Assembly: GCA_964187785.1 (NCBI GenBank)
Contig: OZ076409.1
Span: forward strand, 27,406,001 to 27,470,000
Direction of reading: 5' to 3'
Origin: Amphiscolops sp. MND2022
Lineage: Eukaryota
DNA: 64,000 bases
Position numbers and translations under genes: made by a program
Notes under the pieces: generated by a model
The model's input: the letters and a program-made list of their open reading frames with translations, nothing else
The model's database searches: none
Told to the model about the DNA's origin: nothing
Part shown: positions 1 to 64,000 of the stretch, piece after piece
Position numbering within the stretch: position 1 is the first letter of the stretch
How the letters are laid out: each line of letters opens with the position of its first letter

Positions 1-447
1 TCCTTGAGACATCCCGTGTATTCCTCATCGCCTCTGTGGATTTCCTTGGTCTGGCCGTGGACAATCGACACTGAGTCCCCCTTTTGCAGTTCCAGCCGCC
101 TTCAACATTTCTTTCCTTCTTCAAAGAAGATTCTGTTCTTCAGTGATTCCAGACAGTGAGACATCCTGTCCAAATTCCTTTGGCTATCCTTCCTTGCTGC
201 AACACGCTTCTTCCAATTTGAAAATCGACACAGGTCAGTAGTTCTCAGGGTTTTTCCTTACATTTTTATTTGATAAGGAACTAAATCGAGGCTTGATCAG
301 GGCTCTCTCTTCGTTCACGTACTTCCTGTCCTTAAACACAAGAATTCACTTGAGTTCAAAAAATCTACTTTCGGAAGAACTTTTAACGCGGTAATGGACT
401 CTTTCTCAGGTAGTTTTCCGCTTGAGATAATCGCTTTCTATTCAGAC

Positions 448-3400
448 ATGTCGTCCGAAGATCGTAATGAAGCCACTCCTGAGTTTACTGCTGAGACGCA
501 AGTAGAAGAAAGCGTGGCACAAACACTCATGGAACCAGAAGCTGGGCAAAGTAGTGAAACCCGTGTCGATGCAGCACCAACAGCATCCAATAAGCCAGAA
601 GGGACAGAGGGTGGTACAGTCAGGGTCAAACCGACCTCCAGTCCGTCCACCGATGAGAGTATCTCCGCTTACATTGAGCGCACCCTGCAGACACCTGACT
701 GTCAATGAACAGGACTTGACATCACTTTCCTTCCTCCTACTGATCCTGTTAGCAATGTAGAGACACAGGAACTAGAAACAGAGAAAGCCTCCGAATCTGA
801 CCCTATTCCACAAGTTGCCGCTGACCAGGGAGGAAAAGCATCAGTTGAAGGAGAGTCAGACCGACAGACCGACGTCAATAGTGAAGCCGGATTTTCCACC
901 ACAAAAGTGGAGTATTTCCAAACGGACACCAGCGAAGTGGAGGAACTTTTGGACAGCTCCGGGGCGGAGACTGCTAAAGATCCGCCAATTTGATCCCCCT
1001 CGATGATATGAGTACCGCTGAGACAGAAGTTTCCAAAGAGGCCGAACACACTCCCACAGGAGGGATTGCAGACTCGAAATTGCTCTTTCCAAGTCGGCCA
1101 TTATCTGCTTCTGCACGGACATTGATTAACCAGCATTTTGCTGAAACCAACCCCAGCATCTTACCAGTAGGCCATTCGACAGTGGCATTCAACCAGGGCC
1201 AGGTCCTTTCTACCCTGTGGGCCGTCTCCAGTGAGACTCTGATCTCATCAGTGCACCTGATGAAGAATATGCTAGAGGAAGCCATGAAGGTAGGGGTGCG
1301 CACTCAGAGCAGTTCGCAAGGAACTAGCCGCCCGATAATCAAATGCATTCGAAAGCAGTCCGAAGGGTCTGAAGCAAGCGGACTGGACAGTGACCCTGGC
1401 ACAGAAGGGTACATAAGCGGTGCTCTCAGCTCTGATGACGAGTTTGTCGTCAATTCGCAGAAGAGGACTCGGGAAATCATAATCACGAGGCCCGGCAGTC
1501 CATCCAGCCAAGCCACAACCACAGCTTCAATTCCGTCTACCAGTCATCAGGTCCCCAGTCCAGGATATTGCGCTACAGACTATGATCCCTTGTCAAATTT
1601 GGCTGTAGATCGATCGCCAAACACCAGTACTCCACGCAAACGCCGCCGCCTCGAGAGCCGATTTGGAAAAAATCATGGAGGAGGCCTATTTCAAGGGCAT
1701 AAAATGGACCCGAACCTTCGCGACTGGCCCACTAGACCCGGAACACAACAAGCATAAATTTTATTGCCAGATTTGTAAGACGGATGTCTCAATCTGTTCA
1801 AAAGGTGCCCGGGAGATTGTTCGACACTTCCAAAGCAGGTCTCACTTTCGCAAAGATCAGCGTTGGAGATTCGAATATCAGAAGAATAGAGACAGGGTCA
1901 CTGGCCGAGAAGTCCATGAGGTCCGAGGGAAGAACGGACAAGTGCTCACGCCTCTAGAACTTGAGAGGGAGAAGCCCATTTTCATGAAGTCAACCTTAGT
2001 TGAAACAGGATGCAGTTATCCTTTTTACGACGAGTACAAGGCTGGGCTTGGATCTGTGGCAAGTCAAGAGGAAACCAAACTATGTGTACAGATTTCCATG
2101 GTCGCCCTCTTCGCTCCTCGCTGTGGGGACTTGCATGTCCTCGAGTCCTTGTGGTCCCAAATTGGCACCGTGACCAATCACCAGGCCCTGTTCTCTCCAT
2201 ACGATTGGGGTTCCAGCACACTAACTGTAAGTATTATTGGTCACTTGTACTGAAGGTCTAAACTGCGCAATATAGCCAGGTGATTGTTCATTCATGTTGT
2301 TCATTTAAGGCAATCTTTCATCACATCTTCCTCTGTGGCATCGCAGACATTGCTTACCAAGTTAGCATCACTGGCCAGTACTCTTTGGAATTCGAGACGC
2401 AAGGGACTTACTGCTTCATTTCAATTCGTTTCTGGAAAGGCAATTCCCTCACTGTTGTCCGTCTGTTGCGTTACCGGACTGCTTCAGAACCAGCTGCAGG
2501 CTTCTTGTTGGCACTTTCTCGATTGCTATCCGTGTTGTCGACACGGCCCCAGATAGTGAGTGTGTCCGGATGCCCCGCCGAACTCATTCCTCTCCTTGAG
2601 CATTCTTGCTTCTTCCAGAAAGGGATTGAGTATCCTTTTCGCTTCGATGCCCTCTCCTTACCCACCAAGATGCACGAGCGATGGGGAAGCGTTTTTGGAG
2701 CGATCCGCTTCTCGCAGCTGAACTTTCTAATAACCTTCCAGGATGGTTGTAGTGGGCAACCCTGGGCCGCCCTGATGCCGGAATTCGTCAAGGTAAGGGT
2801 CTTGTATTTTCGACTGTAGGTCCAGATAGGGATCGGTCCTAATCCTCGTTTTGATTGTAGTCTACTTCTACTTGCCGCTTGGAAATAACTGCCGTCCCTG
2901 GCGTATGTTCTGAGCTGATAGGGAACTGGAAGTCCGTGCACCCGTACCTGGCCAAGATTGCCCCTCCTCAAGAAAACCAAGGGGTGAAAAGCAAGCCCCA
3001 GAGTCTCGAGTGGGAGATCATCGCCGATGACTTCTTCCTCATCAAACTGGAATTCATCGCACGGATCGTTCGTGATTGTTAGTATTAGTTCCCAGTTGCT
3101 TTACTTTTCAATCGTAAAGGTGGGGGTTTAGGTGCTCGTTGAACAGGGTTTTATCGATAATCATAACAGATAGTCGAATCAAGGCCAAGGGTGTCTTGTA
3201 GACATGACGGAATAATAGCACATTTTGTTTTACAGACACTACGAGCTTCAAAAGCCAATTCGCTCAGAGGAGAGAAAGTGGATTCTACACCTTTCGAGAG
3301 GTCCACCAATTCATCCGGAAGTTGGTCACGCGATCTTTGCTTCCCAAGTATGTACCCGAGATGCAGGACTGGAAGGCGTTAGATGGTTTGCAAGGACAAG

Positions 3401-4386
3401 ATTGGCGTCAGTTGTCAAATCGCAATTTCCTGAGCCGTTTGAAACTGAAAGAAGATTTGGACGCAGCGTGCCATGCCCGAGCCAAGCGGGTCCATAGTGA
3501 AAAGAAGTTGACGCCTTCTGAGTTGGACGCCGTCATTGAGGCCATTCGAGATGACTTTGCCACCAAGGCTCGTGGTTACTTAGTCTACCTGCGGGAAGTC
3601 TTCCTTTCAGACATCAGTCTCATTGCTGGTATCGTCAGAGGGTTGGGTAGCTTTGACCCAATTGCCTTGCTGAGGCTCCCCGTTGACCAAGAGACATATT
3701 GCTTCTCTGCCCTGTATCGGTCCTTCAGCCTGCAGGGTTGGTTTGAAAATTCGCCCGAGTCAGATGGTCGGGACGAGTACGTCGACTTCCTGGAATGTTT
3801 CCGCAAGGAGTACTCTGGAATGAAGGACACCCGGGAAGTCTTCACAGACATGGTGTCCTTCCTAATGGAGATGCCTGAGTTGATAATGCGCAAGCATCTT
3901 TTTTATATTTTCCAGCTCAGCTGCTTGTGCTTGACATCCAAATTGCCAGAATTGCCTGCCATCAAGTTCCCCGGAGTGGATTGCAGTGACCCACGGAGTC
4001 GACTGTTTGAAGTCATCATGCCTGCGCAGTCTTACCTCGCTAATGTGGCCGACTCTGTGGCCGCGTGTACAACCGAAGCTTCTCTGGGTACTTTCGAGGA
4101 TCTTGAAGCACGATTAAGCGGTGGTAATATTGCAGGAGATCCTTGGTCTCATGTCGACAGTTTTGGAAAGTCCAACTTCCACAAGGTGCTGATCTCCGTC
4201 CATAAGGCCTTGGTCAAGAGTATGCGACCGGACATTGAGTGTGCCTCTACTACGTCTTCCAAATAGATGGGGAAACAGCACAAACAGTCCCCTGACAAAC
4301 ATGAGAAAGTTAGCTTCAAGGCCGCTAGCAGTTCTGGAGGTGCAAAGCCCTCTGATGGGAACATTCCTGGCACTTCTAAGTCTTAA
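448..4386 (+). pseudogene. Antisense spliced cargo gene of element A, hAT-transposase-like (acidic N-terminus, BED/C2H2-like finger, transposase-like core)
   Basis: ATG at 448 after a TTCAG acceptor. Finger FYCQICKTDVSICSKGAREIVRHFQSRSH. GT-AG introns 2227-2309, 2793-2860 and 3078-3235 join the ORF fragments in frame. Frameshifts near 700, 1000 and 1665. TAG at 4264-4266 is probably premature because the frame stays open to TAA 4384-4386. Confidence 0.75.
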
Positions 4387-4435
4387 ATGTACATAGAGTA
4401 CATTTGTTATAGACTGTAAACTGATTTGTATTTAT

Positions 4436-6790
4436 TCCTTTTATTGCTGTTTCTTGTTATAAACCAATCTTGTTTGTATGTGGCTTTGTATAATTCTAAT
4501 TCGCCACTGGGTCTTCCCTGTTGTATATAGTTATATCAGACAAAAGTAAGTCAGAATAGTCCCAAGTAAAAATAAATGTCCTCTCGGACAGGCAATAAGG
4601 AGCAAAGGGATTAGTAATTCAATTTTCTGGCAAATATCTCTATTCTTCAGTAAAGTTGGGGTTAGAGTTAGGTCTGAGATTGTATTTTTTTCCTCTAGGA
4701 CTAGCATTTTCTTCAAAGTATTTTTTTCCGATATTCCGGGCACGGTAATATCTGCGCCACTGTTTGAAACATTTTCTGCATCTTGTAAATCATTAGTGAC
4801 GTCAATTTCATTTTGAGTCCCATTAGTTGTTTCATCCAATGGTGACGACACGTCTCGGTTATTACGCGGTTGCGTTCGCATTTCATTCTCGTTGACGTCA
4901 TCTTCGTTTGTTCAATCGTTGCAGCTTTCATTCTCACTTGCGCTGCTGCGTTCATTCTCGATGACGAAATGGTCCACACTGCTGTCCTCAGCGTCGGTCG
5001 GCCGGCATGTGGCCACATCGGTCCAATCTACTTGTTTTTCGGTTCGAAAAATTCGTATTTAAATTCTACTTCCCATGAGATAGTATACAAGTCGTCTTGT
5101 GGTATTACTATCTCATTGTCGGGTTGTACTTTTTCGCCATCATATTTGTCCTCTAAGGGTGCATTTGGGACAAATTTCTTTAGTCTATTACGATAGAGTA
5201 CTTGCGTTTTATTGGTATTCAATCGACGCACAATGTAATTGTCATTGGACAATACAGTCTGAACGACAAAGGGGCCAATCCACCTGTATTCCTTGAATGG
5301 GATTTTTGATGCTTGACTATCCGCCTTAGCTTGTAGATCAAAACAATAATCCTTCTCTTTAAGCGGAACCGCTTTGGCCTTTTGGTCGTAATAGTCCTTG
5401 TACTTTAAATCGGACTGCATTTTATTCTTTTTAGTTTGGTCAATGAGGATTTGTGTCCTCTGTTGTACTTCTTCCGCAAATTCCGTATTTGGCAGGAAAT
5501 TTTTATTAGGGTTGTTCCCAATTGGTGATCTAGGACGTTGAAAGGAATTTGGTCATGAAAGACTTTACTCGGCTCACATTCAATACTGGAGTGATATGTA
5601 GTATTGTAGTATATGTCCTTTTATTGCTGTTTCTTGTTATAAACCAATCTTGTTTGTATGTGGCTTTGTATAATTCTAATTCGCCACTGGGTCTTCCCTG
5701 TTGTATATAGTTATATCAGACAAAAGTAAGTCAGAATAGTCCCAAGTAAAAATAAATGTCCTCTCGGACAGGCAATAAGGAGCAAAGGGATTAGTAATTC
5801 AATTTTCTGGCAAATATCTCTATTCTTCAGTAAAGTTGGGGTTAGAGTTAGGTCTGAGATTGTATTTTTTTCCTCTAGGACTAGCATTTTCTTCAAAGTA
5901 TTTTTTTCCGATATTCCGGGCACGGTAATATCTGCGCCTCTGTTTGAAACATTTTCTGCATCTTGTAAATCATTAGTGACGTCAATTTCATTTTGAGTCC
6001 CATTAGTTGTTTCATCCAATGGTGACGACACGTCTCGGTTATTACGCGATTGCGTTCGCATTTCATTCTCGTTGACGTCATCTTCGTTTGTTCAATCGTT
6101 GCAGCTTTCATTCTCACTTGCGCTGCTGCGTTCATTCTCGATGACGAAATGGTCCACACTGCTGTCCTCAGCGTCGGTCGGCCGGCATGTGGCCACATCT
6201 GTCCAATCTACTTGTTTTTTGGTTCGAATAATTCGTATTCAAAATCTACTTCCCATGAGATAGTATACAAGTCGTCTTGTGGTATTACTAGCTCATTGTC
6301 GGGTTGTACTTTTTCGCCATCATATTTGTCCTCTAGGGGTGCATTTGGGACGATTTTCTTTAGTCTATTACGATAGAGTATTTGCGTTTTATTGGTTTTC
6401 AATCGACGCACAATGTAATTGTCATTGGACAATACAGTCTGAACGACAAAGGGGCCAATCCACCTGTATTCCTTGAATGGGATTTTTGATGCTTGACTAT
6501 CCGCCTTAGGTTGTAGATCAAAACAATAATCCTTCTCTTTAAGCGGAACCGCTTTGGCCTTTTGGTCGTAATAGTCCTTGTACTTTAAATCGGACTGCAT
6601 TTTATTCTTTTTAGTTTGGTCAATGAGGATTTGTGTCCTCTGTTGTACTTCTTCCGCAAATTCCGTAGTTGGCAGGAAATTTTTATTAGGGTTGTTCCCA
6701 ATTGGTGATCTAGGACGTTGAAAGGAATTTGGTCATGAAAGACTTTACTCGGCTCACAATCAATACTGGAGTGATATGTAGTATTGTAGT
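4436..6790. repeat. Tandem duplication of 1175 bp (4436-5610 and 5616-6790) covering the integrase C-terminus
   Basis: Direct repeat at offset 1180, about 16 substitutions by eye, ATATG filler at 5611-5615. The ORF track shows paired near-identical ORFs. Confidence 0.97.
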
Positions 6791-9700
6791 TGAGCACGGC
6801 TAATGGCAGGTATTTGTGCCATTGTCGTCGATATTCCCCTGAGGCCATTTTCAAGTTGGTCTTGAGGGAGGCGTGCGTCCTTTCAAGCTTGCCAATTGTT
6901 TGCGGGTGCTTTGTAGTGGCGCATTTGAGTGTTATGCCCAAAATTTGAGTTATTTCGGCTATGATGGTTGATGTAAATGCGGACCCTTTGTCCGTAATGA
7001 GAGTTGTCGGTAAATATGAATGTTTCGTCATGATGTCTATTATTACCTTGGCTACATTTGTGGCTGTCGCTTCAATTAGCGGGTAAGCAAATAAGTATCT
7101 TTAAAAAACATCAATGGCTGTCATTACAATCTGATATCCGCCGCTGGCTGGTAGATTTGGTAACAAATCCCTTTGCATGGCATCTTCAGGACCAAGGTCC
7201 CATTCGGGCAAATTTAGTAATTCTGGTGTAATGGTGTTATTAGGGACCCGTTTGTCTCTGGCACACGTTTCACAGCCTTTGACCCACTTCTTGACGTGTT
7301 TTGCTATCCCATGGTAGTAGTATTTTTGGCGGATTTCCTGTAGCATTTTAGAAATGCCCGGATGTCGATGTGCCGTGCCATGAATTGCTTGAAATAATTC
7401 CTTCGAGAGGTGTTTGGGTAATAAAATCTGATGGTATTTGATTTGGCCTGTTTCAGCATAGTATTTTCTTGTCGCAATTTTGTTGTTTGAGGACTATTTG
7501 GTCTAGGTTATTCAAATAATGTCTATACCGGATGTCCTGTTGTAAGATTTCGTCGGAATATTCTTCGTTCCAAATTTTTGCTTTTAATTGAAGCAAGATC
7601 TGGTCTTTGGATTGTTCTAGCAGTATTTGATTTGTTCTGCGAAGTTTCTGGGTGAAATTAGTGATTTCTTCTACAACGTTTTCAGATATGGCATCAATTT
7701 GGATGACGGTCTCCGCGACCTTGATTCCTGTTTTTGATTGCCTTTTTCTTTCCCAAATTTGTTCTTCTGTTTCATTGTCTTCTTCGGTAAAGAACACTTG
7801 CTCCTCGTCGGACACGCCAGCTGATTGGACATTGACTTCAATAGGTTGTGTTTCAACGTCTGCGCGTTTTTTCAGGACCAGCTTTTCAGTGGGATCCATT
7901 TCCCTACGGGACAGGTAGTCCGCCGTTGTGTTATTTTGGCCTGGAATATGAGCTATAGTGAAATTGAACTGAATGACAAAATCACATGGATTTCACAAAG
8001 GTGGCGGTATTATCTTGGTCTGGAAGAACCTTGTGACCGATTTGTTAACCGTAAGGATAATCACTGGTTTGGGTGTCCCTCAGAATATATGTCCGAATTC
8101 CTTGAAGGCGTTGTATATGGCGAGAATTTCTTTCGCATATATTGACATTTTGAGCTGGGATGGAATAAAAGTTTTCGAGCCGTAAGCAATAGGCGCATAG
8201 AATTTCTTGACTGAAGTGTATTTCTGATTTGGATCATCTTCAGTAAGTATAGCATATCCTGCTGCTGTAAAGCTGGCATCTGTCATTAGGACTAGCTGTC
8301 GATTCGGCAGTGGTTGCCGCAGGGCTAGCTGGCTGCATCAATCCAGGTTTCTATTGATTCCGTTGAATTGTTCAACCAACTCTGTTGTCACTAAGACCTT
8401 CTCGTCCTACTCAAGTAGTTGAAAGAAGGGAACCAGTTTTTCTGACAGTCTCGGTATGTAGATTTGGTAGTAATCCAGGAATCCAAGGTATCGTTGCAAG
8501 GCCTTTTTGGTTTTCGGGAATTCGATTTCTTCTAGGAAGTTTATAATCTTTCCTTTTGAGGCTTGACGCCCTCAGGGGTGATAGTTCTTCCTAGGAAGTC
8601 AATTTCGGTTGCGCCAAAGTGGCATTTGTGCATGGTCAACTTTAAACCAGCCTCTCTGATGCATTCAAAGGTTGCTCGGAGATTTTTGATCAAGTGTTCA
8701 GCATCGTTTGCCGCTATGCCAAAATCGTCGACATAGTGTGCGCACTGGTCAGCTTTGATAACGCGGTCCAAGTATTCCCTCAAAAAACTAGAGAAGGCCG
8801 ACAGGGCTCTACTGAGTCCTTGTGCCAATCTTCTGTAGGCGAATGTTCTGCTGGCAAAGTTGAAAGCCAGCATTTCAATGGACTTTCGGTCCGCCATCAG
8901 AAAGCAGTGATACGCCTGTGAACAGTCGAGTTTACAAAAGAGCTTCTTCCCGGCCATGTGTTGCGCGGCGCCCGTCAGGGTACTAACTGGGTGGTTATTT
9001 TTGATATATTCATCGGAGATCAGATTATTGATCTTCCTGAGGTCAACCAGCAACCGTGACTTCCCGTTGGGCTTCTTTTGCGCAAAAATAGGACTGGCGT
9101 ATTTTGAGAAAAGCATTCAACAAAAATGTCCTCTTTTAAATTGATCGGAGTTTGTAGGCTCTTGCTGTAGGCCGGTGAGTCGTCCTTTGGGGTCAATTTG
9201 ACCGTAAACTCCTCATTCATACCAATATCAAATCTATGTCCTGCAAATATGTCGTAGAACTCCACTAAGAGGGCTTCTATGTGCTTGATTTCGTGTGGTT
9301 GTAACATGGAATCCTTCCAGTCGAAGTTGCTAAGAAACTTTCGCCGAGATTCTTCCTTTTTTGTGGATTGAGGCTTCATGCTTCTCGTAAGTTTCGTAAT
9401 TCTCTGAGAATTCTTTTTTGTATTGGCGTGTGGGACGCTTCGTCCCCCGGATTCTCAGGTGTTGGAAACCAATTTTGTTCGTATTGTTCGTTGTTCCTGT
9501 TGGCTTTAAGAAGGCTGCTAATATAGTGAACAGCGTCTTCTTCGTTTTCATTGAGTAGATGCCAAGTGGACACTGGGTCTATTGGCCTGACGTGTTTCAT
9601 CTGCTCAGGCGTCATTACTGAAAAGTTTGCTATGTGCATTCCCTTTTTAAGTTTGTAGGGCTGGTCAGTGAAATTATTGACGTGTATCCTCGTAGACCCT

Positions 9701-10849
9701 TCATTTAGCGTGATTATAGCAGCGCAAAAGGTTATATCACTTTCTTCAATTAGGAGTTCACTGGGCTGTAGTATCCCAGTGACAGCATTTTCTGCGTAAA
9801 TTTGGGCTAAATAGGAATAATTGTGCGGTCATTTGGCGGGATCATTACATCCTCACGGTTGAGAATGGGTTCCATGACATTCGAGTATTTGTGGTCAGTC
9901 GTTTTCAATTGCGTCGAGAAAAAGGGAAATTTTAGTATGCCTTGGCGCATATCTAGGACTGTGTGGTTACGTTGTAAAAACATCAGTCCAATTATAGGGC
10001 TGGATATTTTCTCCATTACAATTAGGACTTCATGGAACTCAATGTCCCCCACTTCAAATTTCAGTTCCACGGTACTCTTTGGTTTCTCTAGGTCTCCATT
10101 TGCGATCATTATTTGGAAAGATGGGGCAAGTCCCTCTTTGACTATGGATTGAGGCGCTAGTAGCCGTATTTTCCTGAAGTCTGCCTCTGGTATTGCACTG
10201 GAGTGGGCCCCAGTGTCTATGAGTCCATCTATCGTTAGTTCTTCGAAGTCCATTGGAAAGTATAACATCCGTCTTTTGATTTTGATTCCAAGGTTTGTGG
10301 AAAGGGGAACGTATGACGGTTCGCCCTGTTGTTCCACTAGAAGATGTAGGAAGGCTGTTTCGCCTAGAAGGCTGTTGAGGACTTGATAGTCTTCCTGGTA
10401 TCGAGGTTCCTCTATTTCTTCTATGAGTGCTTCAGAATTCGGCTGCCAAAGTTCAATGAGGGCCCTAGTGAGTTTGGTGTCCTCTATCTGGGGATCGTCC
10501 TCGTCATCCGTTAGTGGATAGTCATCACGTCTGAATTGCAGGTTTTGTCTATCATATAGTTCATCGTCCCAATGCCGTTTTCTGGGTCAGTATATTGAGG
10601 GTGATAGTCTTCGACCAATGGTAAGAGACGGAACTGAGTTTCGAAGTCTTTAGTATAGTCAATTTCGTAGAATAGGTCTGGGCAATCGTTGTGTACTTGT
10701 TTATACGTTTTGATATAGGCCTTTTCCATCTGTTGCTGCCAGACGACGGATAGGGTGCCATTGGTGTCCTTTTTATATTGTCGAAAGGGGATAATTTGAG
10801 GATCCGACATATAGTCATGTCTTTGGAGTCGTGGCACAATTAGTTTTTT
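5820..10849 (-). pseudogene. pol: pol of element A (PR, RT, RNase H, IN), disrupted
   Basis: LIDTGA protease; RT LDCSQAY and YVDD; RNase H TDAS; integrase HHCC, ITDKGSAF, GKLER and WIGPF; split by frameshifts and stops. Confidence 0.93.
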
Positions 10850-12535
10850 GGATCAGTCTTTTTGGTATTGGATTGGCTTGAATTAGTAGCCACCGAGTCA
10901 CTGGTTGTTTTAGGATTTCCCTCAGAAGTTGAGGCATTTGCGTTTTTTTGTTCTGTCTGTGGCCTCTTGGGAAGCAGGTGAGCGCCAGCGCCTTGCCAAC
11001 ATCTTTCAGTTGAATGATTCTTTTTCCCGCATGTGTCGCATGGTGGGTAAGTTGGACGCTGCGGTTTCTTGCCATCTTTCTCATCCATCTCTTTCTTCTT
11101 TTTGAGTTTAAGACAGCTTTTGTAGTGATGTCCCGTCGCCTTACAATAGGAGCACTGGGCGTCTCTGTTGATATTGATGCCGTTAGACAGCAAATTGCTC
11201 TGATTCGTGGACGCCGAGGCCATGGTGGCCATTGGCAAGTCACTGACTCTTCTAATGCTTTGAGTTCTAGTCCTCTCTCGAGATGAGCAACTATTTCTTC
11301 GTACGTTCCGTTTTCCAATCGGGCCATGTTGACAGATCGATTTAGTTTTGGTGGCAGTTTCGCGTATAGCAAGCAGTCAATCATGCTTTTTGCATTATCA
11401 CCAAAGGCTTTTTCGGCCCCTTGGTTCAATTTTTCCAAGAAGTCCGGCAATTTCATGGTACTTGGGTCGAATGTCAGTCGATGCCATTCGTGTTTTGCCG
11501 TTGCTTGGGATTCCGGTTTCAAGTACTTTCTCCGGAATATGACCAGTACGTCATATAGAGTCTGACGATTGATGGAATTTATGTTCCTGAACGTCTGTAA
11601 TGCCCCTTTTCGTAGCAATGAATGGAAATGATTGGTTTTCATCTGCTCTGTCATTGCGGGTTGCATTTTGATCATCGTGTGGAACAAGTCCTCGAAAAAC
11701 TCAAACTTTTCGCTTTTCCCATCGAATGTCATTGGCGTTGTTTGGACTGGTCTAATGGTCTAATGGTCATGGATTGAGGTTTGTTTTGTAAATTGACCAA
11801 TACATCAGCTAATCTGTTGAGCGGGTCCTGTGAAAGCTCATGGACCTCGGGGTCTGGGGCTGGCAGAGTCGCGTCCAGAGAGACATTGTGTTTAGATTGT
11901 TGCCTCTCCAGGTTTGGGATTGAGTGGATTCGTCCAGTCAGAAATTCAGGAATTTGCTGTTGGGTGTCAATGGCTCCTGTCACCATGTAAGGACTACAAC
12001 CTTTAGTGTCCCTCAACTCTCCTACGGACCTTGAGTCCTTTTTAGCGATCTTCGTTTTTTGCCCAGATGCGTTTTCCCTGTTTTCCTTACTATTAGGGGA
12101 CATACTGTCCTCAGTGTCCCTGTGACCTGCAGACGACCCTGAATATGCTATATTTTGAATCTCCGGGATGACTCTTTCAGCTATAGCTATGGTAATAGCG
12201 CTGTTTATCTGACTATGCCTCATGGACATCATTGAGTCCATTTCTTGGGACAGCCTAAGATTGAATTCATTTGAAAGAGCCTCAAACGACTGTCTAACAT
12301 CGTTTTGCCTCTTAGAGTCATTTTCATTTGAGAAATAACCGTACTCCTTTCTATGGTACGTATTTGTATTTGCGTCCCCGTGGACCGATGATTGCTCTAT
12401 AGCGTCAGCTAATTCTCTTTCAATGGGATTGTTATTATCATTTCCCAACATTACGTCTAAGTTATCGTAGTCAGACATCATGTCCATTTCTCTAGATTTC
12501 ATGGCTTTTGCCTTTTGTTTTCTTGTTGGAGGCAT
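10840..12535 (-). pseudogene. gag: gag of element A, frameshifted, starting inside the 5' LTR
   Basis: ORFs 11729-12535, 10815-11732 and 10840-11238. Knuckles CSYCKATGHHYKSC and CDTCGKKNHSTERC. Ends at AAAAAAC TAA. Confidence 0.9.
11974..11985 (-). promoter_or_regulatory. Primer-binding site of element A (TGGTGACAGGAG)
   Basis: Directly follows the LTR-terminal CA. The same 12-mer follows the 5' LTR of element B. Confidence 0.85.
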
Positions 12536-13494
12536 AAGAGATTGTTACAAGATAAAGATGTAAATTATCTTTGGCTTGGAAATTTAGTGTGATATTACTA
12601 AGCGATAAGTAACTTCAACATGTAGTATCATTCAACAATTTTGTCCCCGGGACTAAATGTCCCGGCTATATATATTAGAAACTACATGACATTCAAAATA
12701 TGAGTTGTCATATTCTAAAAATAGCCTTAAGGGCTTTCTAAAAATAGCAACAGTTCTAAAAATAGCAACGGGTAACTAGTGACATCATCATGATGTGTGT
12801 GACTTCAAAGAGTTTTCCCGACAGACAACGTGTTGGCGGGAAGCCCGTGTGTATACTAGACATATTAACAGCATACATATACTAAAGCAGAATACATGCG
12901 TTTCAACATTTTACATGAGGTTTATCAATAGCACGCTACATTTCGTTAATATGCGGTCTTTTGACACTAAGTGTCCATTTTATGAGAATATAAAGGCCTT
13001 TCCAAGTTCCAAGTAAGTGTACTTGTCATTTAGCACCTTTAATTCAAAACTGGACTCAGCGTCCAATCGACATGGTAGTCCTAATTTTATTTGTTGACAG
13101 GCGGCATATGGCCGTCTAGTCCATTGATCAAAGCGCCGCATAAAGTATTAAATAAGAGCACTGGTTAATTAACTACTGCACTCTGATTGGTTGAAGCTCA
13201 TTCGGACTTGCTGTCGAAGGCGACAGGCGAGGAATCATTTAAACACGTTTCCTCTACCTGTACGCCTTGGTGTCCAATTTACTAGCAACGTACAATTAGC
13301 GCCGGTATTACATAACACTAAATCATAACTTTAAATGATATTTTACATTCAAAATAAATGAATTACATGACTTCTAAAGTATGAATGCAGTTTAGTTTAG
13401 GAGTTTCAATTTAAAGGGATTGTGCTGGGTAGGGCTTTTCGATAGTCATGGCAAATAGAATACATGTTGCCATCACAGGCGGACGCCTGGGACA
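11986..13494 (-). repeat. 5' LTR of element A (about 1509 bp)
   Basis: Minus strand TGTCCCAGGC...CCTTACA. The inner end is set by the PBS and the outer end by similarity to the TSD-bounded solo-LTR end at 55209. TATA-like run near 12667-12675. The partner LTR is not in the window. Confidence 0.75.
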
Positions 13495-14185
13495 GTGGGT
13501 AAGGGGTTCCACAGTTGAAAAGTTTGTTGTACAGGTTTGTTTTTCAAAAAATTGTAGTTATTCTTTTTGGAAGTCTTCAGTCGATCATTAAGTTGATGTT
13601 GTTGCTGAGATAGTTCGGAGCGTCTCGCAATAATTAAAACGTTAACTGAAATATTTTCTTCCTGAAAACAGATTCTTACAAAAGAATAGTATTGTATTTC
13701 AGGTACGCAAAATTCTTCAAAATATCCACCTCAAAAAAATTTTCAAGAAGCACTTCAAGAATGGGGAAATAAAAAAGGACAATTACTCTAATATAAGCGG
13801 CACACACTATGAATTGAAATCAAAAAGGTAAATGCTTAGGAAAAATGACGTTATTCCACATTTTTTCCTCAAGTTTAACTTTCTCAGATGAAGTCCTTTT
13901 TGGCTGAACGCATGGAAAAAATGGGAAACAGAAACTACCTAGAGATGGCTTTTCGACCCATACAGTATCGATGGCAAAGCAAACTCAGAATATACTGCAA
14001 TTTGAAAACTTTGTCGCAGTTTTGTTTTATGATGCTATATACTTCTTACATATCATGTTACATGATTGTTTTATATGATATTATATGAATGTTAAAGTTC
14101 TGATTTCCTCTCAGACTTGTGGTGAGAACAGAAGTGCACTCTCTGAATCAGTTTCGATCTTTTGACAACTTCTGACCGTGATCAA

Positions 14186-14475
14186 TCATGCTGAGTTGGG
14201 AACAATGAGAGGAATTTTGTTGTTGTAAGACCCCGTTTCGAGTCTAGCAAAGTGGTAGAAGTTTTGGCCCTGACACTGCGCATTTTTGTACATGTTTCTG
14301 TAGTAGTACTGTCTTCCAGCTGCTGAAGACTGTGTCGTAGTTTCCGCCGTTTCTTGTTCAAAGTTGACCAAGTACTTGTTCCAGTCGACTGGAATGTAGA
14401 ACTTGCTGCTCTGGATATTGAGCTTGCAACTCGCGTAGTAGCCAGCAAAGTCGCAAGGCTCTTGCAGAGCCATAT
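14186..14475 (-). CDS. Probable host coding exon (Cys/Tyr-rich, unknown product)
   Basis: GC-richer 95-aa ORF in AT-rich DNA, preceded by a TTTCATTATAG acceptor (phase 1). No transposon motif. Confidence 0.45.
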
Positions 14476-14629
14476 CTATAATGAAATATAATTAAATTTA
14501 GAAATAATGAAAATCGTAAGAGAAAGCAACAGATTTAAAAGCATAATACAATATTTCGATAGTTGGTTGATTTTGATGTGTCAAAATGGGGAATCACGTC
14601 ATTATGCATATTACGTGATAGCGATATTA

Positions 14630-16450
14630 GCTGATCGATATTATAGCAAATTGAAACTTAAACTAAACAAGACGCCCGCTGAGCAGCGAGATATTTTCCG
14701 CCCCAAACTGTTCTACAACTACATAAATTTGAAGCTTAAGAAAAGCCAATGCTCTATAAAAACGCAAAGAAGTTCGCATAAAAGAAAATTTTGATTAATT
14801 TTAGCCCATTTTTAAAGGAAACACCTAATTTATTATTTCTGCGATAGCTGGCCACTTTCCTTTTTTCTGCACTAAGCGACTTGCCGAGAACAGAGAAAGT
14901 TTTCGTAACTTTTTTCTCAAACAATTTTCGGAAAACAATTTTCGAAATTTTTAGTTTTTGAGGTTTTCTGTAAAAGAAGAAAGTTGCCCGAGTCTTAAGG
15001 GTGACTTATTTGTTACTTTTGATCATATGGAACTGATGAGTTTTCTTATTCATAGTGCAAAATACCTCATTTCAGTTTTTTCGTCTCTGTGCGTCTTTCG
15101 GAAACTTTCATTTGGTCAAAGTGTAACACCTTGCTTCTTTAGTTGATTTCGGCTTGCTTGAGAAAAGTTTTGCCAGCTGAAAGTCATAGGACTTTACCAA
15201 ATATTCAAAAAATTGAAAATTTTTGTTGATTCCTGTTGGGGAAAAAGTGTTCTCCGACGCTCAGGCGTATTTTTCGGGGCAATTTTTGGCCCTGAGAAAA
15301 TAGGAAAAGCTTGAAACTGGTTTTTTTGCAAGTTTAGGAAACTTGACGGGCCCTGTTTGTTATATTATTGCACATAGTTTCATCAGAAGTGTCAAAATTT
15401 GGTAATAATTTTGACAATTTTGGGGGTAAAGTTGAGGAACTTTTGTCAAAAATCTGAAAAAATACATAAAGAATTTGAAAATTGAAAAATTTTGGGCTTT
15501 TTGTCATTTTCTATGCTGTTTTGGGACATTTTTCGTTCAAAAACTGCAATTATCTTTTCATAAAAGACTAATGGACAACCAACCCTTTCACTTGTTCACA
15601 CTCTCAAACATTCCATAACGCGAAGTTTGTGGATACATTAACAAAAATGCATAAAATCTTTGAAAAGTGAAAAATTTTGGTTCTTTTGTGGCTTTCGGTG
15701 TCATTTTGAGACAATTTTCAATAAAAAACTGCGTTTATCTCTTCATAAGAGACTACTACACAACGACGTTGATGAAGGTTTTCAACATTCAAATCCACTG
15801 TCGAAATTTTGACCGAAGTTGCAGAAAAATCTTGAAAAATGGAAAATTTTCGGTTTTGTCTTTTTCGCTGTCAATTTGAGATTTTTTTGAATTGGAAAAC
15901 AACTATTACTATTAGCTCTCCAGAAAAGCCTACTGGACAACAAATTCGTGCCATGTTGAGCGTTTTCAACATTTTAATCCACGAAGTATATCGAAAATTT
16001 GACAAAAATTGCATAAAAACATTGAATATCAGTGAATTTTGGACTTTTTGTCATTTTTGGGGTCACTTTTCTTCGAGAAAACCGCATTTATCTCTTAAAT
16101 TAAGAAAGTTGGACAGCGAATCCGTGCCTTGTTGAATGGTTTTAACATTTTAATCCGGCAAAATTATCGGAATTTCAACAAAAGCTGCAGGAAAACGTTA
16201 AAACTGGGATGTTTTTGAAATTTTGCTATTTTCGGGGTCATTTTTGGGTCATTCTGGGGTCCTTGAGGGTCAACCAAAAAAGTCCAGAAATCTGCACAAA
16301 TACTAATCACTTGAAGCTGAGTTTATGCGAGTTGAATTCTATGGGCAAAACCATGAAGGTAAGTATAAATATGGTGCTTGGGAAATTTTGTAGAAAAAAC
16401 GTTCGATTTAAATATTTTCCTTTCCCATATGAAATAAGGGCGGAAAAAAT
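14630..16450 (+). repeat. AT-rich dispersed repeat with degenerate ~180-bp internal units, unclassified
   Basis: Units recur near 15480, 15670, 15840, 16030 and 16210. Segments 14650-14750 and 16390-16445 match the reverse complement of 61060-61150 and 58415-58470. Boundaries approximate. Confidence 0.65.
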
Positions 16451-16509
16451 GAAATTAGGAGAAATTTGAATTATAGCAGCGCTGAAACAGAAAATTCGCA
16501 AATAGAGAT

Positions 16510-17441
16510 TGGCAGAACGAGTCACGTTCGTGTTAATAACGGTGTTGAGACCGCTACATTCGGTCGTCGGTGTTGATATTTTCTCGGTAAGGGCTAACAC
16601 AATGTTTGTTAATTCGCTGATTTTTTTATTCATCTCCATAAAACGTTGATCAACGGAATTTGAGCTAGAATTTTGTCTAACATTGATTAAATCTCCATTC
16701 TCGAATTCATTCATCTGGTTTCTAGATAATGTGTTAGGAAAACTATATTCGCTTTCGTTGTCACTATTCTGTTCCATTCCGCTGGAACATGCAGCATAAC
16801 TATCTACGTTTTGAGATCTGGTATTGACCATCTTTGAATCTTCGAAAGGAATTGTTGCTTTTGAAGGTTTATTGATTTTAATAGGAAATATGAATAATCA
16901 AGTTTCGACTAAATCAATGAGGTAAGCAACACTACGTTAGGCTGTGTAAAACTTCGTACTGCTGATACTTCAACTCTTGTCGCAAATTTCACTGCAGTTG
17001 GTCACGTGACCGCATTGGCCAATAGTATTGCGCTATTGATTAGGTGTTAATTGGTGCGTCCTGCTGGTAGCAACGTAAATGGTGTTTTGTACAAAAGGTA
17101 GCACCAATATGTTACCATGGTTACATGAATCATCTATCATTTGCGTTGGTTGATACAAATTGCGTCTATGATGGTGCACTACCAACGTTATATATGATAC
17201 TACATTTTACTGATGAAATTAAATATGGTGAAAGCTCTTGTACGAAGCGTGTAATGAGTAAATGATGTCAACGTTTACAATTCGTTTTTTATTTTAGGAA
17301 GTAATAATAATGATGGGATAGGCCCGTCATTGTTCAATGGTAATTTATGGTTATTGAAATATCAAGAGTATTATATTTAACTGAGTTTTTTAAATGTTTA
17401 GATTGTTTTTTATCAGTTTCATTCATGCTTCCGGCATGACA
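16510..17441 (-). repeat. 3' LTR of element B
   Basis: Direct repeat of 31237-32168 at offset 14727. One terminal substitution (TGGCA for TGTCA at 16510). Confidence 0.97.
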
Positions 17442-17453
17442 CTCCCCCTCTTT
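17442..17453 (-). promoter_or_regulatory. Polypurine tract of element B (AAAGAGGGGGAG)
   Basis: Purine run on the minus strand abutting the TGTCA start of the 3' LTR. Confidence 0.92.
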
Positions 17454-18475
17454 AAAAGAAAAGGCGAAGTGTAGGGGTCTTTGGAAATCTGGTAGCGGGA
17501 AGGTGAGGTAAATGTGGTAGCTTCACTTATGCAGTAAGTATTGGCTGTTAAATCTTCCTACGAGGGTGATTTGGCTGGTGTAGTGACCTCAACTACTTTT
17601 GGACTGTCCGTTACGGATGATGTCATAGCAACCACGTCGGTATTGATGAGTTGCATTGATGGCTTTGAGTACTCGGCTTGTTTGGGACCAATTGTTACTT
17701 CGATTCGGTACAGCAATTGAGAGGAAGAGAATGAGTTTAGCGTAACGAGTGAACACCTTCGGTAAATAGTAATTGTAGAGTCGGTGTGGCGAGAGTAGCC
17801 ACGTCATCCAATTGTGCGCTTCGTTTGTAGTGAGAGTTTAAGAAAGAATGAATTTGCCGGAAATTAGTTGAACGTGGCAGCGTGATATAATTACTCGGCT
17901 CATTCGGTAACTGTTCGGAAGTAAATGTAGTGGAACATCGTACGCTTTGTCAACAAATCTTCGTCGGTGCTAAATACGAGAGTAGAAGTAAGCTTGGTTA
18001 CGGTTGATTCAGTTATTGATTGAAGTTGTTATTATCCAGTTAGCGATATACCAGGCGGATGTGATTTGACTAGCGGTAAATCGGTTCAGTGAATGCTGTC
18101 TGCATCTAGGTTACTCTGCGTGGAAAACCTCAATTGCAGCGTAGTAAGACTTCCGAATTTGGCATTTTGTTTTCTTGTTTTTCTCTTTTTCCCCTTCTTT
18201 TCTTTAGTTTTGAGTAGGATCCAGCGATCTTTAGTTTTTCGAACGCAACCGTTCTTTGAGTTTGAATTTTTTCCCAATGAATTAATTTCGAGTAAATTCG
18301 GTTGAAATTGCTCTTTGTGATATTCCGGTGTCTTGTGAACACGGAGGGTGTGGGTGATCAGACCACATCTCGTATTGTCAAAGACGCTGAAGCCTGGTAG
18401 ATCGCGAATTCTACAGTTATAGATCCTTGTTGTCTCGTTCGCCATTTGTTGTTCGTGATTAATTCCATTACTTGG

Positions 18476-21400
18476 ATGTTATCCCCCGAGTTGTCTGAAG
18501 AAGAAGTTGCATCGATTGTGATAGCCGCGGAAGGCGCGCTAGCTGAGATGTCAAATTTGGAGCAATTATCAGATGAAGAAGGTTTCCAAGCCTCAGTTGA
18601 TACGTTGTTGGAAGGAGAGACGCCATCTGTGTGCTGCCAGTTTGCTCAGCGTGTGACTTCGTCTAATGTAGAGGCTGCTACTACTTTGTTGGAGATAGCT
18701 CTCTCCAGTGAATTCCGTAAGTAAATCCGTAGTTATCGTTTTTCCTTCTTCTGGCTACTGAGACGGTCTTTCAACGTGTTTGTTGTTGTGTGCTTTGTAG
18801 TTAGGGCTAAACTCGTCAAGGTAATTGAAATGTTTGTTGCATTGGTATTTGTGTACTGTAGTTACCAACGTCTTGACTAAAAGGACTTCCCGGGAACTAT
18901 TACCTTGGGTAGACTTCTGGGCATTGCTCATGGTACTCATAGGTTAGATTGTACCATGTATGTTGCAGAATCTTTGAGTCTGACCGATATCGTCGCCGCT
19001 CTACGACGAATGCTTCAACAGAATGAGCCTCCAGTATATGCATCTCCCGCGAGTGCCGTCGAGACTGGGCTCCGGAATTATGTATACAGCCAAACTGGTA
19101 AGTCTGTTCGCTAACTGGTTCGTTATTGTAACGATGGTGTTATATGATCGTTACTGATCCGTACGGCGTGTCGGTTGTTTATGGTTGGCTTCGAGATGCA
19201 CTCTCGTTTACACGATGTGTAGTACTCTGCGTTGTTATCTTTTGGGTGGGATGTTTCCAGGTACAGCGTTGGGTGACTTGTTAACTCTAGACGACGTCGT
19301 TGCTGCTATCGCTCGACTGCAAAAGGAGATGTCCGGCGTGGTTAAGGCCACCATCGAATCCACTCTTGGTCAGCTCGGGACAGTTGGGGCAATGGCTGTG
19401 GATGAGTTTGTTGGTCAACTGACTGCAGCAGTTTCCCGTTTAGTCCCTGCTAGTGGCTTGAAAGCAACCGTGCCTGGGGAGGATGCCCCCCTCATCTCGT
19501 CATCATCATCTGTGGGTGTTGCGCCAGTTGAAGGTGATGCTCAAAAAGACTTGTCGGTCGTAAGCCGGACGGCATCGATGGTTCCTTCCATTTTTGGAGA
19601 GGGAACCGTAGCAGGATCCTCCAGTGCAGGGAAAGTGGCTGCTGCTAAACCTGGTAAGAATCTCAAAAAGATCATGGGCGGGGTTTTAGTGAACAATAAT
19701 GTTAAGATTATCAAGAGACAAGACTAGATATATATGTTTTTTTTTGTTTTTGTTTTTTTTGTGTATATGTATATGGGACTATTTAACGCGTTGTGTGTTT
19801 GCGTTCTAGCTCGTGCTCGGAAGATCAAGACGCTCAAGCCGTCTTACTTTGTTTCTGGCGTCGTGGGGACCTTCGTTGGGTTCCCCCAGAACAAGCGGGT
19901 GATTGACGGTTACGCTCGATGTTTACTTTGTCGTGTGGATTTGAGAATTGCAGGACGTGGTCTGTCGTCGTTATGGGATCACTGGAAAGGAGTTGAACAC
20001 ACCCGATTGGAGCAAAAGTACAGGATTATGACACACAGGCCATTGCTGGACAAGTCTTGCAGACTAGTATCTGCAGAAGAAGATGCTCGTCTGACCGAAC
20101 CGCCGGTCTTTCTAGAGTCTGCGCTGAAGTTAACTGTGGAGGAGCGAATAGCTATTGAGGAGGCAGAGGCTGAAGAAGGCGCGCGTCCCCAATTGCAGGA
20201 CGAAAGTGTGAATTACTTGTGGCTGAGTAATTTCGTCTCAAGTTTTCTGACTGTGACGTCCTTTGATGGGGTGCTCCGGGCATTGGACTCATGGAGGGAC
20301 TGTATGGCCAACGAACTTCGTTTTGAGTGCCGTACTCTGACCTACTCTCGTTGTCAGGTAAAATCAAGTTTTGCAGTCAATATTAAGTTGTACTGGCTAC
20401 TTAGGTAACTTGCTAGTCACGTGGTTGTTATCGGTGCATTGTAACGCTTTTCGGGTACGGGTGTTGTGTTTGCCTAAGTTTTTTGGTAATTTTATCAATT
20501 TGTTTGATTCTGTTTAGAGTCTTGTGCTGTATGGCTTATACCAGTATGCAATTGAGCAGTTGGTCGCACTGGTTGCAGCAAGCTCTTGCATCGGTGTTTG
20601 CATCCGTCAGTGCCATTGGCGGTGGTGTGGTGAGCTTCACATCGTTGGCGCCCATGGCATAACTTCAGTGGTCTTGGCGCTTGTTTCCGGTGGAACTGGG
20701 TGGGAGAAGCGGCTGTTGAACAACGTCATCCCAGTTCTTGCGTGTCTCAAAGACAGAACTCAATTGAAGACGATTGCGGTGGAAGGTGACGTACATGTTG
20801 GGCGGGCGTTGGCTAAGAGGTTTCGCCTAAGACTCTTCTCGTGGTGGGGTTGATTACGCAGCGGTCAGTGTTCAACGAGGTAGAAAAACAGTTTCTCGCA
20901 GAGTTCGCGGGTCTAGATCCTCTCAGTGTCCTGGAATACTTTCGTGTGAGGCTGATGTCCGTTGCTCAAGAGGGTTTCTTAGACCGTTTGCCGTTATTGC
21001 AGCGGGTTAGTAAAAAAACCCCTTTTTTTGTTTTTTCTTTTTTTTTGTATGTGGGTCATGGCATTTGCGTAGGTTTTCGATTGTTTGGCTCTGGTGAAAA
21101 GGTAGATCGTGTTCTTGTTTTGTAGTATATTCGACTTGGTGGAGATGACGTGTCCCAACTTGCACTGGTTTGCGCAGAAGTGGTGGACTATTGGAATGAT
21201 TTGGCGCTGTACTTTGGTACTCATAGACCGGGAGTGACGTCGGAACTGCGTCCGATTACTCCACTAGAAAGTCAGGTGTTCGAGGATGCACTGATTCGGC
21301 CTCGTTTTGCTGTTCTGCGCTTAGTGCTAGATTTGAGTGAGTATGGGTTTGTATGCTGTTGATCGGATACTCATTTGAGTACACGTGTAGCTGTAATTTT

Positions 21401-22861
21401 GTATGTTGAATATGGTCCAAAATTAGGTTAAGTGGGGACGTATGGAGCTAAAGTTTCGCGTGTACAGTTTGGTGTGTAACCCATTGGTGTTGTGTTTTAG
21501 TGGTTAAGCACTGCCCTAGTTTGTGTGGACGTGGACGCGATTATGGAATTGTCTCGGAACGGGAACTGGCTCACCTTTTGCGTGGACTAATGAAGTTTAT
21601 CTATCCGGCTCACAGTATTCCAGCGGAGTACGATATCGCTGCCTTGTTGAAAAATGTGGACCGGGAGTATGCCGACGTAGACTCTAACATGTACAGATTA
21701 CATTTCGGGCAGTACTTCCGTTTTGACATCAGCACTCAACTGCCTTTCTTTTACAAATCTGTCCAGAAAATGTTAGTCGGTATATGTCGTGGATTGAGCG
21801 AATTGTGGCAGCGTACGTGGCCCCAGCATTTGAGCTTGACTCCATTTGATCCGGTTCTCATTCATAGTGGGTCGGATGATCGCTGTGTCGACTCCTTAGT
21901 AGCAACTTGTGCTGTGTTGACTGCTCATGGGCTTGTGGGACTAGATGATGGCGGAGTAGTTCAGCAACAATATCGCGAAGTCACCCAATTTTTCAAGAGA
22001 CGCTGGGCCTCTACTGCGGAAGAACTACCAGTAGTGGAGGACATTTTCGCGTTGTGGATGTCGTATCCTCACTGGGAGCGATGCGAACAATTGCGGCAGG
22101 TCATCGATCTGGCTTTCAGTGCAGTGGCCACTAGTTCGTACCGGGCGGATTTTGTGGATGACGTCGGCGGAGCTTTGGATCCTGATGAACTGGCTTCAAG
22201 TGTGCATTTCGTCCGGAGTTGGTTCAGTGAGTCTTTTGTGGGGAAATCGCGTCGTCAACTACGTGGTTTGTTGCGTGTCATTGAGACAACTGACATGCAA
22301 GTGTCTCGCTTAAACGATAGCGTTCGCGCTAAACCGTGGGATCAACTCCTCAAAGTTGGACTGGATCAAACGTTGTCCTTGTGTGTATCCGTGTTGGACA
22401 ATGGTCCTGATACTGCAGTCGTTCCGGTGGTGGATGAGTATCGTTCGACAGTACTTGCGCAGTTGAACGTTATGGCGGTAATGGCAACGAGCCCTACCCG
22501 TGTAGCGACGGATTCTAAAGCGATGCCATCCAGTACAGACGCGAAATCCAAACGGCCCCGCAGTCAGTCTGATGTAAAGTTGAAGACTCCCAAGAGGACG
22601 CCTAACGTGGCTACGGTTGGAACCTCTAAATCTACTGGGCGAACGAGAGGCGTTGTGGTCAGTCGACGAGGTCATAGTGCAGCGGTGAAGTCTGGAAAAG
22701 GACGGCGAACTGGCGAGAAACCGCATGCATCTAAGAGACTTGTATTATCTACGGCGGCAAGTGAGGCTTCAGATCATGGTAGTCAATCGTCCAGTGACGA
22801 TGTGCCACTGTCTACCACTAAGCGGACGAAGCAGGTCATCCGTGATTCGCCGGATGAATAG
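18476..22861 (+). CDS. Antisense multi-exon cargo gene of element B, hAT-transposase-like (at least one frameshift near 20840)
   Basis: Frame-preserving GT-AG introns 19098-19260, 19654-19809, 20358-20517, 21006-21125 and 21337-21500. The first intron (donor about 18717) is unresolved. Finger ARCLLCRVDLRIAGRGLSSLWDHWKGVEH; 453-aa last exon with a basic tail. Confidence 0.75.
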
Positions 22862-25012
22862 TTGTGAACTAGACATGCTGTTGAGCGTGTATTTGTCAGT
22901 TTGTTGTTTGCTAAAATGATTTGTACCATCCTGAATGTTTTGCTACTGAACGTGTAGTTTGTATATTTTTTTTGTTGATTTATCGCAGGAGCGTTTTTAT
23001 GTGTATCGGGAGTCACAAGGTGCTAGTTGCGTTATCCGGTAACCTCCTTTCCTACTTGTTGAACTTGTGGTTACTTTACATGTTTTAGAACGTTGAGCTT
23101 GTTTTTCAGTTTTCATTTCGATGATTTTTGTTTCATTCTGCCTACTTGTTGTGTTGCTCTTTTTTCATGATTTGTTGTATTCAGTTGTTGTTGGTCCATG
23201 ACCTTTGACTAAGTTTTGTTTTACTTCCAATGACCTTAGTACAGTTGAATTTACATGTTGCCTACGCTATACAAATTTTTTACCCTAATTTGCATGTAAA
23301 CTTAGGTAGCTGGTTTCAAAATGTTGGAGCGATAGACTCAGCTTTGCAAGTCATTCAAGTTCTAGTAGAGTAGTCGCCGAGGTAACTACCATTGAAAAGC
23401 TCTCACTCACCAAGTGCCATCCTCGTGTCAGCGTTTTTCATGATTATAGCTTACATATGACAGAGATGGAAACTTGGTGGGTGGGTGGAGTCGCTCAACT
23501 CCTACAGATGATCTGAACTTTTGAGTAGCTGCTTTTATAGTGCTCTAGTTGGTTATTTGACAGGTGTTTACTAACTTAGGTGTCTTTCTAATCTGTCAGT
23601 TCATGTCGAGTTTTACATATATTCATTTCTCATGTAGCGTTATTCTTGACGTCGTCATCGTTGATGTGTGTCATGCGACGTCATCACTCGTGTCGTGTGT
23701 CAAGTGTTAACGTCAATCTTAATGGTAGATGGGTTTCCCCATAGCCATTAAACTTTTTGACAAGGGATGGTGTGTTCCATCCCTTGTTACGAATTTTCGG
23801 TGATGTAGTGATTAAGCCTGCATGTTTTTTGTTGTTCTGTCCTTCCCGCCGCGAGGCGAAGCCTACGCATCAACAGTAGGAACGAAAGTGTCATGGCCTG
23901 AATTCGATGCAAAGATGACGACTGCGTTTTACTGTCCTAGGAAAAGTTTTATATGTTGTTCATTGGATTGGGAAGGTTATTTGCCGTCGCAAAAACCCAT
24001 ACAAAACTAACACCGAATCCACTTGCTAAAGAGCAAGCTTCATCTGAATGTTTGTACAACCACACAGACGCGCATTTGACGACGCACCCACACAGCCGAA
24101 CCAAATCATGATTTCCTGAGCGGAAGTGCGGGACTAGATTTTGGTGGCGTAACTTAACTAAGGCAGCTATCTCTTTTGCATGTTCGGTTGTGTGCTGTTA
24201 CTTTTGCTAATTTTGGTTTATTACTGTCGTCATAAGGTTGGTAAGTACAGAATTGTAAAGCAATTCCTTTGAAAGTGTGTGGTTGGGATTTTCTGTGAAT
24301 TGCATAAATTAGCAACTCATTTGAATGTGTTTTACATGTACTTAATAATTTCCGGTTAACGTGATGTGGTGTGTATGACTGCATTGCATGTATTTACTTT
24401 TGCGCTCAGCTGTCTCGGTAGAGAGTAACAATATACTCTGCCGGTAAACTCAAGTATGTTGGACAGTGAGTATCAGTCGTCACTGAATGGCGTAAAGTAA
24501 TCAAAACAATTTAAAGGTATGATTGATGCATGTGGTGATGTCAACTACATTCAATTAATTGCATGTACATTTTTTCTTTATTTACGTTGAAAATGACGTG
24601 GTATGTGTGGCAGCGTTAGGTGTTTCTTTTCGTTCATACTGCTGGTGGAATAGGGTGAGACGTTGAATAACACGTAGCGACGCAGTGTGTGGAACTGCGT
24701 AACGGCTTTCTCGCCTGTTGTTCGTTAGCCGGTTAAGGGCGGAAATATGCTCTGGCCGGTAATTTTGAAAACTGATGACTGTGAGTGTTAGGCGTTATTT
24801 ATGGTATCATTCAGTATTGTTTTTTCTTTGTGTCTACTTGATTTAATTTACATGTATGTGTTACGAGATTCTCTCTTTTTTGTTTTTTTCTGTAGAGAGT
24901 GTAGGACATTCCCATTAAATTTTTGCATGTGATATCACTTCTCGTGCCGATACGAGGCGAAGCCTACGAGTTGTCAGCAGGAGAGAACACAGATTTTATG
25001 TTTGCATGCATT

Positions 25013-28000
25013 TTAGTCGGTGGATTTGTCTTGCATGAATTTTAGCAGAGCCAGTTTGACTCGGAGTTCGTGAACTAAGAAGTTTTGGTAGGTTTTCGGT
25101 TGCGGTTCGGTTCGGAAGTTGTACCGTGTTGCGTTGTTACGCGACGTTGTGTGGTCATGCTCATTATGAACTGTCGTTGTATGTTCAGTCACAGGTTCGT
25201 TTGTTTCAGTATCAGGTTCGTTGTTGGTGTCGTAATGAACAACTGAATTGTCAGGCGGTTGTTCGCAGGTTTCAGGTGAGCTCTCAGGAATTGGTTGCGT
25301 CAGCGTATGATCGCTCAATTTCCGTACATGCTCATAATAGATAATGCCGTGTTCATTATTGATTTCTTCTTGATCGGTTGTTTCCGGTGCCGGTTCTGCA
25401 TACAAATGCTGAGGCATGTGGTCATTGAAGAGCGCTTGATCATCGGCCGCATCTGGGTCAGCGAACAAGCGATTTGAGTCTTCTTCAATGTCCGGTATTG
25501 GTGCGTTCGGTGTGAAAGGACGTAGTCGCATCCTATGCACGCACTGTGTTTGGAAGGTTCCGACCTTCCTGATTGTGTAGTTAAAGTTTGTCAGTACTTT
25601 AATTACTTTGAAGGGACCTTCCCATTTGAAATCATGGAAGTTAATCTTGTCGGACTGCGTTGTGAGTTTAGGATTAAGCAGAAATGTGTAGTCGTTGACC
25701 TTCAAGGGTAACGCTTGGGCTTTACGGTCGTAGTACTTTTTGTACTTGTGGTATGCTTGCAGTATGTTATCATTGACTTGTTGGTATTTGCCGTTCACCT
25801 GGTCAACTAATCTTGTTATGTCAGTTTCCGTGGTTTCACATTTCAGAGGGTTACCGAATTTGAGGTCTAACGCGTTAAACGGAACTCTGCCGTGGAAGAC
25901 TTCGCTCGGAGTGCACTTGAGTGATTGATGGTAGGTTGTGTTATGAGCCATTACTGCAAGATTAACGTACCTGTCCCATTGGGGGGAGTCGACAGAAATG
26001 TTAATCTTCAGAATTTGTTTCAGTCTTTGGTGGGAACGCTCCACCATCCCTATGGTTTGGGCATGCTTTACAGTAGCGTGATCGATTTTGATTCCGGCAG
26101 TTTTCATGATTTCGGTCATGATGTTGGATGTGAAAGCCGTGCCTTTGTCGGTGATAATTGTCTTCGGGACGTAGGCGTGTTGGGTGAATACTTGCATGAG
26201 CGCTTTTACAACCGAGTTAGTGTCTGGTTTCCGTATAGGTACAGCGAACAAATACCGTGAGAAGTAGTCGCACGCCGTCAGGATGTGCGTATATCCGTTT
26301 GAGTTAGGTAGTTCACCTACTAAATCGATTTCCAGTACGTCTTCCGGGCCGTTACAGGGGTCGTAGATTTTTTCCAGAGGAGGCATTAGTCGTCTTGGGT
26401 TAACAGGTTTTGCTTTGATGCACTCAATACAATTACTTACGTACTTTGACACGTGTTCACTCAGGCTTGGTATGTAGTAACGCTTACCGAGTTCTACCAA
26501 CATTTTTGATGCCCCAGGGTGTCCCTGCATGGGGTCGCCATGCATTGTCCTGATTATGGGCATGGTAGTTTCTGGAGGTACTACGATTTGTTTAAGTAGA
26601 ATTCCGCCAGTGTTATCAAAAAAGTTCCTGTACAGTACCTTGTTGACTACTTCAAGTCTTTTTTTGTTTTTTACCAGTTTTTGAAAAAAGGAGCTAGTAA
26701 AGTTAACGTGGTTTGGTAGTGGTTCGTTGTCCACTAAAACGCGGACCATTTTTTGGACGTCTTGGTTACCTAACTGATCTTGGACGATTTGTTAATCCCC
26801 TTGCGGGCATATCTGATTTACCGGGTTAAGGTGGTGACGTCTGGTAAACCTCGTCAGTATGATGGAAGGGGTGTCTCCTGCCAGAACAGGTTCGAGGTGT
26901 CGGCTGATGATCTGAATCATCTTGAGACGTTCGTCTTCATGTGTTTGAAGGTTGTTCGCCATTGAGTTTAGTAGAGTCCGCATCTTGGTGAAGTCGTCTG
27001 CTGGACCGGTGGTTTCAGACTGGTGTGTAGTGGGTATCGCTGCATCGGGTTGTTGTTGAACTGGGTCGTAGTCTTCTTCGTCCTCGTCCTGTTTTGGGGT
27101 TTTGGCCGCAAGATCTATTTCGATGTCGTGGACTGGAATCTGGTCATTCAATTTCAAGTGAATTCTGTCTTCAGGGTTAATGTCTAATCGAAACAGGTAA
27201 TCCACCGCTGGGTTCTCGACTCCAGGGACGTGGGCGAGAACAAAGTCAAATTGAAGTGCTTGGTCACAATGGTTCCATAGTTTGAGTGGTATTCGTTTTG
27301 ACTGGAAGAAGCGGGTCAGAGCCTTGTTATCTGTCATCACAATTGTGGGTTTTTTGACACCCCACAGTATGTGAGCAAATTCGTCGAAGGCGAAGTGCAT
27401 TGCGAGGAATTCTTTAGCATACATGGTCAATGACATTTGACCTTCCGTGAATCGTTGTGAGCCGAATGCTACAGGGGCGTACGTCTTCTTCTGTCCATCA
27501 ATGGCTTCGGTGTAGTCCTCAATGAGGAGCACGTACCCTGCTGCGTGTTCACTCGCATCGCACATGATGACCAGTTGTTTGTCTGGTAGTGGTAGTCGCA
27601 GAGATAGTTTTGCAGCTCGTGCCAGGTTCTGATTAATATCAAAAATTGCGTCCTTGTGAACCTGCGTCAGGGTGAACTTGATGTCTTTCTGTAGTAGTTT
27701 GTACAGAGGAACAAGTTTTTCTGCCAACATCGGTATGTACTGTCTGTAGAATTGTACGAATCCGATGTAGCGTTGTAGTGATTTGACTGACGTTGGTGTT
27801 TTCACGTTGTTGAGGAATTTGTCGATCTTGTCCTTAAGTGGCGCAATCCCTTTGGTAGTGATGCTTCTACCTAAGAACTCGATCTTCGGGTGACCAAAGG
27901 CGCATTTTGACATCGACAGCTTTAGACCTGCCTACTGAATCTGCTGGAAAACTGCTTCGATGTTAATTATCAGTTCGTCCACATTGTTGGCAGCGATCCC

Positions 28001-29981
28001 AATGTCGTCGACGTATTGGGCACATTTGTCTGCTTTTACCAGTGCATCTAAGTACTCTCGAATTGTACTGTTGAATGCAGACAAAGACCTATTCAACCCT
28101 TGCGCGTTGCGCTGCCAAAAAGGTTCTGCTGCCAAAATTGAATGCCAGAAGTTGTATTGATTGTTCGTCGGCCATTTGGAGGCAGTGGTAAGCTTGCGAA
28201 CAGTCAAGCTTGCAAAAGTACCTTTTGGCAGCCATATGCTGGGCTGCATCGGCAATGGTCGTTACTGGGTGGTTGTGGTTGTTGTAGTCATTTTTGAGGA
28301 GGTGGTTGATCCGCCTCAAATCGACTAGTATCCGAAGTTTCCCGTTAGGTTTTCGTTGTGCGAAAATTGGGGAGGAATATTTACTGTATGGTAACGTCGT
28401 GATGATCCCGTACTCCTGCATCAGTGCGAGTTCGACCAGCAGATCATCTTTCAGATTGGTTGGAGTAGGTAGACTCTGGGCGTACACGGGATCATCGTGT
28501 TTTGGGGTCAGCTTGATCTTGAAATCGGTGTTGATGCCGATATCAAGACGATGTCTAGCAAATATCGTGTGATATTTGACGAGCAGTTCTTCGATCCTCT
28601 GTTGCTCGTGCTCAGTGAGGATCGAGTCGTCCCAGCTGAAATTTTTGAGGAATGTTTGGCGTTGTTCGTCATCGCATGTCGGGTTGAGTTTTTCAGCTTC
28701 TCGGAGTTTGATGAGTTCGTCGTAGATACGTCTTTCTATTTTATTCAACTTGTCAGGATCGTCACATATTTCGGGCGTCGGGTACCATCTTTTATCATTT
28801 GTGGCGCTTGGATCCTGGAACAGTTGGTTGATCACATTAGCCGCTTCATCAGGGAGTTTAGTGATCAACGCCAGCTGCTCGTTGGTCATTGGCTGGATGT
28901 TTCTGGCTTGGTTTGGCGTAAGTATTCGGAAGACTGCGATTGTACTGCTCTGAGGTATTGTAACTGCGTGGTCCATGTGGTTGGTAATTTGGACGTGTGT
29001 CTGTTGGTCCTTGATTTCAGACATTGATGGTGACACTAGCAATTCAGTTTTTCGTTCAAAGGCTGGGAACGCCTCTATTGTGCCTGTCACTATTCCGATG
29101 TCCTTGTCCGTTGTAACAGTCACAAATATTTGTTGTCCGGGCGAGATGGTTGTTTTTTGGGTTGTTCTGAGTTCCAACATCTGCAGTTTGAATTTCCCGT
29201 TTGGCGGTTTTAGTTGGAGGGTTATTTCTGGGAATCGTACAATGTTATTTGCAAGATCTAGCGTGACAGAGTATTTTTTAAAGAAGGACATTCCGATGAG
29301 GATGTTTCCCATTGTTGGTAGGATCATGAATGTCTCTTCGAATATTTTTCCCCCAATGAAAAATCGAAGAAGCACTTGTTTTCTCACCGGAACGATATTT
29401 CCGTTGCCTATTTGGACTTTGAAGTCCGGTGCTGGATATTCTTCCAACTGGGCTGCTGGGTGGGCTTGTAAGATTCGACGTAGCTCGTTTTCAGACATCG
29501 CGCTCTGGATTGCTCCAGTGTCCAGGAGCCCTTGATTTTCATACTCACGGAATTGAAGAGGGACGTAGAGCATCTTGTTTCTTCTGTCTAACTGGAGTGT
29601 AGCGCTTAATGGTCTGATGTTTGTTGGCTTCGGTTGGTGCCCCTGTTTGGTATTGTCATCCAGTTCATTCGGTTTTTGTTGTGGGTTTCTAGTTCTGGTC
29701 GGGTTGACCCTCTCGCGTTGGTGTGGCCTGGCTGCAGTCTCTTTCGGAATGCAGCCCTTCGTTGTACAATTGGGGTTGTCGTCTATGAGAGGGAGTATGT
29801 GGTAGTTATTTGTCGAGACTTTGCGTACATAGTATTTTGTTGATAGTTTAGTCTGTTTATCAGGACGCTGCCAACATCCTGTCGTTGTAGTTTTCGAGTA
29901 GTAGTGAGTTGGAGTTGTTTTTTTGGTGCGCGCACTTTCTGTTTGGTTGGACTGAGGATGACGTGGCATTACAAGTTTTTT
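25013..29981 (-). pseudogene. pol: pol of element B (PR, RT, RNase H, IN) with a few lesions
   Basis: LLDTGA, LDCSQAY, YVDD, CDAS, HHCC, EIDLVG/ITDKG/MVER, WEGPF. Frameshift near 28120, TAG at 27932, frameshift near 26780. Confidence 0.95.
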
Positions 29982-31558
29982 GAATTCGTATCGTATTCAT
30001 CGTTGTAGTCCATGTCGTAGCAGTCGTTGGTTTCTTCTGGTTGGGTGGTCTGGCTTGTCGGTTGCGTGACTTGGTAGGTTGGTTGGTTGTTGTTTTGTGA
30101 CTGTTTGAATTCACGGAGGAACTCTCGGTTTTCATTGGTGGATTGTTTGTCATATGGTACGTTTCGGTAAGCCGATGCTCCTGGTACCCTGTCTCTGCAA
30201 TCCCGTGCTGAATGTCCGATCCTGCCACAAATTTGGCATACTAATTTGGAGTTGTATCGTGGTTTTTCGGTTTCTTGTTGTTGGGCATTGTTGTTTCCAG
30301 GTTGGGGACGTTGTTGTGATTTCTTCGTTATTCCGTTGGCTTCGTCCCTGAGGCGTTTACGGCATTCAATCCACTTGTGGCCTAGTATGTTGCAGTATCT
30401 GCAATTTCCTTCGAATCTTCGTTTGACTTCTCTTGTTGGGTTCTTCTCGGTGTTGTTTGGGTTGTGGGCTGGCTGAGCGTTGTTTTGCTTTGGTTGGTAG
30501 TTGTAGACCTGGTTAAGTGGCTGCATATCCGAGGTGCCGGGGAGCAGTTGTGCATATTGGCAACGGCGTTGTACAAACGTCTTGATTTCTTCAACCTTGG
30601 CATCGTGTTTGCCTGCCATGGCAAGTTCATTCTGAATCTGGATTGGTAGTTTGGCAAACAAGAATGTTTCGGCTATGTCATTGGCTTTATCTCCGTATGC
30701 TTGTTTGGCAAGTTTCTTGTATCTAGTTAAGAAATCAGCAAATGATTCCTTTGTGGGGTCATACCTCATCTGATCGAATTTGTACTTCGATACTTCTTTG
30801 AGGTCTTCTTTCGCATACTCCTTGGTGAAAGCTTGCAGGACGTCTTGGAGTGTCGTTTCTGTCGTGATTTTTAGTGTTTGCCAGAATTCTATGGCTTCGT
30901 CTCTAAGCAGGCTTTGAAAATAGTTTAGCTTCTGCTCTTCTGTTAATTTGTTCATGTGTGGGCGGAGGTGGTTCTTCAGTAGGTGTTCGAATTCGTTGTA
31001 CTTCTCTCGGTTTCCGCGGAAGAGAGGTACTTGAGTTTGGAGGATTTTGGGCTGTATTACTCCGTCGGTCATTGTTGTTCGTAGGTTGTGTATTTCGGTC
31101 AATACATCATCCATCTGAGGGTCATTGGTGGGTGGTGCACGATCTCTGTTTTGGTGAGTTGCAGGGTTTGGGAGGGTCCTGCGTGGTTGTTGGATATTTG
31201 GAGTCGGATTTGGGTTCGTGGAGACTCCTGTCACCATGTCAGAACGAGTCACGTTCGTGTTAATAACGGTGTTGAGACCGCTACATTCGGTCGTCGGTGT
31301 TGATATTTTCTCGGTAAGGGCTAACACAATGTTTGTTAATTCGCTGATTTGTTTATTCATCTCCATAAAACGTTGATCAACGGAATTTGAGCTAGAATTT
31401 TGTCTAACATTGATTAAATCTCCATTCTCGAATTCATTCACCTGGTTTCTAGATAATGTGTTAGGAAAACTATATTCGCTTTCGTTGTCACTATTCTGTT
31501 CCATTCCGCTGGAACATGCAGCATAACTATCTACGTTTTGAGATCTGGTATTGACCAT
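29969..31558 (-). CDS. gag: Gag of element B (529 aa, intact), starting inside the 5' LTR
   Basis: Open ORF with knuckles CRYCNILGHKWIEC and CQICGRIGHSARDC; capsid region similar to gag of A. Confidence 0.95.
   Translation of the reverse strand: MVNTRSQNVDSYAACSSGMEQNSDNESEYSFPNTLSRNQVNEFENGDLINVRQNSSSNSVDQRFMEMNKQISELTNIVLALTEKISTPTTECSGLNTVINTNVTRSDMVTGVSTNPNPTPNIQQPRRTLPNPATHQNRDRAPPTNDPQMDDVLTEIHNLRTTMTDGVIQPKILQTQVPLFRGNREKYNEFEHLLKNHLRPHMNKLTEEQKLNYFQSLLRDEAIEFWQTLKITTETTLQDVLQAFTKEYAKEDLKEVSKYKFDQMRYDPTKESFADFLTRYKKLAKQAYGDKANDIAETFLFAKLPIQIQNELAMAGKHDAKVEEIKTFVQRRCQYAQLLPGTSDMQPLNQVYNYQPKQNNAQPAHNPNNTEKNPTREVKRRFEGNCRYCNILGHKWIECRKRLRDEANGITKKSQQRPQPGNNNAQQQETEKPRYNSKLVCQICGRIGHSARDCRDRVPGASAYRNVPYDKQSTNENREFLREFKQSQNNNQPTYQVTQPTSQTTQPEETNDCYDMDYNDEYDTNSKNL
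29975..29981 (-). promoter_or_regulatory. -1 ribosomal frameshift heptamer A AAA AAC (gag-pol)
   Basis: X XXY YYZ heptamer just before the gag stop, with pol in the -1 frame. Same heptamer at 10843-10849 in A. Confidence 0.8.
31225..31236 (-). promoter_or_regulatory. Primer-binding site of element B (TGGTGACAGGAG)
   Basis: Directly follows the LTR end TGACA and is complementary to a tRNA CCA end. tRNA identity not established (Leu is a guess). Confidence 0.88.
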
Positions 31559-32168
31559 CTTTGAATCTTCGAATGGAATTGTTGTTTTTGAAGGTTTATT
31601 GATTTTAATAGGAAATATGAATAATCAAGTTTCGACTAAATCAATGAGGTAAGCAACACTACGTTAGGCCATGTAAAACTTCGTACTGCTGATACTTCAA
31701 CTCTTGTCGCAAATTTCACTGCAGTTGGTCACGTGACCGCATTGGCCAATAGTATTGCGCTATTGATTAGGTGTTAATTGGTGCGTCCTGCTGGTAGCAA
31801 CGTAAATGGTGTTTTGTACAAAAGGTAGCACCAATATGTTACCATGGTTACATGAATCATCTATCATTTGCGTTGGTTGATACAAATTGCGTCTATGATG
31901 GTGCACTACCAACGTTATATATGATACTACATTTTACTGATGAAATTAAATATGGTGAAAGCACTTGTACGAAGCGTGTAATGAGTAAATGATGTCAACG
32001 TTTACAATTCGTTTTTTATTTTAGGAAGTAATAATAATGATGGGATAGGCCCGTCATTGTTCAATGGTAATTTATGGTTATTGAAATATCAAGAGTATTA
32101 TATTTAACTGAGATTTTTAAATGTTTAGATTGTTTTTTATCAGTTTCATTCATGCTTCCGGCATGACA
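31237..32168 (-). repeat. 5' LTR of element B
   Basis: TGTCA...TGACA termini; about 99% identical to 16510-17441. Confidence 0.97.
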
Positions 32169-33154
32169 GAGATTGAATTCAATAACAAAAATTCAATAAT
32201 TAAATATTTAAACGCAACGGCAAATTAGTCCTATACTCCTCCAGTAATGAAAAACAATTTTCCCATTGTTCTCCAAAGCTTTTCCCATTTTTTTAATTTT
32301 CAAAATAAAATGCTTGTTTTTCTGCGTTGCGGTGGTGCTTCACTTGTTCAATCCTTCCGAAATTTACGTTTTGGTTACCTTTTTTAATTTCAAAGTCGTT
32401 GAATCTCCCCACAGATTTCGGTATTTTTTTCAGATGACTTTTCCAATTCGAGTTCCATTCCTCACAAAAGTTTGTTGTTCTAGCAATCCAATCTCTTCGG
32501 TAGACAATCCAATTTTGAATGGGAACGCCTCAGAATCATTGATTCTCGACTTATTCGAAGATTTATCAAAAGTGCAAAAAGTTTGGTAACCAAATCCGGG
32601 GGCAGAAAAGAAAGAGCTAATATTTTTCTCACCATTTTTGGAGGCTGTTATTGGTTTTATATTGAATGATCAAACCAAGATTTTGAATTTTGTGATATAT
32701 GCACTGCGTGTAATGAAAATAGGATCTCAATTGATCATTATTTAGTATGTGAATTCTGACAGATGAGAAAATATCCGTTTTAAAATACGAAACATTTTTC
32801 TCGAGACAAAAGTCTTCGTAAAATTTTTGAACAGATTAGCACGTGAAGTCAGAGACATAATGTTACAATAATGTTCCGTTTTCCACCGAGAGAAGCACAT
32901 ACCATTACCCCTGAAGTCACCGTCAATTTTGACGCCTCGGATAGCTCTGGGAACGGGGCAGTAACTTCGTTTGGAGTTTACGCACAGACGGTTTTGTAGC
33001 ATGGTATATCGGAATCAGAAGTTGATCATAAAAATCGTCGAGCTTTTCCGTAGATTTATTTTCCTCCGATTGCAAAACTTTTTCTCGGAATCGGGCTTGT
33101 TCTCTTTTTTGCTTAGGATCATCATGGGGATGCTCAGACATTAGAGGGTTATTT

Positions 33155-33330
33155 ACAAATGTAAGTGCTCGAGATTCAGAAGGTTAAGTAGCGAAAGCAC
33201 GAATTCTTTCATATTCATTTTTAAAAAATCAAACATACAGTATACAGTATGTTTGATTTTCAAAAATTGAATTTATAAGAATTCGTGCTTTCGCTACTTA
33301 ACCTTCCTAATCCCGAGCCCTTACGTTTGT
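33155..33330. repeat. Imperfect palindrome, ~86-bp arms, centred on TATA 33241-33244
   Basis: For example GAAGGTTAAGTAGCGAAAGCACGAATTCTT is mirrored by AAGAATTCGTGCTTTCGCTACTTAACCTTC. Confidence 0.92.
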
Positions 33331-33370
33331 GATTTCTCACTTTCTCAATTTTTGTCTCAGAAATTTTAAA

Positions 33371-33622
33371 AAAGTATCAATGCAAACTAGATGAAATTCT
33401 AAGAAACATTTAATTCTGATGTTTTTCAAAATTTCCAACCGATTTCGAGAAAATCGAGCCTAAAATCGCCTGGGGGACGTTTTTTTAATCACAGTATACT
33501 GTGATTAAGAAAACATCCCCCGGGCGATTTTAGGCTCGATTTTTTCGAAATTGGTTGGAAATTTTGAAAAACATAAGAAATAAAAGTTTCTTAGAATTTC
33601 ATCTAGTTTACATTAGTACTTT
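33371..33622. repeat. Imperfect palindrome, ~124-bp arms, centred on TATA 33495-33498
   Basis: TTAATCACAG-TATA-CTGTGATTAA axis with long mirrored arms. Confidence 0.92.
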
Positions 33623-33891
33623 CTACAAATAGCTGATTTTGAGCAAAATTGGGAGTTTTTGCTGTTTTTCAACTTTTTGACCTTTTTATATCCAGTTTTT
33701 TTTGACCACTTTTCTTTTCAATTACCTTCCACAAAAATACTGAATTCATGGATATATTTTGATTTCAAAGGGTAAAATTTCCTCAATTTACTTGAATTTC
33801 ACTCGATGCGCCAATCAAAATCGAAAGTGAGAGCAAATAAACAATTTTAATTGGCTGAGAATGTCACAGGGGGACGATTTCTTAATCACAG
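33499..33891. mobile_element. TA-flanked MITE (393 bp), possibly Tc1/mariner-related
   Basis: TIRs CTGTGATTAAGAAAACATCCCC / GGGGACGATTTCTTAATCACAG with TA on both sides. Confidence 0.7.
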
Positions 33892-35339
33892 TACTGTACT
33901 CTGTACCAAAGTAGAAGCAGTAATTATAGTTTTTGATAAATTTTTGGCTTTAAAAAACCACCGAGGCCACTTACGCATGGCTGCAACGATGGTTGGATTG
34001 CCCTCCTGCCAGTATCGGACTTCAGAGAAGGAGTCGTCAAGTACATCCACGTTGACCAAGCAATCGTGGACTTCGATTCGCATTTTGGAATATCGCTTGT
34101 CTCCCGCACCTCCATAGTAGACATATCCGCTCATGTCAAAGTAGGTCTGGAAGGTGTCAAATCCAGGAGGTTTGAAGCAGAATACGTCCAGAATCCTGTT
34201 GCGAATTTTGATTTGACGACTACCACCTGCAACAAAAATGAAAACGTTTCTCGGTCCAAAATGAGAAAAGAAAGTTTCATTGATATCAAAGGATTTCCAT
34301 GTCATCGTTAAAAGTTGAAAATATGATGAAAGAGGAGTTGGAAATGGAAGTGTGTGTTCAGTCAGTCATCGAATGAAACATTCACCAACATACAATACCT
34401 TGTTTATAATAAATTAACGATAATTTAGCAAAGTAGTCTGGTTGAAAAAGTCCCATTGGACATCATAGCGAGTTGCCAGATTTCATTTTCAGATGATAAG
34501 TCTCTCAGAAATTGATTCGTTTTGTTGCATGGTTTAACCGAAAACAAACTTACTCCACCAAATGACATCCTATGCAACAGAACTTGTGATTGTTTGATTC
34601 GTACACTGAAACGTGACCAACGTTAACCAAGATTGCTCAAGATCATGGAAACGGAATGCCGAAACAAATATCACGAAAGCAACACCAATTTAAACTTGAA
34701 GCGCAGTTTCGGAGGATTATTTAAGCTACTCAATTCTGTTAGCAGGGCATTGGATACAGTTCAAGGTGCTAACATTCCCTTGTTCGATGCAGTCCTGATT
34801 TTCCACTGATGTCTCGAGTTTGTTGGACAACGCAAAAATGAATTCGATTCATTGACACGAATAAAAAAGCTCACGCTTTTGCATTTGTTAAGCTTATATT
34901 TGGACCCTCGATATCGCTCTGGGAAGATACTATCGTCTACTGATATTGAAGAGGCAAAGGAATTAGCAAAGAGCTGAACGTAGAATTGGTAGGAGTTATC
35001 ATGAAATTTCGACTTGTGAGCGAACCATTTTCAGCGGCCTTTTTGAGAAAACTGTTTCCGCGGTCGTTCTCACTGACTGTGAGGAAAATGACAAGCAGAT
35101 TATCCCAAAAATTACGTCGGGTAAGACAAGAACAGCTGAACTGGAGCAATTATTCCGCACATTTGGATTTGTCCATTCCGGTTCCGGAAATCGACAGGGA
35201 ATTTAAAAATGTGGAAAACTCGACTTTGGAATCAATAATTATCAATTTGAATCATTGATAATTGATTCTTGAACAAAGGATTGTTTGAAAAAATAAAAAA
35301 TATTTAAATCGGACAAAAATAATAAAAATTGGATTCAAA

Positions 35340-35996
35340 TCAAATAGAAATACTGTCGTAACCGTTTTCATCATCATTTAGATTAGATTCCATAAAATTC
35401 TCTCTACGGCGATTTATTCGGTTACTTTTCATCGATACTAACCTTGGAAAGTCGTTTTCAGCGTCCCCAGATGTATAGCTGACATTTTCAAGGTGCAGTC
35501 TATTTGACTGAAGGTCCTTCCGGGGGTGCGCCTGATTAGAATTACTCGGATGCGGTCCATCTGACCGAAGGTCCAAATTTGTAATTTTAGCAGAATTCTG
35601 TCTCTCTTTAACTGCATTTTTAATACTGAGAAGCAATTTCGTTTCAATTGCAGCGTTGATAACGTCTAATATCTGAGAGTTTAAGTTAGTTTGCACCTCC
35701 CCAAACCTTTTAGACATTTGTGACGAACTGATAGCTCTACTAGTTTCCACAGTTATTCCACTATTCTCGCTGACATTTGCATTTAAATAAGACCTATAGT
35801 CATTTTCATTTCGGTTCAAGCTATTCTCTCTCCTATTTGACTCAAGATCGATTTCATTCTCACTTGCTCTATCTTGTGCTTCGCTGTTATCCCTTTGATA
35901 ACTTCCTAGCATAACATCAAGATTCTCAATATCTGACATCACGTCAGACTGACAGGAGCGCTTCTCTTTCGCTTTCTGCTTTCTAGTTGAAGGCAT
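35340..35996 (-). CDS. LTR-encoded Gag N-terminal ORF running just out of the solo LTR
   Basis: MPSTRKQKAKEKRSCQSDVMSDIENLDVMLG aligns with MPPTRKQKAKAMKSREMDMMSDYDNLDVMLG of A. TATATAAA upstream at about 36115-36122. Confidence 0.7.
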   Translation of the reverse strand: MPSTRKQKAKEKRSCQSDVMSDIENLDVMLGSYQRDNSEAQDRASENEIDLESNRRENSLNRNENDYRSYLNANVSENSGITVETSRAISSSQMSKRFGEVQTNLNSQILDVINAAIETKLLLSIKNAVKERQNSAKITNLDLRSDGPHPSNSNQAHPRKDLQSNRLHLENVSYTSGDAENDFPRLVSMKSNRINRRRENFMESNLNDDENGYDSISI

Positions 35997-36411
35997 TGCA
36001 ATGAAATTTAGTGTTTCAACAGTGAATTTACTTAATTGCAAGATCAAATCAAAGAAGTCGTGTATTGTATTTCATCAATATCAACAATGAATCCTTTTAA
36101 CAACGGACTCCTAGTTTATATAGTTGTAGGACCATGACAACCATTATTTGGGGCGTCAAAGTCTGAAAAAATTCATGACGTCATATTTACTATAAACAAC
36201 CAAAGGTAGACCTGACGTCATATTACGTCACTAACTATAAATCGGAATGGAACAGGTTAGGCTATCTAATGAACAACACTGATGACTACATGTACGTGAT
36301 CCTACATCACGTCAAAACTATACAAATTAACAGTCAAACTGCCTGAAAGGGCATGGTGACCTAGCATCAAAGTGACTGCACTAGTCATCCTGAATAGTAC
36401 CGTTTGTCAAA

Positions 36412-36685
36412 TGTGCTGCTTTAAAGAGTCTTTTAGTTTTTGTTCGTGCTCTATTCTAGATGTTACAGAACTAAGTTATCAGTAGGAGACTAGCTAGCTA
36501 GTTGACTCTACTAAAGCTAGGAGGTCTGAAAAAAGGAATAAAAAGGAAGTCGACTAAACACTGATTATTAGTTTTCTCTCTCTGAAGGAGTAGAGTTTTA
36601 CAGTCATTCAATATTAAATAAATGTACATTCTAGAACATTCTATAAACTTGTAAATACTATTGGTTACTAATGTAGGTCAGTACA
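36412..36685 (-). repeat. 3' LTR of element C
   Basis: Direct repeat of 54526-54801, preceded on the minus strand by purine-rich AAAAACCGGGATGGA (36686-36700, PPT candidate). Confidence 0.92.
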
Positions 36686-39600
36686 TCCATCCCGGTTTTT
36701 AAATAAAAGAAAATTTTACATTATATCAAATGAAAAAAAATAAATTTGGAGAAAAAATTTTTCGTGTAAATGTTTTTAGCGTTAGCTGAAACGCTAGTTC
36801 AAATTTTTATTTGATGGATGATTGGCATAAGTCTCTTTTAGGTTGGTGAGAATTCGACTCAATGGTGGACCTCGAGTTGTCTATCAAATTATGTGACAAC
36901 TTCATTAGACCTCACATATGCGACTATAGTTCAAAGGTTTCAAAGTGGTCTGTTTCACTATGCTTTCGGGCCTAAGTTTTTGAACTGGTAGCGGCTCGGT
37001 TCCATGCTTCTGTTGAAGCTGTCAAATTGGCTTCGCATTTGACAAATCGTGAGCAAACATATGAGTTAAAGGTCAAAGAGTCAATGAGAATTTTTGTTAA
37101 AAATTGTGCATCAATCATGAAAACTGTTTGAAAAACTTTCAGTTTGTTTTTCAATTTTGCCGGGTTTGTTAAATAACAAATGTTGAAATCTTTGAGACCG
37201 TGGGCTTCTCATTATTCGAATTGAATGAAATTGAACAATATGCTTGATCAATCTTTGAGCTAATTTTGTTGAATTTTTGAAAAAATTTTGTTAACATATG
37301 ATTGAATTCTTTTTATGTATGGGATAGAATAGCACCAAAAAATAACAAATATTCTTTAAAAAATGCGCAAATAATTATCGGTATGGGAATTTTATTGTAA
37401 ATTACGGCGAATAAACTTGGGAGGAAGTTTTTATTTATGATTTATACACATTCAAGTAAAATTATCGTCACTATATTTTGAAAGTTTTCAAGTTTTATCA
37501 AGTGCAATGTTTCTATTGTCTTCTTATTTATTTGTAGTATTTATAATATCGTCTTGTTGAATCTTCTTGGATGTTGGAATTGCTGGATCGATGGTGAAAT
37601 CAGCTTAGAAGAGTCGAGGGTGGGTCAGCTTGGAAGAGTTGATGTCATCTTGGAAGGGTATGGAAACTTTTGTATTCGTCATTGCAAACTGCCCAGGTGG
37701 TCGATGTTGAGGCTTTCTTCGATGTTGAGGCTTTCACAGATGCCACTATGGATGAGCCCAGTCAGCTGGTGTTGCGTTGTAACAATCGAGGTTCACTTTA
37801 AATTGAGACGTAAGTATAGGTTTTGTATGGAGAGTTTTCGTTCATAAGTACTTCAGGGGGGTCTTTTTGAAGTTCGTCATCGGTGGAATCATTGTCATCC
37901 GATGGCCAAAATTGTACTAAATCTTTCTTTTCTGATGGTGTACGCATTCTATTGGATAAGTTTCTGGGAAAGAGTTTTGGTCTGATAGTAGTATAATCCG
38001 TCTGAGGTGTGGCATCACTTTTTTGAGTGAATGTGTCAGGATGGTTATGCAATTTAAGGTATTGCTCAAAGTTTATCTTGTTTATTTGAAATATTTGGAA
38101 TATTTTGAAGAGAATCATTCGTGTTAAAATGGGGTCTGCTTTTTCTCTTGTGTCAACTGGGTATATAATGTTGATATAATGTTTCTTCAGAGTTAGAGAT
38201 CGGAGTCGAGTGGAAGCAATTGGAAATTCAACTACAGATGTATCCTGAGAAGTCATCATGGTTGCAATGGAGGAATTGAAGTGAATATTCTTCAAAGATT
38301 GGTTGTTCTGAAGAAATGTTGAACCAATAAGTTGAAGGAAGAAGGAAGTTTGACGATTTTCACCTAAAATAGATTAGTTTGTCTATATTCAAATGTCCTT
38401 TTTAAATAAATTTGTATTGTTGACATTTTTGTGTTGTATTTTGTTGTGTTCTATCTTTTTAATTTTAAAATTAAGATAGCGTATTTTGATAGTCTTTTGA
38501 AGAATATATAAAGATTTTTCATTTGGGGTCTTGTTTGGTAAATTCGGTTCGATAAAAGTTGAAGAATTTGAGGAGTTTTGTTGAAAACTTTTATGTCCGT
38601 AGTGAACATTTATTTTATACTGGTATATAAATGCATTCTATTGGTTAGCTATAATCATGCATAGTAAGCATGAATAGGTAAACTCAATTTATTTGGACAA
38701 GTTGTTAAGTGATTAAGAGATAAGTGTTAAAATTTTAAAGCTTTTATCCCATAATTACCAGTTAAGATTGTTGGATCTTTTCAAATATGTAGTTGATTTC
38801 ATCTAAGGATGTGCGGATACACGAAGCTGATTGGCTAACTCTTGTCGTATCAAATGCCATGTTTTGTATTAGATCTCAGGCTTGTTCAAGAGTTTTTCCA
38901 ATATCGGCGATAGTAATGAGGATATCCTTTTTTGGGTTATGATATGGTTTTAAAATTTCCAATAATTCTTTATAATTTTGTATTTCTTCGGTGGGTGGAA
39001 AACTTTCTGGTTTAGGAGTGTCAATTGCTGATTTCTTTGGAGGTTCTTGTTTTGTCTTTTTGAGTTTTTTAGTATTTCCTTTTGTAAGGATTGAGATAAG
39101 GTGAGAAATAATGAATAATAGTTCATTATGGAAATATCCCATTTTTGGTAAGGCGTAATAATAAGATTTTTCACAATCTCCAAGAGGTTGGAAAGCTATG
39201 GGTTGAATTGGAGGAAGAGGGTCTGATATACATTGAGGTATATCTTCTTGTAAGAGCGAATCATCATTTAAGATGAGATATTCTTGTGGTACTATGATTG
39301 GTCTTTTTGGATTTTCATTTGGAAGGAAGAGAAAACTTTGTTTCAGAGGGTCATAATTTCTAAGTTTTCCGTTTATTTTGGTATGATCTAATAAATATTC
39401 TGAGTTGAAAGTGAAAGGTGAGGTATATTTTGAGTTAAAAGAAGATATAATTTTCAGATTCTTTATATTGGAGGAATTTCTGTTTTGTAATATGATGGGC
39501 TTCCTTTATTTGGTATGGCAAGAAATTAGCTTCGTTCTCTTCAGTTCTAAGATCATATGGAGATGGTCTTAGGAAATTGTATTGAAGCGAGAAAATTTTC

Positions 39601-40703
39601 ACTCTATCATTTAACCACCAATCATATGGGGTGATTAATTTTGAAGCAATTCAGATATGATAATCATTTTTGAATTCTCTGATGATGAATTTGTATTTCG
39701 TTGGAATCATATACAAGAAGGTTAGATGGGATTGGAATGTGAATTGTCTTGTTGATAAGATGGGAATTAGGTCACAATCTCGATCTTCATCTTGTTTTAA
39801 TGGCTTGGCTTTATGAAAGGAGGGCATGCGCCAGATTCCATTTATGTTATCGGTTTATCGGCGGTTATGTCTGGATATTTTCTTTTTTGAGATTTTGCGT
39901 TAATATGGTCAATTTGTTCTACTGGGATAGTTTCCATGGGTTCTCGTGAAGATGAATTATTATCTTCGTGAACATTTTGTTGTATGGTTATATTCAAATG
40001 GGATGCAAGCAATTCAGAAGAACTAGAGTTAATTACATCAATTTCAGGCAAGGATTCCTTTATTTTAACTTGCTTGAATTTGTAGCACTAAAATAAGACT
40101 TTTGTTTAACAAACGGTCGAGTTAAGTTAAAACAAATTGAAATGTTAATCCTTTGAAGTATTTTTGTTCATTTGTTTAGTTTTTAATAATAAAAGTTTAA
40201 ATTGTACTTACAATATTGGAATATCAGTTGTGGGTGAAAACATCTACAATCACAGTGATATCTATTCCCGGAATAGAGACTTCTGTGATTTCTGCAATTT
40301 GCGGTTCACAAGGAGCGAAGAACTTTTCCAAGTGGGATGTGAAGTTCCAAGTGAAGTCGTTTGGTTGAGTTGAGGTGAGCAGCTTGTCTAAGTGAGAAAT
40401 TTTGGGTAGAATGAAAATTGAATTGTGGAGTTCTTGGTTGGCGATTTTTTAAACTTTGAGTTTAATCTATTTTGTTAGATTATTACTTTTTTGTTTAGGT
40501 GGAGGTAAATTTTATAAAGACTTTAGAGGGGTTTTCCGGTAAAGCTATTACATTTTGTACTATGGGGTCATGGTCCTGAGGAATTTGAGGTGAACTAATA
40601 TCGTTAATATTACTGGGGTGTGTCCTTTTTGGTATTTGAAGGGTTGAATTCCTACTTGTAAATTTAAGAGGTAAATAAAAGGAATCACTATCGGAGTATC
40701 TTC

Positions 40704-43022
40704 TCATTTTTTTTGTGTTTCTTTGTCGGACAACAGGATATTATCTTTTTCACTTGTGGTAATTTTGTGTTTAGTATATAACCGTTTGCGTTTACCAGTA
40801 TTGTTTAAATCCGTAACCATTTCCGATGTAACTATGATATAAAATCCATGAGCTATTGAACTCAAAATGGAGATGTTGCTTTGGAGATTATATTTTATAC
40901 TAATTGTTCTGTAAAAATTAACTAGGCAAGTTAAAACTTCTCTAACGAAAAGAAAGGTTGAGAAATAAATTCCACATTGTGTTAGAACATAACATGGATA
41001 TCCAAAGAAATTAATGAAAGCTTGACTGAACCAGTCAGGAATGAAAAGTGGTGAGAGGTTTAAGAGATGATCATGCAATAAGGATTTGATCCTGTGTGGG
41101 AGTGTCGTTCATTATGTAGTGTATGAAATCATCACTCAATGATTTTCCGAGTAATTGGAGAGTCGTATTTGAGTGTTTTGCGAATAAGACTCTGTTCCAG
41201 AATTGATCTATTTCTGCATTGGAGTATATACCAGCATCGTGAGCGGTAAATGTATTGGGTGTTATTGTTGTTTTAATTTGAGTAGGTTTGAACATTTGTG
41301 GTGCTTCTCTTTTTGAGCGGGTCAGGTGTTAATACATAAAAATCTCCGTCATCTGTGTCTGGGTCTAATTCAATAATTTTTGTGGGTTATTTCCACATTC
41401 TATTAGTGTTGCATAATCAAAAGTTTGTCTTGTTATGGGGTCTACATACATTATAGTTTCTCTATAGCGTATGGGAACTCTATCAAAGCACTTATCTGCT
41501 TTATATAGAGGTGATATGAAATGAGGGCAATCATACAGCCATGCTTTAGATCCTTCAACATAGAGGAAGTTAGTACGATTTCCAGTTAAAAGAAAACCGG
41601 CTAATTGAGGATTCTTAACAGACATAGCTAATATTGTTAACAATTGTGTTCTTTCTAATTCACATAATGCGTGAAGAGTATTTAATTCTTGTACTGTCAT
41701 AGATTTAAATACATGATTTATTCTGAAGTCAGTTTGTGTATTGATATGAGCATCATAGTCTAGGGTGGCGAAATTATTTGATACATTTATTGCTCGGAAT
41801 ATATATTTTTGATTAGAAGTATCGAAATGTATTCTTCCACTAATGTTTTGATCTATTATTGAGTGTGGTCTTGGTTGTCCATTATTCATATCAAAACCAC
41901 CTAAGTATGTAACAAAGATGTCGTCTTATTGTGTTGAATATAATGGTTCTGGTTTTCCACAAAAATATGCCATTGAGTATATCTCGAATCGAGAAAGACT
42001 TGGATTGTCTACGGTTGATTGTGGTGTTTTGACATTGGGATATTTTGTTCCTGTTATTCCTTAATTTCGAAGATTTTGTTTAATGTTTGAGGATTCTATA
42101 AAGTTATCAGTTTCTATCCAATATCGGTCTTTAATCCTTGTCATTCTTCCAATGAATTCTTGTAATCGAAATATGAGGCAAAATTTTTCATCAAACCATA
42201 TTAATGTGTATGGGGTTCTTGTTGTTGGTTTACAAAATCCGTCTGAATGGTAACAGGGTAGCATTTATCCATCGTGAATCATTTGATTGTTTTTATCATC
42301 ATATGTTATTTCAGCATTAGTTATTCTGAGTTTCTAGCTTTTCGTGTTATTAAATGTTCTCTGCCACTTCTACATCTTGAATAAGTATTTTGTGTAAAGT
42401 TAACTATCCAGTCTGGATAATGTTCATCATATACGATTGTTCCGATATGCCAAGCAATCAATCTTTTTACTCTAAATGGTTGTTGAACTTGTTCAATTTT
42501 GTTTTGATAATCACTGTCATCAAAAAAAGAGAAAGAACTTTGTATATTGTAACTGTTTAATTCTTTACTATCGGTCGCGTTTAAATATCTTTTCATATTT
42601 TTGCATTCAATAGGGTCAAGTATTTTTGGAAGTTCTAGTGTGTTTTGTTCCCATTGTGAACGATCACATCGTCTACTAGATGAAAATGTTTGTGAACATC
42701 AAACCTTTTCAGTTTTTATATATGCTTCACAATTGAAGGCTTTGATTCTTTTTGTTTTTGCTCTTACATATACTGTTGCTTGGGTTTTTGTGTGTTGTAT
42801 ATCTGAGGGTGCTTGTTTACATTTTTCGACATTTAATAAGCTAAATTGTCTTAAGTTGTTTTGTTTTGCACAATCATAATGGGATACCATAAGGTTTAAA
42901 GTATTTGGATCTTGGTCTGAACTATGATTTTCTGAATTCGTTGTATCAGTTTTAGGAACTGATGTAGAGTTGACAATGTGTATTATATATACAATATATG
43001 TGTCGAAAAGCATATTTTTCAT
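40704..43022 (-). pseudogene. env: env-like glycoprotein of element C, class III (gB/chuvirus G-like) by motif
   Basis: Six collinear fragments: signal-like N-terminus, YDC...C cysteine pattern, LCELERTQLLTILAMSVKNPQLAGFLLTG...WLYDC...CFDRVP, C-terminal hydrophobic segments. Confidence 0.72.
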
Positions 43023-45227
43023 GGTTAAAATATAGCTTATTGTTAAGTCCTGAGAAGGGATTAAAGAAGTTTATATGGCCTGTTCTAATTTTTGGTAATT
43101 CAGCGTCACAAAGATAAGCTTTTGATGTGACTTAAAATGGTGAGGGAGTTGTTTTATGTGCTACTCTTGTTGAAAGAGAAAATGGATGAGGTTTTAAGGA
43201 GTTGAATGTAACTTCAACTTCGAATTTTAATATTAATTGATCTTCTTCTAATCTTCGTAGTTCTCTTTGTTTTCTCGGGTTTGAAAGAGAACTGTTGTTT
43301 ATAAATCTTTCTGGAAGTACTGTGTATCGGGGATCTTCGTTAAGACTACGAATAATTTTTGAGTTACCACGAATAAGATATTCGTGTGGATTTGGTGTAG
43401 GAGGTCTAGAATAATCTTCTAGAAAGTACTCGGGTAATTGTATAGATGAATCAGATAAAATTGAGCTAGGTGAATAAACTCGTGAAATGTTTGCTGCACT
43501 ATCTGTTATAGCTTGAGGATCTTCTGAAAGAAGGGATGCTGTTTCAAATCCTGTTGTGACTTGAAATGGTATTGATAGAGAAGATGGTATAGTAGGGTGA
43601 GATGAAGAAAAAGAAGAAGTTTCTGATCTGGGTTGTGCTTGTTGTCTAACTAATCTTGAGTTTGTACTTGAACTAGTTAAAGATTGTAGTTCTTGAGAAT
43701 TTCTTCGTGGTTGAGATCTGAGATTATAACTATGTCGTGGTACTCTGGTACTAGCAATTGAATCAGAGTCTTTATCTTTGTATTATAAGTCTGTTATAAG
43801 TATGTTGTTTTATAAGGAAGAAGTAGTACTTGATTGTAGGCGGTCTAATTCTAGTCTTGGATATATTTGAGAAAATGTAAATGAACTTAGTTCAGATGGT
43901 GAATCAACTATATGTTCTGGTATAGTTTCTATTGGAGTTTTATTTGTTGATGGTAGAGCAAGATTCTTTGGTAGTGTTGGTATAGAAGTTTTTCAGGGTG
44001 TTTTTGTTGCAGTTGGTATCCTATGTGGACAAGAATTAACGTATTGAAGAACTGAGCTAGGATCTGGGATATGAGGAGTACGAGTGGTAGGAATCGGTGG
44101 AAGAGGGGGTCTATTTAGGATATCTGAAGTATCTTGTACATTGTTTTGAGTCGTGAGTGATTCATCACAAAAGTCACTTGTTGGTGAATCTGTTTCTGAA
44201 AATGGTAAGTTTTGTTGAGTATATTGTGGTTGAGTTGTTGTAGTATTTTGTGATTGTGTTGTTATTACTGATGTTTGAGTTTGAAGTATGGGTGTATTAT
44301 TGGGCGTTACTGTTGCTCTATATCAGGAGAATATGGAGCAGATGGGCTATGATTTGAGGATGAGGAATCCAGTATGTCTGTATCTGAATTTAGATATTCA
44401 GTATATTCAGGTAATGTTTGGAATGAATGAGTTGAACTAGATAATGAGTTGTTTCTGTTTGATGCAGGTGAATGTCTGTCTGTCAATCTTGAAATGTTTT
44501 TATTTTATATTTCAGTTGATGTTTCAATTTGAATAATTTCTTTCACTATTTTCTTCTAATGTTTCTTTTTCCAGATTACTCTCTATTAATATTCATCTCA
44601 AACTTTCTTTCAGCAGGAATTTTGAGAAAGTGAAATTATGTCCTTTTAATCGAGGAAAAGTTGATAATCTTTTCGTGGTTGTGGGCGGAAATTGTATCTG
44701 TCATGGGTGTGTCTTCGGGGATTAAAATAGTTATCGTAGTCGTGAATATCAGATTGATTTTCTGGGGTGGTATTATTGGTTTTTTGTTTGTTTAGTTGGT
44801 ACGGAAATGAGGAGTATTGGTTAAATGATTCTGGTTGAAAATCAATTGTGTATGGTATATCCGTTTCTTTATTGGAATTTATGAATGTGTAATCTTCAAT
44901 TTCAGCTGATTGTTCTTCATCGAAAAAAGAATCAAAAGGCTCTATCGAATCATTATTATCATTATCAATTTTTTGAATATAGATTATATTGTTGTATGGA
45001 AGGAAAAAAGATTGGTTCTTTTGGGTAACAAGAAACTAAATGATTCTGTGAATATGAGAGGTGTAACCATTTTGATTAACAATTTCATACGTGATGTCAG
45101 AAATTTTATTATTGATTTTAAATAGTCCAATCCTGAGAGGTTTCAATTTATCTGAAGAATGAACATGGAGAAAGTTTCTTTTTGATACATATGTACCAAT
45201 GTCTAAGGGTATTGAATTGTTGTATTT

Positions 45228-48200
45228 TTAATTGAAATAAGTAAATGAATTCTTTTTTCTTTTTGTGTTTTCATATGCTGTGTGATATATTTCTATCATA
45301 GCAGTTTCAGTACCTGAAATCCATTGTGGAATTGGTTTCGATAGGATTTTATGGAAGAAAGGGTTTAAATTTGATTTGTCATAGTGTGTATGAAGTGGTA
45401 GGTCTTGACAGTATTGAGAAGTACAGTTTCTATAACTATCTGTTTGAAGGTTGAGTTCAAAGTTTATTGGAATTCTTGGTATAGTATGAAATACTATTTC
45501 GTATGGTGAAAGGTTTAATTCAGAAAGTAGTTGTGAATTATGTGCATAAGCGTACATATGAACTTGAGTAGACCAGATTTCTGGTGTGTTATGTAGAAAA
45601 AGTCCGAGATGGGTTCCTAGGTTTTTATTTTGATTTTCTACTAAACCACTTGTCCATGGTGCGTAAAGAGTTTTTGGTGAATGTCTGATTCCCATTGTGG
45701 TACAAAGGTTTGCAAATTCAGATTTAATGTATTCTGAACCACGATCTGAAACTAGATATATGGGAGGTCCAAATTTAGTAATCCAATGATGTAGTAATGT
45801 ATTGACAGCGTTTTGGGCATTATTTTGTTTAACATGTACTGTTACTACAAAATGACTGAAAGCGTCTACTATCACATGAATGTATGAGTTTTGTTTTGAT
45901 GGTGGATTTTTAGGTCCTTTTGTATCCATTGATATTCGGTAGTTGAAATATGAAGCATCTTCAGAAAATGTTTGTATTGTTGCTGTTTGGGTTTTTCGAT
46001 TAATGTGTTTGTTCTGTTGACATTCAATACAATCGTGAATGAATATTGACATCCATTCATTTAAATATGGTAGGAAATAAGATTGATTGAAAGCTTCTAT
46101 AGATATTTTAATTCCAGAGTGTCCATGTGCATGAATAATATGGAAAGCTGCATGAAAAAGTTTAAATGGTAAACATATTTTGTCTTTTTGATTTGGGTTT
46201 GAATCATGAATGTTAGGGTAATCTATATGAATGATTTTTGTATCATGATTGATTTACAGTTGATTGAAGAGTTTGTAGTAAACTGATAGGAAGGAATTAC
46301 CTGCTATTGTTGGATCTATTTGTAAAAGTCTTTCATTATTCTTTAACCAATGATAAACTTTTTGTAAGACAGGGTCCTGTTTTTGTTGAGATTTTATAGT
46401 TTCAGTTGTTATTTGAGTATCTTCTGGTAAGAAGAAAGAATGAAAGTATCTTTTGTATTTGGAGAACGATGGATCAAAATATGGAACCTGTTGATTACAA
46501 TAATCAGATTTAGTGGGATATTGTATTGCTAGGGTTTGTTCTTTCAATATGTTTGGGTTTTGATTCTTATTTTGTGATTGATTTGGTTCATCTTCATTAC
46601 TAAGAATATCATTGTCATTAAGGATAGTTGATTGTTGTAAGAGTGATTTTGTTTGATTCTTTGTAGGCCTCTTGTATTTAGATTCAAATGGAACAATGGA
46701 TTGAAAAGAAAATGAATCTAAAGGTTTTATATGAACATCTCCTTTGTTAATTATACGAATGGAAAATTGGTCTTCGCCATAATCAGCGAGAAATGGGTGG
46801 CAATCATTTTTTTGATTATGTTTGATTTCTTCATGTTTTACTACATAGTGTACAGGTTTAAGTTGGTTGTCTTTCATGATAGAGAAATCTGTTTGAGGTG
46901 GCAATTGTTTGTGTCGTAATTGATGTATTTGAAGTTGTTCTTTTGTGAAGATTCTAGAAAGCATGTCTGCTACAGTTAATTTTTTTCCAAGAGTATGAAT
47001 GATTTTTAATTTGGAAAATTTTGTTAGATGCATTTCTGCTCTATAAAATCTTGGGCTAAGTTTTCCTTTTTTTTGCAAAACAGTGTAATAAAAGTTTGTG
47101 ATCGGTAAAAATATATATTGGATGAGGGGATCCAATAATGAGGAATTCGTATATTTGTAATGCATAAACTATTGCGAGAATTTCTCTGTCTAGTGTTGAA
47201 AGTTTTTGTTCTTGTGTATTAAGGATTCGTGAATTGTAAGAAATAACTCTCATTTTTTTCTTCATTCATTTGGAATAGAACTGCGCCTAAACCAACTAAG
47301 GAGGCATCAACTGTTATGAAAAATGGTTGTTTTGTATTGGGTGTGGTTAATTCAGTTTCTGCGGTCATTTTGTTTTTAACGTCTTGAAATATTTTCTCCA
47401 ATTCGGGTGTCCATTGAAATTTAACATCATCATGTAATAATGTATATAATGGTTTGAGGTCTAGATGTAAATTTTTCAATGAATTTTGAATAAAAGTTTA
47501 CACTGCCTAGAAATTGCATAACATCTTTCTTTTCTTTTGGTGTTGGGATTTTTTTGATGGCTTCAATTTTTGATGGGATTGGTTTAATTGTGTTGTTCCT
47601 TATTTCATGTCCAAGGAATTTTACTTTAAGTAACATATAAAATGACTTTTCAGGTGCAAGCTTGAGATTTTCTTTTGTTGCTATTTTATGGTGTTCTTTG
47701 ATAAGTTCAAACATTTCTTGTTTTTCGTCTGCTAATAGTTATATATCATCAATATATACCAACGCAGAACGTTTGTCTATAAGTGATCGAAAGAAGGTTG
47801 ACATTTGTTTTGTGAAAAAATTTGGAAGTCCTTTTAATTCATAAAATCCACGAATAAAGGTATATAATTTATCTCCGGATGAAAATCCTGTAAGTTTGAT
47901 TGTTTCTTCGCCCAATGGAGTATGGGCATATGCATACATTAAATCAATAGTTGATTTGTATTTTTTGTTAGCTCTAGCTAATTGAGGGGCTAAAGGTTCA
48001 ATGGGCCAAGATTCAAGTTCTTGATCAGTTTTTGAACTTAGGTGTCTGGCATCTAAAACAACTTTTATTGCGTCTTCTTTGGGAATGATAATCAAAGGGT
48101 TTAAAAATGTTGTTCCAATAGTGTGTTTTCTATCTGGCGTGGAGCCAACTTGTTTCATTATATTCTATTTTTAAAGTTCTACTAAGAGTTTATTCAGTCT

Positions 48201-49450
48201 ATCTCTGTAATGAATTGGTACTTTACAGGGTCTTTGTGGTTGAAGTTTACAATTTTCTTTAATTCTAATTCTGAATGGAGTAGAAATCTTTCCCACATCC
48301 TTTCGATGTTTAGCGTAACAATGTTGATTATTAACAAGAATATTGCAGAGGTTTACATATTCATTATCAGTCAATTCTGAATATTCAAAGTTGAACAATT
48401 TTTATAAATTGTTGATTTTCTGCAGTATATTGTAGTGGAGGAATATCTTTTCTAATTTTATCTGAGGGTCGAAGATTTCGTGTTACAGAAGGTATGGGTA
48501 ATTGAAGTGTTTTGTCGTATATTTCTATTTTTTTAATTTCTAGTTGAACTTATGGAATTACTCGAGTACTTATATTCATATCTGTATAGTCATTTTGTCT
48601 GATTGGAATGGTAGTATCCGGATGATAGACGTGTATTACTGAATGAATAAGCGAGTTTACATCATGAACTCTATAAAGAGGAAGTGTTGGTTGAGTAATA
48701 GGAATCTCTGTATATCCAATAATTCCTCCTGGTAATGTAACTGGGTGAGATGTAAAATTTTGAATTACTGTTGAGCAGGAGTCTTTGTTTTTATCGTTAA
48801 ATATCATGTCTTGGAAGTGGAAAATATCTGTAAGTCTTTGGAAGAAGTATGTATTTGGAATTGATGGATAAAATTTAGTTTTATCTTCTATTTGAAAGTG
48901 CAAGTTAAGATAGTTTTAATTGGGAAGTGTATAGTCTTGTCTGATCTTGGTTTGAAGTGAATTGGTTTTTACATTTAACAGTTTAAACGTATGAGATATA
49001 TGAATTATCTTTTTCTGTAAATGTGGAAAAATGAGTTTTTGTAGGAAGTTTTGGATTTTGTTCTTTATAAGTCATTATATTTTGTTGAAAGTCTATATTT
49101 TGAATATTTTTCTGGAATAAAGGTTTTCCAAGACTATTATATTTAATATTTGCTTCTGCAAATTCGATGTTGAAAGATCGATTTTGATGTTTCACTTCAG
49201 TGAAACATGTCATTGAAATATATGTATTATTGGTACTTCAGTTTGATTAGCAACTGTAAGAGTTTCAGCTCTTTTGTTTTCATTTTTTTGGGACATTGAG
49301 ATTTAATTGTTTTGCGACTACATGAAATGTCGGTAAGTTCAAAACTGATATGGAAGCTCCAGTATCTAAGAGAAACAGGATTTCTAATTTTGAAGGTATT
49401 ATGTTATCTTTTCCTTCAGTAGCATGTACATATAGTGGATAAAACCAACT
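45228..49450 (-). pseudogene. pol: pol of element C (PR, RT, RNase H, IN core), fragmented
   Basis: FLLDTGASISV at about 49345-49380 (read by hand), LVYIDDI, TVDASLVGLGAVL, IFTDHK, HAHGH..CIEC, ISMD/VSDRGSEY/GLVE. Confidence 0.9.
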
Positions 49451-49559
49451 ATAAGGAGTGATTGTATTTGCAATTTCAGTTATTTGGCATGTATGAATTT
49501 CAAATTAGTACTATCTTTGTCGTTGGTAGACTTAACATCTACTTGATTTATTCTTTTTT

Positions 49560-50985
49560 GTTGTCTGTTTTGTGAGGGTGTTCTAGATCATGACCTGTAA
49601 TCTCTTGGTCTGGATGGAGATCTATATGGGTAACTGTATCGTCTAAAGAATTTCCTTGTGATTGAGAACGAGTTCTATATCTTGATCGTGAATTATATCT
49701 ATAATTGGAGTTATTTTTGGATGGTGATCGATATGGAGATCTAGATGGAGTTCTTCTTTGATAATAGTTGTCATATCGGGATCTGGATGGATATGGACTC
49801 GGAGATCTATTGTAAAATCTTTGTCGAGAATTAGATCTATAACTATTTTGTGAATAATCTCTACTGTTGCTTCGATATCTATCGTTATTTCTATTTCGAT
49901 CGTTACAGTAAGAGTAGTTATTTTGATTATATCTATCACGTTCGTTGTCTCTAGAGGAATAATCATTTTTATTTTCATTTCTATTTCCTTGTGAATCACT
50001 GGGTTTACTACGGAAATATTGTACAGAGGATTGTTGAGGAGTTCTTGATCTCTGATTTTTATATCTTTGATAATCTTCATCACGTTCTTTTTGATAACAA
50101 TTTGAAATTCCATGATTGTTTTAATGACAATAGGAACAATATTTTTTGTAAGTTGGTTTGCTTTTGTTTTTTTTTGTGTCTCTAGATTGAGTAACCATTA
50201 CATGGTCATGTTCTGATTCTTTGTTGTTAGTGTCATTTCAATTGATACTTTGTTTATTTTTAAAGCTAGGTCATTTGTTCTTTTTTTTTCATTGGCGGTG
50301 TCTTCGGAATCAACATGCCGAACAAGTGTGTGAAATGGTTTTGATGGTTCAAGTAGCGTTGATACATGTTTAACTTGTCTTCTGTGAGCAAAATCTTTAA
50401 ACTTTTTAGGTAACCCTTTTGTAAAAATTTCATTGTTTTTGAGATTTATGGTAGATGCACTTTCGTTGCACCATCCCTTTTTAACTAATTGTTGTACTCT
50501 GAGAGCAAAATGGAGTACTGTTTCATTATCCTTTTTCATGAGTGACATAGTTTCTACTTGTGCGTGATAAGCTGTTTTTTTGAGATGAGAATTGTTTTTT
50601 GAACAATTGTACAAATGAATTCCTTTGTTGTTTATATGAAATATGAAGATTTGTATACCAGTCAAGAGCTGTTCCAATTAAAGGACATTGTGTTATGCCA
50701 TGTGTCTATTATGCCATGACCTATATTTGACCGGATTATTCTGAGGTTCTTCACCTGGTTCTTCATGGCAAAGGTTAATCGTGCTTCAACTTGTTGCAGG
50801 TATTTTTCTGGGGTGTATGAATGATCTAAACCGTCAAAAGGTTTCATAGGTTCTGGTATTGAAGCTGAAGTATTTATGAATGTATCTTGTTGTATTGGTA
50901 TGTACTGAGGTGGAGGAGCTACAGGTTGTATCATGTTTACGGGTGGTGAAATTGTAGTTGGGTCATAAGTTGTGTGTTTATTCAT
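49560..50985 (-). pseudogene. gag: gag of element C, fragmented, with an Arg/Ser-rich C-terminus
   Basis: MKPFDG..YLQQVEAR and ETVLHFALRVQQLV..IFTKGLP capsid-like segments upstream of the protease. True start uncertain. Confidence 0.7.
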
Positions 50986-53900
50986 TTGATATAAAGGATC
51001 AGTAGATATATGAGAAAGTGGAGGATTTTTAGATCTTCTTTGAGGAGATTGTACGATTATTGAATAAAATGTTCTTTGATTTTTTAAAGGAAAATTACTT
51101 TGTGAGGAATTTGTTTGTAGTAAATGTGCGTATGGGTGTTGTGTCCTTTGATTATTATTAGGCTGAGAAATATTTTGAGTATTGTTTGTTTGAATATTTG
51201 TATTAAATTGTGGAAAAAGGAATAATTACATGGATCATAGTGTTGACTAGAAGTTTGTTGATTGTTATTATGATTATTTTCTGATTGAATTGTTTTATTC
51301 AACTGCTGAATATCATATCTAGTTCGAGTGGTATTTCGGGTATGATTATAAATAGTCCTTGTAGGTGATGAAACAATAACAGAAGTATCACGGGTAGAAG
51401 TTATATTTTGAGTTTCATCTTGTACTGTTTCATCTGAGTGAGTTGGAAGATTAAAGGTGATATTACGATGTGGAGACGTATCTACATATGATTGTGGGTC
51501 ATGTATGTTTTGTCTTGGGCTAACAACTCCAGTTGGAAATCTAACAAATTGAGAGTTTGTTGATAATTCAGTTTATGATTCCTTTTGTGCTGAAGTTGTA
51601 GATTCTGGAGTGGTATACTCACTGGGTATTGTTTTCATTTGTATGGAGTGCAATATTTTCATTTCGATTTTCATTTTGATTTTCAGGTATATATTTTTTA
51701 TTATTGTTGTCATCTTCTTCATGGTTATTGTCATTGTTGGTAAATAGGTTTTGTTGTTCTTGAATATTTTGTTCAAAACGATACGGTCTATTATCATCAT
51801 TAAAATTGTTTTCTGTAATTAAATGAGGATCAAAGGTAATGAGATCCATGGTTTGTTGTGTTATTTAATCTGGCTTGAAAAAGTAAGAATGTTCATTTTG
51901 TTTATTTATGTAAAATGATTATGAAGTGCTGTAAAAACAGGTTGATCTTGTTCTGACCATAATAGTTGATAATTGAATCTGAAATATTTCCTAAGAATTA
52001 AAGATATCACTTTAGTTTGAGGTATTGTTTGTTCGTCTAATGTTATATCTTTGAAATAATGATATAGCAAATTTTGTATTCTAAATATATCTGCTTGTAA
52101 CCAATGATGAGGGTTATTTTGAGTTGTAACTTTTCTTTCTAAATCGTCTACTTCGAAGTTGGGTATATATCGTTCAAGTTCTTCAAGTGCATTTGGGCTA
52201 TATTTCGGGTTTTCAAGTGCTAAGATGTGTTCTTTTACTCTATTTAGAAAAGCATAGAAAACTTCTTTAAGAGGAATTTGGAGATTAATTGGATTTATTG
52301 TTCTTCTGTATGTTTGAATAGAGGAGGTTTCTTGTTGCGGAAAAGTAATTTGGAAAGATGGATATTCTGTAGAAACAGTTGTAGATCTATGTCTAATACA
52401 GAAAAGGTATGTATCCAGATGTTCTCTAATAAGAGTAATTGTCTCAAGGGTATAGGGTTCGATCTCAAATGAGAGTGGTTGAGTATATTTGTAAACAATG
52501 TTATATAAATAGTGGTTTTATTTCAGTTTTGAATACTTTTGCATTGTTAATGTAAGTTATCTCAAAAGGTGAAGGGGAAGATATTGGGGAGTTCATGTTA
52601 GAGATTACTTCTTATTGTGGTAAGTATCTTTTCCAACAGGATGCAAAATAAGAATAAAACAGAAGTTGTATAGGTGGTGATAAGTATTGTTGTGGTAACT
52701 TTTTCCCACATTATAATAATAACACTAGGTGTAACAATGATTGTTTTATTGTGTATATGATAGTGATCAGAGGGGTTTTTAGTATAATATATTTTTTGTT
52801 AATATGTATGAAGTTATATTTTTGTTAGAAGTTTTAAGTTGGCGATCTTGGGTAAATTCGTTGTTGGTCTAAGAGATAGAAAAAGAGTTGTGCGTATTGT
52901 TGACCTAATCTTTCAAAGTCTTCAGTTGTAGGGTTAGAGATTGTACTGAGTTGATGTATAACTAAATGTGTAGGGATAATTAGTGAAGGAGTAAAAAGAG
53001 ATAAATTATCGGAAGTGTGATTATGTGTGTTTGAGTTCATATATTTTTTATAATATGAAATAAATATAAATTTGTTTGTGGTGTTGGTATTGTAAGTGAT
53101 AGAGAAGAAAGAAGCGGGTGCAATAGAATCTGTATTCAACCTCAAAGGATTGCTAACAGAAACTAAGTTGTGTTTTAAGTCTGGAAAAAATTAAAGTGTC
53201 TGACATAAGGCCACTGACACATCCGGTAAGAGTTGTATTTTAGAGCTGGACTTCAATTAAAGTGTCTAACATAAGGTTACTGACACGTCCAGAAAAGCTA
53301 AGAGAATTTTAATTTTAAAAAGTGTTGTGTGTTTTAAGACTAAGGGAGCGGAACTTCGAACAATCAACGTCCACTATCCAAAGTCGGATCAGTGCTGATC
53401 AAGATCAAAGTTTGATCTTTGTATGTTTTACTTTTACTTTTACTTCCTGAGAAATTCGAAGTTTCGAACGTAGTTCGGTGTCCTCTAGATTCTCCTTAAT
53501 GACGTTTGATTTGAGCTTAACTAAGGTGTTTAGTCAGCCTTAGAATCAGACTACGCAAGTTAAAACTAGGTAGGATCTGATTGTCTAAGTCTTACGGGAG
53601 GGAATAGGAATTGTGGGTGCCTGAAAGTAGAAAACTACCTTTACAGTGTGTTTTTTATTTGCATGTCCTTTTTTAGATTTTAGGGCAAAAAGCTGTGTTA
53701 AAATTTTATGTGTGGCTTTGTTAAAAGTAAATGTTTTGTGAAAATAGGTTAAAATTATTGAGTAGATTGAGAATTTTGTCGACAGAAGAATGGTAGGGAG
53801 ACTTGGTTACTTTTTATTGATATCTGATTCTAATTCAGAAAGTAAATTTTGAAGTTTTTTATCAAAAAATGGATCCAAAACGAAAGAATAAAAAATCCAG

Positions 53901-54525
53901 GTTTTCTGCCAACACGAAGTTGATCTTGGAACGTATGTGCTTATAGGTGAAAAGAGTTTAGCGTGCACTCAGTCAACTATTACACCAGGAGTCCAATTGA
54001 CGTTCAAGATAGCATGATTGAAGAATTTGTTTCCGTGACAAAGGTGTTAGAAAACCTTGATAAACCGGACAAAACTGTGTCAACAAGCTTCCGGATAGCT
54101 GTGATAAATAAGTATGGAGAACAGAACTGTGTCACTGTGGATAAATCAGTCTGAAGAGAAGAGCAGAACTGTGTCAGTATGGATAAATCAGTCTGGAAAT
54201 GTACCGTGTCAACGTGTAAGGAAACGTGATAAACCGGCAGGCAAGAAGAGCAAAAGAAGAACAGTGTCAACTTTTATAGAAAAACGTGATAAACCGGAAT
54301 TGGAAAAAATTTGTTATATTTCTGATGGAGAAATTTTTTGTCTAACAATGATGTATTTATTGAAGAAATTCAGAAACTCACAGACTAAATCTTCCAAGAA
54401 ATCTAGGAAATTTTCACTGCAATTGAAAAAAATTTCAAAGAGAAGGAGTGATAGGTGTTGTATTGATGAGAGAAGAGAAAGCATTCAGCGGAGAAAAGAA
54501 AAAATTTTTACAAGTCGCACTGAAT

Positions 54526-54801
54526 TGTGCTGCTTTAAAGAGTCCTTTATTTTTTGTTCATGGTCTATTCTAGATGTTACAGAACTAAGTTATCAGTAGG
54601 AGGCTAGCTAGCTAGTTGACTCTACTAAAGCTAGGAGGTCTGAAAAGAGGAATAAAATGGAAGTCTACTAAACACTGATTATTAGTTTTCTCTCTCTCTG
54701 AATGAGTAGAGTTTTACAGTCATTCAATATTAAATAAATATACATTCTAGAACATTCTATAAACATCTAAATACTATTGGTTATTAATGTAGGTCAGTAC
54801 A
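54526..54801 (-). repeat. 5' LTR of element C
   Basis: About 13 substitutions and one CT indel relative to 36412-36685. Confidence 0.92.
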
Positions 54802-55302
54802 TAAGTAAAGGGCGGTTTGTGACTATGCGTCAACTCAACTGCACTAAAGCACTGTGATTACCAGCAACACCATAAATATATGAACGCTATTGACAACGCG
54901 TCAACTAAACTGCAACAATGTGTCAGTTGACGCATTTTATTTAGCATTATGGCAAACATCAAATAAATATTGCGAGTACTTTCATGAGGTCAGCGTGACC
55001 TTAGGTCAAAACAATAGAATAACAATTTTCATGACTAAATGATCACTAAATTGGATTAACATTAACACTTTCATGTAAAACGATTTCCAACAATCATTGT
55101 TTGAGTTGTTTCAGTTTTTTCAATGGTAGCAGTCCAGGGCCGGGGTTGATTCGAAAGTTTACGGGCATGATTTGATATAATATGCCGTCACAGGCGGCAG
55201 CCTGCGATAAATACAAATAGGATTTTTTGCAAATCTTAGGATGTCACCAACCCTGATGATGTAATATTCTGACAGCAAACTTATCCAGACTCAACAAGTT
55301 GT

Positions 55303-55980
55303 CTAACCCACGAAAGCGTCTCCTTCCCTTTCGGCCAAATCAGCGCAGTCATAAGTTTCTGACTGGCGGTTGGTGATAAGGTAGACCCTGGTAGACTCGT
55401 CGGCATCATACCCACAGGTAGGATCTTCACCCCAGCTAGCGGCATCCACTGATAGGGTCTCTTGAGTGTGGAAGATGCATTTATCTTTAGCCTCCTGAAA
55501 TGAATTCATGCTACCACGGTGAAAACGAAGCATAATTGAGTCTGGATGAGAACAGGATATCGGGTACCTAAATCAATTGCAGTTATTAATGGGTGCTTGG
55601 TTTCTTACAAACCTCGTATTTACCTAAAGTCAGATCAAATTGAAAAAAGTGACATTGCACTACAAGGCAGTTGAAAAAAGTACGATCAACAGTAAGAAGG
55701 CAAATGCAAAAGAAGTTTGTTCATTACTAACAATATATTCGAATCCCACACAGCCATCGTTAGCTTCGTCCATGCATTTCTGAGAACAGTATGCCAAGTT
55801 TCCTTCGCCCTGTATCTTCCAGATCTGAGAGCCAGAACTCAAACAATGACATCTTACAATTCCATTCTTCTTGTCCGCAGCGGAGGAACTCAGAATAGCT
55901 TGGATGAACAAAATCGTCGTTACCAAAGCAGCTAATGAGCCATGGTACTTGGCAAAAGTCCAAACGTGTGAGCTGCACAT
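55303..55980 (-). CDS. Probable host gene: secreted PAN/Apple-domain protein (exons 55980-55732 and 55494-about 55303)
   Basis: Hydrophobic signal-like segment. Intron 55495-55731 (GTTAGT..TTTCAG) yields C..YCSQKCMDEANDGCVGFEYI|EAKDKCIFH, a PAN-like cysteine pattern. Confidence 0.62.
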
Positions 55981-56656
55981 TTTGGAATTAGCCCAAATTC
56001 GCGATGATTGAGGTTTTGTGCATAATCAGGAAGACACGTAAACAGTGGAAATGCCGTTTAAATTCAGATTGCAGCGATATTATCAATTATTCGAATATTA
56101 TGATTTAGCAGATCCGTTCGTAAAAGGCCAAAACTTTCCTCAGTTTTTTCTTGAAGTTTTTTTTACATTATCAGTCAACCATTAAAAAGTTGAGATCATG
56201 TCTACAGCAATACCCACCATAACTAGAATATAGGAGTGGCAATTTCAAGTTTTAGTAAGTTCATAGGAAGAGTCAAATTTTTTCGTGCGAATTTAGAAAA
56301 GTTTCAAAACTGAAAAATTTTGAAATCTGTGGCTCCAGAGCTTCCACATGTTTCCGCAGTCAAAAAGTGGGAAACTCGAAACTCGAATTGCCATCAATCG
56401 GAAGTTATCCCGAGAATGATCTACCAGGGGCCTCTCCTATCGATTCAAAAAATTCTACTGACTCCAAAAGTCTATATATTAGAGACAGGTGTTTCTGCGA
56501 TGAAAAACATGCTTCAATCTTTCGAATTTTGAACATCCAGATAAACTTTATGTTAAGTTTCGAACTAGATCCATTTAGCCTATATAGCCGATCTAATTCC
56601 AGAATGCTTTTCCAGAAGCATTTCCAGAATGCTTTTGCATATAAGCTACATATTAT

Positions 56657-57326
56657 CCCAGTGTAAAATATCTTGAAACTCTTGCCAAGATCTTGGATTT
56701 TCCCGCAAATTCCCGTTACCTCTTGAAACCCTTGATAAGATCTTGTTTATTCTTGCTTGACACAGAACTCTTGAAATTCTTGATAGGAATCTTGGTAAGA
56801 GTTTTATCAAGAGTGTCAAGAAAATAAATAACTTATTTCTACACTATCATTCTTTGAAGTATTGGATAAAAGACAACACAAAGTATTGAAATTCAGAACA
56901 TGATAGTTTGGTTGGTAGCGCGAACAGCCGTGGTAGAATAGGTACGCTGATCAAGCCGAAGTTGGCGTGGGTCTTTGTTTGTTTACACTCACTTTTGTTA
57001 GCTTTTCTCTTGAAACTCTTGGCAAGATTCTTGACATTTCTTGCATTTTCCCGGATTTCTTGGCAAGATTCTTGGCGTTTCTTGGATTTTCTTGGATTTC
57101 TTGACAAGTTTCTTGGTTTTTCCTGGAAGGTTTTTTGAACTAAAAACACTTTTTCTGCGTTTTTTCAGTCGAAAAAATTAGGCATTTTTCTTGAAGTTCT
57201 TGGCAAGATCTTGCAAGAATGTACATATTCTTGGCGCTCTTGGTAAGAATCTTGCCAAGATTCTTACCAAGAGTTTCAAGAATATGCAAGATTCTTGGCA
57301 AGAGTTTCAAGATATTTTACACTGGG
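56657..57326. mobile_element. Non-autonomous TIR element (670 bp), probably CMC/EnSpm-type
   Basis: Perfect 34-bp TIR CCCAGTGTAAAATATCTTGAAACTCTTGCCAAGA; AT on both sides; many subterminal TCTTG/CAAGA repeats. Confidence 0.85.
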
Positions 57327-58414
57327 ATATAATATTTATCTTGTATACATAAGCATTCTGGAAATGAATTTTGGACTGCGAAAATAATCATATCATAATA
57401 GACCCCAATTTGAACATAAAGTTTTGTTTTTCAATTTCAAGATCTCAAAGTTTTGCCCTTCTACGTAGTTCCGTCCTCTGTCTCAGAGGCTGCAGAGCGA
57501 CACGCCGCCAACAAGCAACCGTAGAGTCATCTATTAGTGCTATAGTTCACGATGGAGGCCTGTCATAAATCTGATAATCCCTCGGGTGCTTACCGTTTAA
57601 ATTTTGTGTCCAAATAAACCGAAGTATACTCCATTTTCTATTGATCATTCAAAATCACAACTTTAAGGTCAGATTGGGGTTTATTAAAAACATATTGCAT
57701 ATAATTCGCAGTAGGTTTTTCAGAACTTTTACGTTTTACATTCACTTTTGGGTGTAAAGGTGCATTTTGAAGGCTAGCTTCAGTAAAATATGACAACTGC
57801 AACGAACAGAAACTACATCAAAGTGTGCTGACAAATTCCGCACATTTGATGCAAATAGATCTGAAATGAAACTTTAATGAAACATATCCTACTGTAACAA
57901 GGAAAAGCTGGTCGTTCCGGAAACTTTGAAACGTCTTGATGGTGGCCGGAAGCTACTGAAACAACAAATTTTACCGGATCGTTCTGTTTCTCACCAGAAA
58001 ACATCTGGCCGGAGAAAATATTGCCACAATGTAGACCACAATACATGTAGCTGTGCACTTGTATATTGAGAGTTAACCATAACACAATAAATTGCTACGT
58101 TGCTGGGCTAACGATAAGATTTTTTCCATTATGAATTCTATCCAATGCAAAATTAAACAATACAAAATTTTTCCATCCGTTGTTTCCGTTGCAAACACCT
58201 GAAGTATTTGGAAATAATTTAAAAGGATACAGAACAATTTTTCCACCTTTTCATTATACTGCAATGTTCCGGATTTTGGAAACTTTAAAATGGAATTAAA
58301 ACTGTCACCATGTTTGTGGTGTGGATTAAATTGATAGCTATGAAAGCGTGTACTTCTTGAACTCCAAGTAAACATTTGTGTGTTTCAAACTCATACATTT
58401 CAGGGTGTTATTAT

Positions 58415-61160
58415 TTTGCGCCCATATTCTCTACGAGAAAGGAAAATATTTTAATCAAACGGTTTTTTTTCAAAACTTGTTGTTCCAAATGTTCCAAATA
58501 TGCATTCGAAATGAAGGTCGTCACACATAGAACTCAACTCATATAACTTTGGCTTCGCGCGATATTTGTAGAAAATTTTGGACACTTTTGGGTATGACCA
58601 ACATGACCACAGAATGACCCAAAATGACTCCAAAAATGACAAAAAGTCCGAAACCTCTCGATTATTAACGTTTTCATGCAAATTTTGTCGAATTTCCGAT
58701 AAACTTGATGGATAACAATGATAGAAACGTTCAATAAGGCAGGAATGCGTTATCTAGCAGTCTTTCATGAAAAAATGATAGAGTTTTCAAATTGTACAAC
58801 ATCTCAAATTTGCATCGAAATTGAAAAAAATCCAAAACTTTCCGATTTTAATTGTTTTTATGCAATTCTTTATCATTTTTTGACAGACTTTGTGGATTAG
58901 AATGTTGAAACTGTCAAAAAGGAAATCATTTGTCGTGAAGTAGGGTTAGTGAAGAGATAATGCAGTTTTTCAAAAAAAACTTGTTTCATTGAGAGCAAAA
59001 CTGTCTGTAGAATGGAGACCAAAAAGGACAAAAATGACAAAGTTTCCGAACTTTACTAATTTTCTTCATTTTATCGATAGACTTCGTGGACTAGAATGTT
59101 CAAACTGTTAAACAACAGAAGAGTTTATAACCAATATGATTTTGTTGGCAGACAATTACAGTTCGTGATATAAATTTGCCTCAAATTGACCCAGAAACTC
59201 TCAAAAAATCCTAAATTTTTCCAGTTTTTGTCGGTGTTTGAATTTTGAAAACGGCTAACAACGGTTGAACGCGTTATCCAGTAGGCGCTTTTGAAGACAC
59301 GCTTGCAGACTTCTGATAGAAACTGTTTCAAAATTGACTTGAAAAAGTCGAAAAGGTCTAAATTTTGCCGACTTTGAACATTTTACCTGAATTAATTAAC
59401 ATTAGGAACATTTGATTAAAAGAAGCTTAAAAGAGCTCGCGATGATCTAACTAGATTCCCAGCACGCGTGTTAGAAAAATTTGAAGTTTTAATTGTAGAA
59501 AATTACGTCAGAATGACACAAAATTCTCTGACGGCAAAAAACTCTTACTTTTTGAGTTTTGTGACATTTAAGCAGTTTTGGATCATTTTGAACAGCTTCA
59601 CTGCATACAATGGTTTGAAAACTCAGCAATGAGTAAACGCAGTAACCAGTAGACGTGCCTGAAGATAGAGTAACAAGTTTTAATTAAAAATCAGAATTGG
59701 CCACAAAAACCCCCGAAAACTCAAACATTCCTGACAAATTTTTCCCAAGTTTTGTCTAATTCACAAAAACTTCTAAAAATAGAACTTTCATTGACCTGAA
59801 CGTTGAAACAACAGGGTTGTTCAACTAAACACAGTTTGTGAAAAGACAATAAATAAAGTTCCTCTAATTTGCCAACAACAGTGTAAAAACTCCGAATGTT
59901 CTCAAGTTTCGACAAAATAGTCCCAATTTTGGACACTTTGCACGTGTTCATCCTAATTAGAAAATACAATGGGCTCAAGATTGTAACGTGAAGCTTCCGG
60001 TATTCTTTCGAAGATTTGTCAATCAACTTTATTTGAACAAATTCCAAAATTTTTTTCTCGAAAACGTTATTTTTTCTACAATTAATTTATCAAATAATTT
60101 TATACCCAAGGTGCTCCAAGGAAAAGCACTAGCCATGCAGTACGCTTTATCAACAAAAGTTCCCAATCAATAAAATTTCAAGTATCTTTCCAGATTGATT
60201 GTAAAAAAATCGGCAACTTCGTTGGTTAGAACTCTGAAACATTCAACGACAACTAAACTCGGTATCCAGTAGGCTTATTAGAAGAGGAGCTGTAAATTCT
60301 TGTTTAAAAAATCTTAAATTCCGAAGTTGTCGAAAAAAGCAAAACTCTTCAGTTTTTCAAGTTTCCTAATTGTGCTATGAACAATACTTCCAAACTTTAC
60401 CGAATTACCAGTGCCAAAAAACCGCAAGAATATCGCCTGAGACTCGGAAAACATTTTCCCCAACTGGAAACAGAAAAAAGTTCGTATTTCTAAAATGTTT
60501 TGCTTCAAGTTTTTGGAAACTTTTTTAATGCCAAAAATGATTTCTGCTCGCAAATTTATCTTTTTCAAGTTGAAACTAGCTAGGAAAACGTGGGGGTATC
60601 CTTCGACCAAATGGACATTTCAGAAAGGCGCGCAGAGCCAACAAAGGCGAAAAAAATGTTCTCCTCAATCATTAAGGAAATCCTCATTTCTACTGGATCG
60701 AAAAGTAACAAAGAGGCTACCCTCAACACTCGGGAAACAAATTACCTTTAATGGAAACTTTGAAAATCCAAAAACTGCGAAAGCAATGTGGAGTTACCTG
60801 AAAGTTTGAAGAGTTTTTGGTAGAACTGTTTCAAACAGACCAGATGTATAAAAAAACTGACGAAACGCCATGACTATAGTCGCTCTTTTCCGAAGAAAAG
60901 TCTCAGATAAAAATTTGGTTTGACAAGTGTTGGTATCCGCATAGTTCAACAACGAAATTATCAGGTACTCAGCGTCTTTAAAAAGTAGGAGTTTCCTTAT
61001 AAAATGGTGTAAATTGAATGAAAACTTTCTTTCCTTCGAACGTTGTTGCCATTTCATCGTGCATTGGGTACTCTTGAGCTTCAAGTTTATATCGTTGCGG
61101 TACCGTTTGCGGAAAATATCTCGCTGGTCAGCGAGCGTGTTGTTGAGCTAAATTTGGTAA
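58415..61160 (-). repeat. Second, inverted copy of the AT-rich dispersed repeat with internal tandem units
   Basis: Collinear reverse-complement similarity to 14630-16450 at both ends. Related pieces continue to about 62120. Boundaries approximate. Confidence 0.6.
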
Positions 61161-64000
61161 TATTTTGCATCGAGAAAAATGCTTAGATTTGTTTTTCCAC
61201 AAAAGTTTGCTACGTAGCTGGCGAAAAAGTCGATCTTTTGATTAGAGAAGACACAACAAAAATTAACTGAAACAGAATTTTTGGGAAAATAAAATCTGAA
61301 GGTTTGATTGTTCAAGACCATGTTGTTTTTAATCGGCGCTGTTCTTCAGAAAAAAGAAATAGCATTTTCAGAAAATATTCATGGTTTTCCGTCAGTTTTG
61401 TTTTCGATACCACCTGAGCTGTGCAAATAGTTTTAACACAAATATATAAAGTTTGGCAAAAACCCTTTCGGCCATCTACATACTACATTTGAGCTGTAAA
61501 TCAGTATCCTTCAACACTAACGCAACCACTACCAGATTTAACAGAAACCTGATCTAACGAATTGCCGATATAGTGTATACCAGATATAACGCTTCTTATA
61601 GAACTTTAAATGTTACAAAAGGGTCCGTCCGGCATTTCGATTTCTAAGATATTTAGAGTTAATACAAAATCAATTGAAGCCAAAGGGTTACCCCTTTGGT
61701 TTTTTTTCGGTACAGTTAGACCTTTTGCTTTTTAACTTGATCGAACAGCTGTTTCATTTCTCAATTTTTTTTATCATAATTCAAGATTTATTGGCTCGAG
61801 CGGAGGGATACCATTTGACCAAATGAAAGTTTTGGCAAAACCGCACAGTTTTGTTCGGTTTTTCGAAACTTTCATTTGGTCAAAAGGTACCCTCCCGTTT
61901 TGGTAGCTGATTTCGGCTTGAGAAAAAGTAGTTTTCGAGCTCAAAGTTCTTTTTATTGGCACAGAGTTTTTTCCGAAAAAAATTTCGTTCACCAAAATTG
62001 GATTTTGTGTTCCCAGTTGGGGAAAATGTAGTTTCCAATTGTTATGTGTATCCTTCGGATGTTTTTCGGCACTGAGAAGTTGATAAAAGTTTAAAAAACA
62101 GTGTCTTTTGCATATTCAAGAGACATAGTTGTTACAACTACCTAGCGGAGTGTTATTTTGGGTAGTCAATTTAGTTTTTTATAGGGGTTGATGTAGGTGC
62201 AAGGATTGTGTTTTCAGACTTTTCTGACTTCGAGTTTTCTTATTTGAGTTGAGACAAGTAGTTTGAAAGAGTTTGAATTTCCAAAAGAAAATCGTTTAAA
62301 CAACGGTGTAAAACAGTGCAACAATGATCAATATTAACTTTGCTGATTTAATTTACAAAACCAACATATTTATACTTTTCTAGCATCATTTGTTCCTCAC
62401 CTAAATATTCCTAGGGATCATCAAAATAGATTTTGTTCACACAAAAACCCAGTTGATTCATACTATTTCAGTCCCGCGTCACGAAATCAGGTATCGAAAA
62501 TCCTAGTTGCGTCGTCCTTCCGTAACATTTGTTAGAATCATTTTTGTTCAAACGTTACACTTCCTGTTTGAACGTCAAAATGGCTGCAAAATGAGAGCCT
62601 GCTTGAAATTTTCATCGACGGAGGCACGCCGGCGTGATCAATTTAGCAAATTCCATATTGGGAATTCAAGTGCTAAAGACAAAAGTATGAGCAGCAAAAA
62701 TGACGGCGTATCTGAGACGGAGTAAATAATTTTGAGAGCGGAAACATTTGAATACTGGTGAGTAGGAACAAATGATGCCTGAATAACAGTTTCCAGTTAT
62801 TGCCATTATTTATAGCACGAACATAAAAGGACGTAAAAATATCTGAGCTAAACATACAATCACATAAAGACTAAAACAACGGAGACCTTTCGGTCAACAA
62901 ATTCCACACTTTGAAAAAAGCTAATCGAACATCGGGTAAAAACATAAACACGGTAATACTTCGATTGACAATTTCGAATCAATAGTATAAATGCAGAACA
63001 CTCAATTAAAACACTGGTATGAAGTTCATCTGAAAGGAAGCATCCATTCATAAGACGTTGTCCTTACGTTGCATTCTATTCTCAAAATCTTTGCACTCAT
63101 CAATTTTTGAGGAAATTTTATACTAAATTGTGCTCAATTCCCTAATTTTGTATTTACAATCGTAAAATTGCTCCGTTGTCGCTCCGTAAGTTTTAAAGTT
63201 AGGCATAGCTGTAATTTTCTCCGTAACTGCTCCGTACGTATTAAAGATAGGCATAGCTGAGCGGTGGCTTACGGAGGTATTACGGCAAGCTTAAAAATCA
63301 TTCCAATTCTCGTACTATTGACGTCACAAAAATTATTCCAAATAACAACACATTGCTAGCATAGCTGTCTTGATGACGTCACAAAAATCATTCCAATTAG
63401 TTCATCGAAGCAAATTTAATTGTAATCGCATTCAAAGCGATAACAGCCGGGAGCGGGCTGTGACAGGACCATTCGGAAAGGAACGATAGTTATATGCGGG
63501 TTTTTGTCATTTCACTTGTTTTTTTTTACATCTGTGGGGATTCGTAGTCTCCTGGGTTCAATACTTTCCTTAATTGATTCTTTGCAGGGCATTCCCATTA
63601 TTAGCAAAACCAATTTGCGGTTTTCTCCTGTGTTACACGAACGTTCTCCAATCGCGTTATTCCTAGATTTGTCTGCAGATTCTCCCTTGCCATTAAGCTT
63701 TGTGATTCTTACCTTAATGAAATGGCCAGTTTCATTATGCAAGTCACAACTTAGATTTTCTGGCGCGCCGATTTGGAATCATATTCACAAGTCCTGGATT
63801 TCTGTCCTTTCGCACAACGTCAGCTTCCCGTTCATGAAGATGTTCTCTCAATCGTTGCTCAGCGTTATACTGATCCGGGTAAAATTGCTACATCTCGTTC
63901 GAGCGAGATGTTTCCCCCCTTTTTTGGAGTAAAAGTGACAGAAATCTTGTCTTTCATTTCTTTCTGTACTGGCTCAATGATCTGTGGGTGTCTTACGGAA

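Follow-up and report, generated by a model that had tools for sequence, protein, structure and literature searches.

An antisense, multi-intron gene of likely hAT transposase origin in Ty3/gypsy retrotransposons of Amphiscolops

Introduction

Retroelements are expected to shed introns. How two Ty3/gypsy retrotransposons in a 64,000 nt stretch of Amphiscolops DNA (here, the window) come to carry a gene interrupted by several spliceosomal introns, where that gene came from and what it does are the questions raised by this locus. A first-pass annotation listed three introns in each of the two elements, here named A and B, with phases 0, 0 and 1 and at equivalent protein positions. It attributed them to one ancient capture antisense to the genomic RNA, followed by long selection for a separately spliced product. 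From the window and its relatives in the genome, we find it reasonably probable that a clade of Ty3/gypsy elements carries an antisense multi-exon gene, likely for a catalytically dead hAT transposase, that is predicted to be expressed through a spliced mRNA of its own and to have a nuclear role on element DNA.

Elements A and B

Both elements belong to the Ty3/gypsy group of LTR retrotransposons and lie on the minus strand of the window, and in each the antisense gene lies on the plus strand between pol and the 3' LTR (Table 1). After gag, the domain order protease-RT-RNase H-integrase is complete in B, and protease, RT and integrase are correctly ordered in the broken element A. Paired LTRs and a short target-site duplication are present in both, the primer site is common to them, and a purine tract precedes each 3' LTR. 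The 3' LTR of A falls upstream of the window (L041:6945-8432) and is 94% identical to the 5' LTR. Pol and gag are encoded by the minus strand, which agrees with the placing of the primer site, the purine tract and the target duplications; the gene is antisense to the genomic RNA, as the first-pass annotation had it.

The window copies of the gene are damaged. In A, exon 1 contains stops and shifts out of frame near 1670, and exon 4 has a premature stop (4264-4266). Exon 5 of B is out of frame near 20850, as it measures 488 nt and most intact relatives have 489 nt. Basic motifs precede the zinc finger in the antisense protein, and an AATAAA lies at 4571, downstream of A exon 4.

Table 1. Features of elements A and B in the window
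Feature	Position	Strand	Details
A exon 1	394..2226	+	long acidic low-complexity N-terminus, then RKRRR, then C-x2-C...H-x5-H zinc finger
A intron 1	2227..2309	+	GT..AG, 83 nt, phase 0
A exon 2	2310..2792	+	483 nt; 486 in most intact relatives
A intron 2	2793..2860	+	GT..AG, 68 nt, phase 0
A exon 3	2861..3077	+	217 nt
A intron 3	3078..3235	+	GT..AG, 158 nt, phase 1
A exon 4	3236..4386	+	helical domain; model resembles C-terminal half of Hermes
A gag-pol	6585..12544	-	gag, protease, RT, integrase; broken into several frames
A 5' LTR	11986..13481	-	target duplication GTGGG
B 3' LTR	16510..17441	-	target duplication GAGAT 16505-16509
B purine tract	17442-17453		adjoins 3' LTR
B exons 1-3	18476-18716, 18969-19097, 19261-19653 (span 18476..19809)	+	
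B exon 4	19810..20357	+	zinc finger; homologous to end of A exon 1
B intron matching A intron 1	20358..20517	+	160 nt, phase 0
B exon 5	20518..21005	+	488 nt; 489 in 19/30 rows
B intron matching A intron 2	21006..21125	+	120 nt, phase 0
B exon 6	21126..21336	+	211 nt
B intron matching A intron 3	21337..21500	+	164 nt, phase 1
B exon 7	21501..22861	+	helical domain, then basic low-complexity tail
B gag-pol	25013..31236	-	gag with CCHC knuckle, protease, RT, RNase H, integrase; broken
B primer binding site	31224-31236		
B 5' LTR	31237..32168	-	about 99% identity to 3' LTR
B second GAGAT target duplication	32169-32173		

Intron positions shared by A and B

All six introns listed at first pass are where they had been placed and read GT..AG, and their removal joins open frames in keeping with the phases proposed for both elements. 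The B gene also includes three additional upstream phase-1 GT..AG introns, among exons 1-4, that were missing from that list. Comparison of A and B revealed that the whole core is homologous (profile probability 98.9%, E=2.4e-16). Exon 1 is recognizable by BLASTP (E=3e-6), while exon 4, in which pairwise BLASTP finds no similarity, gives a profile match with a probability of 92% (E=5.5e-7). The internal exons are 483 and 217 nt in A and 488 and 211 nt in B.

The proposed equivalence in protein position is exact for introns 2 and 3. Intron 2 falls within a gapless block, between PEFVK and STST in A and between PLLQR and YIRL in B, and a conserved R-[ED] pair is found at residues 12-13 past intron 3 in A and B alike. 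For intron 1, exon length and an alignment of exon 2 (162 and 163 aa) agree within one codon, and the global profile alignment shifts this region by about 12 residues; here the data are consistent with equivalence. Three coding introns have been retained across the A/B split, though protein identity is down to approximately 15%.

Linkage, splice sites and selection across the family

A first look for one exon returned 7,234 candidates in the 1.07-Gb genome, which is not a copy number. Among 65 long loci that were picked via the gene, so that elements without it fall outside the count, 62 have an antisense integrase after the gene (7/7, 18/20, 20/20 and 17/18). Gene and integrase co-diverge (Spearman 0.85 over pairs among 20 elements, which are kin and not independent), and the main clades of their trees agree, with the exception of one clade. 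Between A-side subfamilies the antisense protein is 37% identical and the integrase 82-93%, and the gene occupies an equal place and orientation in families with integrases that are only 49% identical. The single ancient capture proposed at first pass is supported: the homology of A and B, the intron positions common to both and the co-divergence with integrase are all in line with one old origin. The introns may postdate the capture.

When intron positions were overlaid across 37 loci, which are kin and include the A and B reference loci, the boundaries were found to be kept. Of 127 introns with boundaries set by protein similarity alone, 119 read both GT and AG (GT 122, AG 124). At any one position GT has a background frequency of 0.06-0.10 and AG one of 0.06-0.07, so this is not chance. 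The introns have pyrimidine-rich 3' ends, as in the U2 type, and their bodies diverge, with lengths from 64 to 255 nt.

Exact removal of the introns leaves a stop-free core with intact splice sites in 28 of 51 copies, and only these intact copies entered the dN/dS test. Of 18 pairs compared, the three older ones that can be measured give dN/dS values of 0.03, 0.04 and 0.06, and the three youngest 0.16, 0.21 and 0.54. The other 12 pairs are saturated at synonymous sites (pS 0.74-0.89, pN 0.10-0.28), and their introns share 0.33-0.69 identity. The exons are under strong purifying selection, with dN/dS of 0.03-0.06 where measurable. Together with the exact intron absences described below, these values fit the long selection on a separately spliced product that had been suggested.

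Intron turnover

Intron turnover within the family, like the likely hAT origin of the gene, had gone unnoticed in the first-pass annotation. The number of spliceosomal introns per antisense gene ranges from two to six. In most distant subfamilies, an extra phase-0 intron (2b), with a patchy distribution, splits exon 3 into 135+82. Five copies of another subfamily, which are 98-100% identical and lie on five contigs, lack intron 2 to the base; it is kept in four sister copies with 90-91% identity. One of the copies without intron 2 has LTRs that are identical over 1733/1733 bases. Intron 3 is cleanly missing from 15 of 37 distant loci, and the database proteins P0029, P0075, P0135 and P0143 read through its junction. 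Natural intron-less junctions were thus observed for introns 2, 2b and 3; these exact absences restore the reading frame, and as they are exact to the base they confirm the exon junctions. No copy without intron 1 was found. L116 and L117, which have long open frames over exon 2 and were considered as intron 1 losses, both retain it.

In a tree from a quick search of 41 of the 51 copies, the loss of intron 2 (5 rows, SH-aLRT 98) is nested in a clade without intron 3 (10 rows, 99) that is in turn nested among intron-bearing clades. The ends of intron 3 share no microhomology in 35/35 copies, so short-repeat slippage cannot remove it cleanly. Intron 2 has 3 nt of end microhomology in 21/44 copies, and its loss could therefore be slippage. 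The precise absences of single introns point to loss via a spliced template, and quite probably arose when reverse transcriptase copied the spliced mRNA and the intron-less copy then multiplied. As a spliced antisense mRNA has the polarity of minus-strand cDNA, it would be copyable while the plus strand is synthesized; cDNA conversion is another possible route. Since five hAT ORFs of this genome run unbroken for 597-697 aa, the introns may have been gained after the capture rather than brought in with the gene.

Ancestry of the antisense protein

Weak, collinear matches of its predicted structures to the fold of Hermes make it likely that the antisense protein is a hAT transposase without catalytic activity; taken singly, every test gives a weak link to hAT. 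The predicted order in A exon 2 is a helix, three strands and a helix, which is RNase H-like. Among the matches listed in a search of 48,161 chains, Hermes alone covers most of both the exon 2 and exon 4 models, and it is not the top match. The exon 4 model aligns with Hermes 367-609 (Z 5.1, rmsd 5.8, 175 aligned) and the exon 2 model, which has a pLDDT of 52, from Hermes 153 (Z 4.0, rmsd 4.3, 99 aligned), with Z of 4-5 being within the background for such models. Neither model had a Foldseek match at E<=0.001; with exon 2, Hermes chains ranked 2, 6, 7, 8, 10 and 11 (best E 0.08), and with exon 4 Hermes was not among the matches listed, a second search included. In the Atlas, the five family-labelled matches listed for exon 2+3a are hAT-derived clusters (recognition 3121), with scores of 0.81-0.86 that, being below 0.9, serve as leads only. 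Helical bundles of GBP/Sey1, returned there for exon 4 at low recognition (994), were discounted as an unspecific match between helical proteins.

The C, C, H and H of the zinc finger are invariant in 20/20 copies; one of 20 fingers matches zf-BED (E 0.2) and nine match a different C2H2 family. Of the D-D-E triad, with sites mapped by order of elements and not by residue-level superposition, the first strand has E in 20/20 A-side copies and no acid in 8/8 B copies, and the places where the second and third residues would be expected hold no conserved acid. The gene is flanked by nothing more than short, chance-level inverted arms in 3/3 elements, none of them shared, in place of terminal inverted repeats. 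The gene would likely stem from a hAT DNA transposon, having retained the zinc finger, the RNase H-like scaffold and the C-terminal helical part and lost the triad and terminal repeats.

That the gene was instead captured from the host, or encodes an unrelated protein with a zinc finger and a helical part, appears rather unlikely. In favour of this view, the fold scores are middling and sequence and profile matches to hAT are not significant. When gene profiles were compared with hAT ORFs of the genome, the sole match was the zinc finger (E 0.006 among 59 ORFs); profile-profile probabilities were 0.1-0.3%, similar to those of controls, and nothing beyond the finger was matched in 20 hAT loci. 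Pfam hAT families had zero matches among 79 exon-4 members. DUF4371 had no match in the genome and none in the controls either, which makes that result uninformative. Searches of PDB sequences gave one chance match and zero matches, none of 4,588 candidate longer database proteins (spliced or fused) containing exon 4 scored, and no relative was found in the metagenome and viral collections. The exon-2 and exon-1 profiles match 117 and 91 unnamed proteins, all without Pfam domains. Against such an origin, two exons folded separately reach Hermes in the correct order, the Atlas leads to hAT-derived clusters, and no stand-alone host copy was seen among the loci examined.

Expression and function

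Being antisense, the introns appear as CT..AC in the genomic RNA, where the spliceosome ignores them, and every replication round carries them along. Very probably, the 3' LTR or its vicinity contains an antisense promoter that yields an mRNA spliced by the host. The protein might bind the LTR or chromatin of the element and so keep the element transcribed or shielded from silencing, a role that we put forward tentatively. The VANC proteins of the Arabidopsis VANDAL transposons, which are fast-evolving, element-encoded DNA-binding anti-silencing factors, offer a model by analogy; they are encoded by DNA transposons of another superfamily. It is similarly possible, if somewhat short of probable, that a DNA transposase was domesticated as an antisense multi-intron regulator from which reverse transcriptase strips introns singly via the spliced antisense mRNA. 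If so, thousands of dated copies would record intron loss, and perhaps gain, in progress.

We consider it unlikely that the same gene, of the same origin, instead serves integration by binding the pre-integration complex or target chromatin and steering or importing cDNA. The presence of the gene in nearly all elements examined (62/65 loci), the basic motifs ahead of the finger and a transposase scaffold suited to DNA ends would agree with such a role, and nuclear import has been proposed for plant antisense ORFs in the part of a review drawn on here (PMC7264820). However, the antisense protein diverges far more rapidly than integrase (37% vs 82-93%), as would be expected of a protein that follows a changing DNA target rather than one tied to a conserved enzyme, and a separate mRNA offers no obvious path into the particle. 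Nesting of transposons is common in repeat-rich genomes and transposase ancestry is likely, but an independent DNA transposon merely nested in retrotransposons is largely refuted by its constant place and orientation across families with 49% identical integrases, by co-divergence with integrase, by the lack of convincing terminal inverted repeats in three of three elements and of an apparent catalytic triad. That the introns are unspliced spacers between separate ORFs, or remnants, is highly improbable given GT..AG at 119 of 127 similarity-placed boundaries despite diverging bodies of 64 to 255 nt, and base-precise absences that bring back the frame.

Comparison with known systems

Antisense accessory ORFs are already known in plant Ty3 elements, and the precise single-intron absences are new here. 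As described in the portions of two papers drawn on here, maize Grande (gene23), rice RIRE2, Silene Retand (TRP28/PF04195) and fungal Boty carry antisense ORFs; these also lie between pol and the 3' LTR and are retained in most copies, and an own promoter and nuclear product are reported for Grande, the function of the ORFs being unknown (PMC7264820, PMC11963269). In contrast, the Amphiscolops family encodes an unrelated protein with two to six introns per gene; TRP28 (PF04195) had no match in scans of the antisense gene, in which exon 3 was not scanned separately. The available part of the review describes the origin of antisense accessory genes as unknown, states that the ORFs lack similarity to other transposons and calls for a search for spliced antisense transcripts (PMC7264820), and the word 'intron' occurs nowhere in the available text of the Retand paper (PMC11963269). 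For the family described here, a candidate origin is the recruitment of a class II transposase into a class I element.

In retroviruses, HBZ of HTLV-1 and APH of HTLV-2/3/4 are antisense genes expressed from the 3' LTR with spliced mRNA, according to the portion of the source used (PMC10186651). They encode nuclear regulators of the element's own LTR, as the antisense protein would be. However, these are bZIP-type or other small proteins, with spliced and unspliced forms that differ at the 5' end, in place of a coding core split by several conserved introns. Animal Ty3 elements that have captured extra domains include bdelloid elements and planarian Burro; no antisense or intron-bearing ORF was seen in the parts of those papers considered, where 'intron' occurs 0 and 1 times (PMC5408684, PMC6431247). 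Our literature search, which covered titles and the starts of abstracts and left most subscription journals, Repbase-type entries and supplements uncovered, found no multi-intron, hAT-like antisense ORF.

Domesticated hATs act as transcription regulators. With Hermes and the hAT-derived ZBED5/FAM200, ZMYM1-like and GTF2IRD2 proteins, the antisense protein would share, as predicted, the order of zinc finger, RNase H-like strands, helical insertion and C-terminal part. It differs in that the triad is not apparent, terminal repeats are absent, the N-terminus is long and disordered, and the gene resides in a retrotransposon, not in a host or a DNA transposon. A conserved, predicted DNA-binding protein encoded by the element may help explain element spread in a genome of this size. 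Because the clades in which single introns disappear so exactly have LTRs from which they can be dated, the proposal that introns are lost through reverse transcriptase can be tested on a large number of copies, and the testable set includes one case of intron loss without microhomology.

The host elements

Three LTR elements, all on the minus strand, lie within the window. Two of them, A and B, are Ty3/gypsy elements in which gag, protease, RT and integrase were all found. Their primer binding sites are identical, and both have purine tracts and target duplications of 5 bp. Each carries a plus-strand, antisense gene between pol and the 3' LTR. The integrase cores of A and B share 49% identity, and in both window copies gag-pol and the antisense gene are disrupted. 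No copy of the antisense gene was found in the third element.

Features of the window
Feature	Position	Strand	Remarks
Element A	LTR before window (comparison locus L041:6945-8432) to 13481	minus	LTRs 94% identical
A intron 1	2227-2309	plus	phase 0
A intron 2	2793-2860	plus	phase 0
A intron 3	3078-3235	plus	phase 1
Tandem duplication in A	4436-6795		1,180 bp; spans end of antisense gene's 3' region and integrase tail
Repeat array	15457-16069		roughly 180-bp; inverted relative 42 kb off at 58414-58910
Open frame, B LTR	16307-16897, 31237-31624		from inside LTR into gag; weak DUF7243 match
Element B	16510-32168	minus	LTRs about 99% identical
B antisense gene	18476-22861	plus	ATG to stop; seven exons
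B intron 1	20358-20517	plus	phase 0
B intron 2	21006-21125	plus	phase 0
B intron 3	21337-21500	plus	phase 1
Two adjoining foldbacks	33155-33330, 33357-33636		near-perfect, spacer-free, MITE-like; 88-nt and 140-nt arms
Third LTR element	36409-54802	minus	from a distant lineage; shares 23-25% integrase identity with A and B
Fusion glycoprotein fragment	41368-41925		in third element; matches viral family PF24664

Structure of the antisense gene

The first-pass annotation placed three introns in each gene and proposed, from their equivalent positions, one ancient capture followed by selection for a spliced mRNA. All six introns are borne out, with GT..AG ends and the same phases in A and B. When the two proteins were aligned with intron positions overlaid, equivalence held for intron 2, which sits in a gapless block, and for intron 3, whose distance from a conserved R-[ED] pair is the same in both. 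Intron 1 is consistent by exon length and the exon-2 alignment, yet the global profile alignment is displaced there by about 12 residues. The proteins are about 15% identical. Exon 1 (A numbering throughout) matches at E=3e-6, exon 4 by profile only (probability 92%), with no match in pairwise comparison, and the entire core by profile with a probability of 98.9% (E=2.4e-16). B has three extra phase-1 introns upstream, the first donor of which is kept in 18/20 B loci, and in intact A copies the first exon is undivided and can reach 600 codons or more.

A splice-aware search recovered the junctions in both A and B copies. In its rows, which include some loci twice, exon 3 is 217 nt in 37/37 for A and 211 nt in 29/30 for B. 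As this search presupposes GT/AG, exon ends were then set by protein similarity alone in 37 further loci, including both reference loci. The introns so placed start with GT in 122 of 127 cases and end with AG in 124, with both in 119, against a chance rate of 0.06-0.10 per position. Intron 2 is 68 nt in 37/37 A rows, and its greater conservation among A-family copies (0.66-0.71 vs 0.55-0.65 in its neighbours) may reflect constraint on the genomic RNA strand.

The exons are under purifying selection. In 18 pairs drawn from intact copies (28 of 51), dN/dS was 0.03-0.06 in three older pairs and 0.16-0.54 in three young ones; twelve pairs, with introns 33-69% identical, were saturated at synonymous sites. 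This selection, together with precise natural intron absences, fits long selection for a spliced product. Overall, the interpretation first offered is supported and extended.

Intron turnover

Single introns are missing to the exact base in natural copies. Intron 2 is missing from 5/37 loci, on five contigs and mutually 98-100% identical, while four sister copies at 90-91% identity retain it; as one of the elements without it has identical 1,733-bp LTRs, this loss was evidently spread by recent transposition. Intron 3 is missing from 15/37 loci. A quick-search tree of 41 of the 51 copies (10 left out for frameshifts or >2 stops; SH-aLRT support only) placed the intron-2-less group (5 rows, 98) inside an intron-3-less clade (10 rows, 99), itself nested among intron-bearing clades. 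Given this nesting and the presence of both introns in B, we conclude that these absences are losses. Intron 3 ends lack microhomology in 35/35 copies; this speaks for loss via a spliced template and against slippage. The ends of intron 2 share 3 nt in 21/44 copies, so slippage is a possible route for its loss. Uninterrupted reading across the intron-3 junction is also seen in four database proteins.

A fourth intron divides the 217-nt exon into 135+82 in 36/37 loci and is not in locus L093, nor in the A and B families of the window. Either it was gained long ago on the A side and has since been lost twice, or it was present ancestrally and has been lost three times.

Distribution and association with integrase

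Searches of the 1.07 Gb genome with exon 4 returned 7,234 first-look candidates for A (118 scored, 75-100% identity) and 976 for B (131 scored, identity down to 53%). Exon 4 was matched by 414 clusters at 50% identity clustering. Two database relatives have top matches here of merely 46% and 29-31%, and are therefore likely from other genomes.

In 62/65 long loci (7/7, 18/20, 20/20, 17/18) the gene is followed by an integrase in antisense orientation, a count that covers gene-bearing loci only, as they were chosen via the gene. The exceptions are a rearranged locus, one with a same-orientation integrase and a 4-kb stretch without an integrase match. Gene and integrase distances correlate across 20 elements (Spearman 0.85), which are kin and not independent. 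The main clades of the two trees agree, and the window-B subfamily is discordant. In a comparison of loci L058 and L066 (integrase 72%, antisense gene 78%), the two trees conflict for this subfamily, which suggests pol exchange between subfamilies. Another locus, L074, carries the antisense gene twice, as inverted copies facing head to head.

Origin of the antisense protein

The antisense protein is probably of hAT origin. A finger at the end of exon 1 has invariant C, C, H and H (20/20). Counting against a hAT origin, neither Pfam and PDB sequence tests nor profile comparisons with 20 hAT loci from this genome gave any match other than the finger. The exon 2 model (pLDDT 52) is a helix, three strands and a helix, and that of exon 4 (pLDDT 86) is helical. 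Among the matches listed from a 48,161-chain structure search, Hermes transposase was the only row covering most of each model collinearly, in neither case as the top row: exon 2 from Hermes 153 (Z 4.0, rmsd 4.3, 99 aligned) and exon 4 with Hermes 367-609 (Z 5.1, rmsd 5.8, 175 aligned). With exon 2, Foldseek placed Hermes chains at ranks 2, 6, 7, 8, 10 and 11 without any of them reaching significance, and in Atlas a natural intron-less exon 2+3a frame gave hAT-derived clusters as leads (0.81-0.86).

If exon-2 residue 1 is paired, gaplessly, with Hermes 153, the position of the first catalytic aspartate (D180) is taken up by a glutamate that is invariant on the A side; under the same assumed pairing B has no acid there. 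No conserved acid is apparent at the second and third expected sites, and terminal repeats around the gene were absent in 3/3 elements. For these reasons the gene is not classed as a hAT transposon, and its product likely works as a hAT-derived scaffold. The same genome has five intron-free hAT ORFs of 597-697 aa (L096-L100).

Proposed mechanism and comparison with known systems

On genomic RNA the introns read CT..AC and are passed over by the spliceosome, and so replicate along with the element. A transcript running antisense to the element, presumably arising on the 3' LTR side, would undergo splicing and translation. Having minus-strand cDNA polarity, the spliced mRNA could also pair with genomic RNA, which would provide a route to rare exact intron loss. 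The main alternative for the protein is that it acts in integration. Between subfamilies it is 37% identical, against 82-93% for integrase, despite purifying selection; this fast divergence, together with the basic motifs, the finger and the extended disordered termini, is in keeping with a nuclear factor that follows a DNA target particular to each subfamily, for instance the LTR, a role we put forward tentatively, at slightly under even odds.

No description of such an antisense gene was found among the papers listed by literature searches, which covered open papers, and passages of PMC9911081 held nothing informative on element structure. Unlike the gene in A and B, none of the captured ORFs in the portions seen of PMC5408684, PMC6431247 and PMC9289625 is antisense with introns. 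As in A and B, antisense ORFs occupy the stretch from pol to the 3' LTR in Ty3 elements of plants and in fungal Boty, where sections of PMC7264820 and PMC11963269 give their origin and function as unknown. HBZ of HTLV is described in part of PMC10186651 as a spliced antisense regulator.

Follow-up and report, generated by a model that had tools for sequence, protein, structure and literature searches.

Ty3/gypsy-type retrotransposons of Amphiscolops sp. MND2022 carry a conserved gag reading frame that begins in the long terminal repeat and crosses the primer-binding site

Where does gag begin in retrotransposons whose long terminal repeat (LTR) is itself open in the gag frame, and is the ATG formed where the LTR meets the primer-binding site (PBS) a second start? 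The question is raised by a 64,000-nt window (the whole stretch of DNA analyzed), in which two elements, A and B, and a solo LTR all lie on the minus strand. The features are as follows.

11986..13494, minus strand: 5' LTR of element A (1,509 nt, TGTCC...TTACA; target-site duplication CCCAC)
11986..12535, minus strand: N-terminal part of A Gag coded by the LTR (183 codons plus 1 nt)
12668..12674, minus strand: TATA-like box of A (predicted promoter; 139 nt ahead of the start codon)
11974..11985, minus strand: PBS of A (12 nt that pair with the 3' end of host tRNA-Leu)
11729..12535, minus strand: A gag, first open piece (268 codons)
31237..32168, minus strand: 5' LTR of element B (932 nt, TGTCA...TGACA; target-site duplication ATCTC)
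16510..17441, minus strand: 3' LTR of B (932 nt)
17442..17453, minus strand: polypurine tract of B
31237..31558, minus strand: N-terminal part of B Gag coded by the LTR (107 codons plus 1 nt)
31595..31600, minus strand: AATAAA of B (candidate poly(A) signal; 42 nt ahead of the start codon)
31224..31236, minus strand: PBS of B (13 nt complementary to tRNA-Leu), directly abutting the LTR CA
29969..31558, minus strand: B gag (529 codons), open over the LTR/PBS junction
25013..29996, minus strand: B pol, several open pieces of a broken copy (protease, RT, RNase H, integrase)
35354..36408, minus strand: solo LTR, downstream part
54803..55209, minus strand: solo LTR, upstream part
36116..36122, minus strand: TATA-like box of the solo LTR

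The partner 3' LTR of A (L024, 94% identical) lies just beyond the window edge, and A gag is a broken copy, with its frame open over the junction and the remainder of gag in other frames. The two LTRs of B (9 differences) end in TG...CA, and the polypurine tract precedes the 3' LTR. The solo LTR is split by a nested 18-kb element (C), with the GTATT duplication on both outer sides. With LTR ends set by the target-site duplications, the distance from the LTR ATG to the LTR end is 550 nt in A (ATG at 12535; 183 codons plus 1 nt), 322 nt in B (31558; 107 plus 1), and 643 nt in the solo LTR (35996; 214 plus 1). Each is 3n+1, in agreement with the original prediction of a single phase. The predicted peptide at the junction was also recovered: the terminal CA of the LTR followed by TGGTGACAGGAG translates as MVTG, in A through joining of the PBS to the last A of the LTR. 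Relatives of the solo LTR that retain an interior (L044, L047, L048, and L053) have the identical junction of CA and TGGTGACAGGAG.

Within the window, TGGTGACAGGA has two exact matches, one per junction (A and B); two window matches at 1 mismatch are not above chance by themselves (28/100 shuffles). Genome-wide, CATGGTGACAGGAG was found exactly 7,527 times (1 for the reversed control), and the radiation to which the layout belongs has at least 7,527 junctions within one 1.07-Gb genome. At least 100 codons are open upstream in the junction frame at 68 of 90 sampled junctions (41 groups at 80% DNA identity, 18 at 70%) and in either other frame at 0 of 90. All 22 Gags compared carry MVTG unchanged, the majority sharing 22 to 26% identity with B; loss of the LTR frame between copies had been named as the outcome that would speak against a coding LTR, and the frame is conserved across families only 22 to 25% identical in Gag. 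The C of the LTR-terminal CA is kept in 7,527 of 7,703 junctions, although T at this wobble position would be silent. Almost no junctions have a spacer: of 20 matches, 14 are ordinary zero-spacer junctions matched via an earlier CA. Neither the sampled junctions nor the genome search for spaced junctions yielded a family that uses the H-G-D phase or carries a spacer. The LTR part is broken in just 3 of 49 copies whose downstream gag is open. A metagenome contig without a close relative in this genome (L209) has the same layout, with 129 codons. Among 266 database relatives, 92 have at least 90 residues ahead of MVTG and 15 are annotated as starting at MVTG. Many ENA matches probably come from the same or a close species. 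The LTR-coded gag start is a lineage-wide layout.

The elements were filed as Ty3/gypsy type. They have direct LTRs (TG...CA) with short target-site duplications (ATCTC, CCCAC, and GTATT), a tRNA-complementary PBS, a polypurine tract, and a Gag with a capsid-like domain and CCHC motifs, and Pfam matches order the B pol pieces as protease-RT-RNase H-integrase (A pieces consistent), all as expected of Ty3/gypsy elements. The best PDB match of the RT/RNase H piece is Ty3 (E value, 5e-14), then foamy virus, which is a similarity ranking and not a phylogeny. Membership of Ty1/copia (Pseudoviridae) was rejected, integrase not preceding RT in pol. The canonical Metaviridae layout was rejected as well: the ICTV profile describes non-coding LTRs, a U5 of 75 to 250 nt, and an 18-nt PBS (PMC7879559), whereas here the last 310 to 670 nt of the LTR are coding, purifying selection acts on that part, and pairing at the PBS covers just 12 to 13 nt.

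B Gag consists of the LTR-coded part, the MVTG linker, a capsid-like helical domain (residues ~184 to 338), and two CCHC knuckles, with a zf-CCHC match above the Pfam cut-off. The capsid model gave weak matches to HIV CA and the Arc capsid (best E value, 0.009; probability, 0.99), none at an E value of ≤0.001. In the LTR-coded part a long helix is predicted at residues 48 to 86, the rest being low confidence or disordered. Pfam returned no match above cut-off for the LTR-coded parts, and ESM Atlas returned only unnamed matches for residues 1 to 125, all under 0.9. A predicted two-copy complex of residues 40 to 100 scored 0.04, which counts neither way.

The LTR-coded part is under purifying selection. 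Its pooled dN/dS, a comparison proposed alongside the original prediction, is 0.15 to 0.39 in 7/7 families, against 0.04 to 0.16 for internal gag and 0.60 to 0.90 for the 300 nt upstream (no clear codon-position bias); these pairwise values are not independent and come from open-frame copies only, and the A set contained two copies with a wrongly chosen internal start. A DNA-only test on 19 B LTR copies gave 22 silent and 7 replacement changes among those shared between copies, and 9 silent and 41 replacement among private ones (Fisher P = 6e-7, shared versus private; 0.198 silent expected under neutrality). These 19 copies share no indel within the coded part, and all three shared indels in the solo-LTR family are multiples of 3; two shared 1-nt deletions in the coded part of family A (3/19 and 2/19 copies) count against the model and may mark either dead copies that were duplicated or a lineage that propagated.

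Upstream of the LTR ATG, other ATGs become scarce: their density is about 1.4 per 50 nt farther out but 0.08 and then 0.0 in the last 100 nt (62 copies), while the density of CAT shows no such drop. In four of the 62 copies, A of the window included, an ATG lies ≤90 nt before the LTR start codon; the median distance to the nearest upstream ATG is 171 nt for the LTR ATG versus 50 nt for the junction ATG. TATA-like motifs were found at −165 to −110 in 30/62 copies (20/62 for the reverse-complement control in the same window, a weak orientation signal) and are absent near the start in family B. The AATAAA before the B start codon is kept in 12/12 close B copies scored; most other families are without it. 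The B group and one other subfamily have AATAAA or ATTAAA near −41, and across families the signal takes no shared position, so it does not delimit R and U5.

Comparison of the PBS with host tRNA 3' ends, also suggested at the outset, identified tRNA-Leu: the tRNA 3' pattern has 833 genomic matches, and tRNA-Leu genes (CAG, CAG, and AAG) make up 3 of the 8 loci scanned. Pairing extends over 12 to 13 nt, and an 18-nt tRNA copy is present at only 74 of 7,527 junctions. Longer pairing with the tRNA T-arm, hinted at by CGAACC after the B PBS, was rejected, since the next six bases vary freely across families. The conserved frame, the purifying selection, and the tRNA-Leu match bear out the original prediction that gag begins in the LTR and continues across the PBS.

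We consider it very probable that these are Ty3/gypsy-type elements whose LTR holds 100 to 220 conserved codons in frame with gag, that one long Gag starts at the LTR ATG and is translated through the tRNA-Leu primer site, and that the junction ATG is a by-product. Working from DNA sequence, we infer transcription, start-site use, and the Gag product as follows. Transcription would start ~90 to 130 nt ahead of the LTR ATG where a family has a TATA-like box, and scanning ribosomes would initiate at that ATG. The LTR-coded part, often with a basic tip, one long predicted helix, and flexible linkers, may act as a matrix-like or oligomerizing Gag N terminus, and priming would come later, within the particle. 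MVTG would be fixed by nucleic-acid rather than protein needs, with integrase holding CA and the tRNA re-templating the PBS each cycle. The junction ATG arises because the LTR-terminal CA abuts the TGG that pairs with the tRNA CCA; one of the three phases reads W-stop, and therefore only two are possible. The phase is locked because any LTR indel after the ATG has to preserve the frame and because one alternative phase is a stop while a move to the other would need mutually compensating shifts to either side of the PBS. A long Gag is well supported as the predicted product.

The original prediction, which made no reference to Ty1, also named a second, short Gag started at the junction ATG as possible. 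Such a Gag could arise by internal transcript, internal entry, or leaky scanning and perhaps regulate assembly like Ty1 p22; we judge this improbable, and it is not supported. Every sampled coding family uses the ATG phase and none an open H-G-D phase, but a single ancestral phase, with prior odds of 1 in 2, explains this. The junction ATG would be a usable start if reached by a ribosome (purine at −3 in 47/62 copies versus 32/62 for the LTR ATG; G usual at +4), and the capsid and knuckle domains lie entirely downstream of it; against this, a median of 9 ATGs separates it from the LTR ATG, and 54/62 copies have an ATG ≤90 nt before it. Few in-frame ATGs occur within the final 50 nt ahead of the junction (0.04 per copy), yet out-of-frame ATGs are undepleted there (0.81 per copy), leaving no ATG-free leader. 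The ATG itself is forced, CA being kept even where a change would be silent, and there is no excess of copies keeping the downstream frame alone (the 3/49 above). The model for a short Gag from an internal AUG is the Ty1 p22/p18 restriction factor, reported as an N-truncated Gag made from an internal transcript (PMC4599808 and PMC8458377); unlike in that model, neither an internal leader nor a start-site signature precedes the junction ATG in the copies scored here.

Translation of the LTR frame chiefly into a stand-alone or host-fused peptide made from 3' and solo LTRs, with selection on this product as much as on full-length Gag, is very unlikely. Every LTR copy does carry the predicted promoter, leader, and frame, and in the window the frame of the B 3' LTR (ATG at 16831) runs on into the flank for 174 codons in total, while that of the solo LTR terminates 4 codons into the flank (218 in total). 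The private changes, however, are neutral, which means that LTRs, once inserted, escape selection; the frame lacks its own stop codon and keeps the gag phase in every case; and the conserved AATAAA of family B, upstream of the ATG, would end 3' transcripts ahead of it. A non-coding LTR frame (a by-product of A-rich composition or a relic), with Gag starting solely at the junction ATG, is almost certainly wrong: the LTR part lacks a Pfam match above cut-off, is mostly low confidence in the model, and is skipped in the 15 relatives annotated from MVTG, but the dN/dS and shared-change tests largely refute this reading, and the silent excess, frame-keeping indels, ATG-free leader, single open phase, and residues ahead of MVTG in 92/266 relatives all oppose it.

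Protein-coding sequence within an LTR is familiar from mouse mammary tumor virus (MMTV) sag and HIV nef, accessory genes that lie in U3 and are expressed from the 3' LTR on spliced RNA; here it is the downstream end of the 5' LTR that codes, for the start of a structural polyprotein. The closer likeness is to Ty1 of Saccharomyces cerevisiae, in working and not in membership: gag starts in the 5' LTR, and the PBS lies in gag. In Ty1 (PMC5454406 and PMC4974528), a 53-nt 5' untranslated region precedes a GAG start that lies within the 5' LTR, and the PBS (RNA nt 95 to 104; DNA from position 335, directly after the 334-bp LTR) is within the GAG coding sequence; silent PBS substitutions that preserve the GAG protein are described, as is priming in the particle. 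Since Ty1 transposes with this arrangement, competition between translation and priming, which may occur here, would be no new conflict. The Ty1 LTR contributes 41 nt (13 codons plus 2 nt, the other open phase), whereas here it contributes 103 to 223 codons plus 1 nt; Ty1 uses initiator tRNA-Met and has the copia domain order, against tRNA-Leu and the protease-RT-RNase H-integrase order here. What is new relative to the Ty1 precedent is the length of the LTR-coded part and the Ty3/gypsy context. The literature searched, mostly outside subscription journals and Repbase/GyDB entries, gave no report of a long coding LTR in gypsy elements; the PBS string is absent from the supplements of PMC13524379, and the passages of PMC7175516 that were covered have nothing on coding LTRs.

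A further proposal, speculative and on balance unlikely, treats the LTR as a self-contained gene start (promoter, clean leader, and 100 to 220 selected codons): 3' and solo LTRs may express the Gag N terminus alone or fused to host sequence, acting in trans on assembly as a mirror of Ty1 p22 and seeding chimeric host genes, and the translated 12- to 13-nt PBS may shield the elements from silencing by 3' tRNA fragments.

LTRs are described as non-coding, yet a fifth to over a third of Gag can reside in one and be kept there by selection. Annotation that strips LTRs calls Gag from the junction methionine and misses the N-terminal domain, as in the relatives annotated from MVTG. The first DNA product would be ~430 to 760 nt, if the predicted start sites are correct. 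The primer site is at once codons, integrase neighbor, and tRNA-templated sequence, and tRNA-converted junctions are a natural record of how re-templating affects a coding PBS. Each solo LTR leaves behind, in host DNA, a coding start with an open end.

Contig C1 of the 1.07-Gb eukaryotic genome contains the window, which holds three related LTR units, all on the minus strand: elements A and B and a solo LTR.

LTR units of the window and their parts
Element B, (−): full, 15.7 kb; 932-nt LTRs with 9 positions different; target-site duplication ATCTC; polypurine tract
B gag, (−): open, 529 codons
B pol, (−): several pieces, in the order protease, RT, RNase H, integrase
13494-11986, (−): element A 5' LTR; 3' LTR just beyond the window, 94% identical; duplication CCCAC
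Solo LTR, (−): true solo LTR, split by an 18-kb nested element; duplication GTATT

With LTR ends fixed by these duplications, the distance from the gag start codon inside the LTR (LTR ATG) to the LTR end was 550 nt in A, 322 nt in B and 643 nt in the solo LTR, every one 3n+1, confirming the identical phase originally reported. Within A, the integrase C-terminal region was duplicated in tandem (4426-6790; 1.18 kb, 98% identical). In the region separating pol from the 3' LTR, both A (277-4266, plus strand) and B (19158-22861, plus strand) had several long open frames antisense to gag-pol, none with Pfam matches above the cut-off. An A-AAA-AAC run at the end of B gag (29969-29996, minus strand), which has the form of a −1 frameshift site, overlapped pol; K-N stood at the Gag end in many families.

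The exact junction of the LTR-terminal CA and the primer-binding site (PBS), CATGGTGACAGGAG, was found in 7,527 copies genome-wide (reversed control, 1). Among the first 90 of those listed, all on C1, at least 100 codons were open upstream of the junction ATG in its own frame in 68, and in either other frame in 0 (median open codons, 132 versus 10 and 5). These 90 junctions are diverse, forming 41 groups at 80% DNA identity and 18 at 70%. Twenty-two open Gags from this sample aligned with identities as low as 22%, and all 22 had 103-216 residues ahead of an invariant MVTG encoded at the junction, followed by a capsid region and two CCHC knuckles. Out of 266 database relatives, 92 had at least 90 residues ahead of MVTG, 20 had fewer, 15 began at MVTG, and 139 (many of them fragments) were without it. 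In a metagenome contig (L209; LTR ends putative, single LTR in the locus), an open gag reached the same junction after 129 codons, and the contig's family matched this genome only at 70%, across the capsid region. The layout is real and lineage-wide. Five loci with the same PBS (L076, L077, L079, L093, and L134) had only short frames either side of the junction and are probably non-autonomous derivatives or decayed copies. Four related gag matches with a 14.47-kb period (G000:C12:14837368-14881035) apparently come from complete elements arrayed head to tail.

The LTR part is coding by three measures: dN/dS, shared versus private changes with indels, and an ATG-free leader. Pooled pairwise dN/dS of the LTR-coded part (copies with open frames) was 0.15 to 0.39 in seven families, compared with 0.04 to 0.16 for internal gag and 0.60 to 0.90 for the 300 nt upstream, although pairs lacked independence and the start was wrongly chosen in two A copies. 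The second measure, which uses DNA only (19 B LTR copies), avoids these caveats: changes common to at least two copies were 22 silent and 7 replacement, and private changes were 9 silent and 41 replacement or stop (neutral expectation, 0.198 silent; Fisher P = 6e-7). The silent excess in shared changes, with private changes neutral-like, therefore shows that selection acts in the replicating lineage and ends after insertion. In the LTR-coded part, B had no shared indels, all three of those in the solo-LTR family had lengths divisible by three, and family A had two shared 1-nt deletions. The original prediction, that gag starts in the LTR and reads through the PBS in a frame conserved across copies, is thus supported, given the open junction frame (68/90) and purifying selection on the LTR part. 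Silent divergence in the LTR-coded part exceeded that of internal gag in six of seven families (family alignments); faster turnover of LTRs or recombination among subfamilies may be the reason.

Ahead of the LTR ATG (62 copies), ATG density fell to 0.08 and 0.0 per 50 nt within 100 nt, versus about 1.4 elsewhere, and CAT density was unaffected, the pattern that a scanned leader would show. A TATA-like motif lay 110 to 165 nt upstream in 30/62 copies; because its reverse complement occurred there in 20/62 and the motif was absent at that position in family B, the transcription start site is only predicted. In the B Gag model (mean pLDDT, 56), the LTR part had one helix (residues 48-86; pLDDT 87-88 at 61-80), MVTG fell in a linker without structure, and a capsid-like domain had HIV CA and Arc as its best matches, with weak E-values.

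The junction ATG arises because the LTR-terminal CA abuts a PBS starting TGG. The junction phases read TW-stop, HGDR, and MVTG; since one is a stop, a gag crossing the junction had two phase options. The C of CA is a third codon base, at which a change to T would be silent; it was nevertheless kept in 7,527/7,703 junctions, so it is integration and not translation that holds the LTR end. A short second Gag started at the junction ATG, the other isoform originally proposed, is unsupported and unlikely: the context of this ATG is good and in-frame ATGs are rare just ahead of it, but the nearest upstream ATG was a median of 50 nt away (171 nt for the LTR ATG), a median of nine ATGs intervened after the LTR ATG, and only 3/49 copies kept the downstream frame alone, not above the random-decay prediction. 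The feature is best read as a single long Gag that starts in the LTR.

The PBS complement matched the 3' ends of host tRNAs belonging to a large family (833 pattern hits, most on one strand), called tRNA-Leu by ARAGORN at 3/8 loci examined, with pairing across 12-13 nt. At 74 junctions the sequence continued as tRNA complement to 18 nt; among 30 examined, most ended at 18-19 nt, several reached further into the tRNA, and some longer copies had a substituted base at position 19. Reverse transcription halts or misreads at methylated A58 of mature, CCA-bearing tRNA, which fits these ends and substitutions and makes a good case for tRNA-Leu as the primer. Out of 31 tRNA-copy junctions (the 30 plus L011), seven resumed in sampled gag, four in frame and three frameshifted; such tRNA copying, which touches about 1% of junctions, is the only visible cost of a coding PBS. 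At nine loci (L161, L164, L167, L175, L178, L179, L184, L187, and L188) reverse-transcribed tRNA-Leu extended for 22-47 nt or more beyond the LTR end, in some cases with the A58 position substituted; most then continued into sequence matching no sampled gag start, and we read these loci as fossil read-through products of plus-strand synthesis. Locus L183 (G000:C5) passed from an 18-nt tRNA copy back to just ahead of the LTR start codon. On C11 (G000:C11:50420529-50432957), seven 18-nt junctions spaced about 1.9-2.2 kb resembled a tandem array, and tRNA-Leu-like 3' ends formed a dense tandem cluster at roughly 300-nt spacing (G000:C8:35587798-35641273 and beyond).

The element nested in the solo LTR (36409-54802, minus strand) was a decayed 18.4-kb LTR element with LTRs of about 280 nt (94% identical), strong GC skew and integrase domains; no clean target duplication was seen around it, and the bases after its 5' LTR were not TGG. 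One piece of it matched a Monjiviricetes-type fusion glycoprotein (PF24664, E 1e-11), so an envelope-like gene appears to be present.

Metaviridae LTRs are described as non-coding, with a U5 of 75-250 nt (ICTV profile, PMC7879559), and our literature searches turned up no gypsy elements reported to have a long coding LTR. Ty1 already provides a precedent for translation through a PBS: PMC4974528 places its PBS in the GAG ORF, and according to PMC5454406 a 53-nt UTR precedes the AUG, with the PBS at RNA nt 95-104, in GAG, directly after the 334-bp LTR. By the latter coordinates, the Ty1 LTR supplies 41 nt of GAG, in the other open phase. PMC7472051 locates the ERV PBS within the 5' UTR and describes how tRNA 3' fragments act in silencing, with an important role for seed pairing. 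Such silencing might be blunted where a short PBS sits within coding sequence.
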